NCBI GenBank assembly: GCA_963664225.1
Contig: OY760937.1
Location: 1,856,001 to 1,920,000 of the forward strand
Length of the DNA stretch: 64,000 nt
Direction of reading: 5' to 3'
DNA from: Verrucomicrobiia bacterium
GTDB taxonomy: Bacteria > Verrucomicrobiota > Verrucomicrobiia > Limisphaerales > UBA1319
Numbering within the stretch: the first letter of the stretch is position 1; each line of letters starts with the position of its first letter. The translations under genes were made by a program, and so were the position numbers. Positions 1-64,000 of the stretch are shown one piece after another. Under the pieces are notes generated by a model. That model saw only the letters and a list, made by a program, of their open reading frames with translations. It had not been told where the DNA came from and did no database searches.

Positions 1-356
1 AGCAGCACCACCTTTTCAATGGGCAGATTCTCCGGAATCCCCGAACGGGCCGGTTTGCGATTTGTCGTGGCTTTGGAAGCCGGGGCGGATTGGACCGGGG
101 TGGCCGCAACCGGGGCGGAGGTTCCTGCCAGTCCGCTCAAGAGCAGAAGCAGTTGGTTGGGATCGAGGGTCTCGTTTTTGGGTGAACCAAAATACTGGCG
201 GATCAGGGCATCGATTTTCTGGCGCAGGAGCTTGTTCTCGCTGGACAGAGACTGCACCTGACTTTCGAGCTGACCAACGGCCTGGAGGACGACACCGCGG
301 AAGGACTCGGGCATCTGAGCCAGAAGTTCGGGAGTCAGTGACGGTGCTGGATTCAT
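1..356 (-). CDS. tnpC: IS66 transposase TnpC, N-terminal part (partial)
   Basis: Not in the ORF track. Manual translation from ATG 356 gives MNPAPSLTPELL...ENKLLRQKIDALIRQYFGSPKNETLDPNQLLL...RSGIPENLPIEKVVL, matching the IS66 leucine-zipper N-terminus. Open to position 1. Confidence 0.85.
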   Translation of the reverse strand, partial: MNPAPSLTPELLAQMPESFRGVVLQAVGQLESQVQSLSSENKLLRQKIDALIRQYFGSPKNETLDPNQLLLLLSGLAGTSAPVAATPVQSAPASKATTNRKPARSGIPENLPIEKVVL

Positions 357-422
357 TGTTATTACTCATAACAATATAAATTATTATGTCAATAGTTATA
401 CGCAATTTATTTTAAGAATCTT

Positions 423-758
423 TCAGTTTCGCCGCCAGTCTTTGCGTGCGCGGATCTCCAATCCGTTGACTAACGCGCTGAGTTCCTCGGCGCGCAAGTT
501 TGCCTGCAATCCCTCCCCTTGTGGCCAGGTAAATCGACCCCGCTCCAAACGTTTTGTGCTGACCCAAAGTCCGCTGCCGTCCCAGTAAAGGGCCTTGAGA
601 CGGTTCCGGTGTTTGTTGGTGAACAAAAAAAGATGGCCCGAGAGAGGATCCTGACGCAAGGACTCCTGGACCCAGGCACACAGCCCGTTAAAGGACTGGC
701 GCAAGTCCATCGGAGCCAGGGCAACGAAGATACGTGTGGCGGCAGTGGGCGTGATCAT
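423..758 (-). CDS. tnpB: IS66 accessory protein TnpB (Orf2)
   Basis: DLRQSFNGL...DPLSGHLFLFTNKHRNRLKALYWDGSGLWVSTKRLERGRFTWP signature; start re-placed at ATG 758. Confidence 0.95.
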   Translation of the reverse strand: MITPTAATRIFVALAPMDLRQSFNGLCAWVQESLRQDPLSGHLFLFTNKHRNRLKALYWDGSGLWVSTKRLERGRFTWPQGEGLQANLRAEELSALVNGLEIRARKDWRRN

Positions 759-1102
759 GAACGCGCCCCAAGCCAGGGTTGCAAAAGTCGGTCGGCCAGG
801 TCCCCAGTCAGGCGCACCGCGGTCCCGTCGGCAAAGGTGATTTCCGCAGCCCAAGGCGAATTTCCCAGCAGGGAAGCCAGAGGGACTTCCTGCAGGCGTG
901 GCAGTGCGGGTGGTTCCACGGCGGTGGGCACCGGGTCTCTGAGCCACCTCCCCAATGTGGACAATCCGATGCCATACTCAGAAGCAAAGGCGCGCCGCGT
1001 CAATCCACTCTGGTGATAGCGAAGGATCCATTGGGCACGTTGTTCACATGTGGTTTGCGGAAATCGATTTGAGGATGCAGTTCGGTGCTTCACGCCCCCC
1101 AT
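755..1102 (-). CDS. tnpA: IS66 accessory protein TnpA (HTH)
   Basis: QSGLTRRAFASEYGIGLSTLGRW helix-turn-helix and EITFADGTAVR tail; ATGA overlap with tnpB. Confidence 0.85.
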   Translation of the reverse strand: MGGVKHRTASSNRFPQTTCEQRAQWILRYHQSGLTRRAFASEYGIGLSTLGRWLRDPVPTAVEPPALPRLQEVPLASLLGNSPWAAEITFADGTAVRLTGDLADRLLQPWLGARS

Positions 1103-1153
1103 TTAACCACTTCAGCCCGGCCATTGCCTATAGCCACTTCGCCTGACGGATAC

Positions 1154-1303
1154 TTTGGTGTCGCGGGCGTCACCGGCCCGATTCTGGCGGGCATACTGCG
1201 CGAGAAGTTCGGTTCCTACTCCCACTCGTTCACCATTTGCGCCGCGATGCTCCTGGTGGCTGCTGTCCTGGCATACACCACGAAAGCGCCCAAGACGGAG
1301 TAG
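1154..1303 (+). pseudogene. 3' remnant of an MFS transporter (OFA-like) interrupted by IS66
   Basis: FGVAGVTGPILAGILREKFGSYSHSFTICAAMLLVAAVLAY resembles MFS TM11-12 and begins exactly at the IS end. Confidence 0.75.
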
Positions 1304-1353
1304 AGTCATACTGGCCTTGGAGCTTTTCCAAGGCCACAGTGGTTTGGTTGGTT

Positions 1354-4300
1354 CTATTTCGCCACGACTGTGGGAGATAAGACCAGGGCGATGTTATCTG
1401 CACAGGCGTCATCGTATTTGCCGTCGACGAGGTTGAATTGCAGGCGGACTTCCACGTTGCGTGTGCCCGCAGGCAAAATCCCACTGGCGGATTTGAGGAG
1501 GAACATCGTTTTATAATCCCGCTCCGCCAACAGCACTGGCCCGATCACCGCCTCGCCCAGAGACTTGCCGTCTGCGGCCAGAAACCGCGCATGCACCTCG
1601 GCATTGTCTTTTTGGCCACCCACACCGCCCAGAAATGCGGTGAGTTTGTAACGAACGAATTTGTTGTCGATGACCGATCCCACGTCCGAAACTGAGAGCG
1701 TCTGCGTTGCCGCTGAAACGGGACTATCCGGGCCGCCCACAAAGAACTGATTGCCGCGATTTAAAGGCCCGGGCGTATTGGTCGTGGGGAAACCGCCCGG
1801 TGTGCCATACTTGAGCACCGTCAACTGATTCGTCACAGTCCAACCGGGAATCTCCACGGTTCGGTAACTGCTGACCGAAGCAACGCCGGATTCGGCATCC
1901 CCGTTCTTAACGAGATTGGTCCCAAAGAGACTGTTCTTGAGGAGTGCCACCTCGAACGGAATGTTCGCCGCCGCCATGGCCACCGGCGCTTCCGGTTCGA
2001 CGACTGGTTTTTCCACTTTCGGTTCCACAACCGCCGAGGCAACAGAGGCCACCGCGGGTATTGTGGCACTGGCCATTCCCGCCGGAGGTGGAATCGGAAT
2101 CGTCTCAGGTTCGGAAGGTTTGGCGACCGGTTTTGCGGTTTCAACCTCCCGGGGTTTGCTCGCAGTGGCAAGGGTCGCAACCGGCTTATCGACCATTGGC
2201 TTATCGACCATTGGCTTGACCTCGGCGGGTTTGATGGCGGACGGCGGTGTCGAGGCCGGTTTGGTCTCGGTTTCGACCGGCTTGGTCGCAACCACCGGAG
2301 TGCTGGCTGGCGGCAGGTTCTCAGAAATCCGCGCCACGAACGCGTCATAGCCGCCGCCTTTGCCACGGGATTGGAAGGGATTCGCCACCGGGTAATTGCC
2401 CGATGCCGTCGCGCCGACGATAACCACACTGCCATCGCGATCCGCGGCAATTGCCGCCCCCTGATCATTGGCCCCGCCACCCAGGTAGCTGCTCCAGGCC
2501 AGACTGGCGCCATCGGAATTGATTTTCGCCACAAAGGCATCCCATGTGCCACCACCGAAGCCCGGTTGCATGGAATGCAGTTGAGGCAGATTGGTCGAAG
2601 TCGTCAGACCCACCAGGTGGATGTTTTTTGCAGCGTCGATGGCCAGGGCGCCCAATTCCTCACCCGAGCCGCCAAAGTAGGTGGAGAAAATTAACGCGCT
2701 TCCAGCCGGGTTGACCTTGGCCAGGAACACATCCCGCCGTCCGGCATTGGCGGCTTGCATCGGCTTGACGGTCGGAAAGTTTGTCGAAAAGGTGTCCCCG
2801 GCGACATAGGCGTTTCCTTCCGCATCGATGGCCAGGCTGCGGCCCACATCATCCCCGCTGCCGCCCAGGAACGTCGAATAGACCAGACTTGACCCCCCGG
2901 CATTGAACTTGCACAGGAACGCATCGTAACCGCCCGCAAAACGACTTTGAATCGGGGCGACGAGGGGAAAATCCGGCGAGGAAGTGTAACCGGTGAAAAA
3001 GAGTTCTCCTGCCGCATTGACGGCAATGCCGATGGTGCTGTCGTAAGGACCGCTGCCGCCCAGGTAGGTGGAATAAACAGGCACGCCCGCAGGCGTCAGT
3101 TTCAAGGCCACCGAATCAAAATTCCCACGGTTCGCAGCCTGGAACGGCTTGACCACCGGAAAATTGGTCGAAGAAGTATCCCCGCCCGCATAAACATTGC
3201 CTGCCGGGTCCACCGCCACACAGGTCAGGTCGTCACTTCCGCTGCCACCCGCATAGCTGGAAAACACCAGTGACGCGCCGTCCGGGCTGAGCTTTGTGAT
3301 AAAGCCATCGCGCTCTCCCCCGCCGTAATTGGCCTGAAAAGGACTTGAAATGGGATAATTGATGGAGAAAGTCTGGCCCACCACCACCGCGCAGCCATTG
3401 GTATCCACGGCCAAGTGAAATCCCCGGTCATTGTTATTACCCCCGAGGTAAGTTGAATAGATGAGGTTGCCACCGTTGGCGCTGAATTTGCTCACGAAAA
3501 CATCGCAACCACCTGAGTTTGACTTACGCTGTGTCCCGACGGCTGGAAAATCCGTGGAAGTCGTCTGTCCGGAAACATAGACACAACCCTGGGCGTCCAC
3601 GGCAACACCAAACGCCTGATCATCGCCCGTGCCGCCAAGGAAAGTCGAAAAGACGAGCACCGGATCAATTACAAGTTTTTGAGTGGCATCGTATCGCCCC
3701 AGATCCAAGCCCGCCCGCCAGACACCCGGATGGGTCTCGGACAATCGGAACCGAGCGGCAACCTCCAGAGTCCGGCCTTCAACCACCTGGCGGGCCACAG
3801 GCCGACGATGTGTCACCACACCTGCAGCCGTTTGAATCACCATGTCCCCCCGGGCATCGATCTTAACGTTTTTCGCGCCTTCAAACACCAGTTGAATCGC
3901 CGCCGGATTCGCACCGGGCGCCACTTCGAAATCATATTCCAGGGCCTCCTGCCGGCCGTAATACACAAGGTCAATCCCCGGATACACCTGGTCGCACCGC
4001 ACACGGGCGAAGGTTCCGATTCCCGCGCGCCACGCTTCCGGCTGGTTCCCAATGAAATAATTCACACGACCCGACGCAGGCTCCAGACCTTCGATGGCCG
4101 CCGCCGGATTCGCGCCCGCCAATTTCACGTCCAGCGCGCCGCCGCGAAATTGCATCCGCGATTCCGAAGGCCCCAGCAGCAGGCTTCCGGCTGGCCCCCG
4201 GTGTAGAAACGCATATCCAGCGGGCGCTTGTCCGCGGTTGGCCTCAAAACTCAATGGGGCGCGCAACAGCGCGGCCGACAGCGCGGGATCCGATGCAATT

Positions 4301-4434
4301 GCGGTTGATGCTGCTGGCGCCACGGCTGAAGGGGTTAGGGGCAGCGCGCTCAGGGTGGAAACCCCCGCAGCCATCCCCAGACAAAGAAACGCGCGAATCG
4401 TGCCTGTTAGAGTTTTGGAATAGGGTGTGTTCAT
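1354..4434 (-). CDS. Secreted SBBP beta-propeller repeat protein with Pro/Ala/Lys-rich linker and C-terminal beta-sandwich domain
   Basis: Signal peptide; LSFEANRGQ N-domain; repeated YSTYLGG..D.G..IAVD..G..YV.G.T.S.NFP units; C-terminal NLVKNGDAE domain. Start placed at ATG 4434. Confidence 0.85.
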   Translation of the reverse strand: MNTPYSKTLTGTIRAFLCLGMAAGVSTLSALPLTPSAVAPAASTAIASDPALSAALLRAPLSFEANRGQAPAGYAFLHRGPAGSLLLGPSESRMQFRGGALDVKLAGANPAAAIEGLEPASGRVNYFIGNQPEAWRAGIGTFARVRCDQVYPGIDLVYYGRQEALEYDFEVAPGANPAAIQLVFEGAKNVKIDARGDMVIQTAAGVVTHRRPVARQVVEGRTLEVAARFRLSETHPGVWRAGLDLGRYDATQKLVIDPVLVFSTFLGGTGDDQAFGVAVDAQGCVYVSGQTTSTDFPAVGTQRKSNSGGCDVFVSKFSANGGNLIYSTYLGGNNNDRGFHLAVDTNGCAVVVGQTFSINYPISSPFQANYGGGERDGFITKLSPDGASLVFSSYAGGSGSDDLTCVAVDPAGNVYAGGDTSSTNFPVVKPFQAANRGNFDSVALKLTPAGVPVYSTYLGGSGPYDSTIGIAVNAAGELFFTGYTSSPDFPLVAPIQSRFAGGYDAFLCKFNAGGSSLVYSTFLGGSGDDVGRSLAIDAEGNAYVAGDTFSTNFPTVKPMQAANAGRRDVFLAKVNPAGSALIFSTYFGGSGEELGALAIDAAKNIHLVGLTTSTNLPQLHSMQPGFGGGTWDAFVAKINSDGASLAWSSYLGGGANDQGAAIAADRDGSVVIVGATASGNYPVANPFQSRGKGGGYDAFVARISENLPPASTPVVATKPVETETKPASTPPSAIKPAEVKPMVDKPMVDKPVATLATASKPREVETAKPVAKPSEPETIPIPPPAGMASATIPAVASVASAVVEPKVEKPVVEPEAPVAMAAANIPFEVALLKNSLFGTNLVKNGDAESGVASVSSYRTVEIPGWTVTNQLTVLKYGTPGGFPTTNTPGPLNRGNQFFVGGPDSPVSAATQTLSVSDVGSVIDNKFVRYKLTAFLGGVGGQKDNAEVHARFLAADGKSLGEAVIGPVLLAERDYKTMFLLKSASGILPAGTRNVEVRLQFNLVDGKYDDACADNIALVLSPTVVAK
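2183..2217. repeat. 15-bp in-frame tandem repeat (GGCTTATCGACCATT x2.3) encoding KPMVD repeats
   Basis: Exact direct duplication read in the sequence. Confidence 0.9.
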
Positions 4435-4571
4435 GGTGTGATGCCCCCCAAGAGAGTGGAGGCGACGGAGGATTCTTGAATTCCGAGCCATGGCAGGCAT
4501 TGGAACAGCACATGACAGAAAAGACAATACTTTTGTCAATCCCTAATCGTCCGCTTCACTCGTCACCAAAC

Positions 4572-4606
4572 GAAAGCGGAGCGCCCGCCATCGCGAACGC
4601 TCCGCC
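4572..4606 (-). terminator. Probable intrinsic terminator after the AsmA gene
   Basis: GCGGAGCG...CGCTCCGC stem followed by TTTCGTTT on the minus strand. Confidence 0.55.
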
Positions 4607-4634
4607 TGCATGAATCGATTTGGACGAACCGGAT

Positions 4635-7600
4635 CTATTTGAAGAGGTTCTTCAAGGATTTGATGGCGTTGACGGGGTTATTGGTATCCGCCGCCGGGGC
4701 GTTGGTGCTCCCGGGAGCATTGGTTCCACGCCCGAGCAATCCACCAAGGATGTTCTGCACCGCATTGGTCGATTTCAGGCCGCCAACCAGGTTTGTTACC
4801 GTACCGAGGGTACTGCCCACCGTTCCCGCCACCGAAGACGGCAGTCCGGAAATGTTTTTGGCCAGAATTCCCGCAACCGCCAGCTTATCGATTTGCGCGT
4901 CGTATTTGCCGACGGTGCCACCAATTTTCACGAAAGGCGGCAATGCCACGAATGTGGCATTGGTGGGCGCGTCAGCCGGATAAAGATTGGATTTGCGGGC
5001 GATATTGCTGCTCAAGAGGAGGGTCACTGGCAGGTCCAGTGTGGAGTTGGTCAGCACAGAGGCCAAGGTCACCGTGCCGACGCTTTGGACCTGCAACGCC
5101 GTGCTTGTAAGCGCGAATTTCCGGACGTCCACCTTGCCCGCCCCGATCTGAGTTTGGGACTCAATACCTGTCACGGGTGAATCAAGAAGATCCGGCATTC
5201 GCAGCACGATCAGGACGCTCTTGAGCACCGTGTTCATCATGCCGGTGCTTTTGAGGGTGATGTTCGCGTTGGTCACCAACAGGGAAGTGGCGCCCGAGAG
5301 GTTCTTTTGCAAATTAGGTCCGGTAACCCCCGCACCTTTGATCTGGAATTTGGCCGTGACATCGCCCTTATATTGACCTGGCTGCCCTTTCATAAAGGAG
5401 TTGGCCAGGGGTTCGACCGGCATATTGTCAGCATTGAGGGACATATCGTAAACATAGCCCGGCACGCCAAGGTTCAACGCCACGGATGCATCCACCGGCG
5501 CGCCATTAAACGCCAACTGGAACGGCTTGATATCGACCTGATTTCCGTGGATTTTCACCGTGGTCACCAGATTGCTGATGACCGTTTCGCGCACGTACAA
5601 CTTTCCAATTTTCGCGTCCAAACTCATGTCAGCCACGGGCAGATTCATAGCTGCGGGTTCTTTTTCAGGTCCGGCCGCCGCAGGTGCCTGGGCAGGCGCG
5701 GGCGCGTTCGTTGAAGCGGCGCTGAATTGATCGTACCAGGGCGTCAAATCGAGCGCCTCGGAGGCGAGGGTAAACTGGCCGGAATAAGCGTTGGTCCTGG
5801 ACATGTCCATGCGGCCCTGCATTTGCACGCTATTGCTGGCGCGACTGGTTGGTTCCAAACTTACGAGCAGTTTTTTTAATTCGACGATGTTGGTGGCCAT
5901 GGACGCATCCAATTGGGCCGAGACGGCGAGCGGTTTGGTTTTCTCGGCACCTGTGCCGCCGCCCAACACCAGATTGGAAATTTTGACATCGCCCTGAACT
6001 GCGGATTGGGCCTTGGGATCATAGGTCAAAATAATTTTTGGCGAGCTGATCGCAATGGAGGTCAGAGTGCGCGGGGCCAGGGAGGCCGCCAGGAAGGGGC
6101 GCAGCGCGTTCTCGTTCATGTCCAGATTGGAAATGGTGATTTGAGCTGACTTTAACGATGAAGTATTCGTCGGCGCATTGGTGGCGGTATTGAGATCGAA
6201 ACTTCCGGAGAGGCTCATGCCGCCACCGGACTGATCGCCCTGGCGTGTGGCAAGAGTCAACCGGTTGACTCGGGCCTGATTTCCCTTGAGGTCCGCATCG
6301 AAATCCACAGCGACCTGATATTTATCCAGCGCGTAAGGCTCGTAGCGTCCTGTTAATTCGGACAGGGAGAACGATCCGGAATAGGTCTGACCACCGGATT
6401 TGCTGGTGAAGAGGCCATTGCCTTTGGCGGTGCCCTCGCTCAGCTTCAGACCCGCAACGGGATATTTCTTTAACAACTCGGCCAGTTTGCTTTCAAACGT
6501 GGCGCGCACGCTGTATTCGCCTGTTTTGATCTGGTAATTGATGGCGGCATCGACCATGGCCATCGGTTGGTCCGCCTCTGAAACCTCAACCTTGAATTTC
6601 TGTATCTCGGCCTTGTCCATGTCGCTCAGTTTTCCATTCACCTGCGCCTTGATAAGCCCCATCGACAGGGCGTTGGTTCCCATCCGCGCGGAGAATTGCC
6701 GCACTTGGGCCGTCATATCCATCGTCATCTGGCGTCCGTCCTGCTGGGAAAGAATCTGGCCGTTGGCTGAAACGATGCCTTTGGGCGCCATGTCTCCCGC
6801 CAGGAAACCCCAGTCGTTCAAATCGAGATTGGTCACCACAAGGCTGACCACCGATTCCTTGACGTTCGCGCTTTCATTGCCCCAGGAGAGCGAGAGCGGA
6901 CGATCCAATGCAAGTCGCAGCATGTCTCCGGCGGCAGCCTGCGTTTGCGAACGCCGGGCTGAAGCGTTCAATTGTTGAACGATGGCCTGCTGCTTGGAGA
7001 GATTGGCGTCCAACCGGTAATTCAAATCGAAATCCAGGAGAGGAGTCGCCTGCTTGTTCTGGATGATGCCGGCATTGGCGCCCGTCAGGCGACCGCTAAT
7101 GGCAAACACGTTGCCCTGCGAGGTGACATCCACGGTGTTGGTGGCGTTGACCACGGTGGTTCCGAAATCCCATCCGTGAGCGGCTCCGGCCAGATTGAGC
7201 ACCTGACGATCCAGGGCCAACAGGTCCACTTTCAACCGGCCTTCCTTTTTGGCCAGATCCATCGGACCGCTGATTTTTAACTGACCCAGTTTGACATCCC
7301 CTCGCTTGAATTGCAGCGCCAGTTGTTGAATTTCGGCGGGCGTGACCTGGCAATCCAAAACAGCGCCCAGATTCGCGGCCTCCTTGAACGCTCCATGGCC
7401 CTGTTCCACCTGTAATTGGGTAAGGCCGCTGATGGTCTCCGGCAGCAAATCCGCCGCCAGTTTGAAGTTATACGAGCCGTTGATTTTCGCCTGCAATCCA
7501 TCGTTCTCGACTGCGGGCTTGCCTGCGACGGGGGCGTGTTGCACTTCCACTTTCAGCCCCGCCGCCACGGTGAATTTCCCCGACTGGTTGTTTGCGGCCT

Positions 7601-8168
7601 GATCGATGCCGACATTCAAATCGGAAACATCGATCGTTTGTTTGTCGCCGTTTTTGGCCACACTGACCTGGCGCACAGATCCCTGCGTCAACGCCACATT
7701 CTTTAATGACACCTGCATGGGCGCCGCAGGTTTGGCGGGCGCGGCAGGCGTGGCGCTCTTCTTGAGCAGCGGATCGAGATTGCTGGTGCCGTCGGCGTTT
7801 TGCACCAACACGACTTTGGGGGTGGTGAGGCGCAGTTCATCGACCACATAGTTGCCCTTGAGAATCGACATCAGGCTGTAGCGCACGCGCAATTCCTCGG
7901 CCTCCAGCAGGGGTTCCGTGCCGGTGGTTTTGACTTTCACACCGCGAACCACGACCTGCGAGAACGGGCTCAGGGAGATGGTGTCGGCCTCGATGGTGGC
8001 GTTCATCGCCGCGCCGACCTTGGGCAGAACCACCGCCTTGATGAAGCCTGAGCTGGTGACGACGAAGAAAGCCACGACCAGGAGCACCACGAGGATGCCC
8101 AGAACCCAGACCAGTTTGCGCAGCAGGGAAGACGGCGCCCTGCCAGGAGTATTAGTTGTCTCTGACAT
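4635..8168 (-). CDS. AsmA family protein
   Basis: N-terminal TM anchor, NADGTSNLDPLL AsmA motif, long beta-rich body, C-terminal AsmA-like region. Confidence 0.85.
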   Translation of the reverse strand: MSETTNTPGRAPSSLLRKLVWVLGILVVLLVVAFFVVTSSGFIKAVVLPKVGAAMNATIEADTISLSPFSQVVVRGVKVKTTGTEPLLEAEELRVRYSLMSILKGNYVVDELRLTTPKVVLVQNADGTSNLDPLLKKSATPAAPAKPAAPMQVSLKNVALTQGSVRQVSVAKNGDKQTIDVSDLNVGIDQAANNQSGKFTVAAGLKVEVQHAPVAGKPAVENDGLQAKINGSYNFKLAADLLPETISGLTQLQVEQGHGAFKEAANLGAVLDCQVTPAEIQQLALQFKRGDVKLGQLKISGPMDLAKKEGRLKVDLLALDRQVLNLAGAAHGWDFGTTVVNATNTVDVTSQGNVFAISGRLTGANAGIIQNKQATPLLDFDLNYRLDANLSKQQAIVQQLNASARRSQTQAAAGDMLRLALDRPLSLSWGNESANVKESVVSLVVTNLDLNDWGFLAGDMAPKGIVSANGQILSQQDGRQMTMDMTAQVRQFSARMGTNALSMGLIKAQVNGKLSDMDKAEIQKFKVEVSEADQPMAMVDAAINYQIKTGEYSVRATFESKLAELLKKYPVAGLKLSEGTAKGNGLFTSKSGGQTYSGSFSLSELTGRYEPYALDKYQVAVDFDADLKGNQARVNRLTLATRQGDQSGGGMSLSGSFDLNTATNAPTNTSSLKSAQITISNLDMNENALRPFLAASLAPRTLTSIAISSPKIILTYDPKAQSAVQGDVKISNLVLGGGTGAEKTKPLAVSAQLDASMATNIVELKKLLVSLEPTSRASNSVQMQGRMDMSRTNAYSGQFTLASEALDLTPWYDQFSAASTNAPAPAQAPAAAGPEKEPAAMNLPVADMSLDAKIGKLYVRETVISNLVTTVKIHGNQVDIKPFQLAFNGAPVDASVALNLGVPGYVYDMSLNADNMPVEPLANSFMKGQPGQYKGDVTAKFQIKGAGVTGPNLQKNLSGATSLLVTNANITLKSTGMMNTVLKSVLIVLRMPDLLDSPVTGIESQTQIGAGKVDVRKFALTSTALQVQSVGTVTLASVLTNSTLDLPVTLLLSSNIARKSNLYPADAPTNATFVALPPFVKIGGTVGKYDAQIDKLAVAGILAKNISGLPSSVAGTVGSTLGTVTNLVGGLKSTNAVQNILGGLLGRGTNAPGSTNAPAADTNNPVNAIKSLKNLFK

Positions 8169-8202
8169 AACGATTTATTAAGTGAATTGTTTTCGAAAAG
8201 AT

Positions 8203-9132
8203 TCAGCGCCCTTCAATGATGCGAATATAATCCTCAATTCCCCGGGCGGGCGGAAATTGCGGTTGGAAATTAAGATCCTGCCGGGCGAGAGTCATGTCCG
8301 CCTCGGTGTGTCGTTGATAGAAGCTGGAGTAGGGATTCTCGATGTAGTCGGGCGCCAAACGCGTTCCAAGACACTGATTAATCACCTCGATTGTCTCGTT
8401 GAACGACACCGGGCAGCCTGAACCGCAGTTGTAAATCCCGCTGTGGCGCGCGTTCAATGCCTGCAAATTCATCGCCACCACGTCTTTGACATACACGAAA
8501 TCGCGCTTTTGCTCGCCGGAGGCGAACACACGGGGGCGTTTTCCAGACTTCATCTGCGTGTAGAGCTGGTAAACCATGCTCGCGGCCGCTTTTTTATGGA
8601 TTTCCCGGGGGCCATAGACGTTGAAATACCGCAGGCCCACAATGCGCCAGGACGGGGTTCGCCGCGCATAGGTGCGCGCCAAATTGTCGAGCTGGACTTT
8701 GGAAAAAGCGTAAATGTTTGCGGGCGCGGGTGTTTGCGACTCCAGCATTTGGCCCTCGCCGCCCATGCCATAGGTGGCGGCCGAAGACGCGTAGATCACG
8801 GGCGTCTGGTTTGGCGCGGCGAAATCAAGCAGGCGACGAAATCCCTCGATATTGTCGTGCGCCTGCAAAAGCTGATCATGCACGGTTGTGTCGGTGATGG
8901 AGGCCTCGTGATAGATCACGTCAAAACTCACATCCTTGAACTGGGCGTTCCAGTCCAGACGCGAAACATCCGCGGCCACAAAGTCGCCGTGAAAACCCTG
9001 CAAATTTTTAAACAGGCCGGATCGAAAGTCGTCCACCACCACAATGGAAGCGTCAGGAAACTGCTCCTGCAACGCCAGTGTGAGATTGGACCCAATGAAA
9101 CCCGCGCCACCCGTCACCAATATACTCCGCAT
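8203..9132 (-). CDS. hldD: ADP-L-glycero-D-manno-heptose 6-epimerase
   Basis: ILVTGGAGFIGSNL, YASSAATYG, YAFSK, LRYFNVYGPRE.HK, RDFVYVKD, YQRHTEAD motifs. Confidence 0.9.
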   Translation of the reverse strand: MRSILVTGGAGFIGSNLTLALQEQFPDASIVVVDDFRSGLFKNLQGFHGDFVAADVSRLDWNAQFKDVSFDVIYHEASITDTTVHDQLLQAHDNIEGFRRLLDFAAPNQTPVIYASSAATYGMGGEGQMLESQTPAPANIYAFSKVQLDNLARTYARRTPSWRIVGLRYFNVYGPREIHKKAAASMVYQLYTQMKSGKRPRVFASGEQKRDFVYVKDVVAMNLQALNARHSGIYNCGSGCPVSFNETIEVINQCLGTRLAPDYIENPYSSFYQRHTEADMTLARQDLNFQPQFPPARGIEDYIRIIEGR

Positions 9133-9386
9133 ACTTTAACTTTAATCCCGAGCCTGCCGCGCCGTCAATGGGGATGCGGAGGGGGGGAAATATGGCGGAC
9201 ATCGCCCTCGGATCGCCCTGCGGCGGAATGGGACCGTCCGTGCAACCCAGAATGACCGGAAACGCTCCTACTGGTGCATCGCTCAAAAACACACCCTCAG
9301 GACCGTCCCCATATGCCAAAGGCCACTTTCATGGCCTGGCATACGGAGACGCAGGACTGGCGCAAGGACATGGGCCAGACCAATTC

Positions 9387-12300
9387 TTATTTCGGGCCGA
9401 CAATTTCCCAGCCGGGCGCCAAATAGCGAGTGGGGGATAACGCTTGCCAAGTGCCTTGGAGATTCTTCATGGTCCAAATACCCACCTCGCCAGTTTGTTC
9501 ATTCTGCCAGATAATATCTGTGATGCCGTCGTTATTATAGTCGGCTGTGGCCGCCACCCGCCATTGCGACCCGGGATTTGACGGACTCAAATAGCGCCAC
9601 TGAACCCTGATAACGCCGTTCATATCCCATGCAATTAACGTGCCGTTTTGATGACGCCAGAGTATTTGCGAGTTGCCTTTTCCTTCAAAGTCTCCCGACC
9701 CAACAATGCGCCAGAGCGGATCGCCCGCATTAAATGGTGTGAGGTACTGGTAGAAGCCGTTCAGGCCATTCATAAACCAAGCCAGAATATCTCCATCTTC
9801 ATGCTGCCAAACAATTTCGGCTTTGCCATCCCGCGCCATGTTGGACGTCGCCACAATGCGCCATTGTTTGTCGTTCACCCGGGAAGGATTCAATTCCTTG
9901 AATGTGCCGTTTGTTCCGATCATGGACCACACACCCAGATAGCCATCATCGTGCTGCCAGATTATTTCGTATTTCCCATTGGCATCAATGTCGCCTGCAC
10001 CCACCATCTGCCATGTTGTCCCATTGATCGCGGCTGGATTCATGGACACTCTGGCCTTTTGCACGGAGCCGTTCATGAACCATGCCTGCAACTCGGTTCG
10101 GTTGTGCTGCCATAGAATCTCCGCTTTCTGGTCGCCTGTTACATCTCCCACCGCAACCATTTGCCAGTTTGGATCAAGTATTCGCGTGGGATTAAGGGCC
10201 TTGTAAATCCCCTGACCGTTTGTGACAACCCAGGACGCCAGCGATCCATCGCTGTGCTGAGCAACAATTTCTGCCTTGCCATCGCCATTGATGTCGCCTC
10301 CGCCCACAATCCGCCAGGAAGTGTTGAATTTTTCCAGAGTGAGGGGAACAAAGCAACCTTCCACCCCGTTCATCGTCCAGAATCCCAAAGCCCCCTGGCT
10401 GTGTTGCCAGAGAATTTCAGCTTTACCATCTCCATCAATATCCCCGGCACCGACAATCTTCCAATTCGTATCAAAAACACGGTCCGGTTTCAGGGAACCG
10501 AACTTCCATACGTTTTGGTTCACAAAACAAACTCCCACGCGACCGTCCGTGTTCTGCCATATGAGGTCCGCCTTGCCATCTTTATTGATATCACCGACGC
10601 CCCGCAAACGCCAGTTCGCATCTTGGGGAACATCCGTGTTGAGTGGGACGTAGGAACCTACCGTACCCGACATTATCCAAGCGGCCACAGAACCGTCACG
10701 GTGTTGGAAAACGATTTCCCTTTTCCCATCGCCATAAAGGTCTCCCGCCCCCACCATGCTCCAGTCCGCTTGCACAAACTGGGGCTGTAAGGCTGCATAT
10801 GCCCCGTTGGTATTGGTCATCATCCAAATGCCCAACTCACACTCCCGGTGCTGAAGCAGAATATCGGCATACCCGTCACCATTAAGGTCAAAGATCGGTG
10901 AAGAAGGCTTGGTGAAGACTGTTAGTTGCACATTGCGTATCGTGGTATCTCCACCACCACTGAACGTAACCGCAGCCGTGTAGATTGTGCCGCCAGACGA
11001 ACCGATCAGCGACTTGGCATTGTCGTTAATCGAGACGACGACATTGCCGGAGTTTTGACCGGTGGTTGGAGTGGCCGTTATCCAGTTCTTATCCGAGATG
11101 GCCGTCCAGTCCAAGGTCCCTCCACCGACATTGCTGACTGAATATGTTTTGCTTGACTGAGAGAATGGTCCACCTTGATTTCCGCTCGAGGCCAGTCCGT
11201 CTGAAGGCGATACACCTAGATGACTAACAGCCTTGAACGTCACTTGAACGCTATGGTTGTCCTGAATGTTGGAAAGAGTGTATCCGATGCCGCCATTCTG
11301 GACCACGACGCCATCCACAAGCCATTGACTCACGATATAGTTGGCATTCGGACTGCCATTAAAACTCACACCAGCACCACTGTTGACAATTTGGGCCGTG
11401 TTCGGGCTAACGTTACCGTTTGGACCAGCACTGGGAGTCACCGCATAGGTTACCACCACGGCTTTAAAAGTTACTTGGACTGTGTGGTTTGCGATAATAT
11501 CGCTAAGAGTATAGGTTGTGCTGCCGTTTAGATTGGCCACCGGAATGCCGTCCAATAGCCATTGGTCCACCACGTAGTTAGAGTTGAGAATTGGTCTGGC
11601 TACGAATGTTTGGTCCTCGCCAGGTCCTTTACTAATAACGCCACTTGGATCAACGCTGCCGCCACTTCCGGCTGATATGTCCAGCGTGTAATGATCAGGT
11701 GTCCATCTTACTGAGTAATAAACGGTACTTGTTGCGTCTCCATTTTGATCGCCTTGAAAAAGTCCACTAGCACCGGGTCGATATTGGACTTTTATTGTGT
11801 AATTAGCTGTTTGAACGAGTGAACTTGTTATGCTTAAATCAACGACTCTATCTCCTATTGCGGTGTAGGGGACAGAAACTCCTGCGGTAATGGGCTGACT
11901 CAATCCGCCACCGGTGATTGTTGCCTGGAGAAAACCCGTAGTTATCGGCGTCAGATTCACCCATACTTCAACCCCTAAAGTAGAACCAACCACCTTACCA
12001 GAACCCGATGGCGGAGAGATTCTTACCGAGTTTATAAGCGGTAGAGAATAACCAATGGAGACCGTATTTGGGCTTGACCCCCCAATATTATTATTTTCAA
12101 TCGCTTCTGCAACCTCCTGATTACAGTCAATGAATGCTGTAACGTAATAGTTTCCAGTCGGGACTGTGGTTGGGATGTCAATAATTTCTGAGTATGTTTT
12201 GCTCGCATTAGCAGCCAGGGTAGTCATTGGCCCATAGTATGCGATCATATAGGTTGTTCCATAGGGAGTGCTAGACAAATATATTTTTGTGGAGTGAGCT

Positions 12301-13058
12301 AATGTAGCGTCTGCCGTGCCTTTGTTTTTCTCTGTCCATCCCACCTGAATCGAACCTCCAGGAGTAACACTCACTGGAGAAACAGTTAGCGGTTCAACTA
12401 TCGTTAAATCAGGCTGACCATCACCAACAATTTGAGTTCTTCGGATCGGCCGGTATGCACTCAGACTGCTATAAGACCATAATTTGCGCTGGGCATGATG
12501 AGGAGTTTGCTCCATTGACCTTATGCCGGAACTTTCATAGTTCAAGAACATTATTATATGGCCGAGAGAGGAGGAGTTTATTGCGTCGCCCTGCAAGAGT
12601 GAGACAGAAGCCGCACTACCGATATTTCCCAGGCTAGACCAGTAAGGACCATTAATTCCGCTTTCAAATGTAGCAGTTGTATTGCGCTGAGGGAGTTTCC
12701 AACAGATACTAACGAACCCTGAGCAATCATTTCCGTAGCCTTTGTTTCCACTACCTGTGATTGGCATATAGCCAGCAAATTCCTGCCAATTATCCTGAGG
12801 ATTAGTTTGGCCGTAAGGGATTCCGGTGTAGGTGACTCCCTTTGTGTAAGTGTATCGCACAGCGACACCGCCCTCGGTATACTCGTAATTGTAAAACGTG
12901 TTATTGGGAGCCCATGTGGAATCGATCATTTGGTCGGCGATAGACTTGATTGAAGACCGAGTGATGCTGCCCCATGTATCGCCGTTCCACGCCCTTCCGG
13001 TGCTTGGCAAACAAAGGAGCAGAGTGACCAAAAGTAGTGATTTTACTTTCATAATCAT
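9387..13058 (-). CDS. Secreted multidomain protein: NlpC/P60-like catalytic domain, CARDB, Ig/InlB-B-like repeats, BACON, FG-GAP-like repeats
   Basis: Signal peptide; GNDCSGFVS and GHIIMF motifs; PDL...E.IENNN CARDB; about 10 W.IVG.GD..GDGKAEI.WQH.DG repeats. Confidence 0.8.
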   Translation of the reverse strand: MIMKVKSLLLVTLLLCLPSTGRAWNGDTWGSITRSSIKSIADQMIDSTWAPNNTFYNYEYTEGGVAVRYTYTKGVTYTGIPYGQTNPQDNWQEFAGYMPITGSGNKGYGNDCSGFVSICWKLPQRNTTATFESGINGPYWSSLGNIGSAASVSLLQGDAINSSSLGHIIMFLNYESSGIRSMEQTPHHAQRKLWSYSSLSAYRPIRRTQIVGDGQPDLTIVEPLTVSPVSVTPGGSIQVGWTEKNKGTADATLAHSTKIYLSSTPYGTTYMIAYYGPMTTLAANASKTYSEIIDIPTTVPTGNYYVTAFIDCNQEVAEAIENNNIGGSSPNTVSIGYSLPLINSVRISPPSGSGKVVGSTLGVEVWVNLTPITTGFLQATITGGGLSQPITAGVSVPYTAIGDRVVDLSITSSLVQTANYTIKVQYRPGASGLFQGDQNGDATSTVYYSVRWTPDHYTLDISAGSGGSVDPSGVISKGPGEDQTFVARPILNSNYVVDQWLLDGIPVANLNGSTTYTLSDIIANHTVQVTFKAVVVTYAVTPSAGPNGNVSPNTAQIVNSGAGVSFNGSPNANYIVSQWLVDGVVVQNGGIGYTLSNIQDNHSVQVTFKAVSHLGVSPSDGLASSGNQGGPFSQSSKTYSVSNVGGGTLDWTAISDKNWITATPTTGQNSGNVVVSINDNAKSLIGSSGGTIYTAAVTFSGGGDTTIRNVQLTVFTKPSSPIFDLNGDGYADILLQHRECELGIWMMTNTNGAYAALQPQFVQADWSMVGAGDLYGDGKREIVFQHRDGSVAAWIMSGTVGSYVPLNTDVPQDANWRLRGVGDINKDGKADLIWQNTDGRVGVCFVNQNVWKFGSLKPDRVFDTNWKIVGAGDIDGDGKAEILWQHSQGALGFWTMNGVEGCFVPLTLEKFNTSWRIVGGGDINGDGKAEIVAQHSDGSLASWVVTNGQGIYKALNPTRILDPNWQMVAVGDVTGDQKAEILWQHNRTELQAWFMNGSVQKARVSMNPAAINGTTWQMVGAGDIDANGKYEIIWQHDDGYLGVWSMIGTNGTFKELNPSRVNDKQWRIVATSNMARDGKAEIVWQHEDGDILAWFMNGLNGFYQYLTPFNAGDPLWRIVGSGDFEGKGNSQILWRHQNGTLIAWDMNGVIRVQWRYLSPSNPGSQWRVAATADYNNDGITDIIWQNEQTGEVGIWTMKNLQGTWQALSPTRYLAPGWEIVGPK

Positions 13059-13073
13059 TATTGGCTGCAGTCG

Positions 13074-14258
13074 TCATTGTCCGAAAACGTTAAGTTTCGC
13101 TTGATCCTGTTGAGGCAGGAACTGAACTATGGTCCCGCATGGCATCACAGTGACCAGTTTTGTTGTCCAAATTGCATAGTCATTTTCAGGAATCGTCGTG
13201 GTTCCTTCTTTCTCACCGGCAACATTGAAGGTAAGCACCTCAAGAACAACAGATTTCTCCACGAGCCTTTCGGTTTGGATATAGAAACGCTGGTCCTGAT
13301 CCTCGCCTATAAATGTGGCAGCGACAACACCTTCCAAGGGAATATTCATTTTCAAAATGGTCTGTTGACGCGCCTGGTCTAGCTCCTGAACAGCAAATCC
13401 CTGATCTTTTACGAGATTGATCGAATAAATGGAACCCCTTGTGCCATGAACGCCATTACTAGTCCGTTTAATCGAGGTGTCGGCAGCTGTGAGCGATCCA
13501 CTCTCAAGATTAGCGATCAGGACATCACTGTTCGCTGCATCTGCGAAATATATAGCACCGTTGGCTACATGAAAGTAACCTCTTGTGGTAATATCTGCTG
13601 GATTAAGTTTCAATGAGCTTTGAAGCGCGCCTTGTGCATCATATTGATATAGAGTAAGTTTGATCTGATCAAACACGTAAACGCGGCTTTTTTGATCCAC
13701 TGCAATATCGTTAATTTCGATTCCTGCCAGGTTGATGTTCCGCAGATAAGTTCCATCCTTGGAATAGATAACGATTCGATGATTCACCAAGTCTGCCACA
13801 AGAACATTTCCGTTTGCATCGACAGAGTACGACTCTGGCCCAGTTGGAGTTTCACCATTTTCTCGCCTTAAACCGACTTCGCCCTCCCCCTGACCATATT
13901 TTACGACTTTATGCACGCTCGCTTCCTGCGTGGTTGTCCGTGGAACAGCCGGGATCCTTGCAAAACGCGGCGCGGCCGGTCTAATGCGTTTAGGGCTAGC
14001 TTCCGCAGATGGCGACGCCTCCAAGAAGGAGAGGGCTACCCTATGCTTTGCGGAGTGGACCCAAACTGACCAAGCGCAGGTGATCATAAGTAACACTATA
14101 ATAAGCAAAGGGATTTTCCGGTTCAGGCGTGACTCACTGAGCCACTTTAAGTATCCCTTCACGCATTTTTCGACGATAGTTAAGGATCTGCGAAATATGC
14201 CTCCGTTATAGATCATTTTATATTTTCCTCTGCGCCCTTGTTTTCTCCACGACAACAT
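13074..14258 (-). CDS. Membrane-anchored or secreted NHL-like beta-propeller protein (start uncertain)
   Basis: Hydrophobic N-terminal segment; GPESYSVDANGNVLVADLVNHRI and DIAVDQKSRVYVFD blades. Confidence 0.7.
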   Translation of the reverse strand: MLSWRKQGRRGKYKMIYNGGIFRRSLTIVEKCVKGYLKWLSESRLNRKIPLLIIVLLMITCAWSVWVHSAKHRVALSFLEASPSAEASPKRIRPAAPRFARIPAVPRTTTQEASVHKVVKYGQGEGEVGLRRENGETPTGPESYSVDANGNVLVADLVNHRIVIYSKDGTYLRNINLAGIEINDIAVDQKSRVYVFDQIKLTLYQYDAQGALQSSLKLNPADITTRGYFHVANGAIYFADAANSDVLIANLESGSLTAADTSIKRTSNGVHGTRGSIYSINLVKDQGFAVQELDQARQQTILKMNIPLEGVVAATFIGEDQDQRFYIQTERLVEKSVVLEVLTFNVAGEKEGTTTIPENDYAIWTTKLVTVMPCGTIVQFLPQQDQAKLNVFGQ

Positions 14259-14638
14259 GAAAGCGGCGCTCCTTAGTCCAGAACAAATACTTACATGCTT
14301 CCATTGGAACGATTCCGGCCTAACGCGATATGGACACAGCCGAGAACTTTTTTAGTGAGTAAAACTACCAGTTTGGAATTAGACAGCAGCTAAAGCCGAA
14401 TTTCTGTAATACCTTGGTTTACGGTTCGTAAGAATTGATTACCACTCCTCGGACGACAGAGAATAAGTTTCCATCGAGTGAATTGGCTACTGTTTTCCGC
14501 CTGTACGACATGCATTGCAAGATAATTATTTAGGTTTTTGATGATTATTTTCTGTGGTGGCGGGAATCGCCCTGAGAATCATAGACGCAGAACAGGTGGA
14601 GACTGATGCAATCTGTTCAGAATTAATGTTTTGCATGA

Positions 14639-15140
14639 ACGCCGCGTGGGGGCATGCGGCCTGCAATTTGTTACTCCCAACGGCGCGCAGAGGACTGCAT
14701 CTACCGCGATCTCTCCCTGATCGTGCCAATTGAGGCCTGTGGAGAGAGAAGAATCACGGCTGGGGCACGCTGGACAATGCGGATGCGCGGGACGGACGGA
14801 TGGTTTCGTTTTGGATGCGAACGGGAATATGAACAGGGCACCCTCACCCCGTACCCTCTCCCGCTGGCGCAGGAGAGGGAGAAGATTCGTTCGGTTCTTT
14901 GGGTTGGCTGTGTTTATTGGCCCCATATACTTCCATGTCGTTTTAAAGCCTTTTTGGGCTTGCTGAAGAATTTTGCCAGGGGGCGCAGGACAAAATTCAG
15001 GAGTGCGGAAGACAGCCATGGCAGTGCGCTGTTTTAAATCGGTTTTGCGGCAACGGCAGAACTAGCGGGCGGGATTCGCGGCGGACTTGAAAACGTTGGG
15101 TTCAAGAACGCTTTAAGCCGGTCAGGAGACCGGCGCTCCG
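14639..15140. repeat. Cluster of REP-like palindromes (14639-14666, 14681-14705, 14841-14883, 15117-15140)
   Basis: GCCGCGTGGGGGCATGCGGCCTGCA, CGGCGCGCAGAGGACTGCATCTACC, CCCTCACCCCGTACCCTCTCC...GGAGAGGG, GCCGGTCAGGAGACCGGCGCTCC. Confidence 0.7.
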
Positions 15141-15229
15141 AAGTCACCGTGGCATGACGAGACGCGAGCCTAAATGGGTTACCCCTTTCCCTCGCCTTTG
15201 TTAACAGGTTGTCCTATAATCGGCGGCAT

Positions 15230-16489
15230 ATGAACAACTGCGTAAGGAAGAGTGATCTCAAGCTCATTTTTGCATTGGCGTGTGCATGGATGGCGGTTGG
15301 ATGTCTTTCGGCGCATGGGGCGGACCAATGGTCTCGTTTTCGTGGTGCGGACGGTTCTGGCATCAGCGCCGCCACGCATCTTCCCATTCAATGGTCTGAC
15401 ACGAATGTGGCCTGGAAAATTGCGCTCCCGGGAAAAGGCCATTCCTCGCCGGTTGTTTGGAACGAGCGCGTTTTTGTAACCAGCGGCGACGCGGCAAAGG
15501 CGGATCGTTATCTCACGTGTGTCAACGCGCTCGATGGCAAGGTGCTTTGGGAAAAGACTTATTCCTCCAAGCCGTTCAAACAGCATACGGACAATAGTTT
15601 TGCCACCTCCACCGCCGCAGTGGATGCCAGCGGTGTTTATTTTTATTGGACCACGCCGGAAGCGGTTTCAGTAACGGCGCTGACTCTCGATGGGAAGGAA
15701 AAATGGACGAAAAACCTGGGCCCTTTTGCAAGCCAACATGGAAGCGGCGCCTCGTTGGTCATCCAAAACCAGGTGGTCTGGGTCAACAACGACCAGGATG
15801 GCGCCAGCGCCTTGATCGGACTGGACACCGTCTCAGGCGAAACCAAATACAACATCAAAAGAACTGCGGACAAGGTTTCGTACGCCACGCCGTGTTTGTT
15901 CAAGCCGGAGGGAGCGCCCGCTGAGCTCGTTTTCGCGGCATCCAGCCACGGTTTGACCAGCGTGAATCCCGCCAATGGCCTTGTAAACTGGGAATGCACG
16001 AATCTCTTTCCCGCGCGCGTCGTTTCCTCTCCCGTGGTATGCGATGGATTGATTGTTTGCACCTGCGGCGAAGGAGGCGTGGGGAGGCGTCTGGTGGCCG
16101 TTCGTCCAAAACATGGGAATGAACCGGCCGCCTTGGTTTATGATTTGAAAACCGGCGTTTCCTATGTGCCCACGCCGCTGGCGATCGACGGCAGGCTGTA
16201 TCTGGTGGGCGATAACGGCCTCGTGCGGTGTGTCCGGGCCGCAACAGGCGAAGCGATCTGGCAGCAGAAATTACCGGAGCAATTCTACGCATCGCCGGTG
16301 AGCGCGGAGGGTCGGCTCTACCTGACCAGCAAGAGCGGCGTGGTGTTCGTTCTCAAAGCGGGCGAGTCGTTTGAGTTGCTGGCCCAAAACGCATTGGGCG
16401 AATCAAGCTTTGCCACCCCCGCCATCGCGGACGGAAAAATATTCTTCAGAACGCTTTCGCATTTGATTGCCGTTGGTGGGGCAAAATAA
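15230..16489 (+). CDS. PQQ-binding-like (BamB-like) beta-propeller protein
   Basis: WSRFRGADGSG, WKIALPGKGHSSPVV, FYASPV and FATPAIADGKIFFRT motifs; signal peptide. Confidence 0.9.
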   Translation: MNNCVRKSDLKLIFALACAWMAVGCLSAHGADQWSRFRGADGSGISAATHLPIQWSDTNVAWKIALPGKGHSSPVVWNERVFVTSGDAAKADRYLTCVNALDGKVLWEKTYSSKPFKQHTDNSFATSTAAVDASGVYFYWTTPEAVSVTALTLDGKEKWTKNLGPFASQHGSGASLVIQNQVVWVNNDQDGASALIGLDTVSGETKYNIKRTADKVSYATPCLFKPEGAPAELVFAASSHGLTSVNPANGLVNWECTNLFPARVVSSPVVCDGLIVCTCGEGGVGRRLVAVRPKHGNEPAALVYDLKTGVSYVPTPLAIDGRLYLVGDNGLVRCVRAATGEAIWQQKLPEQFYASPVSAEGRLYLTSKSGVVFVLKAGESFELLAQNALGESSFATPAIADGKIFFRTLSHLIAVGGAK

Positions 16490-16504
16490 CCATTGGAGTT
16501 TTGG

Positions 16505-16532
16505 ACGCCGCGTGGGGGCACGCGGCCTACAA
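16505..16532 (-). repeat. GTAG-type REP palindrome
   Basis: Minus strand TTGTAGGCCGCGTGCCCCCACGCGGCGT; 26/28 identical to 14639-14666; lies between convergent genes. Confidence 0.8.
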
Positions 16533-16617
16533 TGAAAAAAGGCGCCGGGCAGAAGCGCAGCACCGGTTAAATTACACGATCCTGCAGATGCGGTTACCTT
16601 GCGAGCCGCAGATCGGT

Positions 16618-18075
16618 TTACGGCCGTTTTCTGATTTCGTCCTTCTGGTAGGCGCGCAGGTATTCGGCGCGGTATTCGTTCACGGCCTGGATACTCGTGA
16701 CGCATTCCTCCCATGGCATGGCGGGACGCGGGCTCAGATGGGCGATGGGCGTCACCTTCCCTTTGTATTGCGCGGCCAGCTTTTGGAATTCCCGGCCCCA
16801 GGCTTTCAACGTTCCGTCGCTGGTCACCAGCCCAATGAACTGGCTTGGGTCCGTGGACTCGGGAGTGTCAAAAAATCCCCAATTCAGCCAGCCGGTGGCC
16901 AGACCGTAAGTCGTTTCCACCAGCCGCCGACAATAGCGCGCCTGCTGCTCTTCGGTCGCCGCGGGATGTTTGCCGCCGTCGAACCGGGGTTTGCCACCGC
17001 CATACCAGCCAAATTCGCCCAAGACCACCGGCTTGCCGCACAGGGCCGCCTGCCGCACCACGCATTCGCAGTAGGCCAGATTCTGCTCCTCGGAAGCGTC
17101 ATCCTTGTATTCAAAGGCACCGTTGGCCAGCGGGTAAAAATGGATCGTCACAAAATCAAGCAACGGGGCCTGGGACGCGGGCCGGAAAGCGGCATAATGC
17201 TTGATGGCCGGTAATGCGGCGGGAACCGACCATTGGATCAAGCCCACGGTGACCATGGCCTGGGGGTCGGCCGACTTAATCGCCTGCACCTGGCGGCGGG
17301 TCCATTCCACGGCCTTTTCATCGCGAAACCGCTGGTAATCGATCAACCGGAGATTCCCCAGCGCATCGACCGGTTCAGGCGCAGCCACAGCGCCCGGGAA
17401 GCCATCCACCGCATTGACATGCCACGCCGCCTGAATTTTCTCCGTGCTCCCGTAACGGTCCTGGAGCCAGCGGTTCCATTTGGTTTTCAAGGCCGGGGTG
17501 TCCCAGCCCATTTCGGGTTCGTTGAGGAGGTCGTAGGCGAAAATCACGTTCCTGCCCTTGTAACGCGCGGCGAATAATTTCCAGAAAGTCTCCACGGCAT
17601 CCAGGGCCGTGTCGTCGGCATAGCGGTCCGCCTTTGCCCATTCTGGAAATCCCTCCCAATGATCCGGGCCGGTCGGATGCACGTAAATGCCCGCCTCCTC
17701 GGCGATGGTGAGGAACTGATCGAACCTGGCCAGGCCCTCGGGATCGAGCGCGCCGGGCTTGGAATAAAAGGAGCCGTAGGTGAGAAAGACGCGCGCGCAG
17801 TTCACCCCCAACCCCTTCATTTGCGCGAAATCCTTGCGCGTGACCTCGGCGTCGAATTTCTTCCACACCTGCGGCGCCCAACCGGTGCCCGGGTGGAAAT
17901 AGGACACGCCGAAGGGCACAAATGGGGTGCCCTGGACGGTTTCGAAAGTGCGTCCATTGGACGCCACCCGGATTTTCGGAAGCGCCGAGGTTGAAGAGTT
18001 TCCATTTTCCGCCGTTGCTTTAAGCCCAGACAACAGCAGCCCAGCCAGCATGACCGCGCAAAGCATGTGTTTCAT
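16618..18075 (-). CDS. Secreted clan GH-A glycoside hydrolase (GH5/GH42-like)
   Basis: AYDLLNEP acid/base and PVVLGEFGW nucleophile motifs; signal peptide from ATG 18075. Confidence 0.85.
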   Translation of the reverse strand: MKHMLCAVMLAGLLLSGLKATAENGNSSTSALPKIRVASNGRTFETVQGTPFVPFGVSYFHPGTGWAPQVWKKFDAEVTRKDFAQMKGLGVNCARVFLTYGSFYSKPGALDPEGLARFDQFLTIAEEAGIYVHPTGPDHWEGFPEWAKADRYADDTALDAVETFWKLFAARYKGRNVIFAYDLLNEPEMGWDTPALKTKWNRWLQDRYGSTEKIQAAWHVNAVDGFPGAVAAPEPVDALGNLRLIDYQRFRDEKAVEWTRRQVQAIKSADPQAMVTVGLIQWSVPAALPAIKHYAAFRPASQAPLLDFVTIHFYPLANGAFEYKDDASEEQNLAYCECVVRQAALCGKPVVLGEFGWYGGGKPRFDGGKHPAATEEQQARYCRRLVETTYGLATGWLNWGFFDTPESTDPSQFIGLVTSDGTLKAWGREFQKLAAQYKGKVTPIAHLSPRPAMPWEECVTSIQAVNEYRAEYLRAYQKDEIRKRP

Positions 18076-18636
18076 GTGATGGCCTCCATGGTAACGCAAC
18101 GCGCAGCGAATTTCCAACCTTTTGCTGTGACATTTTGCCCGCTTGTCGCCTGCCTGACGCGAGCCTGTAACCCGCCCATGCAATCTTTTACAAGGGCGGA
18201 GAAAAATCTTCGCAGCCCAATGAACGCGACACCGTAAATAATAAATAGCGACGCATGCATCCAAAAAACGACAACGCCGCCGCATTTCACGCCACCCGCC
18301 GCGAGCATCCTTTCATTGCCGCCCATTCGGCGATTACCCCTCCCGGTATCGGCCACGATGCCCATCGCCTCATGGCCAACCGCTGGAGCAGCTCCTTCTT
18401 TTACCTGATGCGGATCCGTCAAATACAGGAGGCGCGCACCACCCGATTTGGGGCGATCCGGTAAACGCAATCCCTGGAGCATTCGCGTCCCAAAAAATCA
18501 AACCAATGAGCGGGTGATTGATTTTATCGTTCACCCGTTCATGCAGGAATGTCCACGGGGCTATTTGCACAACTGGCAAAGTGTTCACAGGTGAGTGATA
18601 TTCCGTGGTTGCGAATTACCGAACAAGGAACCAGCC

Positions 18637-19314
18637 ATGGAAAAGAAACACATGCCCGCCGCCAGGATCGAAATCACAGAGAACGGCCCCTATCTCGTTA
18701 GCGGCGGTCTGCCGCTCAGTGAAGAATCCATTGTCACGAATGCCGAAGGTGATTCACTCGATTACCGGGTAGATAAGAAGTTTCCACTGAAGCCGCAGTA
18801 TGCGCTCTGCCGCTGCGGCCAGTCTGGTAACAAGCCCTTCTGCGACGGCACGCATGTCGCAGTTCCATTCGACGGCACCGAGACTGCCAGCCGGCAGCCT
18901 TATCTGGAACAGGCCGAGACAATCGAAGGCCCGACGATGCGGCTTACCGATGCCGAGGGCCTGTGCGCCTTCGCGCGATTCTGCGATCCCAAGGGGAGGA
19001 TATGGAACCTTGTCCAGCAACCGGATAATCCCGAAACCCGCAAAATTGTCGAGCACGAGGCAGGCCACTGTCCTGCGGGACGGCTGGTGTTGTGGGATCG
19101 CGTGACAGGCAAGCCCATTGAGCCGAAGTTCGAACCGTCGCTCGTGCTGATAGAGGATACAGAGAAGCAGGTGAGCGGGCCAATCTGGGTGCGGGGAGGA
19201 ATCCCGGTTGTGTCAGCGGACGGAAAAACCCTAGAGATTCGAAATCGAGTCACGCTGTGTCGCTGCGGCCAATCCTCCAACAAGCCGTATTGCGATGGCG
19301 CCCACGCGGGATGA
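18637..19314 (+). CDS. CDGSH iron-sulfur domain protein (two CDGSH motifs around a divergent ferredoxin-like domain)
   Basis: LCRCGQSGNKPFCDGTH and LCRCGQSSNKPYCDGAH; central CAFARFC...CPAGRL. Confidence 0.92.
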   Translation: MEKKHMPAARIEITENGPYLVSGGLPLSEESIVTNAEGDSLDYRVDKKFPLKPQYALCRCGQSGNKPFCDGTHVAVPFDGTETASRQPYLEQAETIEGPTMRLTDAEGLCAFARFCDPKGRIWNLVQQPDNPETRKIVEHEAGHCPAGRLVLWDRVTGKPIEPKFEPSLVLIEDTEKQVSGPIWVRGGIPVVSADGKTLEIRNRVTLCRCGQSSNKPYCDGAHAG

Positions 19315-19345
19315 GAATGGCAGCGGGGCGGACTGGGCCAGATTC

Positions 19346-19534
19346 CTACCGAGTTTCAATGGTTAGCGGCAGGCCGCGTTCAGAGCGGACTTCCAGACAA
19401 GCCAAGATAGCGTCACGAATGTTAACCAGAGCCTCATCGCGCGTTTGACCCTGGCTCACACAGCCGGGAATCGAAGAACACTCCGCAATCCAAACGCCGT
19501 CTTCGTCGCGTTTCAACGTTGTCGCAAGTTTCAT
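19346..19534 (-). CDS. hicB: HicB-family antitoxin
   Basis: DEDGVWIAECSSIPGCVSQGQTRDEALVNIRDAI signature. Confidence 0.85.
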   Translation of the reverse strand: MKLATTLKRDEDGVWIAECSSIPGCVSQGQTRDEALVNIRDAILACLEVRSERGLPLTIETR

Positions 19535-19557
19535 ATCTGATCAATGAAAAGTCGCAT
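19531..19557 (-). pseudogene. 8-codon remnant (MRLFIDQI) resembling the N-terminus of a DUF5615 PIN toxin
   Basis: Starts 6 nt after the DUF433 stop; its TGA overlaps the hicB ATG. Confidence 0.5.
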
Positions 19558-19563
19558 GAAAGC

Positions 19564-19791
19564 TCAGGCGGGAACCTGTTCAGTGATCTCCGAGTTGATC
19601 ACGCTCGACTCAGCAAACCGCAGCGCAGCCTGGATGTCCGCGCGGGTCAATTCCGGGTAACCCTTGATAATGGCATCCCAAGATTCACCTTCCGCAAGCT
19701 GGCCGATGATGACTTCCACAGGTATCCGCGTGCCCTTGATCACGGGCCGACCGCCACACACGCGCGGATTGAACTCAATGCGATCGTTCAT
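19564..19791 (-). CDS. DUF433 family antitoxin
   Basis: RIEFNPRVCGGRPVIKGTRIPVEVI...YPELTRADIQAALRFA. Confidence 0.92.
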   Translation of the reverse strand: MNDRIEFNPRVCGGRPVIKGTRIPVEVIIGQLAEGESWDAIIKGYPELTRADIQAALRFAESSVINSEITEQVPA

Positions 19792-19898
19792 GACGTGACT
19801 GTGCCATCACCTGAGACCAAATTCAATGTCGAAACAGGAAGTTGGCATCAAGGCTCCCCCCATTGTTAATCCCACACATTTTGCAAATGTCGTTTTGC

Positions 19899-19912
19899 TT
19901 GATCCAGGTCAA
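19899..19912 (+). promoter_or_regulatory. Crp/Fnr-family (HcpR/Dnr/Fnr-type) binding site upstream of hcp
   Basis: TTGATCCAGGTCAA, one mismatch to TTGAT-N4-ATCAA, about 120 bp before hcp. Confidence 0.7.
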
Positions 19913-20031
19913 GGCGCTACATTGCCTATCCACTAAAGTAGGCCGAATAAATCAGGTTGGGTTCCAACCAGGAAGCGGCGCAATTTTTGCGTCGCGAGCG
20001 GGACCGGCCATAACCCATAGGAAAAGCGATT

Positions 20032-21684
20032 ATGTTTTGTTATCAATGCGAACAGACCTCCAAAGGCAAGGGCTGCGACACCTTCTCCGTGTGCGGCAAG
20101 GATGAGAATAGCGCCGTGCTTCAGGACCTGATCATCAACGCCGTCAAAGGCATCTCCCAATATGCCCACCGCGCCCGTTTGTTGGGAGTCACTGACCGGG
20201 AAATCGACGTCTTTGTTGTGGAATCGCTTTTCACCACGGTCACCAATGTGAATTTCGATGCCGTGCGCCTCGCCCAGTGGGCCGCGCGTGCCGGAGAGGT
20301 TCGTGACCGGGCGCTCGAACTCTATAAACGCGCCTGCGCCAAGGCCGGACAAACACCGGAAGTCCTCAAAGGCCCTTGCACATGGGTTCCGGCAACCAAT
20401 TTCGAAGGCCTGATTCAACAAGGCAAGCTCGTCTCCGTCCTTTCCCGTATCGACAAATATGGACCCGACATTGCGGGTTTGCAGGAACTCCTCGTTTACG
20501 GAGTCAAAGGCACGGCGGCTTATGCCGAGCACGCCCTGGTCCTGGGACAGGAGGCTGATGCGGTGTTCGCCTATTTCCACGAAGCGCTCAGTTTCCTGAC
20601 GAAGGATAATCCCACTGTGGATGAACTCTTCGCCATGAACATGAAGTGCGGCGAGGTGAATTTCCAGGTCATGGCCCTGCTCGACACCGCCAATACCAGC
20701 GCCTATGGACATCCCCAACCCACCGCTGTGCGCGTGGAACCAATCAAAGGCAAGGCCATCCTGGTTTCCGGCCACGACCTCAAGGATCTGGCGGAACTGC
20801 TTAAACAAACCGAGGGCAAAGGCATCATGGTCTATACCCACGGAGAAATGCTCCCTGCGCACGGCTATCCGAAACTCAAAGCCTTCAAACACCTGGCCGG
20901 AAATTACGGCGGCGCGTGGCAGGACCAGAAAGACGAATTCGCGGCCTTCCCCGGCGCGATCCTGATGACCACGAATTGCATTCAGGAACCGCAGGAGAAT
21001 TACCAGAATCGCATCTTCACCTCCGGCCTTGTGGCCTGGCCCGGCGTGACCCATGTCCCCAACCAAGACTTCACGCCGGTGATCGAGGCCGCGCTGGCCG
21101 CCCCCGGATTCCAGGATAACGGGCCGGACAAGACCATTCTTGTGGGCTTTGGCCACGAGGCGGTCATGGGTGTGGCGGGACAGGTGGTCGATGCGGTCAA
21201 ATCCGGAGCCATCAAACGCTTCTTCCTGGTCGGCGGATGTGACGGCGCGAAGAGTGGTCGCGATTATTACACCGAGTTCGCGCAGGCCGTTCCCAACGAT
21301 TGCGTGATCATGACCCTGGCCTGCGGCAAATACCGTTTCAACAAAATGGAATTTGGCACCATCGGCGGCATTCCGCGCCTGCTCGACATTGGGCAGTGCA
21401 ACGACGCCTACTCGGCGATCCAGATTGCGGTGGCGCTGTCGAAGGCCTTTAATTGCGGCGTCAACGACCTGCCCCTGTCCATGATCCTCTCCTGGTATGA
21501 ACAGAAGGCGGTGTGCATCCTCCTGACGCTCCTATATCTGGGCATCAAAAACATCCGGCTCGGGCCGAGCCTCCCGGCGTTCATCACGCCCAACGTGCTG
21601 AATGTGCTCGTCGATAAATTCAACCTCATGCCCATCACCACCGTGGATGCGGACATGAAAACGATTTTCGCAACCGCAGCGTAA
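20032..21684 (+). CDS. hcp: Hybrid cluster protein (hydroxylamine/NO reductase)
   Basis: MFCYQCEQT..GKGC...VCGK, HGEMLPAHGYP, GGCDG, LACGKYRFN, GQCNDAYSA, SWYEQKAV. Confidence 0.97.
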   Translation: MFCYQCEQTSKGKGCDTFSVCGKDENSAVLQDLIINAVKGISQYAHRARLLGVTDREIDVFVVESLFTTVTNVNFDAVRLAQWAARAGEVRDRALELYKRACAKAGQTPEVLKGPCTWVPATNFEGLIQQGKLVSVLSRIDKYGPDIAGLQELLVYGVKGTAAYAEHALVLGQEADAVFAYFHEALSFLTKDNPTVDELFAMNMKCGEVNFQVMALLDTANTSAYGHPQPTAVRVEPIKGKAILVSGHDLKDLAELLKQTEGKGIMVYTHGEMLPAHGYPKLKAFKHLAGNYGGAWQDQKDEFAAFPGAILMTTNCIQEPQENYQNRIFTSGLVAWPGVTHVPNQDFTPVIEAALAAPGFQDNGPDKTILVGFGHEAVMGVAGQVVDAVKSGAIKRFFLVGGCDGAKSGRDYYTEFAQAVPNDCVIMTLACGKYRFNKMEFGTIGGIPRLLDIGQCNDAYSAIQIAVALSKAFNCGVNDLPLSMILSWYEQKAVCILLTLLYLGIKNIRLGPSLPAFITPNVLNVLVDKFNLMPITTVDADMKTIFATAA

Positions 21685-21711
21685 GAGCAAACGTAACAAA
21701 ATATCGTCGCA

Positions 21712-21765
21712 ACAAAAAATGCACCGGCTGTTGGCCAACGCCAGCTTGCGGTGCGTTTTTTTTGT
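21712..21765 (+). terminator. Intrinsic terminator after hcp (possibly bidirectional)
   Basis: AAAAAAATGCACCG...CGGTGCGTTTTTTT. Confidence 0.75.
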
Positions 21766-21844
21766 AGTGGAAGACATCAGTCGTGAGCCCGATCTGTTCT
21801 TCAAAGACTCATGCGCTTCGATTAACCCGACCGCCCGTGTACAT

Positions 21845-21873
21845 GAAAAAGGGGGAAGCTTGCGCCTTCCCCC
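21845..21873 (-). terminator. Intrinsic terminator of the lipoprotein operon
   Basis: GGGGAAG...CTTCCCC stem followed by a T-run on the minus strand. Confidence 0.7.
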
Positions 21874-21901
21874 GGTGAATCATTTGGAAATGAGCGAACT
21901 G

Positions 21902-23011
21902 TTATTCGCCCATGCCATTGAGGATATCTTCCATCAACGCCAGAACGGTCGCCTCGGAAATCTCCGGCGTTCCGTAACTGCGGGCGACACTTTCAGCATA
22001 ATTGCCCCGGCCAATCAGATCCGCGGAAGCGGCTTGACCGATGATTTTGGAATCGCTCAGGCGGATGGCTGTGGCCTGGATGTCGGGCACCGAATAGGTT
22101 CTGTCCCCTGAGATACCCTGCACCTGGATGTTCTTCGAGGAGATCAACACCTCGATGGCGACATCGGAGACTTTCTTCAGAACCTCGCGGTCCTTGCGCG
22201 CCTGGTCACTATCCGTTGAGAGCTTGTATGGGCTGAGGGCCTGGCTATCCGCTATCTGGGTGGCGGTGCGTTGGTCGGCCAGGGACACACCGGCCATGCG
22301 CAGAGGGCGGCCGAAAATGCGTTCCACATCGCGCACCGTCTGGCGATCGGCCAGCGTCATATCCTTGCGCTCCTGAATGCGGTAGGTGTTTTCGTTGGAG
22401 GCCTTCTGAGTCCTGAATACAACCCCGTTCTTGTTGGTGCGCAGAGTGCCATCGGCGGCCTTGGCATCCGCACTGACCTTGACCTCGCTGGTGACCGCCA
22501 CAGTGCCGGAGGCGTTATCGCCGGAGATGGAGCCTTTGCTGCTCTCGGTCTTCTCGGTGCGGGCGGTGAGTTTCATTCCGGCCTGCTCATCGACCAACTC
22601 ACGGTTCACGGCGATGACCATGCGCGGGCTGCCCATTTTCGCATAGTTCGTGCGGAAACGATCGATCACGGCGCGGGCCTGTTGCGGTGTGACCAGAACA
22701 ACCTGGCTGCCGTAGAGCCGCTGGTCTTCGACCGGTTGGACCGGCACGTAATTGGTGCTGAGCACCTGATTGGTCACGGCCACGAAATTGGTCGTCGTGG
22801 TCGTGGTGGTGACGATCACCGGGTTGGTGGACACGGAAACATTCGTGCTGACGACCGCCTGCACGGGAACCGGCTGGCCCTGAACAATGGTGGATTGAAC
22901 GGGCGGCTGCTCCAATGGCGGCTTGGCCATTTGCACATGGGGTTCCGGCATGGCGGCTTGTGCCGCGATGATGGATGCCATCAACGAGCCTAAAAGGAAA
23001 GTTGTTTTCAT
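21902..23011 (-). CDS. Exported hypothetical protein, possibly CsgG/LpoB-like fold, with Thr-rich N-terminal region
   Basis: Signal peptide, poly-Thr tract, PRMVIAVNRELVD and DIQATAIRLSDSKIIGQA segments. Confidence 0.65.
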   Translation of the reverse strand: MKTTFLLGSLMASIIAAQAAMPEPHVQMAKPPLEQPPVQSTIVQGQPVPVQAVVSTNVSVSTNPVIVTTTTTTTNFVAVTNQVLSTNYVPVQPVEDQRLYGSQVVLVTPQQARAVIDRFRTNYAKMGSPRMVIAVNRELVDEQAGMKLTARTEKTESSKGSISGDNASGTVAVTSEVKVSADAKAADGTLRTNKNGVVFRTQKASNENTYRIQERKDMTLADRQTVRDVERIFGRPLRMAGVSLADQRTATQIADSQALSPYKLSTDSDQARKDREVLKKVSDVAIEVLISSKNIQVQGISGDRTYSVPDIQATAIRLSDSKIIGQAASADLIGRGNYAESVARSYGTPEISEATVLALMEDILNGMGE

Positions 23012-23050
23012 ATTTCGCGCCCGCAATCACGCGGGCAATAAATTTTTCGT

Positions 23051-23464
23051 TTACCGGGCCTGGCGCACACGGATGGTGTAACGTCGGGCCAGGTTATTCA
23101 TGGACGTGAACTCGGTGTTTTCCTGGGAGTTCTCGGTGAGAATCACATTGGCCCAGGGTGTTTCGTCCCCGGTCGAGAAACCCTGCTCATCCTTGAAAAC
23201 GCAACTGACCTGCACCTGGATGCGGCGGTTCTCGCGGTTGCGAAGGTTCGCTTTCACACGCAGCCGGCCATCGGGCAAGAGTGCCTGCTGAATGCCCGAG
23301 CACGTGACCGATTTTTGCGTGCCCGAATCCATATCGACGAATTGCGCCTGGTTTTCCAGGTCGTATTTGGTGGTGTTCTTGGGGGCATACGCGCCGCTGT
23401 GACATCCGGAGATGACCACCGCGCCCGCCGCCACCGCCACTAGTATGAGATTACTGGTTTTCAT
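23051..23464 (-). CDS. YcfL (DUF1425) family lipoprotein
   Basis: Lipobox ISGC; LRVKANLRN...IQVQVSCVFKDEQGF...PW. Confidence 0.8.
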   Translation of the reverse strand: MKTSNLILVAVAAGAVVISGCHSGAYAPKNTTKYDLENQAQFVDMDSGTQKSVTCSGIQQALLPDGRLRVKANLRNRENRRIQVQVSCVFKDEQGFSTGDETPWANVILTENSQENTEFTSMNNLARRYTIRVRQAR

Positions 23465-24635
23465 AGTTTACAACTGAAGGAGATTGATCGCTTACAAAAA
23501 TAACCGTGTCCTTGCCGGACGGATTGACTTTAAATTTAATGGTCTTGGTCAGACTGAGTAATGGACGATCCGCATTGTCCCGAAATTCAATGACGGCGGT
23601 GTGTTCGCCGGGCGCGGCCCGCATAGCGGCGAAACTCAGGTATTGGGGCAGGTTGTCCCAGCACCGGGTATCCGCCGCCGGCGTGCTGACCGATGAGACA
23701 ATCTTGCTGAGCAGGCCGAATGCGGCCAGCCCCAGGCCCGCCTCCTGCGTTCCCCGTTGCGTGGCCATCGCCAGACCGCCGATCAGCGCCACATTGCCAA
23801 CGACATCCGTGGCCGATTTAAACACCGCTTTGTTACCCAGAATATGGTCCATCACACGACCGCCGCGCGTTGTCGCCTGAAACGTGATGTCGTCGAAAAA
23901 GCTCGCGGCTACGTAATGGTCGTCGAGACGCACCAGAATACGGGTGGCTTCGGAACGCCCGGGCGAGAAGCGCAGTTGCTCGCCGTATTCCCCGCTGGCG
24001 TATTTGACGGGACCGCGCCCGTAATCCGCAAAAAAGAGGACGTTCGCCTGGGCATCATAAGGCGGCGTCACGGCCGAGCGACTGTTTGCTTTGGCCCGTT
24101 TAAAGGCATCCGAACCGTCTCCGGCCAGCTTCACGCTCGCCAGGCCATCCAGATAATCGAGCAACGAGTAATCCCCGGCGTATTCCTTCTGCTCGGCATC
24201 GCTGTCCTCAAACTGCGCGCTTCGAAAGCAGGCCCTGGCGTTATCCGGCTCTCCATCCATCCAATAGAGAATGCCGCGATAAAAATAGGCCATGACCCTT
24301 TCGTAAGGTTCGCCGCGGAATGATTTTTTGCTCTCTTCGCTAAAGACGCCGCGGGCGGCGCGGGCGCTTTTATCGCCAGCGGATATGCCGCCCAAAGTCG
24401 TGACCACGTCATCCAACGTGCGTTTGGCCTCGGCAAAGTCGCCCTTGCGCATGGCTGCTGCCGCCAGCCGGTCCTCCCACAGGATCCGATCTTTGGCCGG
24501 TCCCTGACTGATCGCGGCGCGCGCGTCGGTCTGCATGTCGCCCGTCATCGGCACATAGGATCGCTGCGAAGTGGTTTCGCAGCCTGCCAGCAGGGCCAAC
24601 AGGAAACAGAGAAGGATGGATCGCACGCCATTCAT
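23451..24635 (-). CDS. COG3014-like TPR lipoprotein
   Basis: Lipobox LAGC; FRGEPYERVM, DNARACFR and ADTRCWDNLP motifs. Confidence 0.75.
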   Translation of the reverse strand: MNGVRSILLCFLLALLAGCETTSQRSYVPMTGDMQTDARAAISQGPAKDRILWEDRLAAAAMRKGDFAEAKRTLDDVVTTLGGISAGDKSARAARGVFSEESKKSFRGEPYERVMAYFYRGILYWMDGEPDNARACFRSAQFEDSDAEQKEYAGDYSLLDYLDGLASVKLAGDGSDAFKRAKANSRSAVTPPYDAQANVLFFADYGRGPVKYASGEYGEQLRFSPGRSEATRILVRLDDHYVAASFFDDITFQATTRGGRVMDHILGNKAVFKSATDVVGNVALIGGLAMATQRGTQEAGLGLAAFGLLSKIVSSVSTPAADTRCWDNLPQYLSFAAMRAAPGEHTAVIEFRDNADRPLLSLTKTIKFKVNPSGKDTVIFVSDQSPSVVNYENQ

Positions 24636-24675
24636 ACCGCGCAGGTTACAGCCACAAATCGAATTGGGTATGGGC

Positions 24676-25308
24676 TCAACGATAGGCCGCATCTTCCAAA
24701 CCCTGTTTCTTGATCTCGGCCGAGTCCTCCCAGACGATTTCGCTGGTCCGGGCGCTGATCAATTGAAACGAGTAAAGAATATAATCGCTGATGCCGTTGC
24801 TGGTCTTGGTGCTCAAGCCCTGCAGTTTGCCGGTCAGGAAATAGTCGGCGCCTTTGAACTCGACGACATTGGGATCGCTGCTGCTGGTGACCTGGCCCGC
24901 CTGCTTGAGGCTGCGCTCCTTTTCCAGGGCGGCCATGTTCTCACGCGCCAGGAAACGAACCTTGCCTGCGGACTTCGAATTGAGCTGGGTGCGGATGCGC
25001 GTCAGGAAAATGTCCTTGTTGATGGGGAAACGTGATTCGTTGGCCACCGGTTCCAGCACAATGCGTGGTGCCGACTGGGCATTGGCGATTTCCGGGATTG
25101 CCAGAATGCTCCGTCCCATTTTTTCGGTCACAGCCACCAAATCCTGGGACTCGATGCCGGTGCCGGCCACGAAGCCGCGTTCATCGGCCTTCATTTCGGT
25201 GACATTGGCGCCGGAGGGATTTTTCACCCCGGAGGAGCAGCCCATGAGCAGGCCCGCAGTCATGACGAGGGTTGAGGTTAAAAAGAGTTGATACGTGATA
25301 CGTTTCAT
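24676..25308 (-). CDS. lpoB: LpoB-family lipoprotein
   Basis: Lipobox LMGC; GADYFLTGKL...YSFQLISARTSEIVWEDSAEIKK. Confidence 0.8.
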   Translation of the reverse strand: MKRITYQLFLTSTLVMTAGLLMGCSSGVKNPSGANVTEMKADERGFVAGTGIESQDLVAVTEKMGRSILAIPEIANAQSAPRIVLEPVANESRFPINKDIFLTRIRTQLNSKSAGKVRFLARENMAALEKERSLKQAGQVTSSSDPNVVEFKGADYFLTGKLQGLSTKTSNGISDYILYSFQLISARTSEIVWEDSAEIKKQGLEDAAYR

Positions 25309-25369
25309 AGTACGAGTCGTTTTTACAGTGGTCTTAAAGTAATAGTTAATTAAATGGGGACGCCAGTTT

Positions 25370-26017
25370 TTAGCGTCCAAAAAGACTATTGGCCGACGCC
25401 ATATTGTTGACTGGCTGCGGCGCGGGCGCGGAAATGGGTGCGGGAGCAGGCGCTGCCGCAGGCTGAGCGGTCACCGTCGTGGTCACCATCGTGGGGTTCG
25501 TTGCGGCCCAGCGCTCGTAACGCATGCGTTCGCGATATCGGGCGTTGGACTCCGCCACAGCGCCCAGAAGCATGCCCGCGCCAGCCCCAATGGCCACACC
25601 TTCCCAGGTTTGATGATGGCTGTTATTCCCAATGATGCCTCCGGCGAGACCGCCCATGAGAGCCCCGGCAACCACATAATTCGGACGATAACGCGGCGCA
25701 GGCGGAGGAGCATACGGCACCTGAGTATAGGTTACAGGACCCTGAACCACAATCACTTCTGTCGGAGGTGGAGGCGGGGGCGGCTGCTGATGATTCCGGT
25801 CATGAACACTCCCAATGATGGCGCCCGTGACCAGCCCCACACCTGCGCCAATGGCAATTCCTTCACCAGTGTGATGTCCATTGTTGTTGCCGATGACGCC
25901 GCCCACGACACCACCGACCACAGCACCGCCCACGGCACCGTTAACGGTACCGGAGCTCTGAGCGCATGCCATCCAAGGCATTAGGACTGCCACCGCAATA
26001 AAAGTCAGATGTTTCAT
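25370..26017 (-). CDS. Secreted double glycine-zipper protein
   Basis: Two GA..GG..GG.IGNN..H...G.AIGAG.G.L.GA units separated by a Pro-rich linker. Confidence 0.8.
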   Translation of the reverse strand: MKHLTFIAVAVLMPWMACAQSSGTVNGAVGGAVVGGVVGGVIGNNNGHHTGEGIAIGAGVGLVTGAIIGSVHDRNHQQPPPPPPPTEVIVVQGPVTYTQVPYAPPPAPRYRPNYVVAGALMGGLAGGIIGNNSHHQTWEGVAIGAGAGMLLGAVAESNARYRERMRYERWAATNPTMVTTTVTAQPAAAPAPAPISAPAPQPVNNMASANSLFGR

Positions 26018-26172
26018 AACACCTTTCACACTACTCGATCCATTGCTATTGACGTAAACTTCGGCCAACTATTCAGCCAAGCTCATCCTAGCACCAAACC
26101 GGGCGGCTTGTAAATGCCATCCCGAATCGCTGAATAAGCCCATTTTGCCGCCAGCGAGACCGCCTAAACTGT

Positions 26173-26188
26173 TGCCACCTATGTTCCA
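26173..26188 (-). promoter_or_regulatory. Possible sigma54 (-24/-12) promoter for the lipoprotein operon
   Basis: Minus strand TGGAACATAGGTGGCA keeps the GG-N10-GC spacing. Confidence 0.35.
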
Positions 26189-26262
26189 GATTGCATCGGC
26201 GTTGCAATTATATCCAATTCCGTGCTTACTGGGGCGCGCGTTCTTTTCGGACGCGGTTGCAA

Positions 26263-27369
26263 ATGAAACAGATTGTTCCTTTTTTGGATTTGGCGGCGCA
26301 AATGCGCCCGCTGCGGCAGGAAATTGAGACGGCCATCGGCCAGGTGCTCGATGAGTGCTCCTTTTGCCTTGGGCCACATGTCGAGTCGTTCGAGCGGCAT
26401 TTTGCCGAATTTTGCGGCGCTCAACATGCCATCGGGTTCAATAGCGGCACCTCCGCCCTGCATGTGGCGGCGCGGTTGCTCGATCTGAAGCCCGGCGACG
26501 AAGTCATCACCACACCGTTCACCTTCATCGCGACCTCCTGGGCCATTGTCTATACTGGGGCCACGCCCGTTTACGTGGATATCGAGGACCGGTATTTCAA
26601 TCTGGATCCCGCGAAGGTCGAAGCCGCCATCACCCCGCGCACCAAGGCGATTTTCCCCGTCCATTTGTTCGGGCATCCCTGTGATCTGGATCCCTTGCGC
26701 GAGATTTGCAAGCGACACAAGCTGGCCCTGGTGGAGGACGCGGCCCAGGCCCATGGCGCGCTCTACAAAGGTCGGCCGGTGGGGGCGATTGGCGACATGG
26801 GGGCGTTCAGTTTTTATCCCTCGAAAAACCTCGGCGCGTGCGGCGAAGCGGGTGCGCTGGTCACCAATAGCGACACACTGGCGAAACGGGCCCGGTCACT
26901 TCGAAACCATGGGTCACCGGTTTCCTACGTGCATGAGGAAGTCGGCTACAACTACCGAATGGAAGGCCTGCACGGCGCGATTCTGGACATCAAACTCAAG
27001 CACCTGGCGGGGTGGAATGCCGGGCGTCGCCGCGTGGCGCAACGCTACGGGGAACTGCTGAAAAACACATCGGTGCGCCTGCCCTCTCAAGCCCCATGGG
27101 CGGAACCGGTCCATCATCTCTTCCTGGTGCAACATTCCCAGCGCGACGCCTTGAAGAACCACCTGGAATCGCGAGGGATTGGTTGCCGCCTGATTTATCA
27201 AACGCCGCTGCACCTGCAAAAGTGCTTCGCAGGGCTGAATTATAAGCCGGGCGACCTGCCGATTGCGGAAAAAACCGCCAGTGAAGGGCTCGCGCTGCCG
27301 ATGTTCCCGGAAATGACGGAGGAGCAAATCCAGACTGTTGTCAAAGCCATCCAGGAGTTTCCGGGCTGA
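26263..27369 (+). CDS. DegT/DnrJ/EryC1/StrS family aminotransferase
   Basis: NSGTSALH, VEDAAQAHGA, FSFYPSKNLGACGEAG, GYNYRM. Confidence 0.95.
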   Translation: MKQIVPFLDLAAQMRPLRQEIETAIGQVLDECSFCLGPHVESFERHFAEFCGAQHAIGFNSGTSALHVAARLLDLKPGDEVITTPFTFIATSWAIVYTGATPVYVDIEDRYFNLDPAKVEAAITPRTKAIFPVHLFGHPCDLDPLREICKRHKLALVEDAAQAHGALYKGRPVGAIGDMGAFSFYPSKNLGACGEAGALVTNSDTLAKRARSLRNHGSPVSYVHEEVGYNYRMEGLHGAILDIKLKHLAGWNAGRRRVAQRYGELLKNTSVRLPSQAPWAEPVHHLFLVQHSQRDALKNHLESRGIGCRLIYQTPLHLQKCFAGLNYKPGDLPIAEKTASEGLALPMFPEMTEEQIQTVVKAIQEFPG

Positions 27370-27470
27370 GACCTGTCTGGGAATGCAGAAGACTGCCGCC
27401 GGAAGGCGGCGCAGATGAAATCTGGAAGGGGGCCACATGACGTGGTCCCGCGTCCATTTAAAAAGGCCGA

Positions 27471-28271
27471 CTAAAACTTGTAATTGATGCCGCTGACGAG
27501 TTTGATGTCGTTGGCCTTGCGCCCCACGGCGGGTTTGCTGTGGTAAGTATCCTGAATGAGCGTGCGCAGGCTTAGTTTCTTGGTCAAGTCAGCCTCAATG
27601 CCCGCTTCGGCGTTCAGGATGTAATTTTCCAATCTATCCACCTGCGGGAGGAATTCCAATGACTGCCACACGCGGGCCCGGTCATTAAGCTTTTGTTCGA
27701 AGCGTTCGGCAATGCGGGCCGCCAGATACTGCTTATCTTTTCCGCCCTGCTTCTCCAACACCATGCTGGGACCAGCCTCAGCGCTCAGACGGGTCTTCTC
27801 ATTCTTGATGAAATAATAACCGACGCCAGGACCGATCGTGATCCGGTAATCGACATCCGCCACGGCATCATGGAGGGCGTCCACACGCGCATAGGCGTAA
27901 AACCGATCGGAAAACAGCCGGTTGTATTGTCCAAAGCCATGCACCTGTTCAATGTTTTTTACATCCTCGTTCTCGCCGTAGGAGCCATCCGCCCCGAGGC
28001 TGATTTCGTTCTGGTTCCACTTTCTTAACGCGAGAACATTGGCGTTGAAAAGCAGTGTTTTGCTATTGCCACGAGTGACCGTGGCGCCAATGGCAACGCT
28101 GCGTTCCCAGGGAGATTTCTTTTCCGGCTCGACGGCCTTCGCGGCTGCGTCCGCCGGCGCGGCTTTCGGATCCGCAGCGGCTGGCGCATCTGCGGCAAGA
28201 GTTGAAACGGCACCTCCCAAGGCAGCGGTGCAAAACAAAGCGATCCCGAGTCCCATTATCTTTCGTTGCAT
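27471..28271 (-). CDS. DUF481 (YdiY-like) outer-membrane beta-barrel
   Basis: Signal peptide, TRGNSKT, GPGVGYYF, C-terminal INYKF. Confidence 0.85.
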   Translation of the reverse strand: MQRKIMGLGIALFCTAALGGAVSTLAADAPAAADPKAAPADAAAKAVEPEKKSPWERSVAIGATVTRGNSKTLLFNANVLALRKWNQNEISLGADGSYGENEDVKNIEQVHGFGQYNRLFSDRFYAYARVDALHDAVADVDYRITIGPGVGYYFIKNEKTRLSAEAGPSMVLEKQGGKDKQYLAARIAERFEQKLNDRARVWQSLEFLPQVDRLENYILNAEAGIEADLTKKLSLRTLIQDTYHSKPAVGRKANDIKLVSGINYKF

Positions 28272-28554
28272 AGGTTTTTTGTGTTTTTAAAGACAAGCGC
28301 TTGGGCGTGAAAATATCATTAATATTGTGTTAATCAAATAATAAGATCGGGTTTTTCCACCTCGCGGGGGGAACTTAAAGCCAAAGGCACTGCGGGCGCA
28401 AAAAACGAGGCGGACTCTCAAATATTTGCGCTCGATTTTCACCGGATGATCATCCATAACTGAGACCGTTCCTGCGCACTTTAATGGGATGCGCGGGCCT
28501 TATCGCGGGGGATCGAGGTTGAATGTTGGGTCTGTTGGAGTTTTCTCTTGAGCA

Positions 28555-28764
28555 ATGAAACGAAATGATCAATCCAGCGGCCGGGGTTTCACATTGATTG
28601 AAATGTTGTGCGTAATTGCGGCCATCGCCATTTTGCTCAGCCTCATTGCGGGCCCCATCGCAAAAGGGATCAAAAGAGCCAAAAAACTGTCCTCAGATGT
28701 AGGTCAGGGCCAGACCAACATCGTCAAAGAGCAGGAGCCGGGCGGAGCATTGTCGGCTGAATAA
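28555..28764 (+). CDS. Very short prepilin-type N-methylation domain protein
   Basis: RGFTLIEMLCVIAAIAILLSLI cleavage/methylation motif. Confidence 0.8.
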   Translation: MKRNDQSSGRGFTLIEMLCVIAAIAILLSLIAGPIAKGIKRAKKLSSDVGQGQTNIVKEQEPGGALSAE

Positions 28765-28819
28765 AGTGCGGTCGGCGCACGGCTGGCTCCATTTAAACCT
28801 CCAACACCAACCATCCAAA

Positions 28820-29284
28820 CTATCCCACCAGCCCCAAGCTGCGCCACAACGGTTTGAGGTCCTCCTCATTAGCGGCCATCATGGTGAGCAATTCTTTGTT
28901 TCCGGTTTTGAGGGCCCTGGTCCACCACTGGGAGGACTCAGTGAACTGGCCCAACTGGCAGGCATAGCAGGCCAGGTGATAATATATGATGGCCAAGCTG
29001 GGAAAACGTTCCGCAGCAATCAGGAGTCGCGCGCGCGCTTCGGTGGTTCGATGCATTTTGTGCAGGCTCACCGATTGCCATATCCAGCCGGTGGCTTCAT
29101 CGGGATTTCGCTTCACAATTTGATTGGCCACATCCAGAGCGGATCGCCAGTCATGCCGCTCGGCCCCGCGCAACCAGCGTTTCTCAAGAACATCCAGACT
29201 CACAGCACGTTTTGACTGCACTGTGGCCTTTGGATGGACTAATTCTGTCACAGGGCTAGCGATCATAATATCTCCAACGCCCAT
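28820..29284 (-). CDS. TPR protein
   Basis: GWIWQSVSLHKM..T.EA and IIYYHLACYACQLG...EEDLKPLW. Confidence 0.75.
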   Translation of the reverse strand: MGVGDIMIASPVTELVHPKATVQSKRAVSLDVLEKRWLRGAERHDWRSALDVANQIVKRNPDEATGWIWQSVSLHKMHRTTEARARLLIAAERFPSLAIIYYHLACYACQLGQFTESSQWWTRALKTGNKELLTMMAANEEDLKPLWRSLGLVG

Positions 29285-29368
29285 TGATTATTTCAGACCG
29301 CAACATAATTTGGCAAATTTTTCGGCACGCAGATGCGCATCATTCGCTGAATGTCATTGATTTGCATT

Positions 29369-29384
29369 AGCAAGCGGCGTTCCA
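29369..29384 (-). promoter_or_regulatory. sigma54 (-24/-12) promoter candidate for the TPR gene
   Basis: Minus strand TGGAACGCCGCTTGCT versus consensus TGGCAC-N5-TTGCW. Confidence 0.6.
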
Positions 29385-29792
29385 ACAATAGCTTCCTCAT
29401 TTATTCGCTCCAAAAAAACCAAAGTAAGTTCCGAAATTGACTCATTTGGAAACAGAACGACGGAAGGTGTTTTATTTATGGCCGGTTGAAATCCTGTGTT
29501 GAACACACATCAATGAGACATCCAATTCCTGTTTATGGACAGACCGGCCATTTTGATGACGCTTTGCGCGGTTGCACGGACGGAATCGGACCGGTCCGGT
29601 GGTTCCGTGTCAGGAGCACGCAAACTTTCCCCGTGTTTTCCAGGATGGTTCATCGAAAATCTTGCGGGGCAACACGGTTGAGAGTATGTTAACGCACATA
29701 CCATACTGGCGCGTAAATTAATTTATTATTATGGAAGAAGTGCGTACTGTTTGCGCTGGTTGGATTTAGGAAATTGCCGATCCCGGGTTGGA

Positions 29793-32700
29793 ATGGAAAC
29801 AACGAATCAAAAAAAGAAGGATGGAAGATCACCGTTAACTGCGGCGCCAGCACCAGCGGGGATACCGTTGCGCGTTTTGATCGTGGACGATAACGAGGCG
29901 GACGCACTGCTCTTATTGGATGAGATCCGGCATGCCGGTTATGCGCCGGTCCATGAGCGGGTGGACACGGCGCAGGCGATGGCCGAGGCGCTCGAGCGCC
30001 AGACCTGGGATGTGGTTCTCTCGGATCACAGCATGCCACAGTTCGATTCGACGGGCGCTCTGGCGCTGATTCATGAGAAGGGGCTGGATCTGCCATTCAT
30101 CGTCGCATCCGGTTCGATCGGCGAGGAGGCTGCCGTGGCGCTGATGAAGGCTGGCGCGCATGACTTCATTCTCAAAGGCCACTATGCCCGTCTGGCGCCA
30201 GCCATCGAACGGGAGCGCCGGGAGGCCCGGTTGCGGCAGGACCGCCAAAGGATGGAGCGGGAGCTCCAGCGCAGCGAACAGCGCCTTAAGCTCGCCATGA
30301 CCGCGGCGCGCCTGGATTTGTGGGAATGGGACGTTCGGAAGAATGCGGTGCACTGGCACGGGAGCTCTTTCAACAACTGGAGCCGGAAGGATCGCGATTT
30401 TGAGGGAACCATCGACGACATGCTCGACAAGATACATTCCGAAGACCGCGGGCAGGTGCGCGAGGCGCTCATGACGGCTCTGGATGATTCCAGCGAAAGC
30501 GGCTATTTCGACACCGACATGCGCGTCCTCTCCCCCGGGGGGCGGATACGCTGGGTGCATACCAAAAACAAAGTGCTGCGGGGACCGGAAGGGCACGCCG
30601 AGCGGATTGTGGGCATCGGCATGGACATCACGGAACGCAAGCAGGCCGACCAGGCTCTGCGAGCCTCCGAGGAACGTTTTGAAAAAGTCTTTCAACACAG
30701 CCCCGTGCTCATCCTGATCAGCACCCTGCCCGAGGGACGCATTGTGGATGTGAACGAGGCGTTTGCCCACAACCTGGGCTATGACCGCGAGGAACTGCTG
30801 GGGCGGCTGGAGGAGGAATTGGGCATTTGGGAGGACACCGGCGCGCGCATGGACATCCTTTGCCGTCTCCGGGAGGAAAACCATGTTAACAACCTCGAAG
30901 CAAATCTTCTGCGCAAATCCGGATCGTCCCTGGCGGGCTTGTGCTCCGGCACGACCATCGAAGTGGACGGGAAACCGTGCCTGCTGCTGAGCGTGACGGA
31001 CATTTCCGAGCGCAAATGGGCGGAGGAAGCCCTGCGCGAAAGCGAACAGCGATTCCGCATGCTCGCCACTAATTCGCCCGACGCCATCTTCATGCAGGAC
31101 CGGGACCTGCGCTACATTTGTGTCCTCAACGCGCCCTCCAACCTCATCACCGCCGAGGAAATGCTAGGCCGGACGGATATTGATCTTTTCGGCGCGCAAC
31201 CGGGCGAGGAAATACAGCGCGCCAAACTCGAAGTGATGCGAACAGGCCAACCCGCGAGAACGGAGCGTGTATTGACCTGGCGGGGCAACCAGCACATCTT
31301 CGAATGCAGTTACGAACCACGATTTGGAGCGGGCAATCAGACGATTGGCGTGACCGTGTATGCCCGGGAAATCACGGAGCGCAAAAATGCCGAAGCACAG
31401 CTTTCCTTATACCGGGATCGTCTCGAGGATCTCGTCGCCGAGCGGACCTCCGAACTGACGGCGGCCAACACCCGGCTGCAATCCGAAATCGAGGCCAACC
31501 AACGCGCGCAACTGGCCCTGCGCAAAAGCGAGGCCCTCTACCGCAGGCTCGTGGAAACCTCGCCCGACGCCATCACCCTCATCGATCCCTCGGCAAAAAT
31601 CCTGATGGTCAATTCCAAGGCGCTATCCCTCAACGGATGCGAGTTTCAGGAGGAACTGCTGGGTCGCAGCCTGTTCGATCACATCGCCGCCGTGGATCGC
31701 GCCCGCGCGGCCGAAGCCTTGAAGACAGTATTCAAAGCCGGGTTCGTTGAGCATGAAATCACGGCTCTGAAAAAGGACGGCACGCCCTTTCCAGTCGAAA
31801 TCCGGGCGACGGCCCTCTCTGGAGAAAACAACTCCCCATCCGGTGTCCTGATCGTCATGCGCAACATCACGGAGCGCAAACGGCTTGAGATGGTGGGACG
31901 CCTCTCCAGCGGTCTGGCGCTCAACATCAACAACGTGCTTTCGCCGATTCTGCTGGGCGTGCCAATGCTTCGGGACAAGACTGTTGACGCCAACAGCCAT
32001 GCCATTTTGGCCACCATCGAGTCCAGCGCGCAGCGCGCAGCGGGAATCATCCGTCAACTTTTGGCCGTGGCCCAGGGTTTGACCAGTCAATACGGCCCCA
32101 TTCCTCCGCAACAAATCATCCGAGACGTCGCCGGCACAATTCAGGAAACTTTCCCCTCGGCCATTGGCATCGAGACCTGTCTGGCGCCCAGCCTCTGGCC
32201 CATTATCGGTGACGCGTCCCAACTCCACCAGGCTATCCTCGCCTTATCTCTTAACGCGCGGGATGCCATGCCCGGCGGCGGACGGCTCACGCTCAAAGCT
32301 GAGAATATCCTTATCGATGCGGGAACACTGCCCGACCTTCCCACAGCCAAACCCGGACCCTATGTCATCATCACTGTGGCTGATACCGGGCACGCCTACT
32401 CCCCCGAAAACGCCAGGCGGTTACAGGACGCGCTGCAAACCAGCCATTTCGAGGGATTGGGCCAGGAAGAGCACCTGACTGCCGCCGTCTGGATTGCGCA
32501 CAGCCACGGAGGCTTTGTAACCGTCGATTGCGGGAGGGAGGGGGCGGCGTTTCATGTCTTCATTCCCGCGCAGCCGGTTTCCACATCCGCCGCCGCCTCG
32601 CCTAAGGATGCTTCCGATGCCATGCAGGGCGCCGCAAGCAAGGGACTGGGTATTCTGGTGGTGGACGACGAGGAGATCATGCGCGATATGACGCGCACCA

Positions 32701-33014
32701 TTCTTGAGTCTCAAGGCCATCGTGTTGTGGCGGCTTGCGACGGACCAGAGGCCATCGCCCGCCTGGTGGAGCGAAAAATACCCATCCAAGTGGCCCTGGT
32801 CGATCTGGTCATGCCCTATCTGGACGGTCTGGCCACAATCCAGGCTCTGCAAAAAATCAATCCCGATATCCGCTCCATCCTGATTACCGGCGCCGTTCTG
32901 GATCAGAAGGAATGGGATTTAAAACGCAACCAGATCGATCTGCTGCTGCAGAAACCTTTTTCCTCCGCCGAAATGATTGCCGCCGTCGCAAAGGTCATGG
33001 ACAGGACAAATTAA
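29793..33014 (+). CDS. REC-(PAS)4-HisKA/HATPase-like-REC hybrid sensor with degenerate kinase motifs
   Basis: Two receivers with Asp retained, four PAS/PAC units ending D/E/N-I-T/S-ERK; H-box reads GLALNINN. Confidence 0.9.
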   Translation: METTNQKKKDGRSPLTAAPAPAGIPLRVLIVDDNEADALLLLDEIRHAGYAPVHERVDTAQAMAEALERQTWDVVLSDHSMPQFDSTGALALIHEKGLDLPFIVASGSIGEEAAVALMKAGAHDFILKGHYARLAPAIERERREARLRQDRQRMERELQRSEQRLKLAMTAARLDLWEWDVRKNAVHWHGSSFNNWSRKDRDFEGTIDDMLDKIHSEDRGQVREALMTALDDSSESGYFDTDMRVLSPGGRIRWVHTKNKVLRGPEGHAERIVGIGMDITERKQADQALRASEERFEKVFQHSPVLILISTLPEGRIVDVNEAFAHNLGYDREELLGRLEEELGIWEDTGARMDILCRLREENHVNNLEANLLRKSGSSLAGLCSGTTIEVDGKPCLLLSVTDISERKWAEEALRESEQRFRMLATNSPDAIFMQDRDLRYICVLNAPSNLITAEEMLGRTDIDLFGAQPGEEIQRAKLEVMRTGQPARTERVLTWRGNQHIFECSYEPRFGAGNQTIGVTVYAREITERKNAEAQLSLYRDRLEDLVAERTSELTAANTRLQSEIEANQRAQLALRKSEALYRRLVETSPDAITLIDPSAKILMVNSKALSLNGCEFQEELLGRSLFDHIAAVDRARAAEALKTVFKAGFVEHEITALKKDGTPFPVEIRATALSGENNSPSGVLIVMRNITERKRLEMVGRLSSGLALNINNVLSPILLGVPMLRDKTVDANSHAILATIESSAQRAAGIIRQLLAVAQGLTSQYGPIPPQQIIRDVAGTIQETFPSAIGIETCLAPSLWPIIGDASQLHQAILALSLNARDAMPGGGRLTLKAENILIDAGTLPDLPTAKPGPYVIITVADTGHAYSPENARRLQDALQTSHFEGLGQEEHLTAAVWIAHSHGGFVTVDCGREGAAFHVFIPAQPVSTSAAASPKDASDAMQGAASKGLGILVVDDEEIMRDMTRTILESQGHRVVAACDGPEAIARLVERKIPIQVALVDLVMPYLDGLATIQALQKINPDIRSILITGAVLDQKEWDLKRNQIDLLLQKPFSSAEMIAAVAKVMDRTN

Positions 33015-33151
33015 ACACTTTAATGCCCGGACCGGGTCGCACATCAGAGTCATACAGCTCTTGAGAAGGTCCCTTATACATTACAATGCCGGAGCGATTT
33101 TGTATCTCCTAAAACCTTGTGTAACTCCTGATTCGCGGTTAAACTGCATCC

Positions 33152-33730
33152 ATGAATAAAGGCGTATTGGTGCTCCTATTGGTTCCAATCCTGGTCCTGC
33201 TGGGTCTAGTGCTGATCGGCGCCCTTTGGGGTGTGGCCGCCTACAACGGCCTGGTGACGCTGCGCCAGAAGGTCCGCAACGCCTGGGCGCAGATCGATGT
33301 CCAGCTCAAGCGCCGCCATGATTTGATCCCCAACCTCGTCAATACGGTCAAGGGTTACGCAGCGCACGAGAAGGACACCTTCGAACGGGTCATCAATGCC
33401 CGCGCCAAGGCCACGAGTGTCACGCTCCCTGCCGATTGCATCAAAGCCGAAGGCGAGCTCAGCTCCGCCCTGGCCCGACTGATGGCGGTGTCAGAGGCCT
33501 ATCCCGATCTCAAGGCCAACCAGAATTTCATGGCCCTCCAGCAGGAGCTTACCGGAACAGAAGACCGCGTGGCCTTTTCCCGACAGGGTTACAATGACAG
33601 CGTGATGCAATTGAACACGCGCATTCAATCGTTCCCCACGGTATTCGTGGCGCGCATGTTCGGCTTCAAAGAAGAGCCATTCTTCGAATCTCCCGAGGAC
33701 GAGCGCCAGGCCCCCACCGTGCAGTTTTGA
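33152..33730 (+). CDS. lemA: LemA family protein
   Basis: AWAQIDVQLKRRHDLIPNLVNTVKGYAAHE, EAYPDLKANQNF. Confidence 0.95.
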   Translation: MNKGVLVLLLVPILVLLGLVLIGALWGVAAYNGLVTLRQKVRNAWAQIDVQLKRRHDLIPNLVNTVKGYAAHEKDTFERVINARAKATSVTLPADCIKAEGELSSALARLMAVSEAYPDLKANQNFMALQQELTGTEDRVAFSRQGYNDSVMQLNTRIQSFPTVFVARMFGFKEEPFFESPEDERQAPTVQF

Positions 33731-33897
33731 ACGGTGTCTCATTCGTACTTAGCGGCGTCCCGGTAGGGCGGAGGCGGAAGTTTTTTCTGGATTCAAAATC
33801 GTTCAGCCCCTAGAAAAGGTTCAAGAAATCAATCCTTTGTGCCGGGACGGGCTTTGCCGCTGTGTGCGGTCGCGTTCATCAGCATGAGGATCAACCA

Positions 33898-35265
33898 ATG
33901 CATGACATGAATAAAGAACACATTCCTGCTTCCAACGCAGATCTTTCGCGCCGTCATTTTCTGAAAAACACCTCCCTGGGAATCGCCGGCGCAGCAGCAG
34001 CCGTGCAAATGCCCTTCATCCTCACTGCGCATGCCGCCCCGGATGATCCGATTAAAATCGGACTCATCGGCTGTGGCGGGCGGGGAACCGGCGCCGCACT
34101 GGATGCCCTGGGCGCCGCCGCGAACGTCATTTATCCAAAGGCCGGCTATCACACCGAGGACGTTCAGCAAAATGCCCAGGTCACTGAAAAAGGGGTCAAG
34201 ATCGTGGCCCTGGCCGATGTGTTTCCAGACCGCCTCGAGCGCTGCCGCACCCAGCTCAGCAAACTCAATATGGCGATTGGCGACGAATACTGCTTCACCG
34301 GATTCGACGCCTACAAAAAGCTCCTCGAGGTCAAGGAGATCAACTACGTCATCTGCGCCACTCCGCCCCATTTCCGTCCCATCCACCTGCGCGCCGCCAT
34401 TGAAGCGGGCAAAAACGTATTCCTGGAAAAACCGGTCGCCGTGGACGGCCCCGGCGTGCGTTCCGTGATTGAATCCGGCGAACTTGCCAAACAAAAAGGC
34501 CTGGGTATTGCGGTTGGAACCCAGCGTCGCCACCAAACCAGCTACATCGAAGCGATCAAACGCATCAAGGACGGCGCCATCGGCGATATCGTCTATGGAC
34601 GCGTCTATTGGAACGGCGGCGTGATCTGGGTCATCAAGCCCGATCCCAAGTGGAGCGACATGGAATGGCAGTTGCGGAACTGGAACTATTTCACCTGGCT
34701 CGGCGGCGATCACATTGTCGAGCAGCACGTTCACAACCTGGACATCGCCAACTGGGTCATGGGCACGCCCGTGAAGGCCTACGGCCGCGGCGGACGCCAT
34801 GCCCGTCCCGATAAGAATTACGGCCACATTTTCGACCATTTCTCGATCGAGTTCGAGTATGCCAACGGCGCGCGGCTCTTCAGCGCCTGCACCCAGATGG
34901 ATGGTTGCGAGGATCGCGTCGGCGAAGCCGTTGTGGGCACCAAAGGGACGAGTAATTGCCAGAACTTCATCCAACCCACGGGTGGCCAGGCCTGGCGCTT
35001 TTCCGGCAAGGATTCCAATCCCTACCGCCAGGAACATCTGGACCTGATCAACAGCATTCGCGCGGGCAAGCCGATCAATGAGGCCAAAAACGCCGCCGAA
35101 AGCACGCTCATGGGCATCATGGGCCGCGAAGCCGCCTACTCCGGCAAAAGCATCACCTGGGAGCAGGCCTTGAACTCGACGAAGCACCTGGGACCGGCCA
35201 CCTACGAAATGGGATCGCTGCCCTTCCCTGAAGTCGCCATGCCGGAAACATACAAAATATCCTAA
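33898..35265 (+). CDS. Tat-exported Gfo/Idh/MocA oxidoreductase
   Basis: SRRHFLK twin-arginine motif, IGLIGCGGRGTGA, EKPVAVD, GDHIVEQHVHNLD. Confidence 0.92.
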   Translation: MHDMNKEHIPASNADLSRRHFLKNTSLGIAGAAAAVQMPFILTAHAAPDDPIKIGLIGCGGRGTGAALDALGAAANVIYPKAGYHTEDVQQNAQVTEKGVKIVALADVFPDRLERCRTQLSKLNMAIGDEYCFTGFDAYKKLLEVKEINYVICATPPHFRPIHLRAAIEAGKNVFLEKPVAVDGPGVRSVIESGELAKQKGLGIAVGTQRRHQTSYIEAIKRIKDGAIGDIVYGRVYWNGGVIWVIKPDPKWSDMEWQLRNWNYFTWLGGDHIVEQHVHNLDIANWVMGTPVKAYGRGGRHARPDKNYGHIFDHFSIEFEYANGARLFSACTQMDGCEDRVGEAVVGTKGTSNCQNFIQPTGGQAWRFSGKDSNPYRQEHLDLINSIRAGKPINEAKNAAESTLMGIMGREAAYSGKSITWEQALNSTKHLGPATYEMGSLPFPEVAMPETYKIS

Positions 35266-35375
35266 GCCCGGCGAATATTCCGATGTAAAAACCGGGCCGC
35301 CCCGGTTCGATTGTGAACGCGCCTTTCAACCAACGTTGACAGGCGCGTTTCCATGATCTGATATTGTCACAGTTT

Positions 35376-36065
35376 ATGTGCGGACGTTTCAGCCAGACGC
35401 AGGACCCCGGTGAGCTCGCGCCGCGCTTTCAGGCCCGGAACTTTGTTCCAGACTGGACGCCACGCTATAACATCGCGCCCACACAAAACGCGGCCGTTGT
35501 CATTGCCCTAGCTGAGGGCCGCGTGCTCCAATTAATGCGTTGGGGCCTCGTTCCATTCTGGGCCAAGGACGAAACGATCGGGGCCAAAATGATCAACGCC
35601 CGCGCGGAAACCCTGAGCCAGAAACCGGCGTTCCGCAAACTCTTCGAAAAGCAACGCTGTCTGGTCGTTGCGGATGGCTATTACGAATGGCGCAAGTCCG
35701 GCGTCCTCAAGGAACCGTTCCGCTTCGTTCTCAACAGCGGCGAACCATTCGCCATGGCGGGTCTTTACGAACGCTGGCCCCTGACTGGTCTCGAAACCTT
35801 CACGGTCATCACCACGCAGGCCAACGAACTGGCGCGCTCTGTCCATGATCGTATGCCGGTCCTGCTCGAACCCTCCCAATACACGGCGTGGCTCGATTTC
35901 AAATACCACGACACCGCCGCGCTCGAACGTTTCCTCGCGCCCTTCCCCTCAACACGCATGAAGTGCTTCCGCGTTTCGCCCCGCGTCAACAGCGCCCGCC
36001 ACGACGATCCCCAGTGCATCACTCCCCTGCCCAGCCAGGTTGTTTTTCCCGGGTTTAACGCGTGA
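35376..36065 (+). CDS. SRAP (YedK/HMCES-like) abasic-site protection protein
   Basis: N-terminal MCGRF, RYNIAPTQ, INARAET, GYYEW, HDRMPV. Confidence 0.95.
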   Translation: MCGRFSQTQDPGELAPRFQARNFVPDWTPRYNIAPTQNAAVVIALAEGRVLQLMRWGLVPFWAKDETIGAKMINARAETLSQKPAFRKLFEKQRCLVVADGYYEWRKSGVLKEPFRFVLNSGEPFAMAGLYERWPLTGLETFTVITTQANELARSVHDRMPVLLEPSQYTAWLDFKYHDTAALERFLAPFPSTRMKCFRVSPRVNSARHDDPQCITPLPSQVVFPGFNA

Positions 36066-36195
36066 AAGGGCCAACGCCCATGTTACCAGTCATCACAACA
36101 TGGCAATGATTCCTGTATTTGACTTTAATATATTTGTGGCACGTATGATTCGTAGGTCATAATATCCATACATCTGGTTGGTCGAATGTTTATTT

Positions 36196-36786
36196 ATGAT
36201 CTCTCGCAATACGAAGATTGTTTTAGGTTCTTCTGCCTGCGTTATCGTATTGCTGGTGGCTCTCGTCGCAGCCTGGCTTCACCACTTGGGTAAGGTGCAC
36301 CGACACTGCATCAAAATCACGGGAATGGCATTCAAGATGTATGCCACCGATCACAATGGCACATTCCCTTACCATACAAACGGTTTTGGGGATGCGCTGT
36401 TGCTGCTGGTAAAAGAACATCATGTGGACCGCGTGACCTATCTCTGTGGACCCGGGGACGATGGGCATGTACTTACCAACGCTCTAGCTCAGGGGCTGGA
36501 TGTGCCAGAGGAACAGTGCAGCCGGGTTTACGTCCAGGGATTGTCCGAAACAAATGATCCAATGCTCTGCATCCTGTTTGATCGTCGCTCAGCGAAGGGA
36601 GGGGACCATAATTACGGCTTTGGAAAACCGCTTCGGGAAGTTTGCATGCTAGACGGATCCATGCTTTCTATTGGGGATGAGCGATGGCCCGAGTTCAGTC
36701 GCCAGCAGGTCGAGTTGCTGGTCACCGCCGGATTCAAACACGAGAAAGCATTGGAATATTATCCAGCAGCGGCCCAGTCAAAATAG
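36196..36786 (+). CDS. Prepilin-associated (DUF1559/H-X9-DG-like) protein lacking the N-methylation motif
   Basis: TM helix then HCIKITGMAFKMYATDH..FP; variant H...MLDGS tail. Confidence 0.6.
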   Translation: MISRNTKIVLGSSACVIVLLVALVAAWLHHLGKVHRHCIKITGMAFKMYATDHNGTFPYHTNGFGDALLLLVKEHHVDRVTYLCGPGDDGHVLTNALAQGLDVPEEQCSRVYVQGLSETNDPMLCILFDRRSAKGGDHNYGFGKPLREVCMLDGSMLSIGDERWPEFSRQQVELLVTAGFKHEKALEYYPAAAQSK

Positions 36787-36831
36787 GTAATAAGACGTTC
36801 AATAAAGCTGAAGCAACCACTCGAAGCTAAA

Positions 36832-37479
36832 ATGAAGCTGACACAAACCAAATCAATCAGAGCGTTTACCAGAACCGAGCTTCTCGTCACCATCGCCTGT
36901 CTGGTGGTTATTTTGGCGGCAATTATTTTACCCGCCGTGGCAAAACGGACGGCCCACTCAGCAAGGATAGGTTGCCTAAATAATATTAAAAACATTGGAC
37001 TGGCATTTCGAATCTGGGCCACAGACAACCACGATCTCTTTCCAATGCAGGTGTCCACAAACGATGGGGGGACGAAGGAGTTGATCCCCAGTGGGGCGGT
37101 CTTCCCTCATTTTCTTGCCATGTCCAACGAACTAAGCACCCCGAAGATCCTGCTTTGTCCCAATGACAACAGGCCTGCGGCGACAAATTTCATGTCAGAC
37201 CTGACCGACACAAATATCAGCTACTTCTTAAACCTGGACGCGGTGGAAAATCCCTCCGACATGTTGGCCGGTGACCGCAACCTTACAAACAGGCCCCCGG
37301 CAGGCAGCCGGCTGGTTCCTATCACAAAAAACTCCATTCTCAGCTGGACCGAGGAAATGCATTTTGGGAAAGGAAACCTTGTTTTCGGAGACGGTCACGT
37401 TGCTCAATTCGCTAATGGCAGCACTGGCACTGTCGTCAACATCCCCGAAAGTGTCACGAATCGGCTGGCGGTTCCGTAG
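36832..37479 (+). CDS. Prepilin-type protein with H-X9-DG domain
   Basis: AFTRTELLVTI, CLNNIKNIGLAFRIWATD, MHFGKGNLVFGDGHV. Confidence 0.88.
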   Translation: MKLTQTKSIRAFTRTELLVTIACLVVILAAIILPAVAKRTAHSARIGCLNNIKNIGLAFRIWATDNHDLFPMQVSTNDGGTKELIPSGAVFPHFLAMSNELSTPKILLCPNDNRPAATNFMSDLTDTNISYFLNLDAVENPSDMLAGDRNLTNRPPAGSRLVPITKNSILSWTEEMHFGKGNLVFGDGHVAQFANGSTGTVVNIPESVTNRLAVP

Positions 37480-37663
37480 CCATTTTAAAAATGAATTTGC
37501 CAATCGCTTAAAATAGAGAGTTTTCTGAAGCGAAGAGAATTTGTTAAGCACTGCGCCGGGCTGGCGGCCAGCGTGGTGGGATTGGAATGCAACGCGTCGT
37601 GACACTTAACGAGAGTCGATTTTTTGATTCATCCCCAGGGATTCCATCCTGTAGGCTCAGGCC

Positions 37664-39442
37664 ATGAACATGAATAGAACGCGCTGGAGGTTTTCAAAAC
37701 TTTCAATCTGGTCGTTCGGTCTGATTGCGATGCTGAACATGCTGGCGGGCTCAGCCTTCGCGGAGGAACAACCCAAGCCGTTGAAGGGCCGGGTGGTGGT
37801 TCTGGGCGATAGCATCACCTACGCGGGGCAGTTCGTGGATTATATCGAGGCCGGATTAAAGCTGGCCCAGCCCACAAACGCATTCGAGGTCTTCAATCTG
37901 GGTCTGCCCAGCGAGACGGTGTCCGGCCTGTCGGAACCGGGACATGCGGGCGGGGCATTTCCGCGACCTGATTTGCACGAGCGGTTGGAACGCGTGATGC
38001 AGAAGGCGAAGCCGGACGTGGTCATTGCCTGCTACGGAATCAACGATGGTATTTACTTCCCGCTGGGCGAGGACCGTTTCAAGGCGTTCCAGGATGGCAT
38101 GCGCCGGTTGCACGATCGGGCGCTGGCCGCAGGCGCGCGGATCATTCACCTCACGCCGCCCGTGTTCGACCCGTTACCCCTTAAAGGCCGAACGCTACCG
38201 GCTGGCCGCGACTCCTATCCCCAACCCTATGAAGACTACAACAAGGTCTTGGATCATTACTCGGCATGGTTGATGGCTCAGAAAGCTCAAGGCTGGGAAG
38301 TGGTGGACATTCACACGCCCATCAATGAGTTCCTCGCCGCGAAACGTCAGAGCGATCCCAATTTCACGCTGGCCGGGGACGGGGTGCATCCGAACGAAGT
38401 CGGACATTGGCTGATGGCCCGGCCGTTACTGGACTATTTGGTTCCCACGGCGGATTTTGCGAAATGGGCGGATGCCAACCAAATGGCGGCGCATTATCCC
38501 CACGGAGCGGAGTTACTGAAACTGGTACAGGAACGGCAACAGTTGCTCAAGGACGCCTGGCTGACGGACATCGGCCACAAACGGCCTGGCATGGGCAAAG
38601 GCCTTGCCCTGGCGGAGGCGCAGCAAAAAGCCGCCGCGCTGGAGGTCCAGTTGCAAGCCCTGCTGAAAACTTCAGGCGAGAGCCAGAACCATAACGCGCC
38701 ATTCCCCGGGAAGCGTTCCGATTGGAATGGATTCGAACGTTATGATTTCGCCATTGATGGAATAATTGTGACGGCCATCTGCCCGAAGCAGCGGCTGCCC
38801 GGCAAGCCATGGGCGTGGAAAGGCGAGTTTCTGGATGCTTTTCCAGGAACGGAAATCGCCCTGCTGGGACGGGGCTTTTATATCGTTTATGTGGCGATTC
38901 CGGACATGCTGGGTTGCCCCGAGGCGGTGCAGGGCTGGAACACGTGTTACCAGGAGTTGACCAGCAAATACGGACTGGCAAGGAAGGCGGCGCTCATCGG
39001 TTTGAGCCGTGGTGGTCTCTATTGCTACAACTGGGCCGCCGCCAATCCCGACAAGGTGGCCTGCATTTATGGCGACGCGCCGGTCTGTGATTTCAAGAGT
39101 TGGCCGGGAGGCAAAGGCAAGGGACAGGGCAGCGCCCGCGATTGGCAATTGGTCATGGAACGTTACCATTTCAAGACCGAAGCGGAGGCCCTGGCCTATG
39201 ACAAGAATCCAGTGGATAACCTCGCGCCATTGGCCAAGGCCGGCATACCATTGCTGCATGTTTATGGCGATGCCGACGATGTGGTGCCGTGGGAGGAAAA
39301 CACCGGCAAACTGGCCGAACGCTACCGCCAGCTTGGGGGCGGTATCACGCTGATCTCCAAACCTGGAGTCGGACACCATCCGCATGGCCTGACGGATCCG
39401 ACGCCAATCGTTGATTTTATTATAAAACACTTCGTCCAATAA
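37664..39442 (+). CDS. Secreted SGNH/GDSL hydrolase fused to an alpha/beta-hydrolase
   Basis: GDSIT, YGIND, DGVHP; then GLSRGG, GDADDVV, GHHPHG. Confidence 0.88.
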   Translation: MNMNRTRWRFSKLSIWSFGLIAMLNMLAGSAFAEEQPKPLKGRVVVLGDSITYAGQFVDYIEAGLKLAQPTNAFEVFNLGLPSETVSGLSEPGHAGGAFPRPDLHERLERVMQKAKPDVVIACYGINDGIYFPLGEDRFKAFQDGMRRLHDRALAAGARIIHLTPPVFDPLPLKGRTLPAGRDSYPQPYEDYNKVLDHYSAWLMAQKAQGWEVVDIHTPINEFLAAKRQSDPNFTLAGDGVHPNEVGHWLMARPLLDYLVPTADFAKWADANQMAAHYPHGAELLKLVQERQQLLKDAWLTDIGHKRPGMGKGLALAEAQQKAAALEVQLQALLKTSGESQNHNAPFPGKRSDWNGFERYDFAIDGIIVTAICPKQRLPGKPWAWKGEFLDAFPGTEIALLGRGFYIVYVAIPDMLGCPEAVQGWNTCYQELTSKYGLARKAALIGLSRGGLYCYNWAAANPDKVACIYGDAPVCDFKSWPGGKGKGQGSARDWQLVMERYHFKTEAEALAYDKNPVDNLAPLAKAGIPLLHVYGDADDVVPWEENTGKLAERYRQLGGGITLISKPGVGHHPHGLTDPTPIVDFIIKHFVQ

Positions 39443-39722
39443 ATCGACGGGCTCCAGAGGCAGGAAAATCACGGGCCACGCACGCGCTTCTGCGACTGCA
39501 TTGGCACGATCCCAGATTGCTGTGTGGGTACAGAAGATCTTCGGCACAATGTGTCTTCGTTTCCCGTTTGGAGGGCCGTTACTCGCCGGGCCATTCCTGA
39601 TCTTGTCCCCATCTCTCAAGTTTATTGACGCTCTGCCGATAAGAGGGCTGTGATGAACCGAAGGATTGTGTATTGAAAAGATTATTGCGAATGTTTTATC
39701 TTTCAGCCGATCATTTAATCCA

Positions 39723-41042
39723 ATGAAGACTATCACACGCGCTCACTGGTCACGGGTTTTCTTAACAGTGACGCTGATAGGTGCTTCAGTCCTTGCATTT
39801 CCACAATCCACCCTGTCCCAGGAGTTGTATAGCCATGGCAATCCCACGGATTTGGAGCAATACATGCTCGAACTGATCAACCGGGCGCGACAGGATCCGA
39901 CGGCAGAGGGAATCTTTCTCGATACTCTGAACACCTATTACACGATCGATGCGCGTTACAGAAAGCCTGCATTCTTTACCAATCTGCGTCAGGAGTTCCA
40001 ATCCTATCCAGTGGCCCAGCCCCTGCCATTCAATGCCAGCCTCATCCAGGCAGCCCGGGCCCATGCCAGCGATATGATCGCCCGCAAGTATTTTGCCCAT
40101 GTGACGCCCGAGGGAAAATATCCCTGGGATCGCGCCGCGGACGCGGGATATGACTCGACCTTTGTCGGGGAAAACATGCACAGCGTGGGCGCCACCAGCA
40201 GCGATAACGTGCTGTATGAACATTTTTCTCTGATGGTGGATTATGACAACCTGGCCCAAGCCACGAGTCCCCTTGGCCATCGGCTTAACATCCTAAATCC
40301 AATCTACAGTGAAATAGGTGTGGGGATCATTGGCACACTATCCAACGGAAAAACCGTTCAGGACTTTGGGGATGCGGGACATTCTTTTGTCCTGGGCGTG
40401 GTTTACAACGACCTAAATCATAATGGTTTTTATGATCCAGGCGAAGGATTGGCCGGTGCAACCATCAACCTCTCCATTGGACATCATTGCGCGATCACCT
40501 CGTCGTCCGGTGGATACGCCATCCCGCTGGATCCAGAGGAAACACGAACCGATACGGTGCTACTCACCGTGCCTGCGGAAGATGGTTGGACTGATGAAAT
40601 TGCAGCGCAGGACACTGCGTTCAGGGCGCAATTTACCGCGACCAACAAGGCGCCGGGGACCGTCATCGTTTCCGCTTCAGGAGGCGCCCTGACCAATCCA
40701 TTGGCCCGGATGGCGGCGATGACAAGACTCATTCAACTGGATTATAAACTCAAAGGCACCGATGGCTGGTATTTTAACCGCACATTGCTTGTGGGGCGGA
40801 ACACAAAAGTCGATTTTAATTCCGCGGCACAGTGCATTCCCAAGAAACTCAATGTCCCGATCATGGTTTCGAATAACGCCATTCGGTTGAGCTGGCAGGG
40901 AGGCACGGCGCCGTATCAGATACAAAAGCGCGCATCGATAACGCAGACAAACTGGCAAAATGTGGGAGTGCCGGTCACCGAGACCTCCTGCGTGTTGTCG
41001 AACAACGAATCGGCCTGTTTTTACCGGGTGATCTCGAATTAA
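39723..41042 (+). CDS. Secreted CAP (SCP) domain protein with C-terminal 'FYR' domain
   Basis: EQYMLELINRAR, AARAHASDM...YFAH, GEN, GHRLNIL...EIGVG; tail LSW..G..PYQIQ...W...FYRV. Confidence 0.85.
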   Translation: MKTITRAHWSRVFLTVTLIGASVLAFPQSTLSQELYSHGNPTDLEQYMLELINRARQDPTAEGIFLDTLNTYYTIDARYRKPAFFTNLRQEFQSYPVAQPLPFNASLIQAARAHASDMIARKYFAHVTPEGKYPWDRAADAGYDSTFVGENMHSVGATSSDNVLYEHFSLMVDYDNLAQATSPLGHRLNILNPIYSEIGVGIIGTLSNGKTVQDFGDAGHSFVLGVVYNDLNHNGFYDPGEGLAGATINLSIGHHCAITSSSGGYAIPLDPEETRTDTVLLTVPAEDGWTDEIAAQDTAFRAQFTATNKAPGTVIVSASGGALTNPLARMAAMTRLIQLDYKLKGTDGWYFNRTLLVGRNTKVDFNSAAQCIPKKLNVPIMVSNNAIRLSWQGGTAPYQIQKRASITQTNWQNVGVPVTETSCVLSNNESACFYRVISN

Positions 41043-41213
41043 CCGATCCGACGTCCGCATGGGAAATTAGATAATCCATCGCGAGACAAAGGCTGGGGTC
41101 AGGTGCATCTCCATTCTGGTTCGTCCCTTGAAAACCGATTCGAAGTCTCGAAAAAATATCGTTCAAGCCGTGGGATTCATGAAAACAATTCGGGCGCGGT
41201 CGGACGGCGGTGC

Positions 41214-41957
41214 TTAAATGTCCGTGCCGGCAGCGTTGGATTGATTGAGTCTGGCCAGAGTATTCAGCGCCTCCCTACTAACGGCTTCCATGGTCTGCAT
41301 GCCCCTGGAGATATTGGGAGCGTCACCGACCAGGATGGCCGCGCCGAGGCGATTGGCCGCATGGGCTAGGGCAGCCATGCCAAGCCTTTGTCCAGCGGTC
41401 CGAATGGTTTCAACTTCCTGCATGGCGGATTCCAGGTTGTCCACAGCAAGAGTTGCGCGCAACGCCCCAAAGTTATTGGAAGCCGAGCGGGTCAGTGCTT
41501 CAACAGCGTTACCGCAAGCCTTCAAATCGATGGGTTGTTTGGCGGACGATTCCGAATGGCCTGGGACAGGTGTTGGGGTGATGTTTTTATGAAAGATTTG
41601 CCGGACCTGGTCCAGGATGTTTTTGGAGGTAAACGGCTTGAGAATGTAACCGTCAATATCCAGGGAGTTGGCGCTGAGCATCCGGGGGCGATCATTGACC
41701 GCCGTACACATGATGACTTTCACCCCATGAAGGTGGTCGCTGGCGCGGATGCGGGCCAGGAGGTCCAACCCATCCATGCGCGGCATCATGATGTCCAGCG
41801 TGATGAGCACGGGCAGGAGCCCCCCCTGAAGCATCTCCCAGGCGGCCAAGCCATCCCTTGCCTCAACCACTTCAAAATTCGGCTCTGAACGCAGCACGCG
41901 ACGCAGAAGCATGCGTCCCAGATCATCATCATCAACAACAAGTATCTTTTGGTTCAA
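41214..41957 (-). CDS. Response regulator: REC plus Hpt-like helical domain
   Basis: ILVVDDD, LDIMMPRMDGL, YILKPF; C-terminal four-helix pattern. Confidence 0.85.
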   Translation of the reverse strand: MNQKILVVDDDDLGRMLLRRVLRSEPNFEVVEARDGLAAWEMLQGGLLPVLITLDIMMPRMDGLDLLARIRASDHLHGVKVIMCTAVNDRPRMLSANSLDIDGYILKPFTSKNILDQVRQIFHKNITPTPVPGHSESSAKQPIDLKACGNAVEALTRSASNNFGALRATLAVDNLESAMQEVETIRTAGQRLGMAALAHAANRLGAAILVGDAPNISRGMQTMEAVSREALNTLARLNQSNAAGTDI

Positions 41958-42111
41958 AGCTGAATAAGTGCAAAACTTTTTACTGCATTCTTATTCTCGT
42001 TTCAATGAAATATTTCGTTCATAATGAAACATATGCGGATATTCAGGGCTTTGTTCCCGGCCCGTGATTTTGCGGTGTTTCAACCACATTCCATAAACGC
42101 GGTTCAGAGTA

Positions 42112-44112
42112 TCAGGCTTTATTCGATGCTCCTTCCCGGATTGAAGCCAGCGTTTGGGCGATCATCGCGTTGGCATCGCCCGTTTTAAAAGGTTTGTCGA
42201 GGATTCTGACATCGGCAATCCCCTTCAAATGCTTGCGCTCATCCTCGCTCAGAAATCCGGAAGCCATGATAAATTTCATGTTCGGGTTGCGGGCGGCCAC
42301 CCTCTCAATAAGTTGCCCGCCATTCATCCCTTTCATTTTATAATCTGTAAACAGAAGGTCGATCGGATCCTTTTCCGTCTCGAGAATTTCCAGAGCCGCC
42401 TCGGCGCTTGTGGCGGGGAGGACTTCATAACCGACTGTGCGCAGGCAGGACACCGTCAGCTCCAGCATCAGATCCAGATCGTCCACCACGAGGATGCGTC
42501 CGAGTCCCGTCTCCGTTGTTGGCCGGGCGGGTATGACCTCAGATCCGAGTTCCGCATGGACGCTGGGCATGCAGAGTTTTATGACGGTACCCTGGCCCTG
42601 TTCGCTTTCCACATCGATAAATCCATTGGCCTGGTTGACAATGTCACAGACAATGGACAGACCCAACCCGGTGCCCTTCCCCTTTTCTGTGGCGGTGTAA
42701 AGGGGATCGAAAATCCGGTGCATTTGTTCCCGCGGAATGCCCGCGCCGGTATCTGTCACCGAACAGCATACAAAATCGGTTCCTGCGGGATACTGCGTCC
42801 TGCCAGCCTGACCGGGTGTCAGCTTGAAAAGATGGATGTCCAGAACAAGACGTCCGCCATGGGGCATGGCGTCCACCCCGTTGGCGCATATGTTAAACAC
42901 GATCTGCCTGGCGAGCGTGGAATCCATGCAAACCAGGGCTGGACGACTGGCAGGAGTGGCTTTCATCTCGATATTGCCCCCGGGCGCAAAATGGAAAAGC
43001 TGACAGGCCTCCTGAATAATCTGATTGAAATCCACAACCGCGACCTTCTCATCCGACACCCGGCTGAACGAGAGCAACTGCTGGGTGATGGTTGAAGCGC
43101 GCCCCGAAGCTTGCTCGATCACCTGAATCTTGCGGCGCATCGAATCGGGCAGCGCCGGATCCATGGAGATCAGGCTCGCATTGCCACAAATTACCTGAAG
43201 CAGGTTAATAAAATCATGCGCTGCGCCCGCAGTCAGAGACCCCAACAGCGCCATGTTCTGCGTCCGATACAATTGCTGCTCCAAATGACGAATCCGATTC
43301 TGGTCGGCGCCAGAGTTACTTCGGTCTCCGGCCTCCTCCTCCTGCCCTCGGGGGGGCCTGACCGCGTCCCGCTCAAAGGCCGCATACCCATTGAGCACCC
43401 CCTCCGCGTCATACAATGGCGAAATCCTGGCGTCCACAGTGTATCGAACGCCATCGGCGCGCACGTTCTCCAATTGACCCGTCCAACTTACCCCCTCTTT
43501 CACGCTGGCCAGATAAGACTGCATCTGGGCAACGCCTGCTGGCGAACGCAAAAAATCCGCTGTCTTCCCCAGAACCTCTTCCGCCGCGTATCCCGTTGTT
43601 GCGGAAAACGCCCGGTTGATATACTCGATTTTGAATTCCGGGCCTGTTAAATAGATGACTTCCGGCGTGGCATTAGCCGCCGACATAAGGCGTTGCGCAT
43701 GCGCCTCCATTCTCCACCGGCAATTGGCATCCTTGAGCGTGATCAGCGAAAAATCCTCATCGAGTGCCGTGACCTCCAAATCCGCCAGGAGGCAAATCTT
43801 CCCTTCCACGAGCAGGGAAACTGACAAAAGCGATTCTCTGTCGCCTGGATCCCGGCGCAACATCTCCATTACTTTGTTCCCGCTGCCAGCGGTCAAACGA
43901 GTCAAAATATTGGACTGTCCGCATTCCGCCGCTGTTTCGGGTAGCGCCAGCAATTGAGTCGCCTTTCTGTTCGCGGCAAATAACGTACCATCATCGCGGC
44001 ACACCACCCGCGCATGATCCGGCTGATCGAAAAGACGACGCCACCAATGTCCTTGGCTTGAAGGAGATACACTAAAGCCAACCGATTTTGAATTAATGTC
44101 TTCCACCATCAT
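42112..44112 (-). CDS. PAS-containing hybrid histidine kinase
   Basis: AHDFINLL H-box, DTGAGI, GKGTGLGL, C-terminal REC. Confidence 0.92.
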   Translation of the reverse strand: MMVEDINSKSVGFSVSPSSQGHWWRRLFDQPDHARVVCRDDGTLFAANRKATQLLALPETAAECGQSNILTRLTAGSGNKVMEMLRRDPGDRESLLSVSLLVEGKICLLADLEVTALDEDFSLITLKDANCRWRMEAHAQRLMSAANATPEVIYLTGPEFKIEYINRAFSATTGYAAEEVLGKTADFLRSPAGVAQMQSYLASVKEGVSWTGQLENVRADGVRYTVDARISPLYDAEGVLNGYAAFERDAVRPPRGQEEEAGDRSNSGADQNRIRHLEQQLYRTQNMALLGSLTAGAAHDFINLLQVICGNASLISMDPALPDSMRRKIQVIEQASGRASTITQQLLSFSRVSDEKVAVVDFNQIIQEACQLFHFAPGGNIEMKATPASRPALVCMDSTLARQIVFNICANGVDAMPHGGRLVLDIHLFKLTPGQAGRTQYPAGTDFVCCSVTDTGAGIPREQMHRIFDPLYTATEKGKGTGLGLSIVCDIVNQANGFIDVESEQGQGTVIKLCMPSVHAELGSEVIPARPTTETGLGRILVVDDLDLMLELTVSCLRTVGYEVLPATSAEAALEILETEKDPIDLLFTDYKMKGMNGGQLIERVAARNPNMKFIMASGFLSEDERKHLKGIADVRILDKPFKTGDANAMIAQTLASIREGASNKA

Positions 44113-44346
44113 TATTCCTTTGGGGCAGCGAATTATTTTTACGGCGCCCTAGCCCACCGACTCCGTCTTCTGCGTCAGCGTATGAACTTGATCTGCAAAT
44201 TACCAGTTTCTTATCGGCTATACAGGCCTCCCACTTTAGCGTTGTTTACCAGGGAAATCGCACCATCGAGAACCGGTATAAATCCAAACTCCTAGTTTTA
44301 GTCTTTCCCACGCTCCCTTCTTTGTAGTAGGGTCTGGCTCTCTGAA

Positions 44347-45048
44347 ATGAAGATTTGTTTTTTAGGAATACCGGGAATTAACATCGGCAAGCACAACGTC
44401 AAAGATCCCCGATTGGATCAGGCGGACAAATTGGTGGAAGCCAAGAAGAAGATCTGTGTCCAGGTGGATGTCCTCCCCGAGTCAGATCAGGCGGATGCCG
44501 ATGCGCTGATCATCTCCGCCGACACCAAGCCGGATGTGATCCTGAACGATTTGGAATTCGTGGAAACCCGCCTCAGCCGCGGCGCCGATGGGGTCGAATT
44601 GGAACTGCTCAAGAAGGTGAAACCGCGCCTGGATGCCGAGCAATTCGTTTTTGGAGTGGAAACCAACCCCGAAGAAGCCGCCATCCTGGCCAGTTACCGG
44701 CTCTCAACCGCCAAACCGATTGTCGTCGGGGGTGCTGACGCGATCGAACAATCCGGCACACTGATTTTTCAGGCCTATCAGCTCAGCGGCTTCATTTCCT
44801 TCCTGACCGTGGGCGGTAAGGAAAACCGGGCCTGGCAGATCCGAAAGGGCGCCACGGCGTGGGATGCCGCCGGAGCCATCCATACCGATATCCAAAAAGG
44901 ATTCATCCGGGCTGAAATCATCAATTTCGAGGACCTGGTTCAAGCCGGCGGGGAAACCCAGGCGAAGCGCGCCGGGAAAATGCGCCTTGAAACCAAGGAA
45001 TATGTGATGCTCGACGGCGATATCACCAATTTCCGGTTTAACAAGTAA
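44347..45048 (+). CDS. Short YchF-like (DUF933) protein
   Basis: DLEFVETRL, ISFLTVGGKENRAW, AAGAIHTDIQKGFIRAE, EYVMLDGDI..FRFN; only 233 aa. Confidence 0.85.
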   Translation: MKICFLGIPGINIGKHNVKDPRLDQADKLVEAKKKICVQVDVLPESDQADADALIISADTKPDVILNDLEFVETRLSRGADGVELELLKKVKPRLDAEQFVFGVETNPEEAAILASYRLSTAKPIVVGGADAIEQSGTLIFQAYQLSGFISFLTVGGKENRAWQIRKGATAWDAAGAIHTDIQKGFIRAEIINFEDLVQAGGETQAKRAGKMRLETKEYVMLDGDITNFRFNK

Positions 45049-45205
45049 TAGAGAAGTACACGACTTGGAGCGGTGAAAACCGCTCTTTAGTGAGACATCG
45101 AATGTGTTCCGGAATCCTGAAAGATTTCAAGGAAGCACTGTGCTGGTTTTTCACAAGGCGGTAAACTTTTCGGGTTTCCGCGCTTCCCAGCCGCCATAAG
45201 TCGCG

Positions 45206-45598
45206 TTAAAGACCACCCAGCCAATAGACCAAGGCAATTTGCCCAAAGCCCAAACCGACCAGCGCAGCCCAAATGATCGCCTCCCGCCATTTGAGTTCAA
45301 ACTGCCGGGGATCACTGAGCCAGAACCGGATCTTTGCGGAGCCCAGCTCGATCAGGTCTCCATTTCGCAAAATTTGCCGTGTAAAATCGCTCCCGTTGAC
45401 CAGGCCTGATGCGTGCGACTGAACAACGGCCACAATCCTGTCATCCTCGTCCAGGCCAAGTTCCAGATGTCGATCCCACACCCCGAAATCATCGAGTTGT
45501 GTGTCGTTGCCCGATGCCCGCCCAATTTTCCACGGCAATCGGGGCACAAGAACGCCTTGACCCGCCCGCTTGCCAGAAAGAAAACGCAGTTGAACCAT
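45206..45598 (-). CDS. FHA-like domain protein with C-terminal TM helix
   Basis: WKIGRASGND...RH, LVNG...LRNGDLIELGS; hydrophobic tail. Confidence 0.75.
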   Translation of the reverse strand: MVQLRFLSGKRAGQGVLVPRLPWKIGRASGNDTQLDDFGVWDRHLELGLDEDDRIVAVVQSHASGLVNGSDFTRQILRNGDLIELGSAKIRFWLSDPRQFELKWREAIIWAALVGLGFGQIALVYWLGGL

Positions 45599-46218
45599 CA
45601 GATAAGCCGCCGTGGAACCACGATGCGATCACCAGGGTAGATCTCAAGATCCAGAGTTGGATTCTCGAGTGCCTTGACGCAATTGACATAGACGATCTTG
45701 CCGTTGCCGCGAATAATCTGAACCTTGGTTTTCTTGGCGAAATCCGTGAAGCCGCCTGATGCCGCAATGGCGCCCAAAACCGTGATGCGTCCAGAATAGA
45801 CCTGGCGACTGCGGTTGTTGACCTCCCCCTGCACATACACGAACCGGTTCTCCGAATTCACATTGACACTTAACTGGACGAAATACTTGGGCACGTACAT
45901 TTCGTGCAGCTTTTTCTCCAATTCCGCTGTCGTCATTCCCATAACCTGCACCGATCCAATCAAGGGCAGGCTGATCACGCCATCCTGCTTGATGCGGCCT
46001 TCGAAACGATCCGGCGGGCTGGGCGGGCCTGAGAACACGACGGTGACGGAATCCTCGGCCTGAAGCCGGCCGGAGCCAACCGTGGTTGAGATTTGATCAG
46101 AGCCATCCCTGGCGCCGACGCCGTTCTGCATCGAACCGCACCCTGTAAGGACGGCCAGCAGACACACGCAACCCAATCCCGCGCACCATGCGCCCCATGT
46201 CTTCAGCGTTAAGCTCAT
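45598..46218 (-). CDS. Short OPX/Wza-family polysaccharide export lipoprotein (Poly_export + SLBB)
   Basis: Lipobox LTGC; DGVISLPLIG, VYVQGEV, AIAASGGFTDFA, PGDRIVVP. Confidence 0.9.
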   Translation of the reverse strand: MSLTLKTWGAWCAGLGCVCLLAVLTGCGSMQNGVGARDGSDQISTTVGSGRLQAEDSVTVVFSGPPSPPDRFEGRIKQDGVISLPLIGSVQVMGMTTAELEKKLHEMYVPKYFVQLSVNVNSENRFVYVQGEVNNRSRQVYSGRITVLGAIAASGGFTDFAKKTKVQIIRGNGKIVYVNCVKALENPTLDLEIYPGDRIVVPRRLI

Positions 46219-46252
46219 ACTATTTTTATAAAAACTGCTACAATAATGACAA

Positions 46253-48427
46253 TCAATACTTTTTATTCAGATCGACTTTCGCCTGATCACCGACCGCCTT
46301 TTTGTCTGTTTCCCCGGGCTTTTCCGCGGAATCTTCGGACCGCTTGTAATAGTAATCGTAATAATAACCGCTGTAGTAGTAGTAGTAGGAATCCTGGGAA
46401 ATGTTGATGTTGTTCAGGACCACACCCATCAGATGCCCGCCCACCTTCTCCACCATCTGTTTGGCGCGCAGGGTCATCATTTGAGGATACTTGCGGTATT
46501 GCACCACCAGCAGCGTCATGTCCACTTCGCTCGCCAGGACGGAAGCGTCGCTGACACCCATGATGGGCGGCGAGTCGAAGAACACCACATCATAACGCTG
46601 GCGGACATCCTTGATGAATTCGCGCATGCGTGTCGAATTCAAGATGCCCATGGAACTGCTCGGCAGCTTGCCGCTGGGCAGGAAGTCCAGCATGGGCTGT
46701 TTGGTCGTCTGAATCACTTCTTCAAGCGTCTTTTGCTTAAGCAAATAATTCGTCAAACCTATCGCATTGCTGATCTTGAGGAATTTGTGCAGGCTGGGGC
46801 GGCGCAAGTCCGAGTCCACGACGAGCACGCGCTGGCCGTTCTGGGCAAAAACGGTCGCCAGGTTGAACACCGTGGTCGATTTTCCTTCGCCGGCGCCGCC
46901 GCTGACGACGGTGATCGTATTGATGCCCTCGTTCTTGCGCGAAAACATCAGGTTGGTGCGCAAGACACGATAGGCCTCCGCATGCGGGCTGTCCGGTCCC
47001 TCGTCCATGAGGAAGCCCACGTTTTGGGGAATGACCCCGAGCACCGGGGCTTGCAGCGCCCGTTCCACATCGTCGATTGTCTTGACGCTGGTATCCAGAT
47101 ACTCGATGAAAAACGCCAGGCCGACGCCCACCGCCAAACCGACGATCACCCCCAGGGCGATGTTCAGCGCCACGCGGGGTCGCTCAAATTTCAAAGCCGG
47201 CTCTGCGCGATCCACCACCTCCACGATTGAGCTTTTCGGAAGCTTCGTATCCACCTTTTCCTGGATGATTCGCATGTTGATCGTCTGACGAATCTGTTTC
47301 TGGAAATCCAAATCGCGCTTGGCCATGGCGAAGCCGCTGTATTTTTTGGCATTCTCCACATCCGCTGTCTTGGCTCTTTCCAATTCCGCCGTGCGCAGGT
47401 CCAAATCCTCCTTGTAGCCGGCCGCCTTGATCTGCAAGCCCTCCAAAACACCGGCCACCTTGTTCGTAATCTGCGAGTCGATCTTCGCCAGCAATTGCTG
47501 CGCCCTCACCACCTGCGGATGATCCGCGCTGTAGTCCTTGCGCAACGTGGTCAATTCCTGCTCCGTCATGTCATAACGGGAAAACAGATCATTCAAATTC
47601 ACATCCGGAGCGACCGTCGGCAGCACGATTCGCAACTCCTCCTTGTTAAGCTTCAACAATTTCGTCAGCGTCGATTGCATTTGCCCATAGGCCGTCATCG
47701 CTTCAATGCGTGAATTCTCCAGACGCCGCACCGTCTCCGGCTCCAGGGTGCTTACCTGGCCGCTGTCCGCCTGAATTTCGGAGATATTGAATTTCTCCCT
47801 CAAATCATCCACGGTAGCCTGAGCCTTCTTGACCTTTTGCTCCTGGATAAGCAACTCGTCTTCCAAGACTTGAACGCCCCGGGCGGACGCTTCCCGCCGA
47901 CTGGAAAGGCGGGTCTCCCTGTAAACATCCGCAATTTTATTGGCGATTTCCGCCGCCTCGTCCTTTTCCTCGCTCAACACCTTGATTTCGATAAGCGAGG
48001 TATTGCGAAATTGACGCACATCCAAATGTTTGCGCAGCACCATGAAAGTCTCGGGCGTCTTCAATGAAACGCCACCCCCGAATCTCTTGGCCCAACGATC
48101 GTTGAGACCCAGATTCGTGATCACATTATAGAGAACCGTCTTGGATGTGATCTTTTCAAATTCCGTCTGAATAAAGAAGGCGTCGTAACTGGAGCCTGCC
48201 TGGCGAAATTCGAACAAGCCGGGAATATCGGAAATATCTTTTTCCACGGAAATGCGCACCGTGCTTCCGTAATATTTGGGCAGCCAGTAGGTGACAATTG
48301 TGGTCGTGATGACCACGAGAAGAAACACCGCAAAAATAACGGTCTTGCGGATGCGTATGATCCGCCAGTAGTCCAAAAAGTGGAGCTTATTGTCGGGGGC
48401 CTGCTGAGCAATATTCGGGGTATCCAT
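46253..48427 (-). CDS. wzc: Wzc-family polysaccharide co-polymerase / tyrosine autokinase
   Basis: Two TM helices, coiled-coil periplasmic region, EAYRVLRTN, GEGKST, DSDLRRP, FDSPP, Tyr-rich tail. Confidence 0.93.
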   Translation of the reverse strand: MDTPNIAQQAPDNKLHFLDYWRIIRIRKTVIFAVFLLVVITTTIVTYWLPKYYGSTVRISVEKDISDIPGLFEFRQAGSSYDAFFIQTEFEKITSKTVLYNVITNLGLNDRWAKRFGGGVSLKTPETFMVLRKHLDVRQFRNTSLIEIKVLSEEKDEAAEIANKIADVYRETRLSSRREASARGVQVLEDELLIQEQKVKKAQATVDDLREKFNISEIQADSGQVSTLEPETVRRLENSRIEAMTAYGQMQSTLTKLLKLNKEELRIVLPTVAPDVNLNDLFSRYDMTEQELTTLRKDYSADHPQVVRAQQLLAKIDSQITNKVAGVLEGLQIKAAGYKEDLDLRTAELERAKTADVENAKKYSGFAMAKRDLDFQKQIRQTINMRIIQEKVDTKLPKSSIVEVVDRAEPALKFERPRVALNIALGVIVGLAVGVGLAFFIEYLDTSVKTIDDVERALQAPVLGVIPQNVGFLMDEGPDSPHAEAYRVLRTNLMFSRKNEGINTITVVSGGAGEGKSTTVFNLATVFAQNGQRVLVVDSDLRRPSLHKFLKISNAIGLTNYLLKQKTLEEVIQTTKQPMLDFLPSGKLPSSSMGILNSTRMREFIKDVRQRYDVVFFDSPPIMGVSDASVLASEVDMTLLVVQYRKYPQMMTLRAKQMVEKVGGHLMGVVLNNINISQDSYYYYYSGYYYDYYYKRSEDSAEKPGETDKKAVGDQAKVDLNKKY

Positions 48428-48431
48428 TGTC

Positions 48432-48466
48432 AAAAAAAAGGAGGCTAGATTTCAACTCCAGCCTCC
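48432..48466 (-). terminator. Intrinsic-terminator-like hairpin between the beta-barrel gene and wzc
   Basis: Minus strand GGAGGCTGGA-GTTGAAA-TCTAGCCTCC-T8. Confidence 0.7.
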
Positions 48467-48488
48467 CTCGCATTTGGTTTAAATAGGC

Positions 48489-49763
48489 TTAGTAAGAGGC
48501 GCGCAGGCCGAGATACACCCGGTTCCGCGTGAAACTGCGATCTTGAATGTCCGAGTCAAGACGATCAAAATTATAACCAGCTTCCGCCGCCAAATACTGG
48601 TTGATCGTATAGGTCAGATTCAAACCCACAACGAAATAATTGTCTTCCCTGCTGTTGTAGGGCCCCTGATTGAAGCTCGAGTTTTGCAACTGGCCCATCA
48701 CGCTGCCCATTAACTTGGCCGTGATCTGGTGGTTGATCGATCCATAAACCGTGGTGGCCTCCTGGTCCAGCGCCAGAATATCGGTCGCCATCCGCGAGTG
48801 CTTGATCCCCAACTGGGCATAGCTGCCCGTGGTGTAGGCATAGGTCACATTGGCATCCGCGTAAGGAATGGTGGAATCGTCATTGAGCTTCCCGCCGGAT
48901 AGCGACTTGGCGTTTTGGTATTCCGTGAACTGGCCGCCCACGCGTGCGGAGGCGCTCAACTTGGAGTTGATCGTCTGATCGACACCCACATACGCATAGT
49001 GCGAGCGATTGTCACGAATCTTGGAATTAACAGTGCCAGGAGCTCCGTAAGCGGATGCGTCAATGGTCTTCTTGTCGTCGTAATTAACCATGCCGTACTG
49101 ATAACCCAAAATGCCGACCGTCTTGGGCAGCAGATGCCAGCGTGTATCGAAGGTGATCAGGTGCTCCATGCGGTTCAGCAACCCGGCGTAAACTTCGTTA
49201 TCATAGTCATAGAGCGAGTTGGAATAACCCAACTCGATTCCAAACAGACGGGTGATCTCGGCCTGAAACTTCGCCGCAGCCGTATTGCGGATATTATTGC
49301 CATTCAAACGCAGGGGAATCGCAACAGGACCGTCGCCCGCCATCAGGGCGGGTTCCTGGGCAATGACGAATGAATCGTTCAAATCCAAACGATAGTTCTC
49401 GGTAAACGCATGATTCAAGTGCGCATTAAATTGATGAGAATGATCGGCCTTGTTATCTTTCCGATCCTCATAATAACGCATGCTGTACTGATAACTCAGG
49501 CTGATCAAGGTCTGATCCAGCGGCAGATTCAAGCTGGCTGAAGGGCTGATCTCCATGCCATAGCTGGAACGCGCGGTCCCCAGGGCGGGATTCGAGCGAG
49601 TCTCCGGCGAGGTGGTGTAATTGTCATCGTAGAAACCGCGCAAGGACGCAGCAACACTCCAAGGTTTCGAGCGCTCTGTGGCGGAAAGGCCTGGAGCGTA
49701 AGCGGCCTGGAGGCTGACAGCACCCAAGGCAGCCAGACTGGCGGTCATGATAATCTTTTTCAT
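48489..49763 (-). CDS. Outer-membrane beta-barrel associated with EPS export (BBP2/EpsL-like)
   Basis: Signal peptide, GFYDDN, alternating beta-strands, C-terminal RNRVYLGLRASY; adjacent to wzc/OPX. Confidence 0.85.
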   Translation of the reverse strand: MKKIIMTASLAALGAVSLQAAYAPGLSATERSKPWSVAASLRGFYDDNYTTSPETRSNPALGTARSSYGMEISPSASLNLPLDQTLISLSYQYSMRYYEDRKDNKADHSHQFNAHLNHAFTENYRLDLNDSFVIAQEPALMAGDGPVAIPLRLNGNNIRNTAAAKFQAEITRLFGIELGYSNSLYDYDNEVYAGLLNRMEHLITFDTRWHLLPKTVGILGYQYGMVNYDDKKTIDASAYGAPGTVNSKIRDNRSHYAYVGVDQTINSKLSASARVGGQFTEYQNAKSLSGGKLNDDSTIPYADANVTYAYTTGSYAQLGIKHSRMATDILALDQEATTVYGSINHQITAKLMGSVMGQLQNSSFNQGPYNSREDNYFVVGLNLTYTINQYLAAEAGYNFDRLDSDIQDRSFTRNRVYLGLRASY

Positions 49764-49818
49764 ATCTTTATAAATTAACTAGTTTGGCCCGAGATCAGCT
49801 TTTTGAATCTTGGTTCCC

Positions 49819-49847
49819 TTTCTACGTTGGTTCCAAGACCTTGTCAA
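49819..49847 (-). promoter_or_regulatory. sigma70-type promoter for the beta-barrel/EPS genes
   Basis: Minus strand TTGACA-17 nt-TAGAAA. Confidence 0.55.
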
Positions 49848-49880
49848 ATACAAACGTTGTTTTTCTGTAGAATATTTCAG

Positions 49881-51656
49881 TTACCGATTTCCGTTCCGCC
49901 ACCGTTCCCAATCCGACAGAAACACTTGATCCGGCAAGACATCCGACCAGGCATTGCGCAAAGGGAACCCCACTGGCACACTTCCCTTAAGCAGGCTCTC
50001 CAAAACGAACTGGCCCCATGATCGGTCATCTCCTTTGACCAATCGTGTCAAAAAGCGTTCATCCAAAGTTAAATGCGTTAAATATAGTCCTTTGATCGGC
50101 TTTTGTAAGTCGTTTATGCTGAAGAAGTCGGGCTTTATTCTCATCGTCAGCCAAATGGTTTCCCGACGCCCATACCAGGCCACCGCCCAGGGCATGTCGC
50201 TCATCATCACTTCATTGGTCTCCAGATACCCCGCCGTCTTTTGAATCAGCCAGGGATAATACGGTGGATAGCTGATCGGATAGGTCTTTGGCGGCAGCAG
50301 CGTCAGAGCCATCGGCGCGCAAAGAATTATCCCGGCCAGACTGAGAATCCAAGTCCGAGCGCTCGGAAAGGGCAATTCCAAGCTGTCCAGGAGCACCATG
50401 AACAAAGCCGCGCCGAACATGATGACCAGGGGTCCGAAGATCGCCAATAAATTTTCCGAACGCACCTCGACCACGCCGTCAGTCAGCCATGTTTGAGTCA
50501 AGGCCTGCACCACGACAAAAATCAGGAGGCTGAACACCAGAAAATAGCGCAACCGCGATAAACCCGCCCGTTTAAAGGGCATCATCAGCCCCACCAGGAA
50601 CAACGCGGACACCCAGCTTCCGCAAATATTTGCCAGTTCGAGACGAATGATATGGCGGGCATTGCCAACAAGTTTGCGCAACCCGTCATCGACCAGGCTC
50701 ACATTCAGCAGCGCATCGTCAATCTTAAGGGACCGTTCAATCGTCGCCTCCTGCAAACCAGGCATTCCCTGATTGACCGCATAGCCGGCCGTGCCAAAAA
50801 GTGTGCCGCTGATCTGATAATTGCGCGCCAGCCACGGGGTCATCACAAGCGCGCAGGCCAGCAAGGCCAGGGGCAACGTTACCGGGCGCTGCTTTCCACC
50901 AAAGACCGCCAGAAACAACACGGCGGGGAGCAACAACCATACCATCGAATACTGCGTCATGGCCGCAGTTCCAATCAGCGAGCCCACCGTTATCGCCATA
51001 ACGGCGAACCATGTGGTCGAATGCGCCTGCTCCTCTCTGACTGCGGATTCAATGCGGGTCAAACATTCGACAAGCGCCAGAACCAGCACAATCAGCAACA
51101 TCGTTGGCAAACCAGAAATGCTGAAGTGCCAGTAGAGGCTCGTGCAGACGAACAAAATGGCCGAAAACCAGGCCACGCTCCGGTCAAACAGGCGTAGGGA
51201 GAGTCGAAAGAGCATCCATGCGGCCAGAGCAAACCATAATTGGTTGAACAAAGCGATGTAAAACTCCGGCTGGTATCGGATCAACTGCTGGTTTTGAGGG
51301 ATCACCCATTGCATGGGGATGATTTTCATCCAGCCTGCCAGGAGATAAGGATAGACGGGCGGATAGGTCAAATCCGGGACCGCTGTCTTCAGCACATTGG
51401 GATTGCCCCCCTGCTGCTTCTCGAGCATGCCGATGACCAATGGACGCACGCAATCCGTCACGAAGCCCTTGCCTTCGGAAATGTTTCGGGCCACCTGTGA
51501 CATGTCCATGGCTTCGGGGGCGGTGAAATTCCGGAATTCCCGCAAATCATAGATCGCCGCCATGGCGAGCAGGGCCAGGAATACCGCAGCCAATTTGATG
51601 ATCCGCACGCCTTCGCCCTCTTCAAATTTGTGAATTATTTCTTGTAATGGAAGCAT
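49881..51656 (-). CDS. GT-C fold polytopic glycosyltransferase (GT39/ArnT-like)
   Basis: About 11-13 TM helices; EAMDMSQVARNISEGKGF first loop, PPVYPYLLA, PWLARNY. Confidence 0.8.
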   Translation of the reverse strand: MLPLQEIIHKFEEGEGVRIIKLAAVFLALLAMAAIYDLREFRNFTAPEAMDMSQVARNISEGKGFVTDCVRPLVIGMLEKQQGGNPNVLKTAVPDLTYPPVYPYLLAGWMKIIPMQWVIPQNQQLIRYQPEFYIALFNQLWFALAAWMLFRLSLRLFDRSVAWFSAILFVCTSLYWHFSISGLPTMLLIVLVLALVECLTRIESAVREEQAHSTTWFAVMAITVGSLIGTAAMTQYSMVWLLLPAVLFLAVFGGKQRPVTLPLALLACALVMTPWLARNYQISGTLFGTAGYAVNQGMPGLQEATIERSLKIDDALLNVSLVDDGLRKLVGNARHIIRLELANICGSWVSALFLVGLMMPFKRAGLSRLRYFLVFSLLIFVVVQALTQTWLTDGVVEVRSENLLAIFGPLVIMFGAALFMVLLDSLELPFPSARTWILSLAGIILCAPMALTLLPPKTYPISYPPYYPWLIQKTAGYLETNEVMMSDMPWAVAWYGRRETIWLTMRIKPDFFSINDLQKPIKGLYLTHLTLDERFLTRLVKGDDRSWGQFVLESLLKGSVPVGFPLRNAWSDVLPDQVFLSDWERWRNGNR

Positions 51657-51657
51657 A

Positions 51658-53031
51658 TTAAAACCCTTCTAAATGGTAGGTATGGAGTTTGCGATGGAGC
51701 GTGCGGCGACTCACGCCGATTTGCCTGGCCGCCTGAGATCGATTTCCCCCGCATTCGTCCAGGGCGCGCGCGATCAGTTTCTTTTCGGCCTCCTGCACCG
51801 TCAGGGAACCCTCCGGCAGTGCGGCAGCGTCGGGCTGAATCACACCGGCGCCAGCGGCCTTGCGCACCGTGGCAGGCAGATCCCGAAGTGCGATCTTGTC
51901 TCCCCGGCAAAAAACAACCGAATGTTCGATGGCTGTGTGCAATTCGCGCACATTTCCCGGCCAGGAATAACCCATGAGGGCCTCCAGGGCTTCGGGTGCA
52001 ATGCCGGTGACTTTCTTGCCGTTCTCGCGCGCCATGTCCCGAACGAATGCGTTGGCGAGCAATGGAACGTCGTCCAACCGCGCGCGCAACGGCGGTAGCG
52101 TGATTTCCACCACACTCAAACGAAAGAACAAGTCCTCGCGGAATGTTCCCGCCTTGACCAGTTCCTTGAGATTCTTATTGGTGGCCGCCACCACTCGAAC
52201 ATCCGCAGTGAGGGTTTGATTGGACCCCACCCTTTCGTAGGTTCGCTCGCCCAGGAAACGGAGCAGCTTCACCTGCACGGCGGCGTCGATTTCCCCAATC
52301 TCGTCCAAAAACAGCGTGCCGCCCTGGGCCTGTTCAAAACGCCCCATATGCCGCTCGTGCGCGCCGGTGAACGCCCCTTTTTCATGGCCGAAAAGCTCAC
52401 TTTCGAGCAGCGTCGGGCTCAACGCGGCGCAATGGACCGTGACCAGGGGATTTCTCGCCCTCGGACTCAGTTGGTGAATGGCTTTGGCGATCAGTTCCTT
52501 GCCCGTGCCGCTCTCCCCCAGTATCAGCACCGTCGCCCGGGTGGGGGCCACCTGCTGCACGATCTCAAAAACGTCTCGCATCGGCTGGGATTCGCCCACC
52601 ATGTTTTCCAGGCCGAACTTGGTATCCAACTGCTGGTGAAGGCTTTCGTTTTCCGTTTCCAGACTTTGCTGGCGCAGCACTCGGCTGATGCGCATCTCCA
52701 GTTCGTCGATCTGCAACCGGCCCTTGGCCACATAATCGTCCGCCCCCTGTTTCATGGCCTCGACCGCCACCTCTTCGGAGCCGTAGGCGGTCATCAGGAT
52801 GCATACTGGCGGACGTCGCAAGGATTTGGCGCGGCGGATCAACTTCATGCCGTCCTCCTTGGGGAGGCGCAGATCGGTCAGCAACACGTTGAAACGCTCC
52901 CGTTCCAGCAATTCCATGGCGGAGGCGGCGTCCTCGCTCACATACACGTCGTAGTGATCCTCCAACGCGGAACGCAAACCTTCGCGCGTGGTTTTCTCAT
53001 CATCGACAATCAGCAGGCTGGGTTTCTTCAT
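51658..53031 (-). CDS. sigma54-dependent (NtrC-family) response regulator
   Basis: [32 protein letters not shown], Fis-type HTH. Confidence 0.95.
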
Positions 53032-53032
53032 G

Positions 53033-54295
53033 TCAATCAGGGAGGCGCGCCTCCAAAAGCCGGGGTTGCGGTTCATGCATGGGCAGACGGACGCGGAATG
53101 TGGTGCCCTGGCCAACCCGGCTCTCCACCTCGATGCGCCCGCCGTGGGCCCGAATGATGCGTTGGACGATCATCAAGCCCAGGCCCGAACCTTTGGCTTT
53201 GGTCGTGTAATAAGGTTCGAAGAGGCGCTTGATCGTTTCCTGGGGAATGCCGCCGCCGGTGTCGTTGACACTGAACCAGACATCATCGCCCTCGTGTCCG
53301 GTGGCCACCGTCAATTCACCACCCTTGGTCATCGCCTGCATCGCATTTTTCATCAGGTTGACGAGCACTTGCGTGATCTGTGCCGAATCCAACGGCGCCA
53401 GTGGGAGGGCGCGGGTGAGTTTTTCATTCACATACAAACCACGATTCTCCAATTCCGGCTTCAGCAGGGCCAGTGCGCCGCCCACCACATCGTTGAGCGA
53501 GGCCAGATTCAGCCGCAACGGCGTGGGCCGGATGGCCTGTAAAAATTGGGTGATGATATAGTCCAAGCGGGTCAACTCCCCTTTGGCCACGCCCAAAAAG
53601 CGCTCCATCTGGCGGACGGCATCCCGGGCGACTGCCGTCGATTTTCCGCCGGAACGGGATCGCAACACTTCTTTGAACGATGCGGATTGGTTCGCACCAA
53701 CGGCTGCCGATATTTTATTTAACTCTCTCTCCATCAATTGGATGTGAATGTTCAACGCGTTGAGCGGGTTGCCGATTTCATGCGCCACGCTCGCCGCCAG
53801 CAGAGTCAGGGCCTGCACACGCTCGCTTTCGATGGCCTCAAAGGTCTTTTGTCGCGCCTCCGTGGCGTCATGCAGGATCAAGGCCAGGCCGCCCTCTGCC
53901 CCCTTGATGCTGCCTTCCAACGGGGCGGCGTAGAGGCGCAGGAACCGGGGCATCGGATAGTTGATTTCAAATTCATGGCGCGAAACGCCCCGCGCCCCCT
54001 CCGGATCAGGAGTGCAGAGGTGCTCCCAATTCAACCCGGGCAAATACCGCGCAATGGGCTGCCCCTCGGCTGTGTCCTGGCGCAATCCGATCAGATTGGT
54101 GACCGCCTGGTTGAAATAGAGAATCGATCCTGAGCGATCAACCACGATGACGCCGTCTTCAATCGTGTTAAAGAGCACCTCCAGGAAACTTCTCTCATTG
54201 GCCAGACGCTCCACCACGGTCTGCAATCCCTCGGGATTGAGCCGGTCGATGCGGCCAAGCAGCTTGCCTAGAAAACTGGATTTTGGAGAGGCCAC
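53033..54295 (-). CDS. PAS sensor histidine kinase
   Basis: AHEIGNPL, NLMKNA, DTGGGI, GSGLGL. Confidence 0.93.
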   Translation of the reverse strand: MASPKSSFLGKLLGRIDRLNPEGLQTVVERLANERSFLEVLFNTIEDGVIVVDRSGSILYFNQAVTNLIGLRQDTAEGQPIARYLPGLNWEHLCTPDPEGARGVSRHEFEINYPMPRFLRLYAAPLEGSIKGAEGGLALILHDATEARQKTFEAIESERVQALTLLAASVAHEIGNPLNALNIHIQLMERELNKISAAVGANQSASFKEVLRSRSGGKSTAVARDAVRQMERFLGVAKGELTRLDYIITQFLQAIRPTPLRLNLASLNDVVGGALALLKPELENRGLYVNEKLTRALPLAPLDSAQITQVLVNLMKNAMQAMTKGGELTVATGHEGDDVWFSVNDTGGGIPQETIKRLFEPYYTTKAKGSGLGLMIVQRIIRAHGGRIEVESRVGQGTTFRVRLPMHEPQPRLLEARLPD

Positions 54296-54301
54296 AAGCG
54301 T

Positions 54302-55300
54302 TTATACCCACTTCTTCTTCTTGAAATACAGATAGGTCGCCAGAGTCGAAACCACCGTGATCCCCATCGCCAGCCAATAGCCATACCGCCACTTGACCTC
54401 AGGCAGTTCCGTAAAATTCATTCCATACCAGGTCCCCACCATCATTAAAGGCGTCGTGATGACGGTAATCATGGTCAATAGCTTTACCACCTCCCCGGTC
54501 TGATTCGAGGACATGTTCAAATAGACCTGAAGAATGCCCGTCAGCGAATCGGCGTAATTCTGGGACAGCTCGGAAATATGAAACAGCCCGTCGTAAACGT
54601 CCCGGTAATAAGGCACCATGTGCGCCCGTATCATCTTGAAGTCACCGCGCGCAAACCGGGCCAGCACTTCCCGCTGCGGCCCCACGATCTGACGCAGGTG
54701 GAGCACTTCCTTTTTGATTTTGATGATCTTGTTCAATACGGAGACGTTGGAATGCTGGAGCACCTGCTGCTCCAATTCGCCAATCTCCAGCGAGAAAGCG
54801 TCCAGCGCCGGTTTGTAGTTGTCCACAATCCCGTCGAGCAGCGTGTGCGCAACACGGTCTGGCGCGCGCGCGATATGCACCGTGCTCTTCATGCAACGCT
54901 CTTCGGTGGCTTGGACGCTTTTTAATGGGACGGTGTGGTAGGTGACCAGAAAGTTTTTTCCGAGGAAGAAATCCAGCTCCTGCGTTGCAAATCCGCCGTC
55001 CTTCTTATTGTAATCGACCGCGTGGATCACCATGAACAGGTAGGGAGCAAACCTATCCTCTTCTCGTGGAGTATATTCCTCGACCTTGGGAGAGGAGCTA
55101 ACAGTGACGCAATCCTCGATCGAAAGGGGATGGAAATGAAAGACGTCCTCGAGAATGCATTTGACCTCTTCGGGGGTCGCATTTTCAAGGTCCACCCACA
55201 AAAAGAGATTTGTGTCCGCCAATAGGGTCGGCATCAGAAAGACTTCCAAGTCTTTGCTGTGCAAGCGGCCCTGAGTTGTGAACGCAAATGAACGAACCAT
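54302..55300 (-). CDS. corA: CorA magnesium/cobalt transporter
   Basis: FHFHPLSIEDC, YYRDVYD, YGMNF, two C-terminal TM helices. Confidence 0.93.
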   Translation of the reverse strand: MVRSFAFTTQGRLHSKDLEVFLMPTLLADTNLFLWVDLENATPEEVKCILEDVFHFHPLSIEDCVTVSSSPKVEEYTPREEDRFAPYLFMVIHAVDYNKKDGGFATQELDFFLGKNFLVTYHTVPLKSVQATEERCMKSTVHIARAPDRVAHTLLDGIVDNYKPALDAFSLEIGELEQQVLQHSNVSVLNKIIKIKKEVLHLRQIVGPQREVLARFARGDFKMIRAHMVPYYRDVYDGLFHISELSQNYADSLTGILQVYLNMSSNQTGEVVKLLTMITVITTPLMMVGTWYGMNFTELPEVKWRYGYWLAMGITVVSTLATYLYFKKKKWV

Positions 55301-55516
55301 ATATTCGGAGGCGGACCGCCTTTAGGGCTCCGCGCCATGTTGGCACACAGAATAGACAGGACTCCTTGTATGGCAAGCGCAGATTGTGTGACAAAATGAA
55401 CCACTTCTCGCCTGGATTTCAAAAAAAACAGTTCTTACTGCGTTCCCCAAAAACGGGCGCTTCTGCAATCAAGGCTTGGGTTTTTTCGCGCCCGGTGTCA
55501 TAGTGATCCCTGGATT

Positions 55517-56290
55517 ATGCTGGCAAAAAGAGTCATACCGTGTCTGGACGTTCATGCGGGCCAGGTGACGCGAGGAGTGCAATTCGGCAAGGCCGAGGCG
55601 GGGGAACTGCGCAATGTGGGCGATCCGGTGCAACTGGCGCTGTCTTACAATGCGCAGGGGGCGGACGAAATGGTGTTTTACGACATCACGGCCAGCGCCC
55701 ACGGACGAACCACGATGGTGGAAGTCATTCAACGCGTCGCGGACCAGTGTTTCATGCCGCTGACCGTGGGGGGCGGCATCCGGGCCATTGAAGACATGAG
55801 CATCATGCTCAAGGCGGGCGCCGACAAGGTCAGCATCAATTCCAGCGCCCTGTCCACGCCGGACCTGATTCGCGCCGGGGCGGAGAAATTCGGCAGCCAG
55901 TGCATTGTGGTTTCCATCGACGCCAAGAAGACCGGGCCGGACACCTGGGAGGTTTATTCGCATGGGGGACGCAAGCCGACGGGATTGCAGGCGGTGGATT
56001 GGGCGGTGCGGGCAGTGACACTGGGCGCGGGGGAGATCGTGCTCAACAGCATCGATGCGGACGGGACCAAGGCGGGTTACGACCTGGTGATCACCTCGCG
56101 GATCAGCGAGGCGGTTGGGGTTCCGGTGGTGGCCAGCGGCGGTGCGGGCAATCTGGATCACATGGTGGCGGTGCTGCGGGAGGGCAAGGCGGACGCGGTG
56201 CTGGCGGCGAGCATTTTTCACTTTGGCACGTACACGGTCGGGGACGTGAAAAAATACCTGGCCAGGCATTCCATTCCCGTACGCTCATAA
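55517..56290 (+). CDS. hisF: Imidazole glycerol phosphate synthase subunit HisF
   Basis: [42 protein letters not shown]. Confidence 0.97.
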
Positions 56291-56304
56291 AGCTCCTGAT
56301 TCCC

Positions 56305-56664
56305 ATGACTGCAATTTCAATACCCATTGCCCGGGTTCTCCCGGTGTTTTTACTGGTGTCGTCGAATGTGTTCATGACCTTTGCGTGGTATGGGCACTTG
56401 AAATTCCGGAGCGCGCCCCTGTGGCTGGCGATTCTGGCCAGTTGGGGGATTGCCTTTTTCGAATACACCCTCATGGTGCCCGCGAACCGGGTGGGCTACC
56501 GTGTCTATAGCGCCACGGAGCTAAAAATCATTCAGGAGGTTATTACCTTGTGCGTCTTTGCCTGTTTTGCCATTTTTTATCTCGGTGAAAGTTTGCGCTG
56601 GAATCACCTGGCGGCCTTTGTCTGTATTTTAGCGGCGGTTGCCTTTACCTTTATACCCAAATGA
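56305..56664 (+). CDS. Small DMT-family membrane protein
   Basis: [38 protein letters not shown]; start ATG 56305. Confidence 0.9.
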
Positions 56665-57053
56665 GCAGCTTTATTGACGGATTGAAGTTTGGCGCGGATG
56701 GATTGCTCCCCGCGATTGTGCAGGATCATGTCAGCGGCCGGGTGCTGATGCTGGCCTACATGAACCGCGAATCGGTGCAAAAGACGCTGGAACTGGGAAA
56801 GACCGTCTTTTGGAGCCGCTCGCGCAAAAAGTTCTGGATCAAAGGCGAAACGAGCGGGCATTTCCAGGTGGTCAAGGACATCGCGTTCGACTGCGATGGC
56901 GACGCGCTGCTCATTCAAGTGGAGCAGACGGGGCCGGCATGCCACGAAGGTTATCGCTCGTGCTTCTTTCGCTCGGTCAATGACGGTGGAAAGAAAATCG
57001 TCACGACCGAGGAGCGCATGGTCGATCCCGAAAAGATTTACGGGAAAAAGTAA
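56661..57053 (+). CDS. hisI: Phosphoribosyl-AMP cyclohydrolase
   Basis: [31 protein letters not shown]. Confidence 0.96.
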
Positions 57054-57580
57054 TGGAAGACCGTGTCGCATTCGGCGGCGGGTATTATTTGATTTGCCTG
57101 GCCCTGCTGATGGTGGCACGGGGCATGGATTTTTTAAGCACATGGATTGCGACGCCCAACCTGGTGCTGGAAGCCAACCCAATTGCCAAGAAATTGGGCT
57201 GGAAGCTGGGGGTCGTGATCAATGTCGTTCTGTGCGCCACATTCGCCTTGTGGCCGCTGCCGGCGATCGTCATCGCCACCACGAGCATTCTGGTGGCCGC
57301 CCGCAATTTTCAATCGGCATGGCTGATGCGCACGATGGGCGAGGAGCAATATCGCGGTTTCATGGCGGAGCAGATGTCCTATACCCCGTTCGGCCTTTAC
57401 CTGTTCTGTCTGGGATTCCAAACCGTCCTTTACCTGGTCATCGGTCTGGCGCTTGTTTTTTTCGACGATTCACAACTCGTGCCCTTTGCGGTGGGCATGG
57501 GCATGGTGGCCTATGCCATGGCCGTGGCCTTTTACAGCCTGCTGGCGGCGCGCCGCCATCGCCATCCACCCGAATGTTAG
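57053..57580 (+). CDS. Hypothetical membrane protein (DUF5658-like)
   Basis: DFLSTW...EANPI motif, several TM helices, overlaps the hisI stop. Confidence 0.7.
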   Translation: MEDRVAFGGGYYLICLALLMVARGMDFLSTWIATPNLVLEANPIAKKLGWKLGVVINVVLCATFALWPLPAIVIATTSILVAARNFQSAWLMRTMGEEQYRGFMAEQMSYTPFGLYLFCLGFQTVLYLVIGLALVFFDDSQLVPFAVGMGMVAYAMAVAFYSLLAARRHRHPPEC

Positions 57581-57608
57581 CCGCTTTCACTTATTTCTCC
57601 TGATTGCC

Positions 57609-59111
57609 ATGTATTACCCAAGCCCGGAACAATTCGCCCAATTCGCCACGCAGGGAAATCTCATCCCGGTCACGCGCAAATTGCTGGCCGATCTGGAAAC
57701 CCCGCTCTCGGCCTACCACAAAATTCGCGGTCAGGGCGAATCCTTCCTGTTCGAGTCCGTGGAAGGCGGGGAACACCTCGGGCGCTTTTCGTTCGTGGGG
57801 AGCAATCCGCGCGCGGTGGTGCGCCAGACCGGGAACGTGGTTGAGGTGCTGTCCAAAGGGATGGTTTTGGAAAGCGCCGTGGTGGGCCGCGACATTAAGG
57901 ACGGACTGGAACTGGTGGAGCGCCTGCTCAAACGCTACCGGCCGGTCACGGTGCCGGGGCTGCCCCGGTTCACGGGCGGCGCCATCGGGTTCATCGGGTA
58001 CGAATTCATTCACGACGTGGAGCCTGTGGTCCCCCGCCCCGCGCAGGATGATCTTAAAACCCCGGTGCTTTATTATTTGATCGCGGATGAATTGCTGGTG
58101 TTCGATCGCGTGGCCCAGACGCTGACCATCATCGTCAACGCCCTCGTGGATGAGGCCACTCCGGCGGAAACCGCTTATGCGATGGCGACGGCGCGGATTG
58201 ACCATATTGTGTCGCTGCTGCGGCGTCCGCTCGAGTCGCGCCCGGTGAGCCTGCCCGAGGAAACGCCCGATTTGCCGGTGGTTTCCAATGTGAGCCGGGA
58301 GAAATTCATCGAAAACGTCAAGGCCGCCAAGAAATACATCACGGCCGGGGATATCATCCAGGTGGTGGGTTCGCAGCGGTTCTCGACCCCGATTCACGCG
58401 ACGCCCCTGGATGTCTATCGCGCCGCGCGCACGATCAATCCCTCGCCCTACATGTTTCTGCTGGAACTGGACCGGTTCTCGCTGGTGGGGGCGTCACCGG
58501 AGATTCATGTTCGGTGCGAAGAAAACGCGGTGGAAATCCGGCCCATTGCGGGGACGCGGGCCCGCGGCAAAACGTCCGAGGAAGATCTGGCGCTCGAAAG
58601 GGAGTTGCTGGCCGATCCCAAGGAACGAGCCGAGCATGTGATGCTGGTGGACCTGGCGCGCAACGACCTGGGCCGGGTGTGCGATTACGGCACGGTGCAG
58701 GTGAAGGACTTGATGATCATTGAGCGCTACAGTCATGTGATGCATATCGTCTCCCAGGTGGTGGGGCATTTGCAGAATGGGCATACGCCTTATGACCTGA
58801 TGCGCGCGACTTTTCCGGCGGGCACGCTTTCCGGCGCGCCAAAAATCCGCGCGATGCAGATCATCTCGGAACTGGAGAAGACGCAGCGCGGGCCTTATGG
58901 CGGGTGCGTGGGCTATTTTTCGTTCAACGGCAATCTGGACTGCTGCATCACGATCCGCACGGCGCTGCTCAAGGATGGCATGGCCTATGTGCAGGCGGGC
59001 GGCGGGTGGGTCAACGATTCCGATCCGCAGGCGGAGTATCAGGAGACGGTGAATAAGTCGAAGTCGATGCTCAAGGCGGTGGCGATGGCGGAGAGTTTTG
59101 CAAGGCATTAA
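57609..59111 (+). CDS. trpE: Anthranilate synthase component I
   Basis: FLFESVEGGE, NPSPYM, KERAEHVMLVDLARND, FPAGTLSGAPKIRAM; start ATG 57609. Confidence 0.96.
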   Translation: MYYPSPEQFAQFATQGNLIPVTRKLLADLETPLSAYHKIRGQGESFLFESVEGGEHLGRFSFVGSNPRAVVRQTGNVVEVLSKGMVLESAVVGRDIKDGLELVERLLKRYRPVTVPGLPRFTGGAIGFIGYEFIHDVEPVVPRPAQDDLKTPVLYYLIADELLVFDRVAQTLTIIVNALVDEATPAETAYAMATARIDHIVSLLRRPLESRPVSLPEETPDLPVVSNVSREKFIENVKAAKKYITAGDIIQVVGSQRFSTPIHATPLDVYRAARTINPSPYMFLLELDRFSLVGASPEIHVRCEENAVEIRPIAGTRARGKTSEEDLALERELLADPKERAEHVMLVDLARNDLGRVCDYGTVQVKDLMIIERYSHVMHIVSQVVGHLQNGHTPYDLMRATFPAGTLSGAPKIRAMQIISELEKTQRGPYGGCVGYFSFNGNLDCCITIRTALLKDGMAYVQAGGGWVNDSDPQAEYQETVNKSKSMLKAVAMAESFARH

Positions 59112-59129
59112 AGGGAGGCGGGGGAAAAA

Positions 59130-59600
59130 AACACGGATGAGAGAAAAAGAATTAACCGCATAGATCTCAAAGAAAAAAACGCATAAAAGGCTGAAAAGAT
59201 TTATAACATGGATGTGCAGGATGGGAGGGGACTGCAAAACGGCGAACCGCTAATGGGCAGGGAATAGGCGCTAATAGGGATGTGACTTAACCGCAGGGTG
59301 AGTCCGGTAGAATTTAACATGGCTGTGCAGGATGTTCAGGATGGGGCAAGGTGTAGAGGCGGAGGCAGGGGCGGAATGGATAATTGATAATGGCCATTTC
59401 AGGAGACGCGCGATTTGCAACGGTTCGGCAATGCGATGGCCGAGTCGGCTGAAGGTAGGGACGCCGGGTCAGGGGACCCGGCCTACAGGATGGTGCGCCC
59501 AATAGTGCGATGAGTTGAATGGATGTAGCAGGGGTGCAGGCCTGTGAATCTGGGCGAGATTGAGGAGGATCAACGAATGCAGACTGGAAATCTGCGATAC
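59130..59600. repeat. Repeat-rich intergenic region: purine-rich mini-repeats plus REP-like palindromes (59461-59487, 59579-59600)
   Basis: TAACATGG[A/C]TGTGCAGGATG twice, TTAACCGCA twice, CGCTAAT twice; GCCGGGTCAGGGGACCCGGCCTAC; GCAGACTGGAAATCTGCGATAC. Confidence 0.7.
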
Positions 59601-59604
59601 TTGG

Positions 59605-59637
59605 AAAAGGGGCGCATTCGTGAAGGAATGCGCCCCT
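59605..59637 (-). terminator. Intrinsic terminator of the secreted-protein gene
   Basis: GGGGCGCATTC-6 nt-GAATGCGCCCC followed by TTTT on the minus strand. Confidence 0.8.
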
Positions 59638-59666
59638 GTGTTGTGGATTAACGGAAGTCGAACCGT

Positions 59667-61619
59667 TTAAGGTAAAGGCTCGACTTTGGTCGCGGTGCCC
59701 GTGTTGGCGGGTTTGGTGGTGTCGGTCGTGTCGGTGGCAGTGACGGTGAAGTTGCCTTCGGATCCGAATGTGACGCTAAAGGTGTGGGATCCGCCCACCA
59801 GGACTGCTTCTCCCGGAAGATAGGCCGTGGCGTCGTCACTGGTAAGGGTCACGGTGTTGTTTGGCGCGAGTTTGATGATGTGCCAGGTGTCATCGACCGC
59901 GTTGACAACGACGTCGAAGGGCACGCCGACGTTCTGCGTTGTCGGGGTGCCGATCTTGCCTGTGGCCGTTCCGGGCGCGTTGGTTTCGCCGGGCATCAGG
60001 ACCTGCAGTTTGCTGTAAGCCCGTTTAATCATCCGGTAGTAGCCCTGGCTTGCACCTGTCAAGTCGCCACGGCTTATCAACAGCTTCTTGCCGTTAAATC
60101 CAACAAATGGAGCGGCTCCGCTTTCGTTCCAGCCGTTCGTAGCGATGATTGAGTTCGTTTGCAATGCGAAGCCGGCGTCGGGAAGCGTCCATCCGATCCA
60201 CCAGAGGCTGTCAGTGGATATTAGTTGAATACTACCAGAGGTGGCGGCTGCCATCTCCCAGAGGTTGGTGTTGAAGGTTGAATCCGCCATGAAGTTATCG
60301 TCGATATTCGAGGTGAAACCCTGGAGTTTGACGTCGGAGATGATGGCGCTGAGTCCGCGATTGGTCATTTCCTGCGGTTTGGCTCCCAGGTAATAGTATA
60401 AGGGGAGAGCGGCTTTGGCGGCGTCCACATAACCGGCGAGTTTATCGGCGGAGAATTCGAAGTTAGTAGTGGAACCGCCCGGGCTGGTCATGGTGACATT
60501 GGTGTCATTGACGAAGCTGAGCGTCCAGGTGCCGATGGGGCCATTGGTTTCGGTCAGGATGGCGAGCGGAGAGGAGTAGTAGGTAGCGTTGCCGTCTGGA
60601 ATGGAATTGGTCTTCCAGCGGAATGTATATAGGGCGGAACCGTCGGCCTTGTTCTGCAATTCCATGAAAATGCAGTTGGTTTGGTCCCAGTCAGGGGAGC
60701 TGCCTGTGCCAATGGTTCCGAGGCCCACGGCGGGATCGTAGGGCACCGGAATTAAATAGCTATGGATTTCGAAGTTGGGATTGTTTGTGCCGGGATAGGA
60801 TTTGACCGTGAACGAATAAGTGACCGGCGTGCTGCCTTTGCCCACCCAGGAGTATTCGGGATTGACGGTTCTGAAGTTCTGGCGGTCATACTGGCCGGTG
60901 CCTTCGGCAGTCAAATTGAGACCTTTGGCAGGTTTGGTCAGGCTCAAGGTGGGCGGGGCCGGTGGCGGCTCATTGGTGGAGGGTTCCAGGTAGATGTTAT
61001 CGACGTTGAACATCACGGTATTCGTATAGGCGCCACCCGACCACATGTAGATGTAGTAACCGACGACGAGGTCCAGTCCCACTGCGGATTGATCGATGGG
61101 GAATGACAGATGTGTCCAGTTCGTGCTCGAAGCCGGTATATTGTAGTCGGCGAGTTTGATCTGTTTCCAATCGATTCCAGTCTTATATACCAGGCCGATC
61201 TGGAGCCCTCCAAAGTTGTCATTCTTTGTGGGGGATGTGGTGGGATCGAGCTTGAAGTCCAGCGTCATGTTCTTGTAGTTGCCAACGCAGTTAATGATTG
61301 TGGCCGCATCCCAGCCCCCACCGTCGTGGAGGGTGCCGAAGGTCATGAACTGGTCCTGAGAATCGCCCGTGAACGGGAACGCGTATCTGAGGGAGCCGGA
61401 ATTGGGATCGCCCAGCGCGTCCAGACTTGGATCCTGGGTGAGCATTGTTCCATCGTCCTGCATGCCCCATCCATTCCAGGTGATCCATGATCCCTTGCCG
61501 TAATCAAAGGTCTTGGGGTTTGCCCAGGTCTGAGCCAGTGCGGTACCCGCGGAAGCAGCCAGGGCGAGGCCCATGACGACTGACGGGAGCCATCTTGATA
61601 GTTTTGATTTTTGTTTCAT
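59667..61619 (-). CDS. Secreted beta-rich hypothetical protein with internal 'YYR' domain and terminal Ig-like domain
   Basis: Signal peptide ending ALA-Q; CBM-like N-domain ending VDNIYL; start ATG 61619. Confidence 0.8.
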   Translation of the reverse strand: MKQKSKLSRWLPSVVMGLALAASAGTALAQTWANPKTFDYGKGSWITWNGWGMQDDGTMLTQDPSLDALGDPNSGSLRYAFPFTGDSQDQFMTFGTLHDGGGWDAATIINCVGNYKNMTLDFKLDPTTSPTKNDNFGGLQIGLVYKTGIDWKQIKLADYNIPASSTNWTHLSFPIDQSAVGLDLVVGYYIYMWSGGAYTNTVMFNVDNIYLEPSTNEPPPAPPTLSLTKPAKGLNLTAEGTGQYDRQNFRTVNPEYSWVGKGSTPVTYSFTVKSYPGTNNPNFEIHSYLIPVPYDPAVGLGTIGTGSSPDWDQTNCIFMELQNKADGSALYTFRWKTNSIPDGNATYYSSPLAILTETNGPIGTWTLSFVNDTNVTMTSPGGSTTNFEFSADKLAGYVDAAKAALPLYYYLGAKPQEMTNRGLSAIISDVKLQGFTSNIDDNFMADSTFNTNLWEMAAATSGSIQLISTDSLWWIGWTLPDAGFALQTNSIIATNGWNESGAAPFVGFNGKKLLISRGDLTGASQGYYRMIKRAYSKLQVLMPGETNAPGTATGKIGTPTTQNVGVPFDVVVNAVDDTWHIIKLAPNNTVTLTSDDATAYLPGEAVLVGGSHTFSVTFGSEGNFTVTATDTTDTTKPANTGTATKVEPLP

Positions 61620-61885
61620 TGTTTTTAAGGATTTGGAGTTTACTTGGGATGAAGCTCGAAATGGGCGGCAGATGGATGCATTAACGCCGGGCGGGCATTG
61701 AGTTCGGACGAGCGAACAGGCGATGAGAACAAATGACACGGATTCCCCGGGCACGATTGTCTCATGCGCATCTGTGGAGTCATGACGGAAAGCTATTCAT
61801 TTGGCAAATGGCGTCAAACGAAAAATCGGAATGGGGGCGCGAGAAAATATTCGCCTGGAATCTGGAAAATGCCAAAAAAGGTTCC

Positions 61886-62100
61886 AACCGTCGCTACGCG
61901 ACGGGCGTCGGGCAAAGGAATGGTGATGGGTTGGTGTTGAACCGTGGGTTGAAACCCACGACTACCGTCAATGGTCGCTACGCGACACGGGGGAAGGCAA
62001 GCGCCAGCGGTCGTTACGGGATCTGGATCGCGACGTTTATGTTTTGAGGGGGTGCGGGTGCGGATTGGAAATCCGCGATACGACTGGAAGTCTGCGCTAC
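61886..62100. repeat. REP-like palindrome cluster
   Basis: GTCGCTACGCGAC twice flanking CGTGGGTTGAAACCCACG; GCGGATTGGAAATCCGCGATAC then GACTGGAAGTCTGCGCTAC, the same family as 59579-59600. Confidence 0.75.
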
Positions 62101-62116
62101 GGGTTGTCATTGGGGA

Positions 62117-62878
62117 TCATTTCAAGCGGTCGCTCCCAGGGTTCTGCTGGGAGGTTTGCGCCAACTGTTTTTGAAGCTGATCCAGGCGGGCGAGGATTTC
62201 CTTGTTATCGGCGGCTTTCTGATCCCCGGCCCCCATGAAGAACGAGGCGACGAGGCCGCTCAGGCCGCCGAAAAGGGCCATGCCCGAGATCATGAGGCAC
62301 ATGCTCAGAATGTGGCCCTCGGTGGTGACGGGGTATTTGTCCGATCCGCCTGCGGTCGTAACGGTGGCGATGCTCCACCAGACGGCGTCCTCGGCGGTTT
62401 TGATGTTGGACTCGGGGGCGCGTTCGCAAACGAGGACCGAGATGGAGGAGAATATGACGAGGAGAAACATGGTGAGGACCATGGAGACGGCGCCGCCCTG
62501 AATTTTGTCCTTGAAGACAATCATCATGACTTTGTGGACGGAGCGAATGCCGCGGAACAGGCGGATGATGCGCAGGACGCGGATCATGCGGCCCCAACGG
62601 AGGACGTTGATGCTGGGAATGCTGGCCAGGAGATCAATCCAGCCCCATTTCATGAAGGCCCATTTGGAGGGGGCGCGATGGAGCCGCCAGCAAAAGTCGG
62701 CCAGAAAAACAAAGCAGACGACGGTGTCCATGACCTCAATGATGGAGGAGACTTCGGCGGGTAGAGACCACAAGGTATCGACCGCCAGGGCGGCCAGGAC
62801 GACCAGGCTCAGGACCAAAATGACGATCTGAAAGATTCCAATCCGGGAATCGTCAGAACTGCGAACATCGCGACTCAT
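62117..62878 (-). CDS. 6-TM voltage-gated K+ channel-like ion transporter with non-canonical filter
   Basis: WGWIDLLASIP, Arg-rich S4 (RWGRMIRVLRIIRLFR), pore helix AVWWSIATVTT then AGGSDKYP. Confidence 0.85.
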   Translation of the reverse strand: MSRDVRSSDDSRIGIFQIVILVLSLVVLAALAVDTLWSLPAEVSSIIEVMDTVVCFVFLADFCWRLHRAPSKWAFMKWGWIDLLASIPSINVLRWGRMIRVLRIIRLFRGIRSVHKVMMIVFKDKIQGGAVSMVLTMFLLVIFSSISVLVCERAPESNIKTAEDAVWWSIATVTTAGGSDKYPVTTEGHILSMCLMISGMALFGGLSGLVASFFMGAGDQKAADNKEILARLDQLQKQLAQTSQQNPGSDRLK

Positions 62879-63066
62879 GCCGATCTTCCTAATCCCGGGA
62901 CATGCGGGGCACAAGGCTTTTCGAACCTCTCTAATACCACAATTAATTGAAATTAACCGTCCGCACGAGGTGTGAGAATCCGAAGGCGCGTTTATTCCTC
63001 AGATCGACCAGATCAACGCACCATGCTGTTTTGGTTTGTCAGATCCCGGACAGAGTGTTATAAGCA

Positions 63067-63080
63067 TGTTCGAATGAACA
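63067..63080. promoter_or_regulatory. Perfect match to the Verrucomicrobia LexA box TGTTC-N4-GAACA
   Basis: TGTTCGAATGAACA in the divergent region, overlapping the ATG at 63074. Confidence 0.4.
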
Positions 63081-64000
63081 CCGTGGCCTATCTTCAGGGG
63101 GAAGTTGCATTTAATTTTCGTTTTGCGAATCGCCGACTTGAGTGGTCGCGCACGTTTGCCTTACTCGCAGCGGTCTTTCTACTGGGGTTCAGTTCCGCCC
63201 CGGCACAGGCCCGGGTGATTTACGTCAATGGCGCGCTTCAGACTGATCCCGTTCCCACGGGCCAGACATGGGCCACGGCATGGAACACCATCGGAGACGC
63301 TGTGAACGAAGCGAGCGAGGGGGACGAAATCTGGGTGGCCCAAGGCACCTACAAGGAATTCGTGGTCATCACAAACGCCGTCGCGCTGTATGGCGGTTTT
63401 GTGGGAACGGAGACCAATCGTGACCAGCGCAACTTCACGGCAAATACCACGACCATTTATGGGGAAGGGGGTGGGGCAGTTATTCGGCAAGATGTTGTGA
63501 CTATTGCGGGCTTCACCAACGACATGGCCCGCCTGGACGGTTTTACCGTCAATAAGGACTCGAAGGTTTTCGGCAGCGCCATTTGCAGTAGCAATGCCTC
63601 ACCGGTCATCGCCAACAACCAAGTCTGCGGATTGACGAATTTTATTTACGGCGTGATTCAATGCAGAGGCGGTGCTCCTCTGATTGTAAGTAATTATGTT
63701 GCATACAATGAAACAGCCTCAGTTTTGATTGCGGGCATTAATTACACAAGCTCAGGTGGAATTTATTCCCATGACAGTGATGCTCATATTCTTGCAAACC
63801 AGATATTGTGGAACAAAGCGACTTTGTGCTCGGGAATTTATATAGACTACGGATCGTCTCTGATTGAATTTAACGATATCGTGGGTAATTCAGCCGACAT
63901 TGGTTCAGGAGGTGTTGATTGTTGGCTTTCCTGCGTGCGACTTTTCAGTAATAAAATTGTGGGAAACATGGTCACCGCGGCTAATGGCGTTTCCTTTGGC
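63074..64000 (+). CDS. Secreted right-handed beta-helix (DUF1565/pectin-lyase-fold) protein, partial
   Basis: Not in the ORF track. Manual translation of the 5' part gives signal peptide AQA-RVIYVN, GQTWATAW.TI..A, GDEIWVAQGTY, LYGGF.G.E; appears open to the window end. Confidence 0.8.
   Translation, partial: MNTVAYLQGEVAFNFRFANRRLEWSRTFALLAAVFLLGFSSAPAQARVIYVNGALQTDPVPTGQTWATAWNTIGDAVNEASEGDEIWVAQGTYKEFVVITNAVALYGGFVGTETNRDQRNFTANTTTIYGEGGGAVIRQDVVTIAGFTNDMARLDGFTVNKDSKVFGSAICSSNASPVIANNQVCGLTNFIYGVIQCRGGAPLIVSNYVAYNETASVLIAGINYTSSGGIYSHDSDAHILANQILWNKATLCSGIYIDYGSSLIEFNDIVGNSADIGSGGVDCWLSCVRLFSNKIVGNMVTAANGVSFG

Follow-up and report, generated by a model that had tools for sequence, protein, structure and literature searches.

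The window, by which we mean the whole 64,000-nt stretch of DNA analysed, encodes 21 exported proteins that together contain 72 Thr-Asn (TN) dipeptides where 35.4 are expected, and 16 cytoplasmic proteins with 10 against 12.0 (Table 1). The TN and NT counts made by hand in the earlier note were reproduced. Among proteins not listed in the table, the sigma54 regulator and DegT contain one TN each, and Hcp and the large sensor three each. The second of the two small exported proteins (36832), pilin-like by eye and without a Pfam match, has five TN and no NT. In the predicted model of the AsmA protein, 11 TN fall within loops, turns or segments of low confidence and the others touch strands or helices; two columns of its tail are TN in 22/30 and 18/30 orthologs, respectively. 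A membrane GT-C glycosyltransferase is also encoded, flanked by a sigma54 two-component pair and BBP2/Wzc/Wza/FHA genes.

Table 1. Features discussed in the text; positions refer to the window unless a contig (C1) is named.
Feature	Position	Strand	Remarks
SBBP/DUF7948 exported protein	1354..4434	-	7 TN, 2 NT; 3.0 TN expected
AsmA/DUF748-like exported protein, 1177 aa	4635..8168	-	17 TN, 5 NT; 5.2 TN expected
AsmA C-terminal low-confidence tail	4680..4724	-	three TN, residues 1149-1163
CARDB/FG-GAP exported protein	9387..13058	-	residues 25-720 (low-GC): 1 TN, 5.0 expected; C-terminal part: 5 TN, 1.9 expected
Beta-propeller protein, low-GC	13074..14258	-	0 TN, 1.3 expected (number too small to inform)
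Exported protein without Pfam family	21902..23026	-	7 TN, 1 NT; 1.5 TN expected
Gfo/Idh/MocA oxidoreductase, twin-arginine leader read in sequence	33862..35265	+	0 TN
Two small exported proteins	36178..37479	+	3 and 5 TN; 0.3 and 1.7 expected
CAP-domain exported protein	39666..41042	+	4 TN, 2.5 expected
GT-C membrane glycosyltransferase (PMT_2)	49881..51656	-	second-ranked candidate enzyme
TrpE, cytoplasmic control	57453..59111	+	0 TN
Secreted protein without Pfam family	59667..61754	-	14 TN, 4 NT; 5.2 TN expected
TMEM260-like gene	C1:1197690-1201538		PF11028 GT-C module and TPRs

A genome-wide count over 4037 genes, using our own gene caller and a signal-peptide heuristic, gave 3481 TN in 1147 predicted exported proteins against 1897 expected (observed/expected ratio, O/E, 1.83; 95% interval 1.74-1.93). 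The 1852 cytoplasmic proteins showed no enrichment (O/E 1.05). The excess proposed in the earlier note is kept after composition correction and is not seen in cytoplasmic proteins, so that two of the three outcomes named there as refuting did not occur. TN ranks first of 400 dipeptides by over-representation in signal-peptide proteins (z 32), exported TN O/E exceeds 1.2 in 55 of 58 100-kb genome windows, and the surplus over expectation amounts to about 1580 sites in the exported proteome.

Neither residue can be exchanged without loss of the excess: NT, SN, TD and TQ are all below 1 in exported proteins (SN 0.87), and in the favoured context TN reaches 2.95, with SN at 1.04, TD at 0.89 and TQ at 0.83. 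Sites with Pro at N+1 account for 0% of the excess (TNP 1.36 exported vs 1.55 cytoplasmic). TN-x-charged shows no excess (0.86), TN-x-T stands at 2.99, and the +2 position favours T, V and I, not S; the working motif is small/hydrophobic-small/hydrophobic-T-N-[A,I,L,S,V,T; not P]-[T,V,A,L,P,I; not K,R,D,E]. In exported proteins, N-X-S/T was not enriched ([^T]N[^P]T 1.05, [^T]N[^P]S 0.91), and neither were D/E-x-N-x-S/T (0.90), D[ST]hydrophobic (0.90) or G[TS] (1.04); the excess is present without N-X-S/T (TN[^P][^ST] 1.79). In two ortholog families T and N change together, as one unit: across 28 AsmA orthologs TN ranks first of 285 pairs, and across 56 TMEM260-like periplasmic domains first of 333. 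The sequon tests, together with the counts in relatives given below, support the earlier proposal of a lineage-specific motif under selection in exported proteins, distinct from N-X-S/T.

The excess might instead be a structural or neutral preference with no reader, arising from turn or bulge geometry, domain families or codon-pair bias. Asn favours turns, several AsmA columns keep an Asn with T or S ahead of it, and O/E falls to 1.43 once the 100 proteins of greatest excess are left out. Against this, off-frame TN shows no excess (O/E 0.78-1.06), nor do cytoplasmic genes, and codon use is alike in both compartments; the off-frame null and the shared codon use rule out a codon or DNA motif as the cause. 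Exported regions without paralog or repeat have an O/E of 1.90 and singleton exported proteins (n=523) one of 1.88, which rules out a repeat or domain artefact. All four helix/beta composition quartiles are enriched (1.6-2.0, helix-rich proteins included), and within AsmA orthologs the excess is strongest in floppy or disordered linkers (O/E 5.0), followed by predicted helices (2.8) and predicted strands (1.46). The earlier note had TN clustering in exposed linkers; they are indeed the densest setting, but strands and helices are enriched too.

The TN excess is also limited by lineage, occurring in most sampled members of the order. Exported proteins near 71 loci in this order have an O/E of 1.93 (270/139.6), and one genome of another class (G149) reaches 2.29 (69/30.2). 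By contrast, 16 related genomes pooled as negative gave 0.93 over 255 exported proteins (287/308), and in one relative, G208, the AsmA locus has two large exported proteins that show no excess. Two genomes of the order, G215 (7/7.5) and G236 (23/35.1), had no excess in random samples, yet their AsmA orthologs are TN-enriched. G005 was discarded as TN-positive: the initial 17/8.3 became 34/27.1 with more sequence, with the excess in pilin-like genes. DNA-pattern counts were dropped as a cross-genome proxy for being too noisy (ratios 0.6-1.5 among samples).

Further, the excess depends on the export route. Sec substrates have a TN O/E of 1.87 and lipoprotein-like proteins 1.60, whereas Tat substrates remain at 0.81-0.91. 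Gfo, which the earlier note had listed as an exported protein without TN, fits the missing excess in Tat substrates with its twin-arginine leader and its count of zero. The lineage and Tat contrasts largely refute the structural or neutral explanation, which we regard as highly improbable. In membrane proteins, predicted outside loops have an O/E of 1.66 vs 1.19 inside; the same direction is seen in sensor kinases (14/10.0 outside vs 16/21.9 inside) and Ser/Thr kinases (9/3.0 vs 1/1.1). Segments past the second predicted membrane helix, expected inside, reach 1.86, which may reflect topology miscalls. No TN excess was found in RND periplasmic loops (29/24.9), PEP-CTERM-like exported proteins (7/11.5) or barrel-like exported proteins (6/16.6).

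A low-GC segment poor in TN had served the earlier note as an internal control for acquired as opposed to native genes. Locally the observation stands, since residues 25-720 of the CARDB/FG-GAP protein fall short of expectation and the rest of the protein exceeds it (Table 1), but as a general rule it fails: low-GC3 exported genes are enriched (O/E 2.0-2.2; highest-GC3 bin 1.25), which rules out reading low GC as a sign of foreign genes that lack the motif. Atypical high-GC3 genes, few in number (n=14), have 20/16.0.

We infer that a protein reading TN exists and that it would act on the unfolded chain as it leaves the translocon, because Tat substrates show no excess and TN sites occur inside strands and helices. 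As TN without Pro after the Asn occurs at least once in about two thirds (0.665) of predicted exported proteins, such a reader would affect most of the cell envelope. That TN is glycosylated is suggested by analogy with Bacteroidota and by the presence of GT-C genes. The reader would then be a membrane GT-C glycosyltransferase, most likely the TMEM260-like protein, and a lipid-carried sugar would be transferred to Thr rather than Asn. We tentatively favour this reading, in which TN is a selected unit in Sec-exported proteins and marks the acceptor sites for general glycosylation in the periplasm, although we hold it to be somewhat short of probable. O-glycosylating enzymes usually accept Ser as well, yet SN is not enriched, an observation that speaks against O-glycosylation.

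The Asn could also be the acceptor, with TN as the N-glycosylation sequon of a GT-C outside the STT3 family, for example the one encoded in the window, and with Thr at -1 replacing the hydroxyl at +2. Pro after Asn abolishes the excess, as in oligosaccharyltransferase (OST) sequons. OSTs prefer Thr over Ser, which the strict Thr requirement resembles, and TN-x-T is strongly enriched; the +2 preference for T, V and I over S, however, suggests shape rather than a hydroxyl. The predicted model of the window GT-C (pLDDT 92) has a GT-C fold with a C-terminal periplasmic domain. Its top whole-length Foldseek matches are AglB/STT3, but AglB (Z 20.8, rmsd 4.5, 456 aligned), ArnT (Z 19.8, 449 aligned) and Pmt are tied at Z 19-22. 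WWD and the acidic pair of the second loop are absent: by-eye alignment places DMPW where OSTs have WWD and S-G-L-x-T at the other site judged equivalent. Its profile found no sequence match in the PDB. Of 41 order genomes, 36 carry the gene, and in TN-negative G208 it has strongly diverged, but it is also found in TN-negative G153, G174, G180, G123 and G080. Searches in which controls matched found no STT3 (PF02516) in this genome, which is 96% complete, and no PglB core (PF21436) in this genome and four TN-positive relatives (0/5). We consider N-glycosylation at TN quite unlikely.

For transfer to Thr, the intact TMEM260-like GT-C is judged from sequence to be the most likely enzyme. Its profile matches human TMEM260 (9RQL) with an E of 1.8e-39, and D66 and D654, invariant in 13/13 sequences, lie in acidic motifs that align with human D52 and D441, the D441 stretch being a weak match. 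PF11028 occurs in 41/41 order genomes and in every TN-positive genome, and 118/128.2 TN were counted in 12 sampled genomes that lack a strong match to PF11028. At least four TN-negative genomes also carry it, including G153 (71/74.0), G208 (47/49.4), G080 (26/31.5) and G197 (25/24.8), so the TMEM260-like gene is insufficient for the excess. In a comparison of branch lengths, its branches in TN-negative genomes were long. No TMEM260-like relative was found on viral contigs.

Other enzymes were set aside. A second TMEM260 paralog, with the acidic motif absent, had a full-length match only in G208 among five genomes tested. A TIGR03663-like enzyme was not found in TN-positive G149 and occurs in many TN-negative genomes, a YfhO-like enzyme occurs in TN-negative G208, G080 and G197, and a Wzy_C-like enzyme is present in 5/5 genomes and does not discriminate. 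TMTC (PF08409) was found in 0/5 genomes, though no control matched in the same search. Profiling GT-C genes against the enrichment, as the earlier note had proposed, gave no enzyme that cleanly matches the motif distribution, and no enzyme column convincingly split TN-positive from TN-negative genomes.

This mismatch is also in keeping with a periplasmic factor that reads TN without any sugar, be it another modification (phospho-form, cross-link or Asn chemistry), a chaperone, a protease or a sorting factor. The evidence from sequence points to a reader rather than to its chemistry, and in 71 proteins with an F[YF]R tail TN is 3.5-fold enriched across the last 70 residues. However, the excess runs along whole proteins (O/E 1.6-2.1 in every position bin), unlike a sorting signal, and the bacterial precedents found for short motifs of exported proteins are all glycosylation sites. 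We rate a sugar-free factor as unlikely.

If glycosylation at TN is correct, an order whose members abound in soil and fresh water, along with scattered lineages elsewhere, would glycosylate most of the proteins it exports through Sec at a T-N sequon not described before, a possibility that we put forward with some reserve. In its boldest form, the sugar would sit on Asn via a GT-C outside the STT3 family, an unknown route to N-glycosylation; in a milder form, the TMEM260-like enzyme would be a general bacterial O-transferase with a lineage-dependent sequon (T-N here, D-S/T in Bacteroidota). Very few bacterial glycosylation signals defined by sequence are known. Bacterial TMEM260 homologs would gain a substrate, and T-N might find use as a very short glycotag. 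As a minimal two-residue candidate sequon with named candidate enzymes, it is testable by glycoproteomics.

A literature search of article text found no TN sequon described. With STT3/PglB/AglB the motif shares an Asn, disfavoured Pro directly after it and extracytoplasmic substrates; their sequons (N-X-S/T; D/E-X-N-X-S/T in Campylobacter) are unenriched here and no gene of the family was found. Ca. Kuenenia belongs to a related superphylum (PVC). Its surface layer protein is reported to be O-glycosylated at GT/S (bioRxiv 10.1101/2020.12.03.409086), likewise a two-residue attachment motif, unlike TN in that G[TS] shows no excess in our genome.

The homolog found here resembles human TMEM260 (PF11028; PDB 9RQL) in its GT-C module, D52/D441 equivalents and TPRs. 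The human O-mannosyltransferase is reported to act on Thr of extended chains that have not yet folded, which matches the Sec-not-Tat pattern; its sequon, a long Pro/Gly signature found in IPT domains, tolerates Ser (PMC10214176, bioRxiv 10.64898/2026.03.17.711096, 10.64898/2026.09.21.753134). That sequon does not resemble TN, and our homolog also occurs in relatives without the excess.

In Bacteroidota, the O-glycosylation motif D-S/T-A/L/V/I/M/T is enriched in noncytoplasmic proteins and glycosylated, with Ser slightly preferred (PMC12871550); a review singles this motif out as the one exception among O-glycosylation systems and describes its transferase as undiscovered. T-N differs in having no acidic residue and in that Ser is no substitute for Thr, whereas both serve in Bacteroidota; that system also has a mannose-linked core glycan, whereas any glycan at T-N is a prediction from sequence. 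The two are alike in the hydrophobic residues after the motif and in a short linear motif that lies above chance in the noncytoplasmic proteins of most, but not all, members of one lineage.

The source genome is a single 5.78-Mb contig, 96% complete, of which the window covers C1:1856001-1920000; the names of its nearest homologs indicate Verrucomicrobiota, order Limisphaerales (subdivision 3). Our own hexamer gene caller yielded 4037 genes in it (82% coding). Proteins were sorted by our own hydropathy-based classifier, misclassification by which should blur the contrast between exported and cytoplasmic proteins and not create it. The expected number of Thr-Asn (TN) pairs per protein was taken as T x N / length, with exported proteins counted without their first 40 residues.

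A recount reproduced all hand counts of the earlier note, which had proposed TN as a glycosylation sequon. In the window, the 21 exported proteins contain 72 TN against 35.4 expected, and the 16 cytoplasmic ones 10 against 12.0. Genome-wide, exported proteins (n = 1147) hold 3481 TN where 1897 are expected (observed/expected, O/E, 1.83; bootstrap 1.74-1.93), compared with an O/E of 1.05 (0.98-1.12) in cytoplasmic proteins (n = 1852), so that the excess is confined to the exported side. It also persists after composition correction (1.79 with 30-residue local composition). Among signal-peptide proteins TN ranks first of 400 dipeptides (z = 32; runner-up, 15.7); all remaining x-N pairs stay at or below 1.09 and all remaining T-x pairs at or below 1.11. 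The TN excess is real and strong.

The O/E was 1.90 in exported regions without paralog or internal repeat, 1.88 in singleton exported proteins (n = 523) and 1.71 in those under 500 aa, falling to 1.43 once the 100 largest contributors were removed. It exceeded 1.2 in 55 of 58 windows of 100 kb and ranged from 1.6 to 2.0 across helix-rich and beta-rich quartiles. Off-frame translations gave 0.78-1.06, and TN codon choice was identical in exported and cytoplasmic proteins. An excess arising without any reader of the motif is, in our view, very improbable. The low-GC exported segment that had served the earlier note as internal control is indeed TN-poor (1 against 5.0 expected); GC3 bins of exported genes disagree with a general rule, at 2.0-2.2 for low GC3 and 1.25 for the highest bin. 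The segment is therefore a local exception. It has a GC3 of 0.45 and runs on, in the same frame, into an FG-GAP part of higher GC, a sequence arrangement that suggests a recent domain swap.

In favoured context, TN reached 2.95, compared with 1.04 for SN, 0.89 for TD and 0.83 for TQ; TN-x-[KRDE] stood at 0.86. Preferred residues were A, I, L, S, V and T at N+1, where Pro contributes none of the excess, T, V, A, L, P and I at N+2, and small uncharged residues upstream. TN is distinct from N-X-S/T, as had been claimed: without S/T at +2 it retains 1.79, while N-x-T without a leading T gives 1.05. In ortholog alignments, T and N are gained and lost jointly beyond the prediction from column frequencies. 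Joint TN ranked first of 285 pairs in the exported AsmA/DUF748-like protein, AsmA (28 of 30 sequences; 220 versus 175.9), first of 333 in the periplasmic domains of TMEM260-like GT-C proteins (PF11028; 56 of 71 loci; 199 versus 136.2), and 53rd of 368 in a mostly membrane GT-C family; because shared ancestry inflates these counts, rank weighs more than size. The 272 TN of AsmA are spread over 90 columns, 52 of them singletons; a few columns are near-fixed, and some alternate with SN.

By export class, the O/E was 1.87 for Sec-type, 1.60 for lipoprotein-like and 1.50 for pilin-like proteins, and 0.81 (n = 38) to 0.91 (n = 79) for Tat-type proteins. Predicted outside loops of polytopic proteins gave 1.66 versus 1.19 inside, sensor kinases 14 TN against 10.0 expected outside versus 16 against 21.9 inside, Ser/Thr kinases 9 against 3.0 versus 1 against 1.1, and P-type ATPase cytoplasmic loops 4 against 9.4. 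Counting against a simple compartment rule are RND periplasmic loops (29 against 24.9), PEP-CTERM-like proteins (7 against 11.5), barrel-like proteins (6 against 16.6) and regions after the second predicted helix (1.86; 67 proteins). When 28 aligned AsmA sequences were mapped onto an AlphaFold model, low-confidence segments stood out with an O/E of 5.0, followed by helices (2.8), insertions (2.5), loops (1.8) and strands (1.5). Both the presence of sites within folded elements and the Tat contrast suggest that a reader of TN would encounter unfolded chains. Separately, 71 exported proteins carry F[YF]R within their final 15 residues; their last 70 residues, 3.5-fold enriched in TN, are a candidate C-terminal sorting domain.

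AsmA orthologs occur in 33 of 41 Limisphaerales genomes, and 27 of the 30 retrieved exceed 1.4. Exported proteins flanking 71 TMEM260-like loci of the order hold 270 TN against 139.6 (cytoplasmic O/E 0.84). We sampled 31 related genomes at 20-240 kb each, five of which had too little sequence to judge. Clearly positive were G234 (35 against 17.5), G227 (16 against 4.7) and G232 (29 against 18.0) of the same order, and G149 of another class (69 against 30.2). The excess was weak in G023 (11 against 6.8), G104 (28 against 18.6, NT raised as well) and G005 (34 against 27.1); G125 had 6 against 5.8, and for G215 and G236 random samples gave low values but AsmA high ones. Sixteen genomes pooled as negative after the counts were seen, including G208 of the same order, gave 287 against 308.0. 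Sorting genomes by the genes they carry is less circular: the 12 in which PF11028 had no strong match gave 118 against 128.2. TN is selectively preferred as a pair, on the Sec side and in a limited set of lineages, and its exclusions are like those of an enzyme. Despite no general excess, G005 and G153 encode TN-rich pilin-like cassette proteins (14 TN against 5.2 in the G005 set; 12 TN and 3 NT in one 1162-aa protein), to which the motif may be limited there. Several loci with clear Limisphaerales-type genes bear titles such as Akkermansia, Bifidobacteriaceae, Chitinophaga or Gemmatimonadetes; the names given by submitters do not look dependable.

Coordinates of features considered
Feature	Location	Genome
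AsmA/DUF748-like protein	window 4635..8168 (-)	source
Low-GC segment and FG-GAP part	window 9387-14258	source
Single run: sigma54 two-component pair, GT-C, BBP2 barrel, Wzc, Wza, FHA protein	window 45206-54295	source
PMT_2 GT-C	window 49881..51656 (-)	source
Main TMEM260-like gene	C1:1197690-1201538	source
Second TMEM260-like paralog	L141:3860-7726 (G000:C1:751860-755726)	source (G000)
Second TMEM260-like paralog	L154:9636-14766	G208
Main TMEM260-like gene of the order, often downstream of an ECF sigma gene and upstream of grpE-, dnaJ- and RsmE-like genes	L181-L251; L142:1737-6538	
TMEM260-like gene downstream of sugar transferase, exosortase-like and EpsI-like genes	L145:6844-13187	G149
Pilin-like cassette protein	L020:15468-17600	G005
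Pilin-like cassette protein	L161:10558-14050	G153

We propose that a periplasmic reader recognises TN, most likely a glycosyltransferase. Glycosylation of TN, whichever the linkage, is probable; a reader that adds no glycan seems doubtful. N-linkage by a non-STT3 GT-C is unlikely. Profile searches of the genome matched neither STT3 nor a PglB core. Of its four PMT_2 genes, the one in the window has a predicted GT-C fold with a C-terminal periplasmic domain, matches AglB/STT3, ArnT and Pmt equally well, and lacks the WWD pocket by motif search and alignment. Its family, with invariant Q54, D487, P489 and W494, is represented in 69 of the 201 genomes of the phylum and in 36 of the 41 of the order, TN-negative genomes included. 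The distributions of TIGR03663-like, YfhO-like and Wzy_C-like proteins and of a second TMEM260 paralog misfit or fail to discriminate positive from negative genomes. This paralog lacks the acidic DSGE motif, adjoins a glycosyltransferase family 4 gene in the source genome and G208, and is possibly a non-catalytic partner.

Our tentative choice, at somewhat below an even chance, is an O-linked glycan on Thr, for which the TMEM260-like protein is the leading candidate enzyme. The family occurs in all 41 genomes of the order and 72 of 201 in the phylum, and the main copy retains residues equivalent to human D52 and D441. Profiling GT-C genes against TN, as the earlier note had advised, gave no enzyme with a clean match: TMEM260-like genes are in every TN-positive genome, yet also in the negatives G153, G208, G080 and G197. 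In a quick 26-row tree, its careful search incomplete, end branches are long (1.2-2.8) for the copies of these last four genomes and of G005 and G125, and short (0.2-0.6) for those of the order, G149 and six others. Grouped post hoc, with kin not independent, the long-branch genomes sum to 209 TN against 212.6 and the six short-branch ones outside the order, without G149, to 44 against 28.6. This match lends weak support to the TMEM260-like protein, as sparse sampling lengthens branches and G208 has diverged in other proteins too. Across the 71 loci an ECF sigma gene lies ahead in 38, and grpE-like and dnaJ-like genes downstream in 27 and 24 (these, like the RsmE-like gene, named from sequence; the exosortase-like and EpsI-like neighbours in G149 are putative, read from their genome homologs).

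In the literature searched, which took in few subscription papers, neither a TN sequon nor a glycoproteome from Verrucomicrobiota came up; the available portions of a review of bacterial O-glycosylation give no TN sequon and, like those of a glycoproteomics preprint, do not mention Verrucomicrobia. As far as this search reached, the TN sequon is absent from print. The Kuenenia attachment motif is GT/S in the text accessible (bioRxiv 10.1101/2020.12.03.409086). Human TMEM260, according to the available sections, modifies Thr in extended chains (PMC10214176; bioRxiv 10.64898/2026.03.17.711096, 10.64898/2026.09.21.753134), at a sequon that differs from TN. The closest analogue is Bacteroidota O-glycosylation, with a motif enriched in noncytoplasmic proteins and, in the accessible part of the source, an undiscovered transferase (PMC12871550); unlike TN, that motif is not enriched in our genome. 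Among 14 control genomes, PF11028 matched only Bacteroides thetaiotaomicron, consistent with this family supplying the transferase still missing for Bacteroidota. TN behaves like a glycosylation sequon but belongs to neither of the two known sequon systems.
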